Positions 1 through 64,000 of a stretch of 64,000 bases of DNA are shown here, piece by piece (the stretch's first letter is position 1; every line of letters starts with the position of its first letter). The stretch is from Heptranchias perlo (taxonomy: Eukaryota), in assembly GCF_035084215.1 (NCBI RefSeq), contig NC_090332.1:89466001-89530000 (forward strand), read 5' to 3'. Under the pieces are notes generated by a model that ran no database searches, was not told the DNA's origin, and saw nothing but the letters and a program-made list of their open reading frames with translations. The translations under genes and the position numbers were made by a program.

Positions 1-292
1 GCAATTGGCAAAAGAACCAGAGGCGAAATGAAGAAAAAATATTTTTACACAGCGAGTTGTGATGATCTGGAATGCGCTGCCTGAAAGGGCGGGGGAAGCA
101 GATTCAATAATAACTTTCAAAAGGGAATTGGATAAATACTTGAAGGGGAAAATTATACAGGGCTATGGGGAAAGGGCAGGGGGAATGGGACTAACTGGAC
201 AGCTCTTTCAAAGAGCACGATGGGCTCTTTATCACAGGCAGGATGGGCCGAATGGCCTCCTTCTGTGCTGTATCATTCGATGATTCTTTGAT
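1..292 (+). mobile_element. CR1 LINE 3' fragment
   Basis: ORF2 C-terminus IWNALPE...FKRELDKYLK...GYG, then the GGGCCGAATGGCCTCCTTCTGTGCTG 3' UTR and an ATGATT-type tail. Confidence 0.9.
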
Positions 293-2920
293 TTCTGTCC
301 GGTTACAATGACCACACCCCTCCCACCCCCCGGTCAACTTCAAAGTGACGCTAAAGTAACCCGCACATGTTAATGGACTATTTATAACTTCCTTAGGAAA
401 TAATAGGATTGATATCTTCGGCCGTACTGAGTTAGGGAGAGTTAAACATTTTGAAAGTCTGTGTAGTCCTCCTCCCATAAAAATATGGGAGGAACACTGT
501 CTCTTTAAGTAACCTTCCACGCTTGAGACTTAACTGAGTTAGCATCCCTGCCTGACAGTCTTCCGTTGGATCTCCCTGACATTAAATGAAAAATAAATAA
601 GACAAACTCTTTTTCTGTTTGAATGATAAGTGGATTAGCCAGTCTTTCCATGACGGAGACTCAATCCTAATCAAATTGCGCTCAGCCCTAAAGCTGGGGA
701 TGAGGGGGAGGGGAGGGAGGGTCAAAGAGACAGTTTAGTTTAATGTTGCCTTTTCTGTCTGAAATATATGGCATTTAAATAACAGAGGGAGGCAGTTCTG
801 AAATTATAGCAGAACATATTGTCACCATTGTAACCAGCCCACTCTGCCTTGAGCTACCAATTACTCCCCAGTCACCAGTTTTTTTCCTCTCAGATTGATC
901 TCTTCCCGCTTGAGGCTGTATCACACCCATGACTCTGAAGTGTCCCTTGTGGCCCCATTGGCTAATTAAGAGCAAAAACCATCTCCCGATGAAATAATGC
1001 CACCACTGAAATGGATTTGCACAGTTTTTAATTCTTAATCAGACTGGCAGGGATTCTATCCTCACACTGCCGTATTAAGGGAAAGAAGAGCTCCATAAGC
1101 AGCAATTAATGATGATGAAGGGGGGGAGCACAATTCAAAGCATATTGCTGTGACATTTTTATCTGAGTAAATGAGTTCACTAAGCACGCCAGCTGCATAT
1201 GCTCCTTGTCAGTTAGTGTTTGGACAGCAACACATCAGCTAACCGAAGGCGTACAGTATCAGAAGGTGCTGAATTTAATAAGTAATTTTGACATCGGTGT
1301 GAAATGAGCAAATCAGCAGTATGAAGAATGTGTTCTCACTCTGAGCAGACAGGCGGACATTCTAAGTATGTGAGGTGACACTAATCAGCAGGAAAAATGA
1401 GGAGAATTGTAACTGGAAGGAAAAAAAAGCCATACAATAGCTGGAGCGAAACTGTGGGCAGCTCCTTGTGTCTGTCGATAAAAAGATTAAATTACAAAAT
1501 GCATGAAGTGTATTTTTTTTTAAATTTTCACAGTCGGAGTTATTCCATTTTCTAGGACTGTATATCATCGATGATTTCATACTTATATCAGTGGATATTG
1601 ACAATTTAATTTTTTTTTAAACTGCTGGAGGAACATCGTATAAAATCTAGGCCTAAAACTGCGCTATGTGAATAGTAGTGAACCAATACCTAATGCATTC
1701 ATATCAAAATACTTTGTTTGATATTTAAACAGAGGCGTTAACCTATTTATTTTAAATTTGCACAGTGTCATTTCAAGGCTGTAATATTTCACCATTACAC
1801 CAAATGAAAAACATGTGTTTTTTTTTAAATTAGCAACATGTACACATAATAAGCAAGTCATGAGATACTTCTACAGGAATAGTAGGACAGACTCCAATAA
1901 AGCAATGGCAGGATATCCAAAGCTGCTTTTGGATATATATGGATTGCCGATCTATGGAGATCAAGCTTAGAAATGTCATTGTGTCCTGTGCTTTTTATAC
2001 TGGAGTTGCTGAAGGCACTGGTCACCAATTTTCAGAACATCGATTCCACCTTCTATGTATCAGTGTAGTAAAGCATCTAATTGGTCCAACACTATTGGGC
2101 ACTGATGTAGAAAAAGACTCCAATCATGAAAAATAACAAATCAGTGATTTAACAGAAAAATGGCCCAGCACTAATGGTCTCAGCACTCACCTCTGTGACT
2201 TTGAGAATGTTTTTTCTGACTTGCTGTATTTTAATTCTGTGTGTTTAGTCCAGTATGGCTAATATTAAACTTTATAAGCATTCATTTAATCCAAGTGCCT
2301 GATTTTCCAAATCACAGTTGTATTCCCCCACACCACTGAATTTAACCTTTCACACTTGACCTTGGTTGTCTGACTACACCAGTTCATTACCTCTGGAGTT
2401 GTTTAGATAAACAAGTACACTGAAATGGGCATTAGAATTTGACTGCTCCTGTGATTTTTCTTTATAACACCGCTAACTTCTTAAGCATTGACTTCTGGAA
2501 GTATTTTTTCCTTTTTGTATGTGGATGGAAGATGTATTTTATATATTTTGCTTTTTACCTACAGTCAAATATTGTTATTACAAAGCTGTGGGGGCAACAG
2601 ACTAGATCTTCTTAATAGGGGCTCGTCTTATCATGGGTCGAGTTCCTCTAGTAACTATGAGGGAGTTTCTTTTGGAGCAGGGGGATAATTTGTTATAACG
2701 AGAGATTATTAATGACACAGTTTGTATTTCTCTGCAGTAGTCACTGGGCGCCAGGAGATTGGGACAGACTGGGCCGTGAAGTGTCAGTTTTCTCTTCCCC
2801 CGCTCCCCCCACTCTTTCCTCTCATCTGCTTCCTGAGAAATCTGAGAAAGACATAACTATCTTGACAAAAAACAGATTTTTTTTTTAGCTCATTTATCTA
2901 TCTTAAGAAATGTAAGAATC

Positions 2921-3188
2921 ACACACACCCACACACACGCACACACAATGCACACACATGCACACATAAAGACACACCCATCCATACACATACACAGTGC
3001 ACACATACCTATAGACTCACACATACACACAAACACACATCCATACACACACATTTGCCCACATACAGACACACACATACACACACATGCATATACACAC
3101 ATACACAAACAGACACACATTCATACACACACACAATGCACACATACATACAGACACACACATACATACACACACAAAAAACATACAT
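2921..3188. repeat. Degenerate (CA)n/(CATA)n microsatellite
   Basis: About 270 bp of interrupted CA repeats, directly visible. Confidence 0.95.
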
Positions 3189-4474
3189 GTGCTGGGAGCT
3201 GACATCGAGAAGCTCACCATTTTCCTAATATTTTTCTTACATAGTTGTCTTCTTAATTTCCAACAACTCCTAACAAATGGTGAAGGACGATATTCTGTAA
3301 CAATTTAAGGTTCAGTATTATGAAGTAAAATGAGATAGGTGACTTTAACATTTCTTTGGTTGCAACACTCGAAATTTCAGACTAAGTGTATTTATTATTT
3401 ATTTGGAGTTGAAGAATGCATCCACCATGCTTAAAGATAAATGCACACAAGGTGGTGCTTGGAGAGGGGTCCTCTGTAACACTGGCGTGATGCAAACTCT
3501 AAACACATGTTATATCGTTTCACCTCTAGTATATATTACTAATTGGAACAGGCATATTTTTAAAGAAGTGCATTTGCAGCAAATTTGATGTCAAAATAAG
3601 AACACACCACTGTTTTGACCTGTACCCACAACTTAACCCACACCTGGCTCTGCACTCCCCATTAGGCCTCATATATTTGTAGAATTCTGAACTTGAAACA
3701 GATACATAGGTAACTGTGTGTCGCTGTGTCATGTCAATATAGATTTAGTTACCTGGATACAACTAGAAATGAACTATTTAGTTTAAGACTGAGTTAAGCC
3801 CAGGAACTTGGGTTAATAAGAATATTAGACGTGAAAAAAGTTATCACTCAATAGCTCTGCTTCCATACATGCAATCGGGATAGTATCCGATTTCTGACAT
3901 TGTTTGAAGAGCTGCATGGATATTTTTAAATAATTCCATTGTAAGCAACTTCCTGGAAATCACTGAACTGAAACCAGCTCACCCCCAATAATAATTGTCC
4001 AGCTAGGCTGCTGGAAGATCTGAAGGTCTTCAATTACTTTATAATCACTGACTGCACACACTGCACTAAAGGAATCTAACGTTCTCACTATCTTACATAT
4101 CCATTACAGGAACGGTAGTTATTTTATAAGTTAATCCACTTGTATTATCACAGAATTCTAAATATCAAAGCATTTCCCATTCATTGCTACATGTAGTGTA
4201 TTCCAATTTGTGCTTTTGTTCTTGCAGGTTAATCGCTTCAGCCAGGCACAGTCGACCTGAATTTTTCTATGCAAATACTTTTACAGCCATCTACACCTAC
4301 TGTGGTTTACGACCCCTGCACTAGCTGTGTTAATATACGAGAATGGCAATACTTCTTACAATTGACTCAATCTCTGTTTCTCTTCATACTGATACTGTGA
4401 CCATTCCACAACCCTCTCTTTCTCCTTTCTTTCTTTTCTACGACGGTTCTGGCGTATTCTTTTTAGATTTTCTT

Positions 4475-4706
4475 TCATTTAACTTTTAGCTGTTTCAGCT
4501 CATTTTCATAGGTCTGCTTGATATGATAGGCTGCTTTTACAGTTTGAAATAGGCTGCTGCACAAACTATGTTGATTATAACCTCTGGTTATAAACGTTCC
4601 TCCTGCTTCCAACTGAATCTCCATTGTATTTGTTAGAAGAGCTCGAATCTTGATAAGATCAGACAATCTTAGTTTCTTGGTTGCAAAGTTCTGTGATAAC
4701 ATTTGG
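4475..4706 (-). CDS. Candidate terminal coding exon of an unidentified minus-strand gene
   Basis: Strong acceptor tttgtttttcatttacAG, with AG at 4708-4707. Phase 0 reads PNVITELCNQETKIV* (stop 4661-4659). Phase 2 reads QMLSQNFATKK...YENELKQLKVK* (stop ends 4475). No homology recognised. Confidence 0.4.
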
Positions 4707-4976
4707 CTGTAAATGAAAAACAAATGATACAAAATACACACCCACACACACCTATGGAAAAATAATTGCAGTCAGTGCTTAAGAACTTAAAGAAAATTAC
4801 AATATTAAGAAAAAAAAAGTTTGTAAAAGCAAACTCTAGTATTTAGTAGAATATACTTGTTTAACCAATCCATTCCAAGGATCATGATCAGGTAACCCAA
4901 AGGCAGCTACAAATGATAGCGAGGTGTAACTAACTGTAATTTGGAAAATCAGTTAATTTGAACGGCACAGAATGTT

Positions 4977-5111
4977 GGGGTAGATTTTGAATTTGCCAGC
5001 CAGGCGTAAAACTGACGTTACGGACCGACCGCCCGTAAGACAAGTCACCGGGCGTGTGGCTGATCCACAACATCAGCTTCACCCCCAGGCGGTAAGTTGA
5101 AAATCTTCCCC
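4977..5111. mobile_element. Harbinger-type MITE (135 bp)
   Basis: Terminal inverted repeats GGGGTAGATTTTGAATTT / AAGTTGAAAATCTTCCCC, no coding content. Confidence 0.7.
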
Positions 5112-5380
5112 ATCGTGTGATCAATCAGTTTTAGGCTAAATCACAAATAAATAAAAACACAGTGGGTCACAACCTCAAAAGATTCCCAATATAACAGAGT
5201 TTGAGAGCTGGCATTGTCCGTTAACTGGATGTCAAATGCGTCCATCTGTGTGTTAGCATATGCACAAATCTACAGAGCCTGAAGGAACTGATCTTCTGAA
5301 AGTAGGCTCCAAGGTCCAAACATACTCGTGACAAAAATACTGCATAAAACAAAACATAGTTATCCTTTTGAAATCCTCAC

Positions 5381-5450
5381 ATCGCTGACATGTGCGGAGG
5401 CAGCATTAGATGTCCTGTCACTGTTTCTATTTATGTCCCTCCTGCTATTT
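5381..5450 (-). CDS. Candidate 70-nt exon (NSRRDINRNSDRTSNAASAHVSD)
   Basis: Acceptor tgtccttcAG and donor GAT|GTGAGG. Only one frame is open (phase 2 in, phase 0 out), which fits the neighbouring candidates. Confidence 0.35.
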
Positions 5451-6045
5451 CTGAAGGACAATTTTGTAACTTGACTTATAAACCTGTGTGCATAAATATT
5501 ATAATTTTTTTTAAAAGGCCTTCCAATTGTCAGTACACAGTAGAACATCCAAATCACCCTGCCCTGATTCTACTGCCATAGATGTCCCACAGTGAGCAAC
5601 CACTGATCTTCATCCTGCTTTTTCTCACAGCTGAGGACTAATGCTTCATCATCTGTAAAGTCCAGGCCTTTCCAACTCTTTTCTTAATCAAACCCCTTCA
5701 GCATTTCCCCTTATTTTCCCTTCCCCTTTGTTCCACTACCACACTTTTATTGGAAGATGGCTGGAGATCATCTCACAACATGTCCAATGCATGCAAGCCT
5801 CTAAATCCCTAGGTCAGCTTGAACTCGGAAATCTTTTTCCAAAGTCCAAGTCGCTCTAAATTGCTGTACGCTGATCTTTAAATACACAGGAGTAACAGAG
5901 TAACAACACACAATCAGAAGATTTAAAATAGCACCATAAACGAAATTGATGAAGCTTGAGTGCTATAACAATACCACCCGAACCCTGAGATTGTGTAACT
6001 GGTTTAAATATTCCCTACGTGCATCGCTGATTCTTTTGCAATGTA

Positions 6046-6308
6046 TTCCCTCCACCATTGGCGGCCGTGCCTTCAGTTGTCTAGGCCCTAAGCTCTGGAG
6101 TTCCCTCCTTAAACCTCTCTGCCTCTCCACCTCTCTCTTTAAGACGCTCCTTAAAACCTACCTCTTTGACCAAACTTTTGGTCACCTGTCCTAATATCTC
6201 CTTATGTGGCTCGGAGTCAAATTTTGTTTGATAATCGCTCCTGTGAAGCACCTTGGGACATTTTACTACATTAAAGGCACTATATAAATGCAAGTTGTTG
6301 TTGTTGTT
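6046..6308 (+). mobile_element. L2-clade LINE 3' end
   Basis: STIGGRAFSCLGPKLWSSL...FKTLLKTYLFDQ, ending in ATATAAATGCAAGTT(GTT)n. Confidence 0.88.
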
Positions 6309-6970
6309 TACTTTCTTTTTCTTTGGTTAAGTTTGGAAATTCGTAGTGTCATTCCAGTGTATGGAACCTCTGTGGCTCTTATGCTGTTATAGTGATGATA
6401 AATTGTACAGATTACAGTCACTGTGTCATAAACGTTGGCAGAAAATGATGGACTGTTTATGAACTGAGAAACAGGTTATTCACTATAATTTATATATATG
6501 CATGCATACACATATTGTATGTATATATATCCCACATTATGCACAAACACTTAAAACACAGGCTGTGATTTGCATTCATATAAGACTTACTTTCCATTAA
6601 ATCCTACGCATTAAATTGCCAGTCCAATGTAAGGAACACTCATTATAAAGTGCTGATTGTATATTATTTACAAGGTACACATCAGTTTAATTTACTCTGT
6701 CAAAATTGGACATTTTGAAATATAGAGACAATACTATGAAGCACATTAATCAATTGAAGACTGAAGGATATTAAAAAGGAAAGACTGATAATGACTATTA
6801 TAACATCAAATTAAAGAGAGGCCATTCCACACTGCTGGTGTGATAAGATATTTGTACAACTTGTGACTCTCGCTGAATGAGACACAAAAGTCGTTTGGTG
6901 CTGGTGTGTGATATAGTTGCGACTAAGAGTTGTATAATTATCGTGTCATACTGATAACCGATAGGAGTTG

Positions 6971-7709
6971 CTTTTATATTTCAAAATATACCTAATTCAT
7001 AAAAATTTGTAAAGGTACAATTTGCACTTCAAACAATACAATACGGGTCACACAATTTGCAATGGTACATACAGTACAAATTCAACAGTCCAGGTACAAT
7101 CAATACAGTTATGCACCATGGGTTGTACATACAGTTCATGGCACCCTAGGGTGCCTCATTTCATTATAGGTTACAGATACAGTACATTGCATTACATTCA
7201 TTTATCATTTTGCATTCTGTCCAGGGGGGTTTCTCCCTGATTCCAGCCCCTCGGTATACAATGGCGGGAGGGCTCTAAACGGTGACCTTTTCCATAGACT
7301 TTGCGTAGGCTGCTCCTCGCTTCAGTGCGTCCCGCAGCACGTACTCCTGGACCTTGGAGTGCGCCAGTCGGCAACACTCGGTCGTGGACAGCTCCTTCTG
7401 CTGGAAGACCAGCAGGTTTCGGGCGGACCAAAGGGCCTCCTTCACCGAGTTGATGGTCTTCCAGCCGCGGTTGATATCCGTCTCGGCGCGCGTCCCGGGG
7501 GACAGCCCGTAGAGCACAGCGTCCTGTGTTACCGAACTGTTTGGAATGAACCGGGACAGATACCAACGCATCTCTCGCCACACCTTCTGCGCAAACGGGG
7601 CAGTCCATCAGGAGGTGGGAGACGCCACAGCCACAGCCTCGAGGGCAGCTCGCGGAGACGCTGAGGTTCCGTGCGTGTAGGAAGGACCACGCTGAGAGGG
7701 CCTGTCTAG
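6971..7709 (-). mobile_element. 5'-truncated Tx1/L1-clade non-LTR retrotransposon with TSD
   Basis: C-terminal zinc-knuckle region (HLLMDCP...VWREM...ALWSARNLLVF) followed by a 3' UTR. Flanking direct repeat CCGATAGGAG(T/A)TG at 6958-6970 and 7710-7722. Confidence 0.85.
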
Positions 7710-8456
7710 CCGATAGGAGATGTTTTTACACAACAAAAGGTTGATAAATATAATCTATAAAAGATGGTTTGTTTTTCACTGCTCCATTGGGGTATAATGC
7801 ACATCAATGTCACTATGGTAATAATCTGACATTGCTATGATGCATTTTGTGGCCTATAGACTTGGCCTCACAGTGGCAGCATCACACCTTTATTGCATAA
7901 ATATACGGAGTCACAAAGCATTAGAATTTGATTCATCTTTTCTGAAACAACTAATTAAAATATGTATATTGCGTTATTGTCAGCGTCGAGCCAAAATGCC
8001 ACTGCAGACCTTACAAGGTTTAAAAACATAATTCCCAGATTTTCAAAAGGTCCAGGGCTCTTTTTATTTATTTTTTTTTAAAAAGGAGGTTGATATTATT
8101 TAGCTCGCATTGATAATTGCATCTTGGTCATATTCAACCTGCCTGAAAATCAGTGAAGTGCTGAGGGTATAATGAAGGTGACAGGTATTCATTACAATGG
8201 AGCAATAAAACAGCAGCACTTATTGTTAACATACATAGTAAAACCAGGAGTCTTAATCAAATCACTACATTCTCCCTCAACCTTGACAATAAAATTTACA
8301 ATGCTAATTTTGCAGAACCACCAGAGTTTTCAAATTAGTGGCTAAAACATTAAAATAAACTAAGGGTAGAATTCTGAACTGGGGGCTGCCGACACTTGTG
8401 AGTTTTAGACTGTGATCTCACCCTTGAATACTTGTTTGTTGGTGACACAGCAGCCC

Positions 8457-8828
8457 ATTCGCTACTGCCCATTTTGCAACACTGCCCCTGGTGAATTTAT
8501 ACCCCACTGAGTCTAATACTATCCATTTACCCTCAATTATCCCCCGTCTTATTTTTGCTCTTGTAAATTCCTACACCTTTCTCGCTAAAGCTTTCTTTGG
8601 TCTTACTGATTCACTACTGCCCATTTTCACATCTATTAAATCTGTTTTTTTCCTTTGTAAAGCATTCCAGATAAAACACACCTCATGACTTCCATCTTAC
8701 TTTTACGCCTCTCTCCCCTTTCCCTTTGAATCTTGATTTTCTCATTCGTTTCCTTTTTGCTTCTAATTTACCTGGTTGCCCTTGCATTTCTATGTCTCAA
8801 GTTTATCTCCCTTTTAGTTAACCTTCTG
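8457..8828 (+). repeat. Copy 1 of a local direct duplication (~370 bp)
   Basis: Aligns along its length to 10192-10565, e.g. the shared CCAGATAAAACACACCTCATGACTTCCATCTTACTTTTA. Confidence 0.9.
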
Positions 8829-8949
8829 TCAGGTGTACTCTTTACTTCAACCTTTTGCTGCTTATCTATCTGTAACCACAATTCCCCTAGGTCTTGATTT
8901 CTTTCCAGTCATTTGCCTTTAACTTTGCTTCAAAGATAACCACGTTCAC

Positions 8950-9210
8950 TATTTTGAAGAAGAGCAGGGGAGTTCTCCCCGGTGTCCTGGCCAATATTTA
9001 TCCCTCAACCAACATCACTAAAAGAGATGATCTGGTCATTTATCACATTGCCGTTTGTGGGATCTTGCTGTGTATAAATTGGCTGCCACATTTCTCACAT
9101 CACAATAGTGACTACACTTCAAAAAAAGTACTTCATTGGCTCTGAAGCACTTTGGGACGTCCTAAGGTCACGAAAGGCTCTATATAAATACAAGCTCATT
9201 CTTTCTTTCT
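8950..9210 (+). mobile_element. SacSINE1-like Deu-domain SINE, 3' half
   Basis: GAAGAGCAGGGGAGTTCTCCCCGGTGTCCTGGCCAATATTTATCCCTCAACC...CTATATAAATACAAG, matching the full copy at 18.6 kb. Confidence 0.85.
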
Positions 9211-10191
9211 TTCTGTCTATTCTGCACTTCCTAATCCTCTTTAGGACAGAAATCTCCATGTAATTTCTCCTCCTCTCTTTAATTTAACCCGGGCCATTGA
9301 GAAATTTCCCACTGCTTGGGAGGCTTAAGAAAATGGATCTCTCCCAGCCGCAAACTACTTCCCCGATTTGATTAACAAACTTCTGATTTGGACTGGTCCA
9401 AGTGGGATCCGCCCTCCCCTACACTGAATGATGCCTCTGCCAATCGATCTCCGGTATCTGTCCGTCGTTTGTGGACTTCTGTTCAAATCCAAAGTTGGAT
9501 CCCACGAGCCCTCCTGGAACACAGCCATCCCACATTTAGACTTTCCATTAATCAAAGGAGGGAAGTTACCATTACAACCGGGATAAAAGGCGTAACAGGT
9601 GTGTTTTTGTCACCTGGGTGTAATTATTTCCCTGTTCATAGTCAACGGAGGAAAGGAAACCACCCCTGGAATGAACAGCCGCTGGGGAAAATTGTTTTGT
9701 CAAAGGAGGCAAGCAACTGATTATTTATGGCTTTTATTTATAGTATTACAGATCTCAAGGAAAGAAACTATCGCTAAATAAGGAAGTGTGAAAAAGGATG
9801 TGAAAAGAATTATGCCCAAGGCTACAGTCAGTCGACATTTCAGCACAGCGCTGAGAGCTGGACCCTGAAGAAGGCACGGGAGCAGATGCTGATCTTGTTT
9901 TGAATACGCTATGCTAGGGGTGTGTTAGGGTATCAGCTGAGAGGGCCGGGTGATCCATAGCGAGGTAATTGGAAGCAATGGCCTACCTATAGCAACACGA
10001 TGTTACGGGTTTGAAGATCTCAATGTCTGCTCTAAGGCTAAAGATTGGTACCCTTGAAAGGTGATGAAATGAGTCCCAGGCTGGTTAATGTTGACTGACT
10101 GCTTGGTTGTTAAATAATATTAGTGTGAGAGCAGAACATAAGAACATGAGAATGTAGGAACTGAGAAAAAGCCATTTCTGTTATTGAGCTA

Positions 10192-10565
10192 ATTCACTAC
10201 TGCCCATTTTGCACAAGGTGAATTTATACTCCACTGAGTCTAATACTATCCATTTACCCTGATAATCAAACCCCTGTCTAATGTCTGCTCTTGTAAATTC
10301 CTGTACCTTCCTCTCTAAAGCTTTCTTTGGTCTTACTGATCAGTAGCAATTTTCACAAATTTTAGCCCATCTATTAAATCTGTTTTTTCCTTTGTAAGCA
10401 TGCCAGATAAAACACACCTCATGACTTCCATCTTACTTTTATGTCTCTCTTCCATTTCCCTTTGAATCTTACTTTTCTCATCTGTCTCGTTTTTGTTTTT
10501 AATTTACCTGGGTGCCCTTGTATTTCTATGTCTCAAGTTTATCCCCCTTAATAGTTAATCTTCTG
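10192..10565 (+). repeat. Copy 2 of the local direct duplication
   Basis: Partner of 8457-8828. Preceded by a CR1-like tail (AGAACATAAGAACAT). Confidence 0.9.
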
Positions 10566-10906
10566 CATTGCAAATAGCTGGAGCATCACCCCACATCACT
10601 TGGAGTCTATTTACATAAAGCCAATAATATTGGTTTTCAGTTTGACTATTTTGAGTGCGAAAATGAGTCAAATATTTATTCTGTGTGGTTTGTGTATAGT
10701 TGACATCGTCTCAGCTAGTTTAGCTAGTTTGGGCTTGTATGTTGACCAATAGATAAATAATGCTAGTTCAGAATTTCCAGGCGTCTGGTTTAGGCATGCA
10801 GCCACAAACCTAATGACTAATGTATGCCACAGTATCTGATGTTGATTAGTCCACTGCCTAGCTTCCTTTGATTTTTCAACTCTTTCGGAACATAAGCATC
10901 AATTAC

Positions 10907-10965
10907 CGGTGACAGATCGGAGTATCCAGATTATTAATTGACTCGGTTTCAGAATTTGTCAACAA
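10907..10965 (-). CDS. Candidate 59-nt exon (LLTNSETESINNLDTPICHR)
   Basis: Poly-T tract then cAGtttAG, donor CCG|GTAATT. It is coding only if the second AG is used (phase 0 in, phase 2 out). Confidence 0.25.
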
Positions 10966-11954
10966 CTAAACTGTGAAAAAAAAATTCTTTTGCCATCACA
11001 TTACATTATCCAATAAACCAGTTGATGAATTAGTTAACAGCAAGTTTGACTCCACACAAAAGGACTTTTTGGAAGAAGGGTCACCATGGTAATTTTTAAA
11101 AAATTCTCCATGAGTCAAAGCTGATGACGCTGAATTGTATCGAACGACATCTAAGCCAAACAGTGACTATGAGCAGCGATACAGTGAAGAGATTGCTGCG
11201 ACATTTTGTAAATATAGCTTTTAGTGCGGAACACTCCTTTTATTGCCACTTGCAGTTTGCCCACCAAATAAGCGGCAGTAAGTGGGAGATGAAAATGACA
11301 GAGTTTCACTTCAGCAAGATGTCGTTTTCCTCAGTCAAGTCTTCAAAATGAGCCACCTTGCAACTAAATTGCTAGGAGATTTGGACAATCTTTTATAGAG
11401 ACAGCGGGCTCAATTTTAAAATCAAATTGCGGGTGCGTTGGGGGCAGGGTGGGTGGCGGGGGGGGCTGCGAAAATGGCGAAAATCCCGAGCGGGTTCGGA
11501 AGCCGGCTCCAACCCACCGACTTCCAGGGGTCGCCACAGACGCGCCTGTGTGCGTGGGCCTCACGAGTCCAGAAGTCCCTCCGGCAATTAAAGCCGGTTG
11601 GACGACACTGAAAACACTTACTGACATAGTTGATATTGTTTAAGTCGTTAATTTTGTGGGGATTGTGGCGGGGGTGCGATTTTAGTTCAGCCTCAGCGTG
11701 TTTCCCGTGCTGTGGGAAACGCTCCATGTTCAAGGAGACGTGTTTCAGGCAGCAGCCAGTTGGACATTTAAATCCCTGTTTGCCAGATGGGGATAAAAGG
11801 TGAGTTATTGCAGCAGGGCACTTAGGTGTCTCAGACCAACTTTTGGCTGGGAGATCTTTGTGTTTAGACTGAAAATTCTTGATTTACACTCAGAATTCTT
11901 CTGTTTACGCATATTTACCAACTTTTTGGACCCCCTCAAACTGACACCATCAGG

Positions 11955-13238
11955 ATGGGTGGGGGGGGCGCCATGGCTGCATTCACCACTACATCCCAGG
12001 GCGAGCAACATCACCATCCTCGCCAGGCACGGCTTGCACTTACGCCACTTGGCGCTCCACAACACAGTGCTGTGCCACAGGGACCTGCACAACAGGACAG
12101 AGGGCAACAACAGAGGGAGTGCTGTCGCAGGAGGCACTACCCTCGCCAAAGGGTCTACAGACCGAGGCTCAGCTTCCTCGACCTCTCTGAGGAGTAGTGG
12201 AGGCTGAGAGTGAGTCGCCAAGTGGTCGCAGACATCTGCAGCCTCCTTCCCGCCGAGCTGCTCCCGGCTGGGCCGACCGGCATCTCATTACCCGTCGCTG
12301 TTAAAGTCACCACTGCCCTCACCTCTGGATCATTCTAGGGTGCCTGGGGACATCGCCGGGGTCTCTCAGTCGTCTGCACACAAGTGCATGAGGCAGGTCG
12401 CCGGTGGCTTGTTCCACAGGGCCTCACAGTACGCCAACTTCCCCATGGACGACCTCAGCCAGACGGAGAGGGCAGTGGGATTCCACACTGTGGCTGGCTT
12501 CCCACGGGTACAGGGTGCAATTGATTGCACCCGTATAGCAATACGAGCATCTCCACACGAGCCAGGACTGTTCATCAACAGAAAGGGCTATCACTCCATC
12601 AACACTCAGCTCGTTTGTGACCACTGCAAAAGATTCCTTCACGTGTGCGCCAGATTCCCTGGCAGCTGCAATTCCTTCATTCTGAGGGAATCCAACATCC
12701 CGGGCCTCTTCCACGCACCGAATACCTTTAAGGGCTGGCTCCTCGGGGACAAGGGATACCCCCTGCACACGTGGCTCATGACAACTCTGAGGAACCCCAT
12801 CACCGAGCAACAGCGTTGATATAATGACAGCCACATCGCCACCAGGTCTACAATTGAGCAGGCTATAGGGCTGCTCAAGATGCGATTTAGGTGCCTTAAT
12901 CGTTCTGGGGAGCGCTTCAATATGCACCAGACAGAGTGGGACGCATTATAGTCGTGTGTTGTGCCCTGCAAACATGGCACAACAGAGAGGGGTGTCGCTT
13001 GAGGAGGNNNNNNNNNNNNNNNNNNNNNNNNNNNNNNNNNNNNNNNNNNNNNNNNNNNNNNNNNNNNNNNNNNNNNNNNNNNNNNNNNNNNNNNNNNNNN
13101 NNNNNNNNNNNNNNNNNNNNNNNNNNNNNNNNNNNNNNNNNNNNNNNNNNNNNNNNNNNNNNNNNNNNNNNNNNNNNAGTGGCACACCTGGCTGCTCATG
13201 AGGCCAGGGAGTCACTCATATGTGAACAGTTCTCCTAA
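11955..13238 (+). pseudogene. Harbinger DDE transposase (HARBI1-like family), disrupted
   Basis: Motifs RVYRPRLSFLDLSEE, GDIAGVSQSSAHKC, GFPRVQGAIDCT, NRKGYHSIN, WLLGDKGYPL and TIEQAIGLLKMRFRCL. In-frame stops end at 12197 and 12819, with frameshifts and an N gap. Confidence 0.93.
13008..13177. other. Assembly gap (170 N)
   Basis: Run of N directly after GAGGAGG in the transposase C-terminal region. Confidence 1.
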
Positions 13239-13584
13239 CATCAGAAAGTGAGAAGAGTCCAGTCCTCAGACCACCTGGAAAGACCAGCCCCAACACCAGC
13301 CCCCCCACCCCTCCCCGCACAAAACCGTCCTGCAACTACACATACACCCACTGTAAAGTGACCCACTGGGTGGCATCAGGTGTCGCCATTAATGGTGAAG
13401 CTTATGAAAGGGGCCTATCACAAAAGCCAGTCAAGAATGGGCAAGACGTGGCAGTAGTGGTGAGAATGATAACATTTAATGTGAATATAACAAAAAACAA
13501 ATATAAATGAAAAACATGACAGTCTGTCAGACCCCCTTGTGCATCCCCTTCGTGATCACAAATCCTCAGCCTTTCTCTTCCTAC

Positions 13585-14688
13585 CGCTTCTACGTGGTGC
13601 GTCCCCTGTGGCTGCAGCAGGTTGGCTCATGTTCATGGCCGGACTGCTTAGATGCTTTCGGCCTACGCCCTCTGGGTTTCGGTGCCCGTGAGGGCCCCTC
13701 CAAAGACTGCTCCACCTGCACCTGTGTAGGGGCAGACTCGGCCACCTGGAGAGGAGGCAGCATTGTGGGTACTGGTTGAGAGGGGAGGGCAACGGGTGAG
13801 ACGTGGGAGCGCTTTGAGTGGCGTCCCCACTTCCATGTCCCCTTTCGCCATCATTCCTCTCCTGGACCAGGCCCACATCACTCCTACCACCCTGCTGGAG
13901 AACAGTTTGGAGGACATGTATGATGCCTTGGAAGGCCATTTCTAAAGTATCTGTCAGTCTGTTTAAGGCGGCAGAATGTTGTTCACCCTGAGCTGTGCTT
14001 GAAGCTCAATGAAGGCCAGCCTTCTCTCCATCGCAGACATTCCCGCACTTACCTGCGACGCTATCTCAGACAGTTGCTCACGTCCCTGCGACACTATCTC
14101 AGAGATTCCCTCCTGTACCTGTGCCACCATTCCACTAATGCAGGAGTTGGACTCCTCCATCCTCTGCGCTATTGTGGAGAGTGTGCGTGGCACCTGTTTC
14201 AGTTCCTCGCAAATATGCTGCTGTCCCCTCGATCATTCTCCTTTTAAAGGATGGCCCCCAGGGTTCAGCATCTGCGTCCAGCTGAGCAGAGCCTGGAGAG
14301 GAGTGCGCCCACCATCGCGGACTCTCCACAGCTGCCCCTGCCACCAGCGTCTGCCCGTGCTCACTTGTGTGTGGTGACTCACCAGGTGCCAATCCAACTA
14401 ACTGACTACTAGGACCCTTCGAGGTGTGAGTATCTGCGCTGGTGGATGGCTCACTAAAATGAGACTGTGGGCCCTCAGAGGCCGGCAGGTCCTCCTGACG
14501 AATCACCCACTGCCGTCACTGCAGTCGTTGAAGAGCCTGTAAGAGAACAGAAGACAATATTAAGCATCATGTTGCGATGAGTGTACTGAGGTAAAACACT
14601 TCCCTCCTCCTCCTCACCCCCGGCCAGTAGCTGCTGCAGGGAGGCATTATTGAATGTTGGAGCTGCCCTGCCCCTGTGCTGCTCCATA
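13585..14688 (-). pseudogene. Harbinger ORF2 (Myb/SANT-like DNA-binding protein), internally deleted
   Basis: Start MEQHRGRAAPTFNNASLQQLL, a Ser/Pro-rich linker (EPSTSADTHTS) and a coiled-coil-like segment (LSTIAQRMEESNSCISG). Frameshifted. Confidence 0.8.
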
Positions 14689-15364
14689 TTGTGTGTTCTT
14701 GGTGTTTGCTGCAGCAAAAGCCATTGGAGCAATGACCCTTTAAATAGAGACGCTCCAGCTGACAGCCCGTCACGCGGGAACGCAGTCCGCCCACTGCGCA
14801 GCTTTCGGACGGCAAACCCGGAAGCCATGTAAAGGGCCACCAATTAACTAGCGATCGCCTGGGAAACGGTAAGATTTCCGTAGTCGGGTTACCCGCGTGC
14901 CCATCGACCACACCCCTCCCCCACTGCCAACCCGTCGCCCTTTCAAAATCGAGCCCATCCACTCCAGTTTTGTGAAGGAATCAGTTATACTCCCCATTTA
15001 GAGGCAGCAATGAAGATTTGCACCAGGCTGCTGAGATGGATGGATTAAAATCTTGTATAAAAAAAAGTGACAGGGATTGAGAGTGAGAAAATGTTATCAT
15101 CATATATATATATATTTTAAATGAATAGATATTTCCTGAAAATAATTTGGAATGAATTACAGTAACAGGAAGCAATAATAAAAGCAATGGTGACAGTTAC
15201 AACTTTGTCCCATCGTGCAAGAAACTTAAAAAGAAACACAGAAGGCCCACAAACGCCCAGAGGTTCTGCCAATCGCTCACTGTAACCCTGATGGAAGACA
15301 GACAGGTCATCACAGAAAACAATGAGGTCTCTGCCATTTCTGGGAGTTTCCAGTGTGCCCTGTA

Positions 15365-16068
15365 GGGGGCAGAATCTCCTCTCTGCCCTTAAATAGCAAT
15401 GTCATCTGGAGTGGGGGGCAGGGGGGAGGCAGAGCCAAGGGTGGGGACTCCCTACTCCAGGAGTTCTCACCAGGCTGGCTCAGTCAGGGCCTGGTGTATC
15501 TCTGAAGGCTGGTTTGCGTACTGAGTTGAAGTGTACGGGCATCCAGATCAGTGAAAGTAGGTTCCACTGGTGGGGTCCAGGGAGGGGAGCTACCTGGTTC
15601 AAGAGGAAAGAGCTGACTTTATCTTTGGATTACCAAAAGTACCACCATTGGCAGCCGTGCCTTCAGCTGCCTAGGCTCTAAGCTCTGGAATTCCCTCCCT
15701 TAACCTTTCCGCCCCTCTACCTCTCTCTCCCCTTTTAAGTCATTCCTTATAACCTACTTCTTTGACCAAGCTCTTGGTCACCTGTCCTAATATCTCCTTA
15801 TGTGGCTCGGTGTCAAGCTTTGTCTGATAATCGCTCCTGTGAAGCGCCTTGGGGATTTTTTTACTACAATAAAGGCGCTATATAAATGCAAGTTGTTGTT
15901 TTAAACAAAAACCAGATCGGGCTCCTCACACAGGGGGCATGAGGGGAACATGGCTGGGATCTGAGGGGAAACGAGGCAATCCTGCTCCCAATGGCAGACC
16001 GGCTCCGGATTTCCCAGCTGTAGGGGGCAGGCGGGAACCAGGATTGTGTCCTGTGGAATTTTGAGGCC
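15365..16068. mobile_element. Decayed Harbinger-type MITE with a nested L2 fragment
   Basis: GC-rich block from GGGGGCAGAATCTCC to GGAATTTTGAGGCC (imperfect TIR). Confidence 0.45.
15643..15901 (+). mobile_element. L2-clade LINE 3' end
   Basis: Close match to 6046-6308, with a (GTT)n tail. Confidence 0.88.
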
Positions 16069-16232
16069 AGGATGTACATAGAATAAACTGACTTATACTC
16101 ATTTTTCCTGGTAATGGTGATCTTGAATTGATGTCCATGCATTCAATCTATTATGCCGTGTGGCTATTATTAATTTTTAGTGCATTTATGAGCACATATA
16201 AGTGCATCCATTAAATAAGATATAACCATTCA

Positions 16233-16313
16233 ATCATAAGAACATAGGAACAGGAGTAGGCCATTCAGCCCCTCAAGCCTGTTCTGCCATTCAATTAGAT
16301 CATGGCTGACCTG
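16233..16313 (-). mobile_element. Very short CR1 3' end
   Basis: CATAAGAACATAGGAACAGGAGTAGGCCATTCAGCCCCTC. Confidence 0.8.
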
Positions 16314-16521
16314 ATCAATCAGATGTTCAACTAAACTCAATCCGATATGGCAGCAGTAGGGTATCATGGGAGGGAACCATGTTAAAAGAAACTGATTAGA
16401 TGCAAGTGCGAATTACCTAAAAAAGACAGGATAATATTCACAGGAAGCATGTTATGGTTTACGAAATACATACCAGGATTTTTCCTCTAATAATGCAACT
16501 TTATTGCATTGAGGCACTCAC

Positions 16522-16602
16522 CATTATTGTTAAAGGGTAAATCCCAACAAAGGCCAATGTTCCAAATGGGAATCTGATAAATGATGTTTGTATTAAATAA
16601 AC
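16522..16602 (-). CDS. Candidate 81-nt exon (VYLIQTSFIRFPFGTLAFVGIYPLTIM)
   Basis: Strong donor ATG|GTGAGT, weak acceptor catcaccgcAG. Length is a multiple of 3 and a second frame is also open. Confidence 0.25.
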
Positions 16603-18132
16603 CTGCGGTGATGACACCTCTAGGTGGAGTTCTTTTCATGTAGAGGACCATAGGCTGGCTGTCATCCAGCAGCATAACTATTGGAGCCTTGAATTAATTT
16701 ACAACAGGAGCATAACTGAATATCTGAATACTTAAACCAGTTAAAGAGATCAGTGGTATGCTTACAGGTGGATGTACATAACATCACATAATCTATTGAA
16801 TGCCCCAATATGGGCCTCAGATATGGTTTTAAAAAAGCACCTCAATGGTGAGGACTGTATCACCAAACACATGTCAGAGACTCAGAATTCATTTTATTAA
16901 TGGGTCAAGTAATCAGCTTTTCTTCCAGAGAGAAGGGTCAGATATTTAAGTTCAATGAACTGCAATGCGTGAAAGCCCTAATTTGATGTTCCATTCTCTC
17001 AGCTGGAGCTGTGGAAGCGAAGAAATCCAACAATGGGAAATTGTGGGCTAGAAACTGAAAGGAAAGGAAATCTCCCAGTTCAATAGAAACAGGCCAGCAA
17101 ATACCCGAGTGGAAAATGCAGAGCACGTTAAGTGTTCCCCAAACCTTGTCGCTCTTAACTTCACTTTGTGTGTCCATTTTTGGTATTACTTTTACAGTGC
17201 AGAAGATTAATGTCTTAGCAAACTTTATTTGAAAAGTATAAATTCTATACTGTTTTACATTTGCACAGTATGGCCAATTTGGCTGTTATTCTTGCTCAGT
17301 AATATAAACACAACATTCCAATGGCTATGCTTTCCAAGCTAAAGTAACAGTGAGTTAAGATCTGCCACGTACCCTTAGTTGGAGAAGTTTTTTTTGCCAA
17401 TATAAACATCAAATGTTGTTTGTTGTGACATGCTCAATAATATGACATCATACTTTTCTGGTATGTCAATCACACTGAAGCCAAGATATGATCATAATCT
17501 CCTAAAATGAATTGAATTGCAGAAGTCTAGACTGTTCTGTTCAATGCAATGTTGTAATAACTGGTCTCTGCTTTTGGCAACTCTTTGCCTCACACTTCTC
17601 AAGAGACCACATTATAAATTAATCCGTGTGTTGATCTGAATTCAGCATTTTCTGCATGATTAAGGTTTGGCATATGTGCTGCACTGTTATTCTTACACTG
17701 GGGGAATGTTTTGCAAGTTACTGAAAGCCAAGTAAGGCTATTAAGTGGTGGCAGGCAACATGTTTTACTTCAGAACAAATATAAATACCCATTTAATGTT
17801 TTGTTTTGTTCCAAATCAGCCACAGTTCCCATATAGAGAATAATCGAGTCAGCCGTAATATTTGAAAATACATTAAAGGAAATCCTAGGGACTGGAAGCT
17901 ACAGAAGAGAACCTTGTATGGAGCTGTAGGCTCACATTATTGTGATTCATTTAGTTTGTCCTCATTTATAGGTAGGTCGATGTGGATTAACAATGCAGTG
18001 CCCCAATCATCTCCATGTATCCGTGTGTATGTGTATAAGTGAATTTTGCTATCATCGACTATGTGCATGAAACCTGTTGACGTTCATTTGATGTTGGCTT
18101 TAAGGATGATCTAAACACATGGAAAGTAGAAA

Positions 18133-18485
18133 AAGAGGTGAGCTTCTCAATGAGGCTGGGGGTGCCATGCTCTTGAGAAATGTTTGCTTGCTTGCATTCC
18201 TGGCCAAAAGAAGCCGAGGAGGACAAGAGAGAAGTATTCATCGCCTGGAGATAAATAATCAGTATGTCCACGTATATCACTGGAACAGTACACACTCAGT
18301 TTGTGTGCTTAAGCTCTCCCCACAGCAGGATGGATCATTGTGCCAGCAGACAAACTAACTACTGTAGTTTATTTCACACTCATTGTCTCTCTTGTCCTCC
18401 TCGGCTTCTTTTGGCCAGGAATGCAAGCAAGCAAACATTTCTCAAGAGCATGGCACCCCCAGCCTCATTGAGAAGCTCACCTCTT
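18133..18485. repeat. Perfect 100-bp inverted repeat with a 153-nt spacer
   Basis: 18133-18232 is the exact reverse complement of 18386-18485. No TSD. Confidence 0.97.
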
Positions 18486-18552
18486 ATGACATTTTTGGTG
18501 AGCTGTTGAACTGGATATTCAATGATATGAGAGATGGAAAAGGTCAGTTCAT

Positions 18553-19038
18553 AGCAACTAGATGCTCAGTGGGTAACACCCTTGCCTCTGACCCAGAAGG
18601 CTGTGGGTTCAAGTCCCACTTTAAGCACAAAATCCAGGCTGACACTCCCAGTGCAGTACTGAGGGAGTGCTGCACTGTCGGAGGTGCCGTCTTTCGGACG
18701 GGGCGTTAAACCAAGGCCCCATCTACCCTCTCGGGTGAACATAAAAGACCCCACGGTACTATTAAAAGAAGAGCAGGGGAGTTCTCCCCGGTGTCCTGAC
18801 CAATATTTATCCTTCAACCAACATCACTAAAAAAAAAGATTATCTGGTCATTATCACATTGCTGTTTGTGGGAGCTTGCTGCGCGCAAATTGGCTGCAGC
18901 GTTTCCTACATTACAATAGTGACTACACTTTTGTATTTTTTGTACTTTTACACAAAGTGCTTCATTGGCTGTGAAGCGTTTTGGGACATCCTGAGGTGGT
19001 GAAAGGCTCTATATCAATGCAAGTCTTTCTTCCTTCTT
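18553..19038 (+). mobile_element. Full-length SacSINE1-like tRNA-derived Deu SINE
   Basis: Pol III A box TGCTCAGTGGG and B box GGTTCAAGTCC, a Deu-like core and an L2-like tail AAAGGCTCTATATCAATGCAAGT. Confidence 0.88.
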
Positions 19039-19419
19039 TATTGCAACAGCTCTACAGAGGTCCCTAAGACAGGTGCACATGCTTCCACTTTCATCCTCAC
19101 CTTCAACAACAGCCTGGCAAATGTCAAAAGTAATTTTCTCTTTGCTACTGACACCATGTAGAGTGGACAAGTTTCACCAGCAAGACCGCTTTTAAAAATC
19201 AAACAGCTGGAACGAATTAGAGTTAACATTTAGATCCTTTTGTATTGTTCAATCCACTTCTTTTAGCTGTTTAACATTTTCTTTCTTTAACAATGAATAC
19301 TGATCTGGGGCACAGCCTGAAGGAGGTACTTAGACCTGCCCACCTCTGCTCCATTTAGGTACTGAGTTCTCTTCAGCTGCAAATGTTCAACTTATAAGAG
19401 CTGATTTTCCTCTCCCTCC

Positions 19420-19900
19420 CTAGTGAGGGGGAGTGAGGGTTGCAATAATGCAGACTGTAGGTGGTGCAGAGTGTGTGAGTGGGAGGAGAAGGAGGTGGAG
19501 TGAAGTGTGGAACAGAGAGTGAAGGGAGGTGGGGGATGGGAGTGTTGTGAGTAATGGGGGGGCTGTAGGTGGTGAAGTGTGAGGAGAGAGTAGTTGAGAT
19601 CAGAGGTAGGATGCTTACCTTGACACCTCTGCTGAAGTCATTAAACTCCTTTCGCCATTGCAGCCCTATCTTGGGAGCTAAGCACCTCTCATTGACCTCC
19701 TCAGTCACCTCTTAGACTGGCAATGGAGGTGCTGGTTGGAGGGCTTTTGTCCCACGGTGGGGTGGAGGGGGGGGGAACAGGATCTCCCTCATGTTCACCA
19801 CCTGGACCAGGGCAGCAATAGAGAACCTGAGGGCCGAAACTACAGCTCTTGCTGCCAGTTTTCTCTTCAGGAGCATTCTCTCCTGTCTGCAGCCCAGAGG
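19420..19900 (-). pseudogene. Harbinger Myb/SANT ORF2 relic (exon 1 and intron)
   Basis: EEVNERCLAPKIGLQWRKEFNDFSRGVK|gtaagc. Homologous, intron included, to 60883-61320. Confidence 0.8.
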
Positions 19901-21279
19901 CAGGAATACCAGCACTGAGCCAACTCCTTACGGATGCAAGTTCCCCGTTGGATGTCAACACCCAGTGTTTAGAGACCATATTCTAGTCTCCACTCGCCGA
20001 GGCTCCAGATGTAGCAGTGGAGACAAAAACCCTGGAATCGTTCAAGAAACAATCAGATGCTACAGTGGCAGGTGGGAAACAATAAGATCTCTTTGGATGG
20101 ATGAGTGAACATAATCTGTAATTATTTTGTGACCTCCGGGTTGCTAATCCAGAACTACAACCAGTACATTACCATGGAAAACAGCATATGCAAAAACATG
20201 GAAAGCAACTGAACATGGACCATTGACAGCAAGCCTAATACCTGTGATATCCAAAGGATTATGGATAGCAGCCAACTTATTTCTTTCACCTCATTTTATA
20301 TTTTTATGTCTCCAGTTTGTAACAATTTTGAAAATCCTATTTTCTCAAGGAAATCAAGAATATCGAAACTGAGCATACGATAAGGGTTGGTACTATTTGC
20401 TTATCGGTTATTAAGTGTTCCCAGAAGAGGGAAACAAACTGAAAATCCAGGCGTAAGTCAACCTTATGACTTTTTAAAATAAATACAGCTTAGGGAAAAC
20501 TAACAAACTGATGATTTGCCACTGTTTATATATTTAAATATGATCTTTAAATGTTGTAGGAGCTGCCTAATTTGAAATATTGCACTGCACAACTTAATAT
20601 AAACTGTCAGTACCTACTGTTTGCTAAAGTAATGCTGCACATTAAAAATATAAACACAGTAGGACATTAGCAAGTTTCGCAAGGGCTGACTTGATATAAT
20701 TTAATGATTGTCAAATAACAAATCCATCATTAGGGATTATAGCTCGAGGTTTAAAGCAATAACATACATGCTTTTACCTTCCTATCTATTTTGCTTTTTT
20801 ATTTTCTCTCAGTTCTCACAAGTGTTATTACCAAATTAAGTTAAACCACTCCAAATTGGGGATCCGCCCTGTTTTTTTTTGAACACAGTAAAAACCCACA
20901 GCAAAGCCCACAGCGTGATTTTCACAGCTGATACAAACACAAATTCTGCTCTGAAGCCATATAAAGGCTGTAAATATATCTGGAGCTGCATTGTACTTAA
21001 TACCAGAATGGAACTGAGCAGTGCTTAATTTAAGTAGCCATTCCTAAAGGATGACTCACAAATGTTATATTTCAGGCCTTTTGAGGTTATAGTTTAGTGT
21101 GTACTTGACCCTTCAAAGGAATCCAATTTAAAAAATGAAAAATATTTTTTGCAAATATTAACCCTTAAACCACCAACAAGTCCAAAGAAATTCCTGTCTT
21201 GTCTGAACTGGCAGGTTTAGTAAATTGTCAGCTCACGCACTGTGATGCTGAAGTAAACATTAATATTACAGTAATAAAT

Positions 21280-21600
21280 CTACTTGTGGGGGAGTCCAAA
21301 ACTAGAGGTCATAAATATAAGACTAATAAATCCAATGGGGAATTCAGGATAAACTTCTTCACCCAGAGAGTGGTTGGAACGTGGAACTCGCTCCCACAAG
21401 GAGCAGTTGAGTCGAATAGCATCGATGCATTTAAGGGGAAGCTGAGTAAACACATGAAGGAGACAGGAATTGAAGGATATGCTGATAGGGTGAGATGACG
21501 AGGGGTGGGAGGAGGCTTGGGTGGAGCATAAACACTGGCATGGACCTGTTGGGCCGAATGGCCTGTTTCTGTGCTGTTGACTCGATGTAACTTGATGTAA
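21280..21600 (+). mobile_element. CR1 LINE 3' fragment
   Basis: GESKTRGHKYK...FFTQRVVGTWNSLP...GYADRVR*, with a (GATGTAACTT)n tail. Confidence 0.9.
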
Positions 21601-21812
21601 ATATCAGAAGTGGTTTACTTAATCCTAAATTAAACAGCTAGGAGAAAATAATATTTTATTTATTTAACCTAACCTACTCTAATTTCTGTATTCTTCCCCT
21701 CTGCTAAAAAAACTTTTTGAAAGTTGATTAATAGATTACTGGTTGGTTTGGAATTTTAGGATCAAGGTGCCAGATATTTTTAATTAGTGCAGCAATGATC
21801 TTCTGTCATCTT

Positions 21813-22005
21813 ATCATAGAATCATAGAATCATACTGGACAGAAGGAGGCCATTCAGCCCATCGTGCCTGTGCCTGTTCTTTGAAAGAGCTATCCAATTA
21901 GTTCCCACTTCCCTGCTCTTTTCCCATAGCCTTGCAAATTTTTCCTTACCAAGTATATAAACAATTCCCTTTTGAAAATTACTATTAAACCTGCTTCTAC
22001 CACCC
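21813..22005 (-). mobile_element. CR1 LINE 3' fragment
   Basis: (ATCATAGA)n tail and GGAGGCCATTCAGCCCATCG. Confidence 0.88.
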
Positions 22006-22111
22006 AATTAAGATCTTTTGAGCACCTGCTATTCCATTTTACCGTAACACTTAGATTTTAGCTTTTTAGTATCTTATTTTGTCAATGAGTTATTGAATAA
22101 TCAGGTCACAG

Positions 22112-22486
22112 AGGAAATTCCAAATTAAAACAGAAAATGCTGGAAACAGGTCAGGCTGCGTCTGTGAAGAGAGAAACAGGTAACGTTTCAGGTCGATGGC
22201 CTCTCATCAGAACTGTAAGAAGTTAGAGATTTAACGATTTATAAGTAAATACGGAGCCAGGCAAAAGGTGGTAGGGGTGGGGGGAGGAAAGAACAAAGGG
22301 GAAGGTCTGTGTTTGGGTGGAGGGCAGGAGTGATTAAATGACAAAAGGGATGATGGTGCAAGTCAAAAGGGGATGGTAATGGGACAAGTAAAGTGGGTCT
22401 AGAGGAGCTGTAAATGGCAACAGGAGAACCATTACCATCACCCGCTGTCCGAAAAAATGGGAATCACTTTGCTACTTGTCCCATTG
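22112..22486 (-). mobile_element. Penelope-like element terminal fragment
   Basis: AAAACAGAAAATGCTGGAAA...TCTGTG...GAAACAGGTAACGTTTCAGGTCG, homologous to 49392-49700. Contains a hammerhead core. Confidence 0.8.
22178..22214 (-). ncRNA. Minimal type I hammerhead ribozyme motif
   Basis: Minus strand AGUU-CUGAUGA-gAGGccaucgaCCU-GAAA-CG-UU-ACCU. Core intact, one mismatch in stem I. Confidence 0.7.
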
Positions 22487-23508
22487 AAAATAATAGGACT
22501 GATTTAATACAGAACTGGAGACTTGGACCTCAGTAGCTTGTTACATATTGTAATCTCCATTAAAAGCTCTCTTGCTGTGCCAGGCTGGTGAATTTGGATT
22601 GGCAAAGCAAGGCACAGAAGATAAGACTTCTGCAAATCTGGTCCTTTAATAGCAAAGATTAAAAGAAATAACAAGCTTAAGATATACAAAAACTAAGAGT
22701 AGCTTTAATTATCACAAACATCTTCGCAGTTCCGATTTAATTGGCAAGGCTTAAACAGCTTGAAGAAAAATGGAAAATGAGATATGAATTTCCCATCTGC
22801 CTTGAAGCCACCTCAATGCAGCCATCCTGTTTTTAGCTTCTATTTTATAACCTTGCCTCTTTTGAACCCATTTCTAAAAAGCAAACCATAAGAGGAAGGA
22901 AAAAGAGGGAGACAGAGAGAAAAGTTATAGACAGCATTAAAGCAATATTCCAAGTTTGCTATTTCAAAGACATAAATCAATTGCTTACTTTTCTACTCTG
23001 TCTGCACATTATTGTAGAAGTATCTCATCACACACTTGTAAGGAGGAGGGGGCAGGAGATGCAAGGTCCTAAAACATTAGTATCCATCCACTTTGATCAT
23101 CTACAGTGGGCTGAGTTGCTAAAAGTTTGAAGAATATTAGCCCTAATCAGTAGCAAATAAAATCCTTTTTTCTAAAAACAACGAGCTGGAAGATGCATGA
23201 AATCCTCTTATCCACGATATGGATTTCTATCTTTTGTAATATGTGCATCTGAATTATGTTTTTGAATAGTAAATCTGCTGTATTGCTTTAACAGTAATAG
23301 TTTATGATCCTAAATGCAAAGCTAAGACCACAAAGAGAAAACATATAATAGAAAGGTTACTGAGATTTTAACTACTTAATGTACAGAAAAATAACTTGGA
23401 GTCCTGCGCATAAAATCACTCCCAGCTTCTCCACAATTCTGAAAGTATTAAAACACAGCGACATGAATAAATATACATCATTAACAATCTCTGTATTGAC
23501 AAAGTCCT

Positions 23509-24001
23509 GAGCCCTGATTATAACTGGGGGGGGGGCAAGTGTGGGGTCAATAAGTCGAGCATTAAGCTCACTGACAGGAGACCCGGGACATTATAACCCC
23601 CAGGCCATCATTTAAATGTTAGCCCTGACTCCCGCCCTAACCCGTCAGTGAGGTGGCACTGGCGGGCATGTGAGTGTGGAAGGAGACCGCTGCCGGGAAC
23701 CGGATGGAATGGTCCCCGGCAAAGGTAGGTCTGGAGTGGGGTTCCCAAGGCGATCGCGGGGAGGGGAGGGAAAATAGCCAGTAGGCAATCTTTCTAAAGC
23801 TTATACGGAGACCTGGTCCCATTCATCTAGGATCAATAGTCAAATCCACACCGGCAAATTGAGTGAAGACCCGCTGTTTACGTTGCTGGTTAAGTGGGTC
23901 CACCCAAAATCAATGGAATGAAAATCGTGCGGGTTCTATAAAGGCAGGTGATTCACTCCACCAGATTACTGCCCAGGTGGTGAAGATCAAAACGGACCCC
24001 C
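23509..24001. mobile_element. Decayed Harbinger-type MITE
   Basis: GC-rich block from GCCCTGATTATAAC to GATCAAAACGGACCCC, similar in architecture to the other MITEs here. Confidence 0.45.
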
Positions 24002-24077
24002 ATACTTATTTTTTAAATGTGCAGTTTCACACTCATACATCCAAAGTACAGCCAATGCTGCATGTATTTATCAAACG

Positions 24078-24145
24078 CGTGTGCGTGTGTGTGTGCGTGT
24101 GCGTGTGTGTGCATATGTGCGTGTGTGTGCACAAATAGTGTGTAC
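24078..24145. repeat. (TG/CG)n microsatellite
   Basis: Directly visible. Confidence 0.9.
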
Positions 24146-24563
24146 ACATTTTCTGCCACTTCAAATTGATCAACCAAAGTGGATATCAGCTGAATTGGAA
24201 GTCTAAAGTGGGTGGGAGTGTACTGGATTTAGTTCAAGAGATAACTAGGATATGTTATAAAATCTACAGATAGAACACGGAAATATGTCTTCACACAATC
24301 AAAGAACAATATGCTATATAAGTAGAAATAAATGCTGGAAACATACTGCAGGTCATACAGAGTTATAAAAAGTAGGTTATGTTTTGTGTACACACTTTTT
24401 GTGAGAACAGGACACTGGGTGATAAGTAAGCCCTTTTATACAAAGAGGGCTGCAGATGGTGACACCACTAATCCCGGCCAGAATGGAGATGATTGGGTAA
24501 TTCCCCCATCAATCACACTGCTGTAAGTGACTGGGATTGATTTTACGCACATAATTTGTATTC

Positions 24564-25706
24564 TGTAACTATCAGCCACTCACTGCACTTTTCTGGTGAA
24601 GTCACCCTGCTTTTATCATGAATGGCAGATGGAGTTTAATTTAGATAAATGTGAGGTGATGCATTTTGGTAGATCGAATCGGGCCAGGACCTACTCCGTT
24701 AATGGTAGGGCGTTGGGGAGAGTTATAGAACAAAGAGATCTAGGAGTACAGATTCATAGCTCCTTGAAAGTGGAGTCACAGGTGGATAGGGTGGTGAAGA
24801 AGGCATTCAGCATGCTTGGTTTCATTGGTCAGAACATTGAATGCAGGAGTTGGGATGTCTTGTTGAAGTTGTACAGGGCATTGGTGAGGCCACACTTGGA
24901 GTACTGTGTACAGTTCTGGTCACCCTATTATAGAAAGGATATTATTAAACTAGAAAGAGTGCAGAAAAGATTTACTAGGATGCTACCGGGACTTGATGGT
25001 TTGACTTACAGGGAGAGGTTAGACAGACTGGGACTTTATTCCCTGGAGAGTAGGAGGTTAAGGGGTGATCTTATAGAAGTCTATAAAATAATGAGGGGCA
25101 TAGATAAGGTCGATAGTCAAAATCTTTTCCCAAAGGTAGGGGAGTCTATAACGAGGGGGCACAGATTTAAGGTGAGAGGGGAGAGATACAAAAGGATCCA
25201 GAGGGGCAATTTTTTCACTCAAAGGGTGGTGAGTGTCTGGAACGAGCTGCCAGAGGCAGTAGTAGAGGCGGGTACAATTTTGTCTTTTAAAAAGCATTTG
25301 GACAGTTACATGGGGAAGATGGGTATCGAGGGATATGGGCCAAGTGCAGGCAATTGGGACTAGCTTAGTGGTATAAACTGGGCGACATGGACATGTTGGG
25401 CCGAAGGGCCTGTTTCCATGTTGTAACTTCTATGATTCTATGATTCTATGAAGTTGCTGTAGTTTCGGTCACGAGTTCCGTTTTGCTGCAGTTCGTATAG
25501 ACTCTTTTTAAATAGACTCTGTATATAGACTTTGTTTGCTTTGCTGTTTGCCGTGAGTCCTGTCATGAGCCCCGCCCCCAATTCATTGGCTGACGCAGTG
25601 CTGTCAATAGACCTTCTGTACAAAGAGAGAGAGAACAGCCAGTGAAGGTCACGAGTCAAGATAGTTCCTGTCCAAGGCAGGCAGCTGACGGGTTTATTGG
25701 GCTGCA
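24564..25706 (-). mobile_element. Solo-LTR-like element, copy 1, interrupted by CR1
   Basis: Starts TGTAAC. Segments 24564-24620 and 25450-25706 align to 33396-33725. The minus strand carries CCAAT, GC-box and TATTTAAA motifs. Confidence 0.55.
24617..25450 (+). mobile_element. Young 5'-truncated CR1 LINE (open ORF2 C-terminus, ~250 aa)
   Basis: WQMEFNLDKCEVMHFG...LVRPHLEYCVQFWSP...GYGPSAGNWD*, with an (ATTCTATG)n tail and ATGAA at both junctions. Confidence 0.95.
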
Positions 25707-26417
25707 GATAGATCTTTTAAAAAGGGTTGGAGTAGGCAAAAGCTGGTAGATGACCTCAGTAAGGCCATGCAAAGGGATTAAAGGGACAAAACGGAGTGAA
25801 AATGTGCAGTGAAAAGGCATAAGAATGATGCACAGACTGAGAAAAAGCTACAAAATAGAGGAGAATAGAAGTGAAAGGTAGATGGAAGAAACAGACAAGA
25901 AAATGGGAAAGACAGTTACGGTCTGGGTTTGCTAAAGTCAGTGTTCGTACTGGAGGGCATATACTATACTAAATATTTGATGCGACAGCAGTGTCTAATT
26001 TTATATACAACTCATAAATTGCCACGTCTAAACTAAAATACATTGGAGTTGTATTTAATCAGGCAAAACATACAAGTCCACTTGACTGTAGCATTTAGTA
26101 GACTAAACAAATATGACCCTCTGTATAACCCAGGAAGAATCCCAAAAGAGTGGAAAGTCGTAGTAAGCAGCCACCATCAAACTGTTGCACACTGTTATTG
26201 GCATGCAAATGACACTCTGTCTTTGAATCCCAGCCAAAATCTGCTGTTGTATATAAGAGCAATTTCCTCAGGAATTTTCAGAGAATGTGATACTTTTCCT
26301 TTTATGTATGTATCTAGTAAAATGATTGGATAACTAGGCAGCACCAACACCTTTAAGAGAACCAAACAAAGCTGGTGATATGGGGCTGGCACACTGTGAA
26401 AAGAAATTCAGAAATTA

Positions 26418-26729
26418 GGGCCCCGATATTTACGGGGACGCGGTGGTCCGGAGAGAGAGGTCGTGGGGGGAGGCTGAAGGCTTCCTTGAGGAGATTGGGG
26501 GGGGCGCACTCCTGCTCCTCCTGACCCTCAGTGAGTGCTGAAAAAGACACTTACCTTATGGAGCTGGCAGCTCCCGTCTCCCTTTCACTGCTGGGTTTTC
26601 CCGAGCTCTGGGGTAAGAGAAGCAGTGGGTGTGTTGGGGACACGTTCCCCACATTTAAGTCTTTAACACCCGCCCCCCCCGCCGACCGTCTCCTGCCCGT
26701 TGTGGGGGGTGGGGTTAATATCCAGGCCC
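26418..26729. mobile_element. Harbinger-type MITE
   Basis: TIRs GGGCCCCGATATTT / AATATCCAGGCCC, flanked by TTA and ATA. Confidence 0.65.
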
Positions 26730-27185
26730 ATATGTTCAACTATCTTGAGATACGGTCTTAAAACAATTGTGCAAACTCTTCCAATATAAGAAAAATGCTT
26801 CTGAATTGCTCCTGTTTTCAAAATGAACCAGTATCGCTGGTAATAAGATATAATGAGCTAGTGAATTCCTTTACATTAGGTGTAATTGTGAATCACTATT
26901 GAAAATTACTATTTAATCATTATTAACTTTTGGAACATATCCATGGCTGTCCACACATCAGCATTATGAGATTTCAACAACCAATGAGGAAAACTGCCCA
27001 GTATAAAAGTCAGTATCGTGCACTGGCGTAAACTTTCAGACCAACCTGTGGCACTACCAACACGATCGGATGCAAATCACCACACTGGAAATGTGAAGCA
27101 ATTAGAAACATGACTATTGACAGAACTTTGTTAAGCAAGTTTTGGTTTCCTCCAGTTCAGAATTGCTCAAGTAGTGTTACAAATT

Positions 27186-27608
27186 ACATAGAATGTACAG
27201 CACAGAAACAGGCCATTCGGCCCAACTGGTCTCTGCCAGTGTTTATGCTCCACAGGAGCCTCCTCCCTCCCTACTTCATCTCACCCTATCAGCAGATCCT
27301 TCTATTCCTTTCTCCCTCGTGTGTTTATCCAGCTTCCCCTTAAATGCTTCTCTGCTATTCGCCTCAACTACTCCTTGTGGTAGTGAGTCCCACATTCTCA
27401 CCACTCTCTGGGTAAAGAAGTTTCTCCTGAATTCCCTATTGGATTTATTAGTGACTATCTTATATTTATAGCCCCTAGCTCTGGTCTCCCCCGTGTGGAA
27501 ACACCTTCTCTATGTCTACCCTATCAAACCCCTTCATAATTTTAAAGACGTCTATCAGGTCACCCCTCAACCTTCTCTTTTCTAGAGAAAAGAGGCCCAG
27601 CCTGTTCA
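27186..27608 (-). mobile_element. CR1 LINE 3' fragment
   Basis: Reverse complement of the FFTQRVVRMW region, and ACAGGCCATTCGGCCCAAC. Confidence 0.9.
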
Positions 27609-28116
27609 TTTTTTCAAACAGGGATATACTTGGAGATAAGAATCACTTCAGACCATGAAGGGTTAGAAATATAATACTATACAACCAGGTAATATGGATG
27701 CACAATCACCGCCCCGCCAATAAGTATCCAATACAAGCAGGTATTCTTCTGATATGAACAGCTGTCAGCACCCCCATGGAAAACAGATTACTGTACCTCT
27801 CAGGTTGCCTGGTCCTTACTGGATTACGAAAGATACCCTTCCACCGGTAGACAGACAAATTTCTAAAGATACTCCTGTTACTGCAGATCCAACTATATTG
27901 AACTCAGTGCAATTACAAGAACTAGCTGTATGCGTGTGCAGCTGGAAGAAACATTCCCCCTGGACACGCATGAAGCAAAAGAAGGACACAATTATTGCAC
28001 GGTATATGCAGTGGGGATCCAAAGTGAACTGAAGGGAGGTAAATAAGTATATTTTCAAATATACCTGAAATTACTAGATTAAGTCTCCTAAAAACAACAA
28101 CCTACATCCTCCCATT

Positions 28117-28509
28117 GAATCATAGAATCATAAAATGATGCAGTGCAGAAGGAGGCCATTCGGCCCATTGTTCCAATGCCGGCTCTTTGAAAGAGCTATC
28201 CAATTAGTCCCACACCCTCGCTCTTTCCCCATAGCCCTGCAATTTTTCCCCTTCAAGTATTTATCCAATTCCCTTTTGAAAGTTATTATTGAATCTGCTT
28301 CCACCGCCCTTTCAGACAGCGCGTTCCAGATCAGAACAACTCGCCGCGTAAAAAAGTTTCCCCTCGTGTCACCTCTGGTTCTTTTGCCAATTATCTTAAA
28401 TCTGTGTCCTCTGGTTACCGACCCTTCTGCCACTGGAAACAGTTTACCCTTATTTACTCCATCAAAACCCTTCATGATTTTGAACACCTCTATTAAACCT
28501 CCCCTTAAC
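28117..28509 (-). mobile_element. CR1 LINE 3' fragment
   Basis: FKIMKGFDGVNKGKLFPVAEGSVTRGHRFK...IWNAL, plus tail. Confidence 0.92.
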
Positions 28510-28997
28510 TTTTATATGTGCCATGTGCGGGATAGCATGCCACAATTACCCCTTAGTTATGGTATAATGTAGTGCACAAGAAGTTAAGCATTTCTTTAGT
28601 ACTTGTAGTACAGATGAATGCTGGACATTTCCCCTAACACTCATTTTTGCTAATTAGGATACAGCAAGTCAGCCAATTATATAAGTGGGGAAACAGGTGA
28701 GTGGGGAAATTTGCATATGGAATCACCACCATTCAAAGGAGCTAGCTGGTATGTGAGCCTCCTTCTTTTCCCAATTATATGTACCATAAACAAAGCCATG
28801 GCTGATCCAGTAGTATGAGCAAGTTTCATGGTGGCAGTGTGACTGATGTAAATTGGTTGTGTTTGTGTCATTTGTATAACAGCTGCTTCATTGCAATATT
28901 AACAGTGACAATTTCAAAATCAGTATCATGCCAAAAACAACAATAAGTTATCGTGGTTGTGTGACAAAAATGCAGCATAATTACAAGTTGTGCTTAC

Positions 28998-29098
28998 TTT
29001 AAAAGTCAGGCCTAATGTATTTTGACAATAAAAGTAAATATTTCCACTATTCAAAACTGGTCCATTTGGCACTACATGTTTATTAACAGTAACATTTT
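28998..29098 (-). CDS. Candidate 101-nt exon ((E)NVTVNKHVVPNGPVLNSGNIYFYCQNTLGLTFK)
   Basis: Acceptor actacgttacAG, donor AAA|GTAAGC, open frame with phase 1 in and phase 0 out. Confidence 0.3.
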
Positions 29099-29288
29099 CT
29101 GTAACGTAGTCCAACATTATCATATTCCTTTGAAGCATGAACAGTTTTAGATGTCATAAAGAAAAATGAGTGAAATCCAAATATTTATGATAAGAAGATA
29201 TTTCTGTCCATAGAATATTAAAGGAAGTTAGTTGGCACAAATGGAGAGATGCAGAAAAGCGATTTCATCCTGGTGAGGCGGGTAGTGA

Positions 29289-30733
29289 AAAGCTTTATAT
29301 ATGTAACGGTTGGATTTTCCACTTGGCATTAACTGGTGGTAATGAATTATTTCTCTGAAATTTTGCCGCACTCATGACAGATTGCACATAAACTTTGACA
29401 TCACTCTCAGGAATCACTGCTTCCATAACAGATAACCAAAAGTTAATGGTGACCAATATCGGCAACATTGCTGAGAAACCTTCATTGACTACATTCTGCC
29501 CTGATTGCCTATCACTGATGAGAGGGTATGTACTCACGATTTTTATGTGAATAAAACAATGAAAATGAAGGACAATATGCCTCTTTAATTTTGTGCTAAT
29601 ATTATTTGCAATTTGTCCAGAAGTTAAAGTGCTGCTGGATGTGAGGGGGAGTGAGTGAGCTTGAAGGGGACTGGGCAAGTTGAAGCTGGGGTTTGGGATC
29701 AGTGCAGGTGATTTGGAGGCACTCAGGTGGGAGAGGAGCTGGCTCTTGGTATCACTTTGAACGGACAAGAGATGGTTGGGAACTGGTGGCACTTAGGGTG
29801 CGAGGGGAGATTAGCAACTGTGAGCACTCAGCATGTAGGGCCACATGATGCCCTAAACTTTGCAAAAACACTGCCGTCCAAAAGAAAAAAAATGCATTGC
29901 CTTCTCACTCTCCTGTAGGTAGTCCATGGGGAAAAGTGAAAAAATTGCCGGCCTTGACGACAAAACGTCACTCATCTGATTGATACATCGGTGAACTGCA
30001 GATTGATTGATGTCGCTGATGTCTCCTGTGAGAGCTTGGAATGAGCCAAAAGCATAGAAGTTCAGGGACGTGGTGACCTTGACAATGCTGTCCCTGTGGT
30101 AGAGGTTGTCTGGAGGGCAATTTCCAACAGACAGCACAACTCTGTTGCTGCCTCTTGAGTGAAATGTAGCTATTCAGTTTTCTTCAGAATGCCGAAGTAG
30201 ATGTGCCTCTGCCTATAGATGCAGGTCCGTGGGTAACATCAGACGTGGGTCGACCACATCAGGTGTCATCTCATTTCCTTGCCAATTCTCCTCTCCCCCC
30301 CCCTCCCACCCCCTCTTCTACTTTCTCCAATTAATAGAATGAATGGAATTCTTGTTGGAATGCCCATATTACAAATTGTAAATTATCTGGGCCAAAACTC
30401 CTGGCTTAAAACCTACAAAAATAACCTAGCAAAAAAAAAAATAGCTGCCAAAATAAACAGAAACTAAAATCTGTACTGAAAAGGGGGTTTTACAAGTGCC
30501 TCCACTGTTAGACCCTGGCAGGGCAGAACGTAATAAATGAAGGCTTCTCAGCAATGTTGCCGATATTGGTCACCATTAACTTTTGGTTATCTGTTATGGA
30601 AGCAGTGATTCCTGAGAGTGATGTCAAAGCTTATGTGCAATCTGTCATGAGTGCGGCAAAATTTCAGAGAAATAATTCATTACCACCAGTTAATGCCAAG
30701 TGGAAAATCCAACCGTTACATATATAAAGCTTT
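29289..30733. mobile_element. Old Harbinger derivative bounded by 198-bp inverted repeats
   Basis: 29289-29486 and 30536-30733 are reverse complements with 2 mismatches. The interior holds a decayed transposase. Confidence 0.85.
29853..30240 (-). pseudogene. Highly decayed Harbinger transposase fragment
   Basis: VKVTTSLNFYAFGSFQALTGDISDINQSAVHRCINQMSD, the HTH region of HARBI1-like transposases. Confidence 0.8.
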
Positions 30734-30896
30734 GCACTTCCCGTTTGCGTCACGTGACACCCAGTTGCCACTTTTTTGTCAAGTTTTTTCCATTATAAAT
30801 TCCAATGTCCACAAATAATATGGATCTTGCCTATGTAAACTTGCTATACTGTAATTACACATACTGACCACTTGATAGTGTCGAACCCATTTTCTT

Positions 30897-31298
30897 TTAG
30901 CACTCTCACCTCTGACTCAGAATGTCATGGGTTGAAGTCTCACGCCAGAGACTGAAACACATAATCTAGGCTGACACTGAGGGAATGTTGCCTCTTTCAA
31001 TGGGACATTAAATCGAGGCCCCGTCTGCCCTCTCAGGTGGACACAAAAGATCACGTGGCACTATTCAAAGAAGAGCAGGGGAGGTGACCTGGCCAATATT
31101 TATCCCTCAGCCAAAAAAACACACACATTACCTGGTCATTTTATTTCATTGTGATTTGTGGGACCTTGCTATCTTCAAATTTGCTGCAACATTTCTCTAC
31201 ATTATGACAATGACTACACTTCAAAAATAATTCCTTGGTTTTGGGATGTCCTGAGGTTGTGAAAGGGGCTATATAAAGCAAGATCATCCTTTCCTTCT
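30897..31298 (+). mobile_element. Older SacSINE1-like SINE
   Basis: AGCACTCTCACCTCTGACTCAGAA head, GGCCAATATTTATCCCTCA core and GAAAGGGGCTATATAAAGCAAG tail. Confidence 0.82.
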
Positions 31299-32518
31299 TA
31301 TACAACAGACTTGTTGTATAAACAAAAAGCTTCTTACAAGAGGGTACAATGACAGTTATTTGGGGTCTCTAGTTTCTTCTTAGCAAGTGAAAAATGCTGT
31401 CACCCACCTGGTTACTGGACATTTTTCACTGTGAAGATAAATCTCATGTTGGCATTTTACAGCACCTGATGGCAGAAACCTCAGTATTTAGCTTGAGCTT
31501 AACCAGCTCGATAGAGAGAAGAAGCAATAGTGTGGATCGGATATGCAAGGAGATCTGAGAAACACCTCCAACCTCAGTACTGTGATGGTGTCACAGTTAT
31601 TGGTGAAGGACCAGGAATTTTATTATTTCCGACCTGTATTCAAGCTTTTCCTACATTACAGGTACTGAAAAATATAAATGTTGCAGTGATTCGCTTTGCG
31701 GGGAATAGAGTTATGCTCAGTGTGTGAAGTTCAGACCACAGGCCGAGCCTCTACAAGCTGCTAATTGATGGCCACGACAGAAGGAGCAGGAAGCAACTTA
31801 AATGTTGGCAGAACATCACTCTTTTCATTTACTCTTGGTTCCCAAGTATGGCAGCACTACCTTTGAGGGAGTTAAAATAATAAAATAAGTAGAATTTCTC
31901 AGCAATTAAAATTATTGATTGCCTCCATTACCTTCTATAATTTCTTTACTTATTACTATGTAAGGTATATAATGTTCAGTATGTGATCGTATAATTATAG
32001 CAGCTTAACAGTAATTATAATAATTCACTTGGTGCTGGAGCTGATATTTGGCACTATGACAATGCAGTGACATTTGTTCTCAGATAGCCCTTTGACTCAT
32101 CGGAAACCTTGACATTTAAATTCTGCTGGCGTGAGATGCTGCTTTGAATTGTTTGAAGACGTTTCTTTATTGCTTCCCTGATATATTGGACCACTTTCTT
32201 TCTCTCTCCTTTTTTTATATTTGCAATAGTAAGTTTCCCTTTGCGTTGTTCACTGTGAACAGCGGGCCTTCCGAGCAGGACGGAACGAGCCCCCTCTCCC
32301 CCTCTTCCCCCCCACCCCCGCCTCTCTCATTTCAGGGTCTTCTCCTTCAACAGATTTCCTTTTCTCAATGGAATTCTGCCATTGGCCCCATTGCATTGGT
32401 CTTTTGAGTTGCGGAAAGCATTGCTCCGGGTTGAGACTGCCCAAAATCATTTCCTGAGGGATTCTTACAGCTTTCAAAGACAGGAGACTTTCATCCTCTT
32501 CCGGGCTGATTTTTCCCA

Positions 32519-32743
32519 GGATGTGGGCAAGGCCGGAGTTTATTGCCCAGCCCTAGTTGCCCTAAGAAGGTACCGATGGCCCTTCTTTTTGAACTGCTGC
32601 ATGTAGCAGTTTGATACAACTGAGTGGCTTGCTAGGCCACTTCAGAGGGCATTTAAGAGTCATGCACTTTGGTGTGGGACAGATAAGGAAGGCAGCTTTC
32701 CTTCCCTAAGGAACATTAGTGAGCCAGTTTTTACAGCAATCCA
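32519..32743 (-). mobile_element. Short non-LTR-derived repeat (CR1-group 3' end, internally deleted)
   Basis: GGATGTGGGCAAGGCC...TTTATTGCCCAGCCCTAGTTGCCC...TGAGTGGCTTGCTAGGCCACTTCAGAGGGCA resembles a common shark repeat (recalled, not searched). Confidence 0.55.
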
Positions 32744-32884
32744 ATGCGAACATGCCTAGAGTAGGAACATTACAAAGTGGATTGTGACGTAGTCTCAACC
32801 CAGAGCAGATGCTCCCCGCACCTCTAAAGACAAATTCAGTGGAGTCAATGGCAGAATTCTGTGGTGGGCATGCATAAACCTGGC

Positions 32885-33035
32885 ATAATTGTGTCCAATT
32901 CTAGGCACCAAACTTTAGGAAGGATGTCAAGGCCTTAGAGAGGGTGCAGAAGAGATTTACCAGAATGGTACCAGGGATGAGGGACTGGAGAAGCTGGGAT
33001 TGTTCTCCTCAGAGCAGAGAAGGTGAAGGGGTGAC
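32885..33035 (+). mobile_element. CR1 internal fragment
   Basis: CVQF*APNFRKDVKALERVQKRFTRMVPGMR. Confidence 0.85.
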
Positions 33036-33236
33036 TGGCTTTGGCCCTGATTATACATTCACTGCAATCTCCCACCTGTGCTGTATTGAAATTGGGAGAT
33101 CACAGGCAGGAAGCTAGTGTTTCCTGTGCTACTCCAGCACTTTGAAGGGCTGTGCCAGCCATTTAAAGGGAAGTGGCTGCTTCAAATGAACTACTGTATA
33201 TATTTTGAACCAACAAATAAAGTATCTGCAGAATTG

Positions 33237-33360
33237 ATGGAGCACTAGGCAAATCAAAACCTTCATTTTACAAATGCAGCAGTTGAGGTACTGCTACAGG
33301 AAATGGGTGCAATGAGGGTAGACATGTTTGGCACCCCAGGGGAACCCTCTCCAGAGCAGA
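33237..33360 (+). pseudogene. Short Harbinger Myb/SANT relic
   Basis: MEH*ANQNLHFTNAAVEVLLQEMGAMRVDMFG resembles the start of the other Myb ORFs here. Confidence 0.5.
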
Positions 33361-33395
33361 GCAGTGTACTGTGTATAAATAATCAATGTGTATTA

Positions 33396-34114
33396 TGTAA
33401 CTGTCCTCCACTCACTAAATTTTGCCGAAGAAATAACCCTGCTTTTATCGGGAGAAGACGCTATAGTTTCGGTCATGAGTTCTGTTTGCTGCAGTTCATA
33501 GAGACTCTTTTTAAATAGACTTTGTAAATAAACTTGTTTGCTTTGCTGTTTGCTGTGAGTCCTGTCAGAAGTCCTGCCCCACCTCCAGCTCATTGGCTGA
33601 CACAGTAGTGTCAATAGACACTCCAATGTTTGAGAGGAGGTAGCAGCCAAAGCAATGTCATCTGCACCACACAGAGGACATGGGAAGAAAAAAGGAAGAA
33701 GTTTGCTGACCGACAGAAGGTTTATAGGAACATAGGGACAGGAGGAGGCCATTTAGCCCCTCGAGCCTGTTCCGTCATTCAGTGAGATCATGGCTGATCT
33801 GTGACCTAACTCCATATACCCACCTTAGCCCCTTATCCCTTAATACTTTTGGTTAACAAAAATCTATCAATCTCAGATTTAAAATTAACAATTGAACTAG
33901 CATCAACTGCTGTTTGTGGAAGAGAGTTCCAAACTTCTACCGCTCTTTGCGTGTAGAAGTGTTTCCTAACTTCACTCCTGAAAGTCCTGGCTCTAATTTT
34001 TAGGCTATGTCCCCTAGTCCTAGACTCCCCAACCAGCGGAAATAGTTTCTCTCTATCTACCCTATCAGTTCCCCTTAATACCTCGAAAACTTTGATCAAA
34101 TCACCCCTTTTACA
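33396..34114 (-). mobile_element. Solo-LTR-like element, copy 2, interrupted near one end by CR1
   Basis: TGTAAC...TTACA termini, homologous to copy 1. Confidence 0.55.
33724..34108 (-). mobile_element. CR1 LINE 3' fragment
   Basis: RGDLIKVFEVLRGTDRVDREKLFPLVGESRTRGHSLKI..., same subfamily as 53335-53965. Confidence 0.92.
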
Positions 34115-36559
34115 AGGTAAGGCTGCCATCAGTTCCCTATCCCAAGCAGAGGGCCCAAGTATGCCACAAAATGTTCCCTCTCAACCTGTTAAGTTGGCTG
34201 CTGCCTCAAGCAAAGCAACTCAGACAAACTTCCAGCTCTGTAGCTAGAGTTCCTTGGGTAAGGACAGCTGTTGACCATCTATCTCCAATGTAAGTGGAAT
34301 CCCCCTGACATCCATTCATGCAGCAAGCAGAAATGAAGCAGTCCCACTTTAAAGAAGCACTTCCTGAAAGGTCACAACATGATTGGATTTTAAAGCTGAA
34401 TCCACTGTACATGTTCTACATAAAAAAAACACAATTTTGTGCACAGCCCCCACTATGCAGCTATTTGCATAAAATGAAGCATTTAAATGAAGTTCTCACA
34501 CAGCAATGAACACAGGTGGACAACAAGCTATGGGAAATGGCACACTACACTCGTAGACCATTGAGGCAGCTCGTTTACCAGTTCACAATTCTCCGGCTTG
34601 CCTATCTCTCATTCTTCCCCGCACGTTGGAAAATGGAGCTGACAAGAGAAGCTTTCCTATCAGATTATAGAGCAGCTACCACACGTTAATTTATTCCCCA
34701 CTCCAGTACCAGCGTTCAGTCAGGGTGCACCATTAAGTTAACCTGTTTCTCACTGCATTGCCATTGTTGCTATGTCCCCAGCAACAGGAAGCTGCCACCT
34801 TATAAAACAAAAAGCAAATCAGTGAAAGTAGCCAGGTCTGCTGTGTGATCAATTCAAAGGAAGCGCGTGCAATATTTCATCATATGTGAGGTGTACAGAT
34901 TTGTCAGCAAGGCAGGAATTAGATGAAATGGTTTGAATGAGTCCAATACAGAGACTTAAATAAAAGAGCGACCCAGATGGGCTAAACAGACTGTCCTATC
35001 AACAGTTTTATGTTCTGATGGAAGGAGCACAATAGTGAAGGATGAAAGGTGCTCTTCCTATTTATAGCTAGAGCCAATGTGCAATTTATTATTTGGAATG
35101 TTTATGCAGATTTGCTTTTTCTGCACAATTTTTGTCTTATACAGACGTGCAAAACATGCGCGTTGTTAATCTGAAGCACTGTTTTCACGGGTGAGAAAAT
35201 TTATAGATTTTTTCACACTAGCAGGCACTATAAAATCTGAAGAATAATCTGAGCAGAGGGAGTGATTTATACACTCGTACTCCTGAAACAGCATCTGTAA
35301 AATGGAGGACATGACTTCCTCCGCAGTATGATTTAGAAATCAGATTCTATGGTGGGTGTAGACAAAGCCTATCTGGAAGGGCATTAACCTGCATTGATGT
35401 TCACACTGCTGGATTCAGCAATTCAGCCTGAAAGGCTAGGAATGAATCCCATCTAAAACAGATGTCACCTCATTGGAATACTGCCCAAAACCTTATTTCA
35501 AACACTCTTTCAGGTAACATACAAGGTCAAGATTAAACACAACTTTGCAGCACTGATGACTCACCACCCTTAAGACAAGTTGTCACGAAGAGCAATGCAA
35601 TAAGTTAATGAAGTGGTAAATTGCTTTCCAACCTTTCCTCTTTTAAATCATCATTGATATTTGGAATTATCATCCGCTGATTGTTTTCGAGTCTTTTTTT
35701 TTTACCAGATTCAAGATATTTACAGGACTAATAACTTGTATATGTTCCTAATAAACTACACATATTAATTGTAAATATAATTTTGCGACGGGCGGCAAAT
35801 CAAAAAAAGTTTCAGCATCAGGAATCAAAGGGAAGTCCTATGACCTGAATAAAGGATAAAACAGAAATCTCGAAACAAACCAGTATGACAGCTTCAAGTG
35901 ACTGGATTGATGAGGTGCTATTGATGTTTGGATTAAACTATGCCTCTGTGTTCAAGTACTCAAACATGGTAAAAAGATGAGCCTACAGCTTAATCCTACA
36001 GACTAATTTTGTGTGGGATTTGGGGAAGGAGATACTGCCTTTTGCGGCCTTTTCAAGGACTTGCTTACTTCAAAAAGAACACTTGCTTCAGAAAATGAAA
36101 GCCTAATTGATTTCTCCAATCTCTGAAATGCTGTATTCTTCAAGCAATCCAAAGTTTACATTTTAGAACCCAGGAGCACACACTTAACAAGGTATTAAGC
36201 TCTCCAGTCGATAACCAATGATGGCAGACTAAACCTACTAACAGTAACTGTCAATGTTTTTAACTCCATGGGGCACAGAGTTTATTTTTGAGACAATGGG
36301 GGAATCCCTCATTTTTAAAAATGATCTTCTTCTTCTCTTTCAAGTCCCTCTGTGTCACAGATTATTCTCCAAGTGAGAGAACAGACAATCAACCTGATAT
36401 TAATTAGTAGCTTTTAAATTAGAACAGAGCAATCAGCCAAAAAGATTGCCCCAAGGAGCTCCCAGAGTAACTTACGAATTTTACATTATCAACAACAAAG
36501 ATGACAAGCATTAAAAATGTTCTCAGATTCAAAATTCCTTCCCTGATTAAAATTTTGAA

Positions 36560-37405
36560 TCACTCGCCCTCTAGTTTCTCTCCCATGTCCTCTCCAAGCT
36601 CATTTCATCCTTAAGACCCACCTCCTGCTTCCTTGACCCCATTCCAAATAAACTGATGATCAGTGAACTTCCTGCACTGGCTCCCATACTAACACTGTAA
36701 ATGGTTCCCTCTCCGCAGGGACTGTCCCCTTCCTTTCAAAACAGCTCCCTCCTCAACTCACCCCAACCCCCGTATCCTTGCAAACATCTCCAATCTCCCT
36801 TTTCTCTCCAAAGCCCTTGAACATGTTGTTGCCTCCAAATTTGTCCCCATCTTTCCCCCAATTTCTTGTTTGACTCTCCACCATCAGATTCCCAACCCTG
36901 CCACAGCACTGATACAAATCTAATCAGGTCACAAATGACTTCCTCTGCGAGTGCAACCATGGTGCATTATTCCTCGTCCCCCCGATCTTTCTGCAGCCTT
37001 TGACATGGCCGACCACACCATTGACCTCCCACACTTCTCCTCTGTGGTCCAGCTGGGTGGGGCTGCCGTCGCCTGGTTCCAATCTCATCTATCCAATCAT
37101 AGCCGGAGCATTTCTCCAATGGTTTCTCTTCCCACCCCGGAATAATCACCTTAGGAGTCCCCCAAAGTTCCATACTTGGCCCCTCCTCGTCCCCATCAAC
37201 AATCTGCCCTTTGACGACACCATCCACCGACATGGGGTCAGTTTCCACACGTATGCTGACAACCTTTCCACCATCTCTTTGATTCCTCCACTGCCTCTGT
37301 CCAGTCAGACTGCTTGTCCGGCATCCAGTCGTGGATCAGCCCCAATTTCCTCCAGCTAAGCATTGGGAAGATTGCAGCCATCATCTTTGGCCCCCACCAC
37401 AAACT
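36560..37405 (+). mobile_element. Decayed L2-clade reverse transcriptase fragment
   Basis: DLSAAFDMADH, GVPQSSILGPLL-like and YADN motifs across frameshifts. Confidence 0.8.
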
Positions 37406-37409
37406 TTAT

Positions 37410-38234
37410 GGGGGAAAAAATTGTATTGGGCCTGTTTTTGGGCGGGGGAAGCGCGATCTGCCAACACCCCGCGCCCAATGGCCCCTTTGCAGGCAGGACG
37501 AGACTTTCGTCAGGCCTGAGGACTTACTTGCAATCTGCGTTGGAAATCAGCGTTGGACGAGGATTCCATGCAATTTGCACTTTCCACCAGCAGGGGGAGC
37601 TCCAATCTCTTAAAGGCAGGCTGTCCATTAAAAAATCTCTTAAAGGTAGCTGGCACCTGTTATTTTCTGAAAATAACAGTCTGCCTGTCTGAACGGAGAT
37701 CAGACATCACACACGTAAAACACAGATGCAGCTCCCATCCCTATGTTTACAAACTGATGATTTATGTTAAAACACTGAGTAAAGGTTGCGCACTACTAAA
37801 TCCCACATCCTCCAATCTGCATGCTAGGCCTCACCAATCTGCCGATCTGAGTTGGTTACAGGCCTGTGAGAGTCCGTGCACCAAGGTTCTCTGCTGATGC
37901 ACTAGAGGCCTTGGTTCAAGAGGTGGACAGAAAGAGAGACATCCTATATCCGCGGTGGGGGGGGCGGTGGAGGGCAAGAGGCTCTCCAGACATACACCCA
38001 AAAGGTAGTGGGAGGCAAAGGGGAATGAAGTCAATGCCAGGCGCACAGCAGCACGAACATGGATGCAGTGCAGGAAGAAGATCAATGCTTTGACATGAGT
38101 GGTCAAGGTGAGTGAGGTCAACTGTCATCAAGTGGCATCTCCTACCAACTACACCACTAGCCGCATCCACTGCTCCATGCACTACACCCCCCATCACCCA
38201 CATACCAACAAACTCTTTCCATCTGTACTCAGCT
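37410..38234 (+). mobile_element. Harbinger element end with Myb/SANT ORF2 exon 1
   Basis: G-rich terminus. From 37866: RVRAPRFSADALEALVQEVDRKRDILYP...RTWMQCRKKINAL..VVK|gtgagt. Confidence 0.8.
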
Positions 38235-38708
38235 CTCATCAGCAAACATCCCCATTTCTGACCTTATGATGGAGGGAAGGTCATTGATGAAGCAGCTGAA
38301 GATGGTTGGGCCTAGGACACTGCCCTGAGGAACTCCTGCAGCAATGTCCTGGGGCTGAGATGATTGGCCTCCAACAACCACTACCATCTTCCTTTGTGCT
38401 AGGTCTGACTCCAGCCACTGGAGAGTTTTGCCCCTGATTCCCATTGACTTCAATTTTACTCGGGCTCCTTGGTGCCACACTCGGTTAAAAGCTGCCTTGA
38501 TGTCAAGGGCAGTCACTCTCACCTCACGTCTGGAATTCAGCTCTTTTGTTCATGTTTAGACCAAGGCTGTAATGAGGTCTGGAGCCGAGTGGTCCTGGTG
38601 GAACCCAAACTGAGCATCGGTGAGCAGGTTATTGGTGAGTAAGTGCCGCTTGATAGCACTGTCGACAACACCTTCCATCACTTTGCTGATGATTGAGAGT
38701 AGACTGAT
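38235..38708 (-). mobile_element. CR1-group reverse transcriptase fragment
   Basis: ALDIKAAFNRVWHQG...GVPQGSVLGPTIFSCFINDLP...MFAD. Confidence 0.9.
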
Positions 38709-39074
38709 TTTTATATAATAAAGGCATATAACCCTGAATTGTTGTTATTGTTGTATGGGACAGGGTCAATATTATTTTTGCAGTTCCTTATTTTTAAAGT
38801 GAGGAAGTTTATGTTTCTATATATATTTGGGGGGAGGGGGGGGAGTGTTTCGGGTAAGCACTGGCAGTAGATAGCCTGACCCATCACCATCACATATTGG
38901 TAAAATCACACCTACGGCTTTCCAGCGGGCGGGATTCCTGCCAACGGTGCATTTCCCAAAAAATGACCCTGATGGATTCTACTTAGTAATCTCTTTGGTC
39001 TCGAAATTACTTTTTTGCATTAGTAGTGTGCAAATGCTTAATGTGCTCATATTCACTGTTTTAATGGAAGCATT

Positions 39075-39175
39075 AAGTATGGAAGGGTTGAGGTCACAAT
39101 CAGATCAGCGATGATCTTATCAAATGGCAGAGCAGGCTCGAGGGGCCGAATGGCCTACTCCTGCTCTTCATTCGT
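39075..39175 (+). mobile_element. CR1 3' end
   Basis: GCAGGCTCGAGGGGCCGAATGGCCTACTCCTGCTC. Confidence 0.8.
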
Positions 39176-40741
39176 AAGTTTGTACTTATTAATATATGAA
39201 AATAAACTGGTTCACACCTCCATTAAAATATGGATGAAGGAATTTCACACGTTCTCATGCTGCTATTGCACCGTGCAGATACAAGGCCTCGGTGCAACAA
39301 ATAGCTGTGCTAAAAGGAGGTGGCTGGCCTGGAATCATTAGTTTGTGTTTCATCAGCAGTCTCTTCTCCGCTATGCTTTATTTCTTTTATTCCCCCCCAT
39401 TTTGTTTTAAAGTTAGTTTTCCTCTTTAGGCTTCCCTGCCATGTCGTGCATAATTTGCCAACTGAGAGGAGATTTACTTTCACTGTCTTTGTCTCTTTGT
39501 GTATTACCTGGAGGAAAAAGATGGAAGTAATTGGAACAAAGAAAAGATGTCTGACATGTTTCCTTACCGTAGTTGCTGGCAACCCAGCCAGGAATTGGAA
39601 AAATGGTACTGAGGTGCGAGCCAGAAATTCCCCATCGCCTTGCTGCATCCTCCAGCAGCCCTTGATTCAGCAAGTGCTGGTTAACTCTGGACTTGACCGT
39701 CTGCATTCAAGGGATAGAGTTGTGAACTTGGCAAAAAGTGATGTGTGAAACATTGCTGCTAGTATTCCGTGGCAATTCTCAGGGATTCATACGCACATTA
39801 AAATGCACATCAGAAACATGAAGATCTGGATTAAGCACAAGTCACTTGTCATTTTGCCCAAATGCCTCCAGTATTGGACGGACTCAGTCTGTTGTCAGCC
39901 CCCCCCTTATCAGGTCAACTCTATTGCATGACCTTGGACTACTGTGCAAGAGATGAATTTTCTCTGCTAGGTATGCAGTTCAACAATTCCAGCTCCAGGG
40001 ACCCGTATGAAGTGGCACAGTCCTTCGGTACATGAATGGACACAGCCAGAAGATCTATTTGTTATCCATCTAGCATCTGGTGGGACTGGTCAACAGGCTC
40101 TCCACACACAGCTGACTAGAAATTACTGTTAGTGATATCAACATATGGACGATTAACACATTATTATGATAGTCTTCTGACCGTTATGTTAACATAGGTG
40201 CTAACCATTTAAAAGAAACAGGTTAATCGCTCTGTTAAAATCGCAGACAGAGGAATGTTATCCCATCACGTGAAGCATTTGACTGGACTATACCTAACAG
40301 TAATTCCGAGGCCATGGTGTCTCATCTCGTTACTCTAATCTCATTTGTCGCAGGCAAAGAAAAAGGTGGTTTACTGCAGTGTAAATGATCTGATTTCTGG
40401 CTGACAAATATTGTCTTATTATTTGCGAAATTTGTGTTGGACGCTGAAACATACAGATTAACAGGGTTTGCGAAAAAAGCAGTTAAGACTGTTAAGGTTT
40501 GGCAGGTGTGCCATAAAATTGAATTTGCTGTTTCAGTGAATTCTATTTCTGGTTCTATCTGTTCTTGGCACTCCCACGTTATCAATTTTCCAATAGTCTG
40601 AATTTACTTCACTGGCTCACTAGTCCAAGGGCAGCTTTTCCTGATATTGGCGTAAAGGATCGCCTGGGCGAGTACTTAAAGGAAAATCAGCTGGGAAGGA
40701 TCACATAATGGTGACACAGCCTGCCTGATGGTCCAGCCATT

Positions 40742-41141
40742 CAACAACAACTTGCATTTATATAGCACTTTCAACGTAGTGAAACGTCCCAAGGTGCTTC
40801 ACAGGAGCGATTATCAAACAAAATTTAACACTGAGTCTCATAAGGAGATATTAGGACAGGTGTCTAAAAGCTTGCTCAACGAGGTAGGGTTTAAGGAGCG
40901 TCTTAAAGGAGGAGAGAGAGGCGGAGAGGCAGAGAGGTTTAGGGAGGGAATTCCAGAGATCAGGGCCGAGGCAGCTGAAGGCACGGCCGCCAATGGTGGA
41001 ATGATTAAAATCGGGGATGTGCAAGAGGCCAGAATTGGAGGAGTGCAGAGATTTCAGAGGGTTGTAGGGCTGGAGGAGGTTCCAGAGATAGGGAGGGGCG
41101 AGAGCCATGGAGGGATTTGAAAACTAGGATGAGAATTTTAA
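40742..41141 (-). mobile_element. L2-clade LINE 3' fragment
   Basis: LAPPYLWNLLQPYNP...STIGGRAFSCLGPDLWNSLP, with a (CAA)n tail on the plus strand. Confidence 0.9.
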
Positions 41142-41355
41142 ATGGACAGCTCCGTTATCAGTGCGAGATGTTCTTCTGATCATTTCATACCTTGATGTTA
41201 ACTCTTGTCTTTTGTCTGCTTGGTTCAGGTGTCATCTTTGTTTATTGATAATACTCTCAGCTCTGAGTCAAAGATTGTCAATTGAAGGCCCACTCCAGAA
41301 CTTGAGCTGACACTTCAGTGTAGTGCTGACAGAGTGCTGCATTGTTGGACATGCC

Positions 41356-44300
41356 GGGAGTGAAATTGGACAGCCTCAGCCTACCAGTGCGAAGTGGCCC
41401 AGGGCCTACCCTGCACTGGAACGGGTAGGCCCTGGGCCCGATCAACACTGGGCCTCAGGCCTCATTTAAATTAGACCACCAAGCTGCCCCAACATCTGCC
41501 GCACATCCCCAGGCAGCTCGTCAATGAAGGCAGGTCCTGGGAGGGGGGGAAGCAAACGAGAGGGAAGGGTGGGATGAACGAGAGGGAGTGAAGGGAATGA
41601 TCAGATCGGGAGTGAAGAGGGTGATCGGGAGGGGGGTGATCAGATCGGGAGTGAAGAGCGTGATCGGGAGGGGGAGTGATCAGATCGGGAGTGAAGAGGG
41701 TGATCGGGAGGGGGGTGATCAGATCGGGAGTGAAGAGAGTGATCGGGAGTGGGGGGTGATCAGATCGGGAGTGAAGAGGGTGATCGGGAGAGGGGTGATC
41801 AGATCGGGAGTGAAGAGGGTGATCGGGAGTGGGGGGTGATCAGATCGGGAGTGAAGAGGGTGATCGGGAAGGGGGTGATCAGATCGGGAGTGAAGAGGGT
41901 GAGTGGGAGGGGGGTGATCAGATCGGGAGTGAAGAGAGTGATCGGGAGTGGGGGGTGATCAGATCGGGAGTGAAGAGGGTGATCGGGAGGGGGGTGATCA
42001 GATCGGGAGTGAAGAGGGTGATCGGGAAGGGGGTGATCAGATCGGGAGTGAAGAGGGTGAGTGGGAGGGGGGTGATCAGATCGGGAGTGAAGAGGGTGAG
42101 TGGGAGGGGGGTGATCAGATCGGGAGTGAAGAGAGTGATCGGGAGAGGGGGGTGATCAGATCGGGAGTGAAGAGGGTGAGTGGGAGGGGGGTGATCAGAT
42201 CGGGAGTGAAGAGAGTGATCGGGAGTGGGGGGTGATCAGATCGGGAGTGAAGAGAGTGATCGGGAGGGGGGTGATCAGATCGGGAGTGAAGAGAGTGATC
42301 GGGAGTGGGGGGTGATCAGATCGGGAGTGAAGAGAGTGATCGGGAGTGGGGGGTGATCAGATCGGGAGTGAAGAGAGTGATCGGGAGTGGGGGGTGATCA
42401 GATCGGGAGTGAAGAGGGTGATCGGGAGTGGGGGGTGATCAGATCGGGAGTGAAGAGGGTGATCGGGAGAGGGGGGTGATCAGATCGGGAGTGAAGAGGA
42501 TGATCGGGAGTGGGGTGATCAGATCGGGAGTGAAGACGGTGATCGGGAGGGGGAGTGATCAGATCGGGAGTGAAGAGGGTGATCGGGAGGGGGGTGATCA
42601 GATCGGGAGTGAAGAGGGTGATCGGGAGGGGAGTGATCAGATCGGGAGTGAAGAGGGTGATCGGGAGTGGGGGGTGATCAGATCGGGAGTGAAGAGGGTG
42701 AGTGGGAGGGGGAGTGATCAGATCGGGAGTGAAGAGGGTGAGTGGGAGAGGGGTGATCAGATCGGGAGTGAAGAGAGTGATCGGGAGGGGGGTGATCAGA
42801 TCGGGAGTGAAGAGAGTGATCGGGAGTGGGGGGTGATCAGATCGGGAGTGAAGAGGGTGAGTGGGAGGGGGAGTGATCAGATCGGGAGTGAAGAGGGTGA
42901 GTGGGAGAGGGGTGATCAGATCGGGAGTGAAGAGAGTGATCGGGAGTGGGGGGTGATCAGATCGGGAGTGAAGAGGGTGAGTGGGAGGGGGGTGATCAGA
43001 TCGGGAGTGAAGAGGGTGATCGGGAGGGGGAGTGATCAGATCGGGAGTGAAGAGGGTGATCGGGAGTGGGGGGTGATCAGATCGGGAGTGAAGAGGGTGA
43101 TCGGGAGGGGGGTGATCAGATCGGGAGTGAAGAGGGTGATCGGGAGGGGAGTGATCAGATCGGGAGTGAAGAGGGTGAGTGGGAGGGGGGTGATCAGATC
43201 GGGAGTGAAGAGGGTGAGTGGGAGGGGGGTGATCAGATCGGGAGTGAAGAGAGTGATCGGGAGGGGGGTGATCAGATCGGGAGTGAAGAGGGTGATCGGG
43301 AGGGGGGTGATCAGATCGGGAGTGAAGAGAGTGATCGGGAGGGGGGTGATCAGATCGGGAGTGAAGAGAGTGATCGGGAGAGGGGGGTGATCAGATCGGG
43401 AGTGAAGAGGGTGAGTGGGAGGGGGGTGATCAGATCGGGAGTGAAGAGAGTGATCGGGAGTGGGGGGTGATCAGATCGGGAGTGAAGAGAGTGATCGGGA
43501 GGGGGGTGATCAGATCGGGAGTGAAGAGAGTGATCGGGAGTGGGGGGTGATCAGATCGGGAGTGAAGAGGGTGATCGGGAGTGGGGGGTGATCAGATCGG
43601 GAGTGAAGAGGGTGATCGGGAGAGGGGGGTGATCAGATCGGGAGTGAAGAGGGTGATCGGGAGTGGGGGGTGATCAGATCGGGAGTGAAGACGGTGATCG
43701 GGAGGGGGAGTGATCAGATCGGGAGTGAAGAGGGTGAGTGGGAGGGGGGTGATCAGATCGGGAGTGAAGAGAGTGATCGGGAGGGGGGTGATCAGATCGG
43801 GAGTGAAGAGGGTGATCGGGAGTGGGGGGTGATCAGATCGGGAGTGAAGAGGGTGATCGGGAGGGGGAGTGATCAGATCGGGAGTGAAGAGGGTGAGTGG
43901 GAGGGGGAGTGATCAGATCGGGAGTGAAGAGGGTGAGTGGGAGAGGGGTGATCAGATCGGGAGTGAAGAGAGTGATCGGGAGTGGGGGGTGATCAGATCG
44001 GGAGTGAAGAGGGTGATCGGGAGTGGGGGGTGATCAGATCGGGAGTGAAGAGGGTGAGTGGGAGGGGGGTGATCAGATCGGGAGTGAAGAGGGTGATCGG
44101 GAGGGGGAGTGATCAGATCGGGAGTGAAGAGGGTGATCGGGAGGGGGAGTGATCAGATCAGGAGTGAAGAGCGTGATTGGGAGGGGGGTGATCAGATCGG
44201 GAGTGAAGAGGGTGATCGGGAGGGGGAGTGATCAGATCGGGAGTGAAGAGGGTGATCGGGAGGGGGAGTGATCAGATCAGGAGTGAAGAGGGTGATCGGG

Positions 44301-47300
44301 AGGGGGAGTGATCAGATCGGGAGTGAAGAGAGTGATCGGGAGGGGGGGTGATCAGATCGGGAGTGAAGAGGGTGATCGGGAGGGGGGGTGATCAGATCGG
44401 GAGTGAAGAGGGTGATCGGGAGGGGGAGTGATCAGATCGGGAGTGAAAAGGGTGATCGGGAGGGGGAGTGATCAGATCAGGAGTGAAGAGCGTGATTGGG
44501 AGGGGGGTGATCAGATCGGGAGTGAAGAGGGTGAGTGGGAGGGGGAGTGATCAGATCGGGAGTGAAGAGGGTGATCGGGAGGGGGGGTGATCAGATCGGG
44601 AGTGAAGAGGGTGATCGGGAGGGGGGTGATCAGATCGGGAGTGAAGAGGGTGATGGGGAGGGGGGTGATCAGATCGGGAGTGAAGAGGGTGATCGGGAGG
44701 GGAGTGATCAGATCGGGAGTGAAGAGGGTGATTGGGAGGGGGGGTGATCAGATCGGGAGTGAAGAGGGTGATCGGGAGGGGGGTGATCAGATCGGGAGTG
44801 AAGAGGGTGAGTGGGAGGGGGAGTGATCAGATCGGGAGTGAAGAGGGTGAGTGGGAGAGGGGTGATCAGATCGGGAGTGAAGAGAGTGATCGGGAGTGGG
44901 GGGTGATCAGATCGGGAGTGAAGAGGGTGATCGGGAGTGGGGGGTGATCAGATCGGGAGTGAAGAGGGTGAGTGGGAGGGGGGTGATCAGATCGGGAGTG
45001 AAGAGGGTGATCGGGAGAGGGGTGATCAGATCGGGAGTGAAGAGAGTGATCGGGAGTGGGGGGTGATCAGATCGGGAGTGAACAGGGTGAGTGGGAGGGG
45101 GGTGATCAGATCGGGAGTGAAGAGGGTGATCGGGAGGGGGAGTGATCAGATCGGGAGTGAAGAGGGTGATCGGGAGGGGGAGTGATCAGATCAGGAGTGA
45201 AGAGCGTGATTGGGAGGGGGGTGATCAGATCGGGAGTGAAGAGGGTGATCGGGAGGGGGAGTGATCAGATCGGGAGTGAAGAGGGTGATCGGGAGGGGGA
45301 GTGATCAGATCAGGAGTGAAGAGGGTGATCGGGAGGGGGAGTGATCAGATCGGGAGTGAAGAGAGTGATCGGGAGGGGGGGTGATCAGATCGGGAGTGAA
45401 GAGGGTGATCGGGAGGGGGGGGTGATCAGATCGGGAGTGAAGAGGGTGATCGGGAGGGGGGGTGATCAGATCGGGAGTGAAGAGGATGATCGGGAGGGGG
45501 AGTGATCAGATCGGGAGTGAAAAGGGTGATCGGGAGGGGGAGTGATCAGATCAGGAGTGAAGAGCGTGATTGGGAGGGGGGTGATCAGATCGGGAGTGAA
45601 GAGGGTGAGTGGGAGGGGGAGTGATCAGATCGGGAGTGAAGAGGGTGATCGGGAGGGGGGGTGATCAGATCGGGAGTGAAGAGGGTGATCGGGAGGAGGG
45701 TGATCAGATCGGGAGTGAAGAGGGTGATGGGGAGGGGGGTGATCAGATCGGGAGTGAAGAGGGTGATCGGGAGGGGAGTGATCAGATCGGGAGTGAAGAG
45801 GGTGATTGGGAGGGGGGGTGATCAGATCGGGAGTGAAGAGGGTGATCGGGAGGGGGGTGATCAGATCGGGAGTGAAGAGGGTGATCGGGAGGGGGGGTGA
45901 TCAGATCGGGAGTGAAGAGGGTGATCGGGAGAGGGAGTGATCAGATCGGGAGTGAAGAGGGTGAGTGGGAGGGGGAGTGATCAGATCGGGAGTGAAGAGG
46001 GTGATCGGGAGGGGAGTGATCAGATCGGGAGTGAAGAGGGTGATCGGGAGGGGGGTGATCAGATCGGGAGTGAAGAGGGTGATCGGGAGGGGGGGTGATC
46101 AGATCGGGAGTGAAGAGAGTGATCGGGAGTGGGGGGTGATCAGATCGGGAGTGAAGAGGGTGAGTGGGAGGGGGAGTGATCAGATCGGGAGTGAAGAGGG
46201 TGATCGGGAGGGGAGTGATCAGATCGGGAGTGAAGAGGGTGATCGGGAGGGGGGTGATCAGATCGGGAGTGAAGAGGGTGATCGGGAGGGGGGTGATCAG
46301 ATCGGGAGTGAAGAGGGTGATCGGGAGGGGGGTGATCAGATCGGGAGTGAAGAGGGTGATCGGGAGGGGGAGTGATCAGATCGGGAGTGAAGAGGGTGAT
46401 CGGGAGGGGGAGTGATCAGATCAGGAGTGAAGAGGGTGAGTGGGAGGGGGGTGATCAGATCGGGAGTGAAGAGAGTGATCGGGAGGGGGGTGATCAGATC
46501 GGGAGTGAAGAGGGTGAGTGGGAGGGGGGGTGATCAGATCGGGAGTGAAGAGAGTGATCGGGAGGGGGGTGATCAGATCGGGAGTGAAGAGGGTGAGTGG
46601 GAGGGGGGTGATCAGATCGGGAGTGAAGAGGGTGAGTGGGAGAGGGGGGTGATCAGATCGGGAGTGAAGAGGGTGATCGGGAGTGGGGGGTGATCAGATC
46701 GGGAGTGAAGAGGGTGAGTGGGAGGGGGGTGATCAGATCGGGAGTGAAGAGGGTGATCGGGAGGGGGAGTGATCAGATCGGGAGTGAAGAGGGTGAGTGG
46801 GAGAGGGGTGATCAGATCGGGAGTGAAGAGAGTGATCGGGAGGGGGAGTGATCAGATCGGGAGTGAAGAGGGTGATCGGGAGTGGGGGGTGATCAGATCG
46901 GGAGTGAAGAGGGTGATCGGGAGTGGGGGGTGATCAGATCGGGAGTGAAGAGGGTGATCGGGAGTGGGGGGTGATCAGATCGGGAGTGAAGAGGGTGAGT
47001 GGGAGGGGGGTGATCAGATCGGGAGTGAAGAGAGTGATCGGGAGTGGGGGGTGATCAGATCGGGAGTGAAGAGGGTGAGTGGGAGGGGGGTGATCAGATC
47101 GGGAGTGAAGAGGGTGATCGGGAGGGGGAGTGATCAGATCGGGAGTGAAGAGGGTGATCGGGAGGGGGAGTGATCAGATCAGGAGTGAAGAGGGTGATCG
47201 GGAGTGGGGGGTGATCAGATCGGGAGTGAAGAGGGTGATCGGGAGGGGGAGTGATCAGATCAGGAGTGAAGAGCGTGATTGGGAGGGGGGTGATCAGATC

Positions 47301-48948
47301 GGGAGTGAAGAGGGTGATCGGGAGGGGGAGTGATCAGATCAGGAGTGAAGAGCGTGATTGGGAGGGGGGTGATCAGATCGGGAGTGAAGAGGGTGATCGG
47401 GAGGGGGAGTGATCAGATCGGGAGTGAAGAGGGTGATCGGGAGGGGGAGTGATCAGATCAGGAGTGAAGAGGGTGATCGGGAGGGGGAGTGATCAGATCG
47501 GGAGTGAAGAGAGTGATCGGGAGTGGGGGGTGATCAGATCGGGAGTGAAGAGGATGATCGGGAGGGGGAGTGATCAGATCGGGAGTGAAAAGGGTGATCG
47601 GGAGAGGGGTGATCAGATCGGGAGTGAAGAGGGTGATCGGGAGTGGGGGGTGATCAGATCGGGAGTGAAGAGGGTGATCGGGAGAGGGGTGATCAGATCG
47701 GGAGTGAAGAGGGTGATCGGGAGGGGGAGTGATCAGATCGGGAGTGAAGAGGGTGATCGGGAGGGGGAGTGATCAGATCGGGAGTGAAGTGGGTGATCGG
47801 GAGGGGGGTGATCAGATCGGGAGTGAAGAGGGTGATCGGGAGGGGGAGTGATCAGATCGGGAGTGAAGAGGGTGATCGGGAGGGGGGTGATCAGATCGGG
47901 AGTGAAGAGGGTGATTGGGAGGGGGGGTGATCAGATCGGGAGTGAAGAGGGTGATCGGGAGGGGGGGTGATCAGATCGGGAGTGAAGAGGGTGATCGGGA
48001 GGGGGAATGATCAGATCGGGAGTGAAGAGGGTGAATGGGAGGGGGAGTGATCAGATCGGGAGTGAAGAGGGTGATCGGGAGAGGGGGGTGATCAGATCGG
48101 GAGTGAAGAGGGTGATCGGGAGTGGGGGGTGATCAGATCGGGAGTGAAGAGGGTGATCGGGAGGGGAGTGATCAGATCGGGAGTGAAGTGGGTGATCGGG
48201 AGGGGGAGTGATCAGATCGGGAGTGAAGAGGGTGATCGGGAGGGGGGTGATCAGATCGGGAGTGAAGAGGGTGATCGGGAGTGGGGGGTGATCAGATCGG
48301 GAGTGAAGTGGGTGATCGGGAGGGGGAGTGATCAGATCGGGAGTGAAGTGGGTGATCGGGAGGGGGAGTGATCAGATCGGGAGTGAAGAGGGTGATCGGG
48401 ACGGGGGTGATCAGATCGGGAGTGAAGTGGGTGATCGGGAGGGGGGTGATCAGATCGGGAGTGAAGAGGGTGATCGGGAGGGGGAGTGATCAGATCGGGA
48501 GTGAAGTGGGTGATCGGGAGGGGGAGTGATCAGATCGGGAGTGAAGAGGGTGATCGGGAGGGGGGGTGATCAGATCGGGAGTGAAGAGGGTGATCGGGAG
48601 TGGGGGGTGATCAGATCGGGAGTGAAGAGGGTGATCGGGAGGGGGGTGATCAGATCGGGAGAATCCTACCCCTCCCGGCTCCAGTTTTTAAAAAAACTTA
48701 TCCTTTTGTTGGCGGCCTGCAGGTGTCCCTTTAAGGATCGCTGGTTAGGTCGCATGTAGACCTGCTTATCAGGAACACAGCTGGCACGGCACCACTGCAT
48801 TCAGGGCAACCCAATTTCGGGAAGGAGCCTTTTACCAATATGGCAGGTGATGCACTTCCTGCGCTAAATATGGCCGCCCACCGTGTTGGACACTGAGGTA
48901 CTCGTTTTATGCCTGTAAATGAGCGCAGCATCAACGGATTTCATGGTC
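41356..48948. mobile_element. Harbinger-type MITE hosting the satellite
   Basis: Runs from GGGAGTGAAATTGG to CGGATTTCATGGTC (degenerate TIR), with a GC-rich non-coding body on both sides of the array. Confidence 0.55.
41598..48660. repeat. ~7-kb tandem array of a 39-40-bp G-rich unit (~178 copies)
   Basis: Unit GTGATCAGATCGGGAGTGAAGAGGGTGATCGGGAGGGGG(G), directly visible. Confidence 0.99.
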
Positions 48949-49451
48949 ACTATTTTTCAATTGACATCTTAAACTGAGACATTGTCTGTCTGTTCAGATG
49001 AACGCAAAAAAAAAAATCACATGGCACTTTTCAAAGAAAAGCAGGGGGTTTATCCGAACTAACAATCATCCCTCCATTAAAAATAGGTTAACTGGTCCTC
49101 CCTCTAACTTGCTGTTTGTGGAATCTTGCTGCACGTACAATTGGCTGCCAGATTTGCCTACGTTACAACACAGACCAAACGTCAAAAAAGTAATTAATTG
49201 GACGTGAACCTTTTTCAGACATCCTGAGAATGTGATACGGCATTATGTAAATGGTAACACTTTCTTTATGTACTACTAATGTGAAGCTGCTGTTCTCGAG
49301 TCTCACTTATTCCCACTTTTTTGGCTGCTAAACAGAAGTTAACACTAATAGGAAATCACAGTAAGACCACTAACAGTTCGACATTTTAATAAAAACAGAA
49401 AATGCTGGAGAAGCTCAGCAAGTCAGGCAGCGTCTGCGGAGAAAGAAACAG

Positions 49452-49489
49452 AGTTTAACGTTTCAGGTCGAAGACCTTTCTTCAGAATT
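49452..49489 (-). ncRNA. Minimal hammerhead ribozyme motif
   Basis: AAUU-CUGAAGA-aAGGUC uuc GACCU-GAAA-CG-UU-AAACU. Core and stem II intact, stem I imperfect. Confidence 0.7.
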
Positions 49490-49822
49490 GGAAGAAGTTC
49501 AAGATTTGACAGTTTTTAAGCAAATGCAGAGCCAGGGGGAAGGAGGGGAGGGGAGGAAAGAACAAAAGGGAAGGTCTGTGATAGGGCGGAGGGCAGGAGT
49601 GATTAAATGACAAAAGGGATGATGGTGCGAGGCAAGGAGGGCGGGAATGGGACAAAAGATGGGTCTAGAGGAGCTGTAAATGGCAACATCAGAACCATTA
49701 TCTGCCGTCCACCCTATCAGATCCTTCCATTTTGTTCTTTCCTCCCCCCCCTTTCCTCCCCCCCCCCCCCCTTTCCCTGGCTCTGAAATTGTTTGAAAAG
49801 TGTTTAATCTTCAATTTCTTCC

Positions 49823-49859
49823 AGTTCTGACGAAGGATCATCGACCTGAAACGTTAACT
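49823..49859 (+). ncRNA. Minimal hammerhead ribozyme motif
   Basis: AGUU-CUGACGA-AGGaUCaucGACCU-GAAA-CG-UU-AACU. Stem I perfect, core intact. Confidence 0.78.
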
Positions 49860-52419
49860 CTGTTTCTCTCTCCACAGATGCTGCCTGACCTGCTGAGTAT
49901 TTCCAGCACTTTTTGTTTTTATTTCAGATTTCCAGCATCTGCAGTATTTTGCTTTCGATCCACATTTTAATAGTTCCAATCGTTGTGCAAAATTGTCACC
50001 TTGCCATAAAGCAATTTCAGTCTACAATAGGATTTGCTCCTACTTGAATTTTTCTGCCTTACCTTTTTATACCGCGGCTAAATTTTGCTTTGAGTGCAAT
50101 TTCCAGCTCTGAGTGTAAATGTGTGCTCCAGTGCTGGTTACACCTTTTATGGTTGGCACAATTGCATTAGATTAGGAAAAACACTAGCAAATTGACTTTC
50201 TTAAGGACTAAGAATTGAGCCAAATTGTTTTTAATTGTTTGCCATAGTTCTGGTTCTATTGTCTTTCCACAATGTTCTTGGCCAGGAATTTTCTGCATTC
50301 CGATGAAGTTATGGTAGTTCACTCGAGCAGCTCTGAGAATATTCCCATCCCATGTCATTTTCAAATTTAGCTGGGGTCTTTGAGTCAGGATCTGGCTACT
50401 AAGAGTGGGGTTGTGAATAGACGCCATTAATACTACCGAGATCTTTTCCCAGTTTTCCTCAGTTGCACAAAGAAATTCCTCATCCTCATCCTACACCTAA
50501 ACTCCCTTAGCCCCCTCTCCTCTGACTCCTCTGCCCTCCTGTCCTCACTCATTCTCACCCTTTACATAAACACTCCCACTCACAATGCCACCTACAAATA
50601 TAGGAATTCATTATGGGGGTGTGGAGCTAAGCAGCATTTTCACACTCTACACAGAAGAGAAATATATTTCTCTCTGTGGAAATATAAACATACTTAAGTC
50701 CACATCAATCCATGAATGAAATGAACCACTTTGATATTTGTAGCAAAAGTTACCTCCTGCTGCTTAATTACAAATGCAATGGACAAATCCACACATTTGC
50801 AACGTAGGATAATAATCAGCTTGATTCCATTCTAAAAGGTGCAGCACAAACACCCAGAGTAACCAAACAAAGCACAATGTTAATGAATCGAGGTTGATCA
50901 GGAGAAGTTAGCACTAAGTTAACACATACTGACACAACCCACTCAACTCGACCATGTTGTACTAGATGGAATCACAGATGTGATTTAATCCAGTCTGAAT
51001 GGTCTCCTATATTTGTTCCACACCACCTTTCTGAATTTGCAACACGTCCAAAAGGATAGCTTCTCTGTTCTGTCTTGTGGGACCGTCTGGACCTCCTTCT
51101 CAATCTTACTCATTGGCCCTTCCCCACTGCACAGAATATGTGGGGTTAACTTGATTCTCTTTTCCTATTCCTCCAACAGTGCTACGGGTCAAGGGGGCTA
51201 ACTCTGTGATTCCTATGGGGTACGGCTGAGAGAAACCACTAGCATAGATCACACAGAGGCGCCAGTGACGAGATGATCTGTGCTATGCTCCCAGATATCT
51301 TCTCATTTAATTGCGTAGGCAGAATAAGAGAAGGGAATAATTAATTGTCACAGTTCAGGTGACTCTTTTCAAACATGCTACTCTAAAACAACTTAAATAG
51401 TATCTTTTGTAACATCACTTTATGTTCAGTCATTGTATTGTCGAACAAGATAAGCTCTTTACATTTTGTGTAATGCTGTGGAGTCTATAATTATCCCACT
51501 GCACTTATACTGCACTGTACATATTTGGTTAATGACTTCATGTTACACCGCCATCCTGAAAGTACTCCTCAAATTTAACGACATCAGTTCCTACACCTTC
51601 TGTCCAGAGTGTGAAGATCTTCCTCAATTTATGGTTCACAGTCAGAGTCCCTCATTGGCCTTTTTATGTCTTCCATCTTCTTTGAGCTGCAGATATGATT
51701 AAAATGCACGATACATACTCATCCTCTGCTCCATCTCCCAGACCAAAGGGATAGCATTCGAGCAATCTTCTCCCATGTATTCTCTCTCTCTACAGGAACA
51801 GGTAGTCCCGTGTTTAATTCTACAAAACCCATTTTCTTTTTGTGCTTTTCCCAGTAATGAGGCCCAATCTCTGCATCGTAAAATTGAGATTCTGCCGCCT
51901 GTACGTAATTTGAGCATAACTGAGCATAAATAGCATTTCTGCTTCCAATCTGTTGGAAAAAAAATGCCTTTTGTATATTAAATGAGGGGAGCTACTTTCA
52001 GACAGTTGGGTAGAACGGCAATTTAAAAGGTTTGCAATAGTTTGTGCTGAAGTCAAACCGGCCACATTTCATCTCCATCACGTTTTAACTTATTTACTGG
52101 AGTAGCTTAAGCCATGTAATTGGAGGTAAGTCAAAGTCATTCAGATTTATTACTTTGATGAGTGGAAATGAGCCACTTGACCTACAGAATAATAGAATTG
52201 CAAATCAACTGAGCGGGATAGTAGGACAGCCAGGAAATCACACCTGAGAAGGTCACAGCCCAATTGTTCGAGCATCAAGGCAATGATGGCAGCACCTCAA
52301 CATTACACTCTGCTAAGGCGCATTAAACCATAAATAATGTCTGCTGTCTTTTTGTTAGAAATAAACAATATCAGCATAGTAATGCCCATAAAGGCTTAAA
52401 GTAATATACATATTAATCA

Positions 52420-52740
52420 TAGCATCACAGTAGGTGCAACACAGGAGGAGGCCACTCGGCCCATCATGCCTGTGCTGGCTCTTCGAAAGAGCTATCCAAT
52501 TAGTCCCACTCCCCTGCTCTTTCCCCATAGCCCTGTAATTTTTTTTTCCCTTCAAGTATTTATCCAATTCCCTTTTGAAAGTTATTATTGAATCTGCTTC
52601 CACCGCCCTTTCAGGCAGCGCATTCCAGATCAGAACAACTCGCTGTGTTAAAAAAAATGTTTCCTCATGTCGCCTCTGGTTCTCTTGACGATCACCTTAA
52701 ATCTGTGCCCTCTGGTTACCGACCCTTCTGCCACTGGAAA
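52420..52740 (-). mobile_element. CR1 LINE 3' fragment
   Basis: EADSIITFKRELDKYLKGK, same subfamily as 1-292 and 28117-28509. Confidence 0.9.
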
Positions 52741-53334
52741 TATCATATTTGGTAAATTGTTACAAACCCTCAGGTATCCACGAATGCTGTGCTTCAAAGG
52801 AGGTAAATTAATTGGTGCAGCCTTAGCTTAAAAACAGCTGAAGATCATATGGCATCCAGGGTATCTCTCATTTCTCCACAGATATATCTACAATATCCAC
52901 CACCTAGCTCCTCCAAGACACTAGCATTTCAGAGGAGGAGAATAAACAGACATGTGGGGCTCAATTTTAAACTTAAATTGCGGGTGCGTTGGAGGCGGTG
53001 GGGGGGCTGCGAAAATTGCAGAAAATGCAACCCGTCTACTTCCGAGTTTCCCACCGTCACGCTTGTGTGCGCACGGGCGTCCCGAATCCAGAAGTCCCAC
53101 CGGCAATTAAAGCCAGCAGGATGATAGTTTAAGAACCAAATGTACCTCATTGAGGTACTTGAGGCACTTTCCTTGTGACGTATTAGGTAGTTAGAATGAT
53201 TTTTAACTTACCTGGGCGGCTTTCCCACGGCTTCCGATTCACCCGTGTGAAACCAAGCGTGAAGGGCCGGATCAGGCAAAAATAAACTAAATAAATTAAA
53301 TAAAAAACCATTGCACAAAGTTAAAACACAAAAT

Positions 53335-53965
53335 CATAGGAACATAGGAACAGGAGGAGGCCATTCAGCCCCTCGTGCCTGCTCCGCCATTTGATAAGAT
53401 CATGGCTGATCTGTGATCTAACTCCATATACCTGCCTTTGGCCCATATCCCTTAATACCTTTGGTTGCCAAAAAGCTATCTATCTCAGATTTAAATTTAG
53501 CAATTGAGCTAGTATCAATTGCCGTTTGCGGAAGAGAGTTCCAAACTTCTACCACCCTTTGTGTGTAGAAATGTTTTCTAATCTCGCTCCTGAAAGGTCT
53601 GGCTCTAATTTTTAGACTGTGCCCCCTACCCCTAGAATCCCCAACCAGCGGAAATAGTTTCTCTCTATCCACCCTATCCGTTCCCCTTAATATCTTATAA
53701 ACTTCGATCAGATCACCCCTTAACCTTCTAAACACTTGAGAATACAACCCCAATTTGTGTAATCGCTCCTCGTAACTTAACCCTTGAAGTCCGGGTATCA
53801 TTCTAGTAAACCTACGCTGCACTCCCTCCAAGGCCAATATGTCCTTCCGAAGGTGCGGTGCCCAGAACTGCTCACAGTACTCCAGGTGTGGTCTAACCAG
53901 GGTTTTGTATAGCTGCAGCATAACTTCTGCCCCCTTGTACTCTAGTCCTCTAGATATAAAGGCCT
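53335..53965 (-). mobile_element. Young CR1 3' fragment nested in the Harbinger
   Basis: 167-aa open ORF2 C-terminus and a (TATGTTCC)n tail. AAATCA occurs at both junctions. Confidence 0.93.
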
Positions 53966-53994
53966 AGATATAAATCAACCTACCTTTCCACCCT

Positions 53995-54270
53995 GCTCCG
54001 ATGACCGATGTCTCCCTCTCCGATGACCCTCTCAGCCCCCAATGTCCCCCCGATCTCTCCCTTTTCCCACCCCCCGATGTACCCCGGATCTTCCCCTCTC
54101 CCCCCTAATCTCCCCCTCTCCCCTCTAATCTCCCCCTCTCCCCCCAATCTCCCCCTTTGCCCTCCCGATTTTCCACTCCCCCCACCCAATCTTCCCCTCT
54201 TCCCCCCCCCAATCTTCCCCTCTCCCCCCCCCACCCAATCTTCCACTCCTCCCCCCGCTCCCCGATCTTC
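53995..54270. repeat. C-rich degenerate minisatellite (CCCCC(G/A)ATCTCCCCCTCT-like)
   Basis: Directly visible, inside the non-autonomous Harbinger. Confidence 0.8.
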
Positions 54271-54930
54271 TGTTCCAGCACCAGATGACATCTTGCTCTC
54301 TCTCTTTCCCTCCCCCCTCACCCCCTCGGCGTTGCAGCTCCTGTCAATCAGACTGGTTGCCGGGCACGAAACCCGGAGAGCACTTTAATCACCATCAATT
54401 ACATCGCGATCGGGTCGGAAACGGTAAATTTAGTTTATTCGGGTTTGCCACGCACACCTTCACCCCCCTCCCCCGCTGCCAACCTGCCACCATTTCAAAA
54501 TTGTGACGTTAACTACACTGCCATGCATAAGCTGTGAAGAACACAAATATCAGCTCTGTTATGTACAGCAATCTGATCATTTGATGAAACAATTTCTATT
54601 TAAACATTTACTTCTCCATGTTTTTTTCCGCCTTCTTTGGTACCTGTTTGCTATTCCCAGTTCACAGCCTCAGATTAGAAACCTGCAGCATCGTGCACAT
54701 TCAGGGCAGAGGTCTCACAGTTTCCAGAATATTCTTCCAGATGTTGCTTTTATATCCTGCTGTCATTTTATGGATAAGGTCGTTTGGATTCTGCCACTTG
54801 GAAAATCGAGTTGAGTTTTTGTTTAGCAGCAGGTTACATTGAATTCCAGTGTCCCTTCAGAACAATGCAGAGATACAAATGGGTTAATTGAGCAGAGGCG
54901 GGGGAGAGTGCTTATAGTTCTATGCAATAT

Positions 54931-55540
54931 TATAGAATCATAGAAAGGTTACAGCACGGAAGGAGGCCATTCGGCCCATCGAGTCCACGCCGGCTCTACG
55001 CAAGAGCAAGAGCAATCCAGCTAGTCCCCTGCCTTTTCCCCGTTGCCCTACCAATTTTTTCCTTTCAAGTATTTATCCAGTTCCCTTTTGAAGGCCATGA
55101 TTGAATCTGCCTCCACCACCCCCTCGGGCAGTGCATTCCAGATCCTAACCACTCGCTGTGTGAAAAAGTTTTTCCTCATGTCACCTTTGGTTCTTTTGTC
55201 AATCACCTTAAATCTACGCCCTCCGGTTCTTGACCCTTCCGCCAATGGGAAAAGTTTCTCTCTATCTATTCTGTCGAGACCCTTCATGATTTTGAACACC
55301 TCTATCAAATCTCCTCTCAACCGTCTCTGTTCCAAGGAGAACAATCCCAGCTTCTCCAGTCTATCCACGTGACTTAAGCCCCTCATCCCTGGAATCATTC
55401 TAGTAAATCTCTTCTGCACCCTCTCTAAAGCCTTCACATCTTTCCTAAAGTGAGGTGCCCAGAATTGGACATAATACTCCAGCTGTGGCCGAACCAGTGT
55501 TTTATAAAGGTTCATCATGACTTCCTTACTTTTGTACTCT
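54931..55540 (-). mobile_element. CR1 LINE 3' fragment
   Basis: EYKSKEVMMNLYKTLVRPQLEYYVQFWAP...FKRELDKYLK. Confidence 0.93.
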
Positions 55541-55599
55541 GTAGGGCCTGGATGATGATGTATATCCCTTAGCCTGCACAAAGTCTTAGTTACCATATT

Positions 55600-56116
55600 A
55601 CAAAAAGGATCTACAGGGACCGGAGAAGGTGCAAAAAAAAATGATCTATAAGAATAATACCAGAACTGAGAGGTTATAACTATCAGGATAGACTGAACAG
55701 GCTGGGGCTCTTTTCTCTAGAAAAACGAAGGCTGGTGGGGAGCTGAAATTATGAAGGGGTTTGATAGGGTGGATGAAGAGAAGATATTTTCAAATTTGGG
55801 GGAGGCCAAAACTAGGCGTCATAAATATAAGATAGTCACTAATAAATCCAGTAGTGAATTCAGGAGAAACTTCTTTACCCAGAGAGTGGTGAGAATGTGG
55901 AACTCGTTACCACATGGAGTAGTTGAGGCGAATAATGTAGATGCATTTAAGGGGAAGCTGGATAAACACACGAAGGAGAAAGGAATAGAAGGATATGCTG
56001 ATAGGGTGAGATGAGGAAGGGTGGGAGGAGGCTCGTGTGGAGCATAAACGCCAGCATGGACCAGTTGGGCCGAATGGCCTGTTTCTCTGCTGTAAATTCT
56101 ATATAATTCTATGTAA
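55600..56116 (+). mobile_element. CR1 LINE 3' fragment
   Basis: MKGFDRVDEEKIF...FFTQRVVRMWNSLP...GYADRVR*. Confidence 0.9.
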
Positions 56117-56328
56117 GCTCTACGAATATGTTACGATGCTGAGTTTAGTGATGAACCCCCTTTTATCTGTTTCCTCGCTGCTTATTTCTCCATATGCTTT
56201 TTGTTTTATGCTGGACACAATAGATACACTGCATTTTTTTTTGCGAGGGACACCTGATTGCATTTAGAGTTCTGTTGTGCCTCATTTATTTTTAATGACA
56301 CTTACTGCTTTATTGAGAAAATATTTAA

Positions 56329-56515
56329 GAAGAGAATTTCCCTGGGTGCAGCAAATATCAGAAAATCAGGCGGGTCGAAATATATTCCTGTAAAGGAACC
56401 TCTCCGATTTTCCTTCTTTAGATAGATTCCTTTACAGGTCCGTGCTCCAATCATCTGATTTTCCAATATTTGCTGCTCTCCGGGTGATCCAGTGCAGACA
56501 CGGGAAGATCTCCCC
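56329..56515. mobile_element. Palindromic Harbinger-type MITE
   Basis: Nested inverted pairs 56348-56369/56455-56476 and 56387-56398/56427-56438. Termini GAAGAGAATTTCCC / GGGAAGATCTCCCC. Confidence 0.6.
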
Positions 56516-56739
56516 TTTAACCTCTTTCTGTGCATCACGAAAGAATCTCGTTGTTCCCATGATCTGACCATAGCAGCACCACAACTAAAGTAGCTGTCGT
56601 CCAGTGCGGTATATGGTACGATGAAATTACTTTTCTGCTAATTTAATATAGGCATTAACCCATTTGTTTGAAACAGGTCAATACGTCTCTTAAATCTCAA
56701 AGTAATTGATGTAAATGTGTTAAACATTTGGATATTATT

Positions 56740-57974
56740 GGGGTGAATTTTCACCTTTACAATCAGGCGGAAAATGGACTGTAACGGATCGGTCGCCCCG
56801 TTTACACCCACCCGATTTACACCCGCCCGATTTACACCCGCCCGATTTACACCCGCCCGATTTACACCCGCCCGATTTACACCCACCCGATTTACACCCG
56901 CCTGATTTACACCCCGCCCCATTTACACCTACCCGGTTTACACCCGCCCCGTTTACACCCCGCCCCGTTTACACCCCGCCCGTTTTACACCCGCCCATTT
57001 AAACCCGCCCCATTTACACCCCGCCCCATTTACACCCGCCCATTTAAACCCGCCCCATTTACACCCCGCCCCATTTACACCCCGCCCGATTTACACCCCG
57101 CCCGATTTACACCCCGCCCCATTTACTCCACGTTCCATTTACACCCTGCCCAATTTACACCCCGCCCCATTTACGCCCCACCCCATTTACGCCCCGCCCA
57201 ATTTACACCCCGCCCCATTTACACCCCGCCCCATTTACACCCTGCCCCATTTACACCCCGCCCAATTTACACCCACCCCGATTTACACCCCACCCCATTT
57301 ACACCCGCCCATTTAAACCCGCCCCATTTACACCCTGCCCCATTTACACCCCGCCCCATTTACACCCTGCCCCATTTACACCCCGCCCAATTTACACCCA
57401 CCCCGATTTACACCCCACCCCATTTACACCCGCCCATTTAAACCCGCCCCATTTACACCCTGCCCCATTTACACCCTGCCCCATTTACACCCTGCCCCAT
57501 TTACACCCTGCCCAATTTGCACCCTGCCCAATTTACACCCTGCCCCATTTACACCCTGCCCCATTTACACTCCGCCCATTTACACCCCACCCGATTTACA
57601 CCCTGTCCCATTTACACCCCGCCCCATTTACTCCATGTTCCATTTACACCCCGCCCCATTTACTCCATGTTCCATTTACACCCCGCCCAATTTACACCCC
57701 GCCCCATTTACTCCATGTTCCATTTACACCCCGCCCAATTTACACCCCGCCCCATTTACACCCCGCATTTACACCCTGCCCATTTACACCCCCAATTACA
57801 CCCCCCTTTTATCCCCAATTACACCCTGCCCCTATTTACACCCCCCCCCCATTTACACACCCCCATTTACACACCCCTATTTACACCCCCTCATTGTCAC
57901 CCTGCCCGATTTCTGTTTCCATTGAAGTCGATCCAATCCGCTACCGTCCACCGGTAAAAGTGAAAACTCATCCC
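56740..57974. mobile_element. Harbinger-type MITE hosting a minisatellite
   Basis: TIRs GGGGTGAATTTTCAC / GTGAAAACTCATCCC. Confidence 0.7.
56795..57890. repeat. 15-16-bp minisatellite (CCATTTACACCCCGCC)n, ~70 copies
   Basis: Directly visible. The unit drifts from CCGATTTACACCCGC at the left to degenerate copies at the right. Confidence 0.97.
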
Positions 57975-58455
57975 AATATTTCACAGGATAACTTTTAGGC
58001 CTAAATATTATAAATATAGCTTATTACATTTTTAACAGGTGGAATCATTGAACTGATTTCCTTTAGAATTCTGCTGCAATAGAATACATTTTTTTTAATA
58101 ACTTCACAAAATGATTTTGTAATAAAAGCATAGTTTACATCATTGCTTTTTCAAATGTATCATTGTACACTAACTTGATTCCAAAATAGCAATATTAAGT
58201 AGAGGTAGAGACGCAGGGACAAATAATAAAGGTTTTCTTTGATAAAGATTACCATTAGAAACCACAAACTTTAACACAGAATCTGCAAATAAAATTACAA
58301 TAGTGTTTCTGATTTTAATTACTTTATGTAGCTACATTCATCAATATTGTATCAATGCTTATATCAAATGGTTGCATTAAAGAAGCCTTAAATCAAATAA
58401 AATTCATTCTTGTGGTACTTAATCTTTTCAAGTTAATTTTAAAGTGAAAATGCAA

Positions 58456-58595
58456 ATCATAGAATCATACAACACAGGAGGCCATTCAGCCCATCGAGCC
58501 TGTGCCGGCTCTTTGAAAGAGCTATCCAATTAGTCCCATTCCCCTGCTCTTTCCCCATAGCCCTGCAAATTGTTCCTTTTCAAATATTTATATCC
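58456..58595 (-). mobile_element. CR1 3' end
   Basis: ATCATAGAATCATA...GGCCATTCAGCCCATCGAGCC. Confidence 0.85.
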
Positions 58596-58827
58596 ACAAT
58601 ACACCAAACAAACCAGGATTGGCCTGGCCATTACAGGGTAGGCAGGAGAATCCACTACTATTGTTATTAGGCTAAAGCACCGACTGTAACTTTAAGTACA
58701 TGGATATTGGACTTAGTCTACCATGATCATGATGCACACCCTTTTGTTACACTAACTAACATTGCGTGCTATTTATAAAAAGAAAACCAAGGATGCTGGA
58801 AATCTAAGATAAAAGTGGCGATTGCTG

Positions 58828-59045
58828 GAGGGTTGTGAATCTTTGGAATTCTCTACCCCAGAGGGCTGTGGAGGCTCCGTCATTGAGTACATTCAAAACA
58901 GAGATTGATAGATTTTAGATATTAAAGGCATCAAGGGATATGGGGATGGTGCAGGAAAATGACGTTGAGGCCGAAGATCAGCCATGATCTTGTTGAATGG
59001 CGGAGCAGGCTCGAGGGGCCGGATCCTATTTCTTAAGTTCTTATG
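58828..59045 (+). mobile_element. CR1 3' end
   Basis: RVVNLWNSLPQRAVEA..., followed by the 3' UTR. Confidence 0.85.
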
Positions 59046-60882
59046 AAATGCACAGCAACTCGATCAGCATTTTGACAAAGTGTAATACCCAGATATTAAC
59101 CTCTTTCTCTTTCAGATCCTGATCAATTTTCTGTGCATGTCCAACATTTTCCATTTTTGACCAAGCTGGACACCTGCTTGTATACTGACCATGGCCAGAA
59201 ATGACTGCTGGTGATATCAGTGGCCATTGATATGACATTCCTCTACCTGCTATCTTAATGAGGCACTAACTCATTTATTTTAAATGGATTCAGGCCTCAG
59301 CTAAAACAGCACAGAAATACTGTAAGAAAAGTGCTCCCTGCTAAAACTGTCAAGAGTCATTTCTAGGCATGTAAGCTACCAATCCTGAACTCATTAAAAC
59401 ATGCTTTGCATTCAATGAGATAACTAGCAGGCAAGAAATTTCTTTTGTGCGCCATGTGAGGTGGAATTATAAATGCATTTATAAAGAACAGGTTCACAGT
59501 TTCACTGTACTTCGCATGGAGAGGAAATCTACCCCCAAATAGCATGAACACATTTCGCAACTAAGATACCGTGGCTCATCAGCCTGGTTGACGAAAAGCA
59601 ACATCAACATGTTCCAACAGCTAACCTAAGGAGCCCGCCTGAACCAGCTTGGTTGAAAGTTTAGTTTTAATCAAATCTATTTAAATGGCTCTCAGAGCAA
59701 TGAGTGTGCTCCTCAGATGGAAAGCTCAATCAGTACGTTGAGTGTCACTGAGAAAAGCTGCCTCAATTTAGAACTCCCTTTGTCTGAAGCTCTGTCTGTT
59801 TCACAAAATGGTAGGTCTTTAGAAAGCTGGAGGGGTTAGTCAGCGCTGGAAAAATGTAAAGCAGCGTGCTCAGAACTGTTTTGTCAATCAGGAGCAGTAA
59901 TGACAAGTGTCTACATGTGTTCAGCCGAACTTCAACTAAAATAAATTCTGTCATTTTACATTGGAGTGAATGAAAAGTGTTTCATCTTAAGAGGGATTTA
60001 ATCTGATCACATTTGGCTTTAAGTGGGTTCCAGCATAGTGTTGTTGTTAATCCTTTCAGCAAGTATTTGATCTGAGACGGAAGCCCTTGGTACAAGATTA
60101 AGACTGTTGTGCAATTATTCTTTTACCTGCTACACTTGCCTGCTAATTAATTCATTAAAACAAAATCTTTATTAATTTGCATTTGTTTTGTGCATATTTC
60201 ATTCACAATATGCCCCAAAGATGGATTAAATATCTTTCTCCTGAAATGAAGAAACACAGGACAATGTTAGCTTGAATGTGATAATGACAATGAAGAGGTT
60301 AATTTTCCTTTTATTACATAATAATTCACCGTTTATATTTTCCTATTCATCTAGTACGGATGCTTCATTATCTGCAAGCCTAATATCTGCCCTCCCAATT
60401 ATCCGCCAGAATTTTCACAGGACATAGCCTTGTGTGAGATGTCATCTCATTGCACAGCCGACTAATCTCTTCCTATCTGACATAAATCAAGCACACAGCC
60501 CAAGAAAGATTACATTCAATTTATGTTATTTGTATTACACTTATCGTCAATCCCTGTGCCTAGGGTTTTGATAGCCTAGAAATCTGATCGCACAAAAAAA
60601 ACAGGCACGTAGGGGATAGGGGGTCGGGGAGGGTGCAGGGGATGGGGACAGGGCGCAGGCTGCAAGTGCCTGTTCACGTGGACACGGGGACTACGTGAAA
60701 TTGGTGCTGCCAGCTCATTGTAACGGATGAAGTGTGCAGCCAGCGATACCCATGCTGTTTATTGGCTGCTCGTCTGTTTGGGGGGGGTGGTGGGTGGGGG
60801 CGGGAAATTGGGCCTCTCGGATGCCACTTAAAGCCAGCACCTTTTAAAGGGGAGGTTCACCGTGGCTGCAAAAAAGAGGGGA

Positions 60883-62330
60883 ATGGCTGCAAGACCTGAT
60901 CAGACCCCCATTTTCTTCACTGCCACTTTATAGCCCCTGGTCCAGGCGTTGGACAGGAGGAGGGAAACCCTGTTCCCCTCAGGGAGCAGAACGCCCTCCA
61001 GGCAACAGCTGTGGTGCCAGTGGGAAGAGGTCACTGAGGAGGTCAATGGGAGGAGCTTAGCTCCCAAGATAGGGCTGCAATGCCGAAAGGAGTTTAATGA
61101 CCTCAGCAGAGTTGTCAAGGTAAGGGTCCTACCTCTGATCTCAACTACTCTCTCCTCACACCTGCACCACCTACAGACCCCCTATTACTCACAACACTCC
61201 CATCCCTCGCCTCCCTTCACTCTCCTACAATCACTGTTCCACACTTCACTCCACCTCCTTCTCCTCCCACTCACACACTCTGCACATCCTTCTCTCTGCA
61301 CTATTGTAATGCTCACTTCCTCGCAGCATCTTGCGCACAACATCTGCACTATTTGACCATGACAGGCCCATTCATAACACACTCGCAAGGCTGTCACTAA
61401 TGCACTCCTTTCTTTCTTGCAGGAGAAGGTCGCCCACAACATTAGGTAGCAGATAGCGACCAGAGAAGCCAGGGGCCACCTGTACACACTGTCCCTGCTT
61501 GAGGGGGACATGCTGGACATCACGGACAGGGGGTGAGTCATGTCCGTGGTGAGAGGCAATGCTGGAGGAGGCGTCATGCAGGGTTTCATTACACCTTCTC
61601 CTCATTTTCCCTTCTCACTTCTAACTCACTCTACACACTCTGCAATAACAAACTTCAGCTGCTTCCAGCAGCCACTCATCTCTCTTTGCTCTCCCTTCAC
61701 ACTAAGAAGTTAACCCTTGTCCCTTTCTTTCCTTTCAGGTGCTGTAAATGTCGACGTCCCTGTGCCAGTTCAGGAAGAGGAGGGCAGCCTACCTGAAGAT
61801 GCAGCGTCACTCGATCTGACCACAGCAAGCACCAGCTCAGAGGCTGGCACCACACGTACTTTCGAGGCTAGGCTGGAGCGAGGGCGGGGGACAGGACACC
61901 ACAGGTTCCAGCTCACCGGGGGGCAAGATCAGACACTAACTCAGCTGCAGAGAAATCAGATGCTGATTTCAAAGGCCCAGGTTACTGAAGAAGAGTAATG
62001 GGCGCACACCAGGAAATGTGAGGGCTGCCTGCCAGCGAGCTTGTGCTCAGCCGCTCAGAGCATGGAGGAGTCCAGCGCCGTGTCGGGGTGGCTGACTGGG
62101 GAGTCTGGCCCAGCTGTCTTCCTGGCACATCTGGACCCCCCCCCCATTCCTTCACCCAGAGCATTGGAATGGTGGGGAAGCAGGCGTGCCATTGTGAGAG
62201 AGGGCAACCTGTGCCACTGCCATCGCCACCACTGCTGCTCCTTAAGGCTTTGGGTCAGCAACCCCCACTGATCTGAGGGAGATGCAGACTGTGATCAGAT
62301 TGAAGTCATTGTGCCTTCAGTCTCCCAGCC
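60883..62330 (+). pseudogene. Spliced Harbinger Myb/SANT ORF2 pseudogene without a transposase
   Basis: Exon 1 (60883-61119) LDRRRETLFP...QWEEVTEEVN...QCRKEFNDLSRVVK|gtaagg. Exon 2 from 61423 (EKVAHN), exon 3 from about 61739. In-frame stops present. Confidence 0.82.
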
Positions 62331-62370
62331 TCTCCAAGGCGGAGAAGATGGTACAGCCCCCAGAATGAGT

Positions 62371-62838
62371 AAAAGAAAGACTTGCATTTATATAGTGCCT
62401 TTCACGAACTCAGGACATCCCGAAGAGCTTTACAATCAATGAAGTACTTCTTTTTTGAAGTGTAGTCACTGTTGTAATGTAGGAAACGCGGGAGCCAATT
62501 TGCGGACAGCAAGCTCCCACAAACATCAATGCGATAATGACCTGATAATCTGTTTTTTTTAGTGAGGTTGGTTGAGGGATAAATATTGGCCAGGACACCA
62601 GGGATAACTCCCCTGCTCTTCTTCGAAATAGTGCCACCGAATCTTTTATGCCCACCCAAGAGGGCAGACGACGCCTCGGTTTAACGTCTCATCCGGAAGA
62701 CGGCACCTCTGACAGTGCAGCACTCCCTCAGTACTGCAGTGGGAGTGTCAGCCTGGATTTTGTGCTCAAGTCTCTGGAGCGGGCCTTGAACCCACAACCT
62801 TCTGACTCAGAAGGGGGAGTGCTACTGAGTCAAGGCTG
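62371..62838 (-). mobile_element. Full-length SacSINE1-like SINE
   Basis: Reverse-complement match to 18553-19038. Confidence 0.88.
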
Positions 62839-62974
62839 ATGGAGAGATACAGATAGAGTATCCCCGAGAGATGGTATTACTGGTGTCAGAGATTCCTGAC
62901 GGGAGAGCCCAGCTGCAGCGTCCCTTGAGGTGGGGAAAGCCTCAAAAATAGTTTCAAAAATTCTAAGAACTCAT

Positions 62975-63402
62975 GTTACAGGGACAGGTTGGGTCGACTA
63001 GGCTTGTATTCCCCTGAATAAAGAAGATTAAGGGGTGATCTAATTGAGGTGCTTAAGATGATTGAAGGAGTTGATAGCGTAGGTAGAGAGAAATGATTTC
63101 CTCTGGTGGGGAGTCCAGGACAAACCTTAACATTAGAGCTCGGCCATTCAGGGGTGATGTCAGGAAGCATTTTTTTGCACAAAGGGTCAGGGAAATCTGG
63201 AACTCTCTCCCCCAAAAAGCTGTTGAGGCTGGGGGTCAATTGAAAATTTCAAGACTGAGATTGATAGATTTTTGTTGGGTGAGGGTATTAAGGGTTACGG
63301 AACCAAGCCGGGTAGATGGAGTTAAGATACAGATCAGCCATGATCTAACTGAATGGCGGAGCAGGCTTGAGGGGCTGAATGGCCTCCTCCTGTTTCTGTG
63401 TT
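62975..63402 (+). mobile_element. CR1 LINE 3' fragment
   Basis: RGDLIEVLKM...FFAQRVREIWNSLPQKAVEA. Confidence 0.9.
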
Positions 63403-63742
63403 GATCACCGGCAACAAAAAAAAATGATCCTAATTTGACAGATTCAGCACCGAAAGGCTGCAACTAGCATCATAGACTGTAGCAGGTGGTGTAGAGAGGG
63501 TGGGGTGGGTCCTCAGTCCTCAGATACGTTACCTGGATAGCACAGGGTAGGGGCTGGCAGTCAGCACCACTGTCATTTTTCCTGATTTACCATAGATTTT
63601 GACAAACATTTACTAAAAGCAATTTTCCTACCCAGCTGTTGATAGTTAATAGTCCTTACAGCTCCGACTAAAGTGTTATGGTATTTATCAACAGCTATTT
63701 TAAATTTACAGAACCTTTGTGCCTAATTTGATTATTTTCATG

Positions 63743-63939
63743 ATGTGGAGATGCCGGTGATGGACTGGGGTGGACAAATGTAAGGAATCTTACAACACCA
63801 GGTTATAGTCCAACAGTTTTATTTGAAAATCACAAGCTTTCGGAGGCTTTCTCCTTCGTCAGGTGACGAAGGAGAAAGCCTCCAAAAGCTTGTGATTTTC
63901 AAATAAAACTGTTGGACTATAACCTGGTGTTGTAAGATT
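63743..63939. mobile_element. Penelope-like foldback element with a 15-bp TSD
   Basis: 76-bp arms at 63786-63861 and 63864-63939 with one mismatch. TTGATTATTTTCATG at 63728-63742 and 63938-63952. Confidence 0.88.
63831..63865 (-). ncRNA. Minimal hammerhead ribozyme motif (second family)
   Basis: CAC-CUGACGA-aGGAG aaagc CUCC-GAAA-GC-UU-GUG. Stems I and II pair perfectly. Confidence 0.8.
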
Positions 63940-63962
63940 GATTATTTTCATGGCATGGCATT

Positions 63963-64000
63963 ACATAAGAAATTGGAGCAGGAGTAGGCCAATCGGCCCC
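63963..64000 (-). mobile_element. CR1 3' end cut by the window edge
   Basis: ACATAAGAAATTGGAGCAGGAGTAGGCCAATCGGCCCC. Confidence 0.75.

Follow-up and report, generated by a model that had tools for sequence, protein, structure and literature searches.

The four hammerhead motifs in the window (the whole 64,000-nt stretch of DNA analysed here) are very probably minimal hammerheads carried by three truncated insertions, the likely remains of terminal repeats from two families of Penelope-like retroelements, and are predicted to be inert in host transcripts. Fold-back hairpins are predicted to bury three of the motifs (c2, c3 and c4), and the fourth (c1) has damaged stems, so that host RNA is likely to remain uncut.

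Four hammerhead cores exceed chance expectation

We scanned the window for the pattern CUGANGA-stem II-GAAA-NN-UH, requiring a stem II of at least 3 bp and a palindromic NN, and observed four motifs:

22182..22210, minus strand: c1 minimal hammerhead (CUGAUGA, ACGU stem III, U17; core intact)
49457..49485, minus strand: c2 minimal hammerhead (CUGAAGA, ACGU, U17)
49827..49855, plus strand: c3 minimal hammerhead (CUGACGA, ACGU, U17)
63834..63862, minus strand: c4 minimal hammerhead, family B (CUGACGA, AGCU stem III, U17)

All four lie where an earlier note on this DNA had placed such cores; the spans above run from C3 to H17. In 300 dinucleotide shuffles this strict pattern occurred on average 0.013 times per shuffle (never in 296 of them, and at most once). 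Without the requirements for stem II and a palindromic NN, the four observed motifs compare with a shuffle mean of 1.06 and a maximum of 5, reached in one of the 300 shuffles, and the CTGANGA heptamer alone was at chance level (41 observed versus 44.6). An Rfam search yielded no hammerhead family among eight matches at E ≤ 5, and none of the four isolated motifs had a folding z below -2 relative to its own shuffles. These latter observations favour reading the motifs as chance matches; however, we give that reading virtually no credence, given the excess over the strict expectation and the placement of all motifs at one homologous position of the repeat families, with the published extra features. 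The three family A hits (c1, c2 and c3) are not independent, yet the motif occurs in two unrelated families.

The core consensus of minimal hammerheads, as given in PMC7151607 (C3 U4 G5 A6 N7 G8 A9, G12 A13 A14, A15.1, U16.1, H17), is present in all four motifs. Loop 3 is absent from every one, and none thus has the fold with its own stem III that makes a monomer competent (RECK type). Positions 15.2-16.2 are palindromic (CG in c1-c3, GC in c4). Both palindromes proposed for stem III in the earlier note are present, AAGCUU in c4 and AACGUU in three copies (c1, c2 and c3) rather than two; of the six palindromic nucleotides, the first and last serve as core A14 and cleavage-site U17, which leaves only the 4 nt between them to pair as stem III. 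An extra unpaired nucleotide separates A9 from 10.1 in c1, c2 and c4, and the best stem II of c3 has no extra base. The best-formed motif is c4, with a stem I of 5 bp and a stem II of 4 bp that includes the G10.1-C11.1 pair; c1, c2 and c3 carry U at 11.1. Stem I of c3 is 4 bp and its stem II is 3 bp (predicted -0.5 kcal/mol). The c2 motif has a stem I of its own of just 2 bp and a stem II of 5 bp (predicted -4.1 kcal/mol, A10.1-U11.1), and in c1 stem I consists of 1 bp, a U-C mismatch and 4 bp, with a 3-bp stem II (A10.1-U11.1) predicted at 0.0 kcal/mol.

Penelope-type minimal hammerheads were described in 2014 by Cervera and De la Pena (PMC4209133). The available portion of that report lists an extra base after A9, palindromic 15.2-16.2, mostly single dispersed copies, and pairs on opposite strands 100-700 bp apart; a stem I of 4-5 bp and a highly conserved but not absolute G10.1-C11.1 pair also characterise the class. 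The motifs in the window resemble these in being type I, in lacking loop 3, in the palindromic 15.2-16.2, the base between 9 and 10.1 and the short stem I, and in occurring both as dispersed single copies and as a close opposite-strand pair (c2 and c3, 370 bp apart). They differ in that family A lacks G10.1-C11.1 (U at 11.1 in 3/3 copies), through decay or as a family trait, and in a stem II of 3-5 bp, as against 7-8 bp in Schistosoma. The hosts named in that portion are fishes, coelacanth, Xenopus and reptiles; sharks are not named.

The motifs lie in three insertions from two repeat families

The four motifs sit in three insertions rather than four, with c2 and c3 forming one inverted pair:

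22113..22485, minus strand: insertion I, 5'-truncated relic of a putative family A terminal repeat; short inverted pieces lie at the 5' end
49381..49391, plus strand: left copy of the insertion II target-site duplication (11 bp; last 4 nt common to the end of the c2 arm)
49388..49700, minus strand: inverted arm of insertion II (family A relic, 81% similar to insertion I)
49702..49955, plus strand: insertion II main arm, family A relic plus one-sided tail
49962..49972, plus strand: right copy of the insertion II target-site duplication (11 bp)
63728..63742, plus strand: one copy of the insertion III target-site duplication (15 bp)
63743..63785, minus strand: insertion III 3' tail (43 nt, one side only)
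63786..63939, unstranded: insertion III palindrome (arms 63786-63861 and 63864-63939, 2-nt centre)
63863..63891, plus strand: dead mirror motif of c4 (a fifth motif), without C3 (inversion junction) and with A at G12
63938..63952, plus strand: other copy of the insertion III target-site duplication (15 bp)

In insertion I, the inverted pieces at 22429-22439 and 22473-22485 mirror 22372-22390, and a search for a target duplication found none. The duplication flanking insertion II is of a length (11 bp) reached by 2 of 500 random flank pairs; none of 500 reached 14 bp, compared with the 15 bp flanking insertion III. The tail of insertion II (~30 nt, about 49926-49955) is unmirrored in the other arm. 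The arms of insertion III are complementary at 75 of 76 positions and are predicted to form a hairpin of -134 kcal/mol (z -25.6), inside which c4 is predicted to be buried; the mirror motif fails the core consensus. We found no partner with a palindrome matching that of c4 within the 64-kb window. Rfam microRNA matches at 63805-63920 were under gathering scores and reflect the insertion III palindrome.

Beyond the core, the sequence common to families A and B is limited to short matches, the best of 8 nt (E 0.36). The earlier reading of the motifs as Penelope-type minimal type I hammerheads from two repeat families, here unrelated ones, is supported. Family A copies diverge by 15-19% over 176 columns and begin at differing 5' points, as truncation would give, and the hammerhead is at the same position in all three copies that span it. 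A comparison of core with flank, named beforehand, was borderline in favour of conservation: among the three family A copies, 0 of 11 core columns are variable, compared with 34 of 141 flank columns (p 0.055; p 0.033 against the upstream flank alone and 0.15 against the downstream flank). The invariance of the family A core mildly favours constraint. Two candidate older relics with eroded cores, at ~24315-24420 (minus strand) and ~59083-59160 (plus strand), scored 53.5 and 50.5; we did not count them as core decay because 12 shuffled queries span 47.5-61.

Two Penelope-like retroelement families are the likely source of the three insertions, which would be pieces of their terminal repeats. Craig et al. 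(2021, PMC8557442) describe Penelope-like insertions as 5'-truncated, with an inverted truncated copy adjoining the 5' end and, on one side, a tail of 30-40 bp. Consistent with this form, the insertions are 5'-truncated and have an inverted 5'-truncated copy at the 5' end (complete in II and III, short pieces in I) and, in II and III, a one-sided tail (about 30 and 43 nt, respectively). They differ from it in consisting of terminal-repeat pieces only, with no ORF and no partial tandem, and in the 43-nt tail of insertion III. Among the frames scanned, no reverse transcriptase (RT) or GIY-YIG frame, as expected of the EN+ clades of Penelope-like elements, adjoins any copy, and the insertions themselves lack the length for such a frame; the assignment to Penelope therefore rests on structure. 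A related vertebrate case is PAc Poseidon of Anolis carolinensis (PMC11167929), likewise a Penelope-like element with a hammerhead in its terminal repeat; PAc is intact and cuts only with its protein, whereas the copies here are decayed and such a protein was not found.

A different origin would make the repeats non-autonomous hammerhead retroelements, retrozyme monomers or SINE-like elements moved by Penelope proteins, with motifs that are equally inert. No copy has a coding frame attached among the frames scanned, and a report on animal retrozymes (10.64898/2026.07.22.740005) traces them to Penelope terminal repeats and records them in one chondrichthyan, with a mean consensus of 363 bp. Animal non-LTR retrozymes (PMC7229834; 10.64898/2026.07.22.740005) are also alike in being type I, in working better as dimers and in their kinship to Penelope terminal repeats. 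However, active retrozymes form head-to-tail tandems of a few hundred bases, whereas the motifs here are inverted or kilobases apart, and we found no head-to-tail tandem array holding the motif in the window. The inverted copy and one-sided tail are moreover the Penelope insertion form of PMC8557442, and the varied 5' starts of the family A copies fit truncation. We consider the non-autonomous origin very unlikely. The exact family A and B patterns had no match in viral or metagenome contigs.

Three of the four motifs are predicted to be buried

We next consider the predicted accessibility of the motifs in RNA. By nearest-neighbour prediction, which leaves aside tertiary contacts of the core, proteins and ADAR editing, freeing the motif would cost 53.0 kcal/mol for c4, 51.7 for c3 and 42.8 for c2, as compared with 5.1 for c1, the sole core outside a long hairpin. 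The stem III bases of c2, c3 and c4 have a predicted unpaired probability of 0.00. In insertion II, where the arms are 78% alike, c2 is predicted to pair with the antisense c3 copy in any transcript of that strand, and c3 likewise with antisense c2; tertiary contacts, proteins or ADAR editing could loosen this hairpin.

By enumeration, the active c1:c2 dimer has a predicted energy of +2.0 kcal/mol versus -18.7 for c4:c4. It lies 17.6 kcal/mol above two folded monomers, and each of the other four family A pairs computed is more stable. One of its sites has a 1-bp stem I, and the other is able to form a 4-bp stem I with a bulge. For c1:c1, 5+5 stem I pairs are possible, with a mismatch, and when c1 is the substrate a U-C mismatch always lies one pair from the core. 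The distance between c1 and c2 is 27,275 nt, corresponding in a random-coil estimate to an effective concentration of ~0.03-0.14 micromolar.

Scans of the window do not identify a host transcript

The earlier note placed three of the four motifs on the strand of a candidate host pre-mRNA. This split is at chance level (p 0.31), and frame and splice scans did not find the candidate pre-mRNA. A Pfam scan of 150 stop-to-stop frames, chosen from lists of 532 (at least 45 aa) and 521 (at least 38 aa, outside self-repeats), gave only two matches above curated cut-offs:

12214-12816, plus strand: DDE transposase
38232-38549, minus strand: RT fragment

A further 18 frames or candidate exons, some from the first set, had no Pfam match, a search that short exons or frames outside the scanned sets could escape, and scanning for splice sites with generic weight matrices did not connect exons into a coherent chain. 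Three minus-strand candidate exons were rejected: the homologue search was empty for 50170-50490 and without a usable match for 16490-16693, and for 4475-4705 three matches were to repetitive proteins (Ig-like, RCC1 or no confident domain) and are spurious, with other searches empty. The unmasked minus strand has slight excesses of T over A and G over C, each below 2 standard errors and inconsistent between quarters; this skew would fit transcription of the minus strand.

Four of 23 listed runs were aligned, as contigs, to 13300-33200 (the c1 region); repeats dominate these alignments, which are not evidence on expression. None of the 15 joints listed in 13300-33200, out of a set with 7,628 more, had splice-type ends. 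Bins 17284-17947 and 22596-23259 had zero cover in the three runs guessed to be RNA, which likewise is not expression evidence, and a relative's DNA run over c1 was dominated by family copies.

Cleavage of host RNA by the relics is improbable

The earlier note proposed that the AACGUU copies 27 kb apart could pair within one transcript, making the relics a latent intronic self-cleavage system: c1 and c2, 27,275 nt apart on one minus-strand pre-mRNA, would form a double hammerhead through ACGU, with cleavage of the intron. The cores of c1 and c2 are both intact and have ACGU in common, one of the sites allows a bulged stem I of 4 bp, the borderline core invariance (p 0.055) and the weak minus-strand skew point the same way, and amniotes have intronic hammerheads (PMC6155905). 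Those in RECK, CTCL and DTNB are likewise type I, and the motifs here are possibly intronic; the amniote examples, however, are few-copy, conserved across species and depicted with tertiary contacts, whereas the present motifs are multi-copy, decayed and minimal. Against the proposal stand the predicted cost of freeing c2 from antisense c3, the 1-bp stem I at the second site of this weakest family A pair, its energy above the folded monomers, the low effective concentration, the lack of G10.1-C11.1 in either copy, the chance-level strand split and a host exon and strand that our scans did not find. Even intact tandem dimers cleave poorly: in PMC4209133, the minimal hammerhead monomer was inactive and the dimer and trimer had low activity. 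We therefore regard c1:c2 intron cutting as extremely improbable.

Low-rate cleavage in trans, with free c1 pairing with other family A RNA and a Penelope protein assisting, is very unlikely in our estimation, if less so than cutting by c1 and c2. The c1 motif is accessible and c1:c1 could form its 5+5 stem I pairs with a mismatch; family A is present in contigs of the three runs guessed to be RNA (summed depth ~2,800-3,800 at 22367, other copies included); and help from protein has been demonstrated for the Anolis element (PMC11167929). Conversely, stem II of c1 has no predicted stability (A10.1-U11.1), its U-C mismatch is one pair off the core when c1 is the substrate, and the frames scanned in the window contain no intact Penelope frame. 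In keeping with inert relics, the Anolis motif does not cleave when the element's protein is absent, and its site coincides with neither the start nor the end of any RNA-seq read (PMC11167929).

Discussion

We favour minimal hammerheads that would have been active in their parent elements and are predicted to be inert as relics. In the parent elements, two nearby copies would join at the 4-nt palindrome and exchange their stem I arms to make a double hammerhead, which the literature suggests is likely aided by the element's protein. Retrotransposition, the mechanism that we infer behind the observed layout, would have produced the 5' truncations and, in two of the insertions, the inverted copy against the 5' end and the target duplication. 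In those two insertions the strand bearing each core has the antisense arm first, so that c2, c3 and c4 are predicted to be taken up into long hairpins during transcription. The c1 motif would remain free, but its stems are weak. Transcription of the region, should it occur, would likely yield a long double-stranded hairpin rather than cleaved RNA.

The inverted copy might also act as an antisense safety catch, such that relics with a working hammerhead persist in genes mainly when buried, and free ones disappear or decay in their stems; we judge this very unlikely. In this window three of the four motifs are buried, the best-formed (c4) among them, and the free c1 has decayed in its stems. 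Were it true, free relics would cut host pre-mRNA slowly, in trans or with a Penelope protein, and cleavage would shape where a very abundant repeat can sit.

The finding adds two repeat families, from what is likely a shark genome, to the class described in 2014. By prediction, an insertion of the usual inverted form silences its own motif, an effect that genome-wide hammerhead counts ignore. If either pairing of distant copies or the safety catch were true, breaks in the pre-mRNA of genomes with long introns would have a hidden origin in a very common repeat, and the function of Penelope hammerheads, unclear according to PMC8557442, would become testable from strand and context bias alone.

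Minimal hammerhead motifs and their cores

We scanned the window for a minimal hammerhead pattern (CUGANGA, 6–25 nt, GAAA, NN, U, H), and for a strict form that adds a stem II of at least 3 bp and a palindromic NN. The pattern matched four times, at the motif coordinates of the earlier note, and all four matches have both strict features.

Minimal hammerhead motifs from the pattern scan (window positions)
22182–22210, minus strand: motif c1
49457–49485, minus strand: motif c2
49827–49855, plus strand: motif c3
63834–63862, minus strand: motif c4

The four strict matches compare with a mean of 0.013 in 300 dinucleotide shuffles (296 with none, maximum 1); for the loose form, the shuffled mean was 1.06 and the maximum 5. 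CTGANGA by itself was not enriched (41 in the window against 44.6 expected), and none of the eight matches in an Rfam search of the window was to a hammerhead family. The AACGUU palindrome, previously counted in two copies, is present in three (c1, c2 and c3). Its reading as stem III holds for the inner four bases, which are able to pair; stem III is limited to these, the outer positions being A14 and U17, the base at the cleavage site. The base at H17 is U in all four motifs; cleavage after U tends to be slower than after some other bases. The hammerhead consensus permits U at this position, according to PMC7151607.

Among the three related copies (c1, c2 and c3), none of 11 core columns is variable; elsewhere in the motif 8 of 24 columns vary, and in the flanks 34 of 141. 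The core-to-flank difference leans towards the interpretation in the earlier note but is borderline (Fisher p 0.055), and it comes from three copies in two insertions, in which constraint in the parent elements is inseparable from constraint after insertion. The stems have decayed, though cleavage requires stems as much as core.

Two repeat families in three insertions

Motifs c1, c2 and c3 belong to a single repeat family, A, with 74–81% similarity by BLAST and 15–19% divergence over 176 gap-free columns, leaving out the C-run. A profile search found no other copies spanning the motif. Outside the core, the family of c4, B, has only short matches in common with A, consistent with the earlier proposal that two distinct families carry the motifs. 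Both are probably of Penelope origin, judging from the literature. Over the family A sequence at 22312–22367, summed contig depth in a DNA run from a related organism reached 1.5 million at 22367, as compared with 11–16 for single flank contigs; the figure does not count copies, yet it suggests that the family is very abundant. Stretches at about 24315–24420 (minus), 59083–59160 (plus) and 58775–58830 (minus) may be far older relics resembling family A, their cores eroded. Scores for these candidates stayed inside the shuffled-control range, and the first two were set aside in the conservation comparison.

The four motifs group into three insertions. The first, insertion I (c1), consists of one truncated copy whose 5' end carries short inverted pieces; a search for a target duplication there found none. 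Insertion II has c2 and c3 back to back between 11-bp direct repeats, a length attained by 2 of 500 random flank pairs; it has a tail of about 30 nt, confined to the c3 side. Although its arms (49388–49923) are 15% divergent (27 of 176 columns), the target duplication of 11 bp that encloses them is perfect; this combination would arise from one template with a chance of ~0.16, which allows for two template RNAs without demanding them. Insertion III (c4) is a palindrome complementary at 75 of 76 positions; it has a one-sided tail of 43 nt and is flanked by a direct repeat of 15 bp (14 bp was attained by 0 of 500 random flank pairs). Its mirror arm carries a fifth motif, in which C3 is missing and G12 is replaced by A. 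The inversion point (63861–63866) coincides with the beginning of the hammerhead core; the stem I arm there approximates the complement of CUGA over 3–4 bases, and the inversion may have arisen by a template switch at this microhomology.

That the mirror arm acts as a safety catch, letting working cores persist in genes, is very unlikely: three insertions cannot demonstrate selection, and Penelope insertion normally yields inverted copies (PMC8557442). There, Craig et al. (2021) describe an inverted truncated copy with a one-sided tail of 30–40 bp, a form that insertions II and III resemble in both respects.

About a third of the window is self-matching, and it holds several other repeats.

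Other repeats in the window
4475–4705, minus strand: 76-codon open frame, with an inverted paralogue at 2474–2725 (plus), 67% alike; may resemble the C-terminal part of a Penelope RT, an identity for which database searches gave no support
about 11400–15500: GC-richer block with a DDE_Tnp_4 transposase fragment (Pfam; 12214–12816, plus) and a 170-base N run (13008–13177); likely a Harbinger-type transposon
18133–18485: perfect 100-bp inverted duplication, 153 nt between arms; either recently rearranged or a feature of the assembly
29279–30743: inverted repeats of 225 bp, 97% complementary, enclosing 1,015 bp; likely a non-autonomous DNA transposon
41598–48661: 7-kb G-rich tandem array (unit 39–41 nt, 177 copies, 93% matches), its two strands strongly asymmetric (GC skew 0.77)
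56794–57889: 1.1-kb C-rich array (unit 15–16 nt, 70 copies)

Predicted folds and dimers

The earlier note had proposed that c1 and c2 pair within one host transcript as a latent intronic self-cleavage system. In a minus-strand transcript, the antisense of c3 comes before c2. The predicted folds of 49370–49960 (-300.7 kcal/mol, z -19.3) and 63760–63965 (-134 kcal/mol, z -25.6) would bury c2, c3 and c4 in hairpins. With 450 nt of flank, the predicted unpaired probability of the stem III bases is 0.00 for c2, c3 and c4 and 0.35 for c1, and the predicted cost of freeing the motif is 42.8 (c2), 51.7 (c3), 53.0 (c4) and 5.1 (c1) kcal/mol.

We modelled double hammerheads in which the two copies pair with each other through stem III and through each stem I helix, tolerating one mismatch or bulge. 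The c1:c2 dimer has four stem I pairs at one site and one at the other, with a computed energy of +2.0 kcal/mol; the other values are -2.7 (c1:c1 and c2:c2), -3.7 (c3:c3), -2.0 (c1:c3) and -18.7 (c4:c4) kcal/mol, and c4, when paired with c1 or c2, is unable to complete both sites. Every computed pair, c4:c4 included, lies 9–18 kcal/mol above the folded monomers, so the model penalises all hammerheads and the ranking alone is meaningful. Dimers are predicted to be weak. Given the cost of freeing c2 and the single stem I pair, a c1:c2 dimer that cleaves one host transcript is extremely unlikely; over their separation of 27,275 nt, a random-coil calculation puts the effective concentration at 0.03–0.14 micromolar. 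Residual cleavage in trans at c1, the most accessible motif, is highly improbable. Best stem II energies are 0.0 (c1), -4.1 (c2), -0.5 (c3) and -3.6 (c4), and c1, c2 and c3 are without G10.1-C11.1.

Host transcript and strand

Searches for an exon of the proposed host pre-mRNA, made with Pfam, splice-site scanning and three homology tools in 150 and then 18 of more than 500 frames, identified none; given this sampling, short exons may have escaped. Above Pfam cut-offs, these frames gave one transposase, one RT fragment and nothing else. Skews of unmasked plus-strand DNA (T-A -0.012 ± 0.007; G-C -0.017 ± 0.009) both lean slightly towards a minus-strand transcript, with a sign that flips between quarters. 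Nor does the suggested strand concentration stand out, with three of four motifs on a named strand (p 0.31), or three of five counting the mirror motif; c2 and c3 lie one per strand by construction.

Comparison with known elements

Lunse et al. reportedly describe dimer cleavage, going by their title. In PMC4209133, Cervera and De la Pena (2014) define the minimal motif, list an extra base after A9, G10.1-C11.1 and a palindromic 15.2-16.2 as its traits, and report mostly dispersed single copies, together with opposite-strand pairs 100–700 bp apart. A filter selected copies within 50 kb, so pairing over distance was already considered there; one motif alone did not cleave, and dimers or trimers cleaved weakly. 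For an Anolis element, PMC11167929 reports no cleavage by the hammerhead without the element's own protein, and no RNA-seq reads starting or ending at its site. Other studies place 30% of whale shark Penelope-like elements in introns (10.1101/443036), and report tandem retrozymes in one chondrichthyan and depletion of retrozymes from Xenopus introns (2026 preprint, 10.64898/2026.07.22.740005). A non-autonomous, retrozyme-like origin of the motifs is very unlikely. Our literature search found no paper on families A or B, which the supplements of PMC4209133 and 10.64898/2026.07.22.740005 may list.

The hammerhead class is already known, and these copies are new members of it. Very probably, the motifs are inert relics of two Penelope-like families, whose parent elements, judging from the literature, would have cleaved as dimers, likely with the assistance of a protein.
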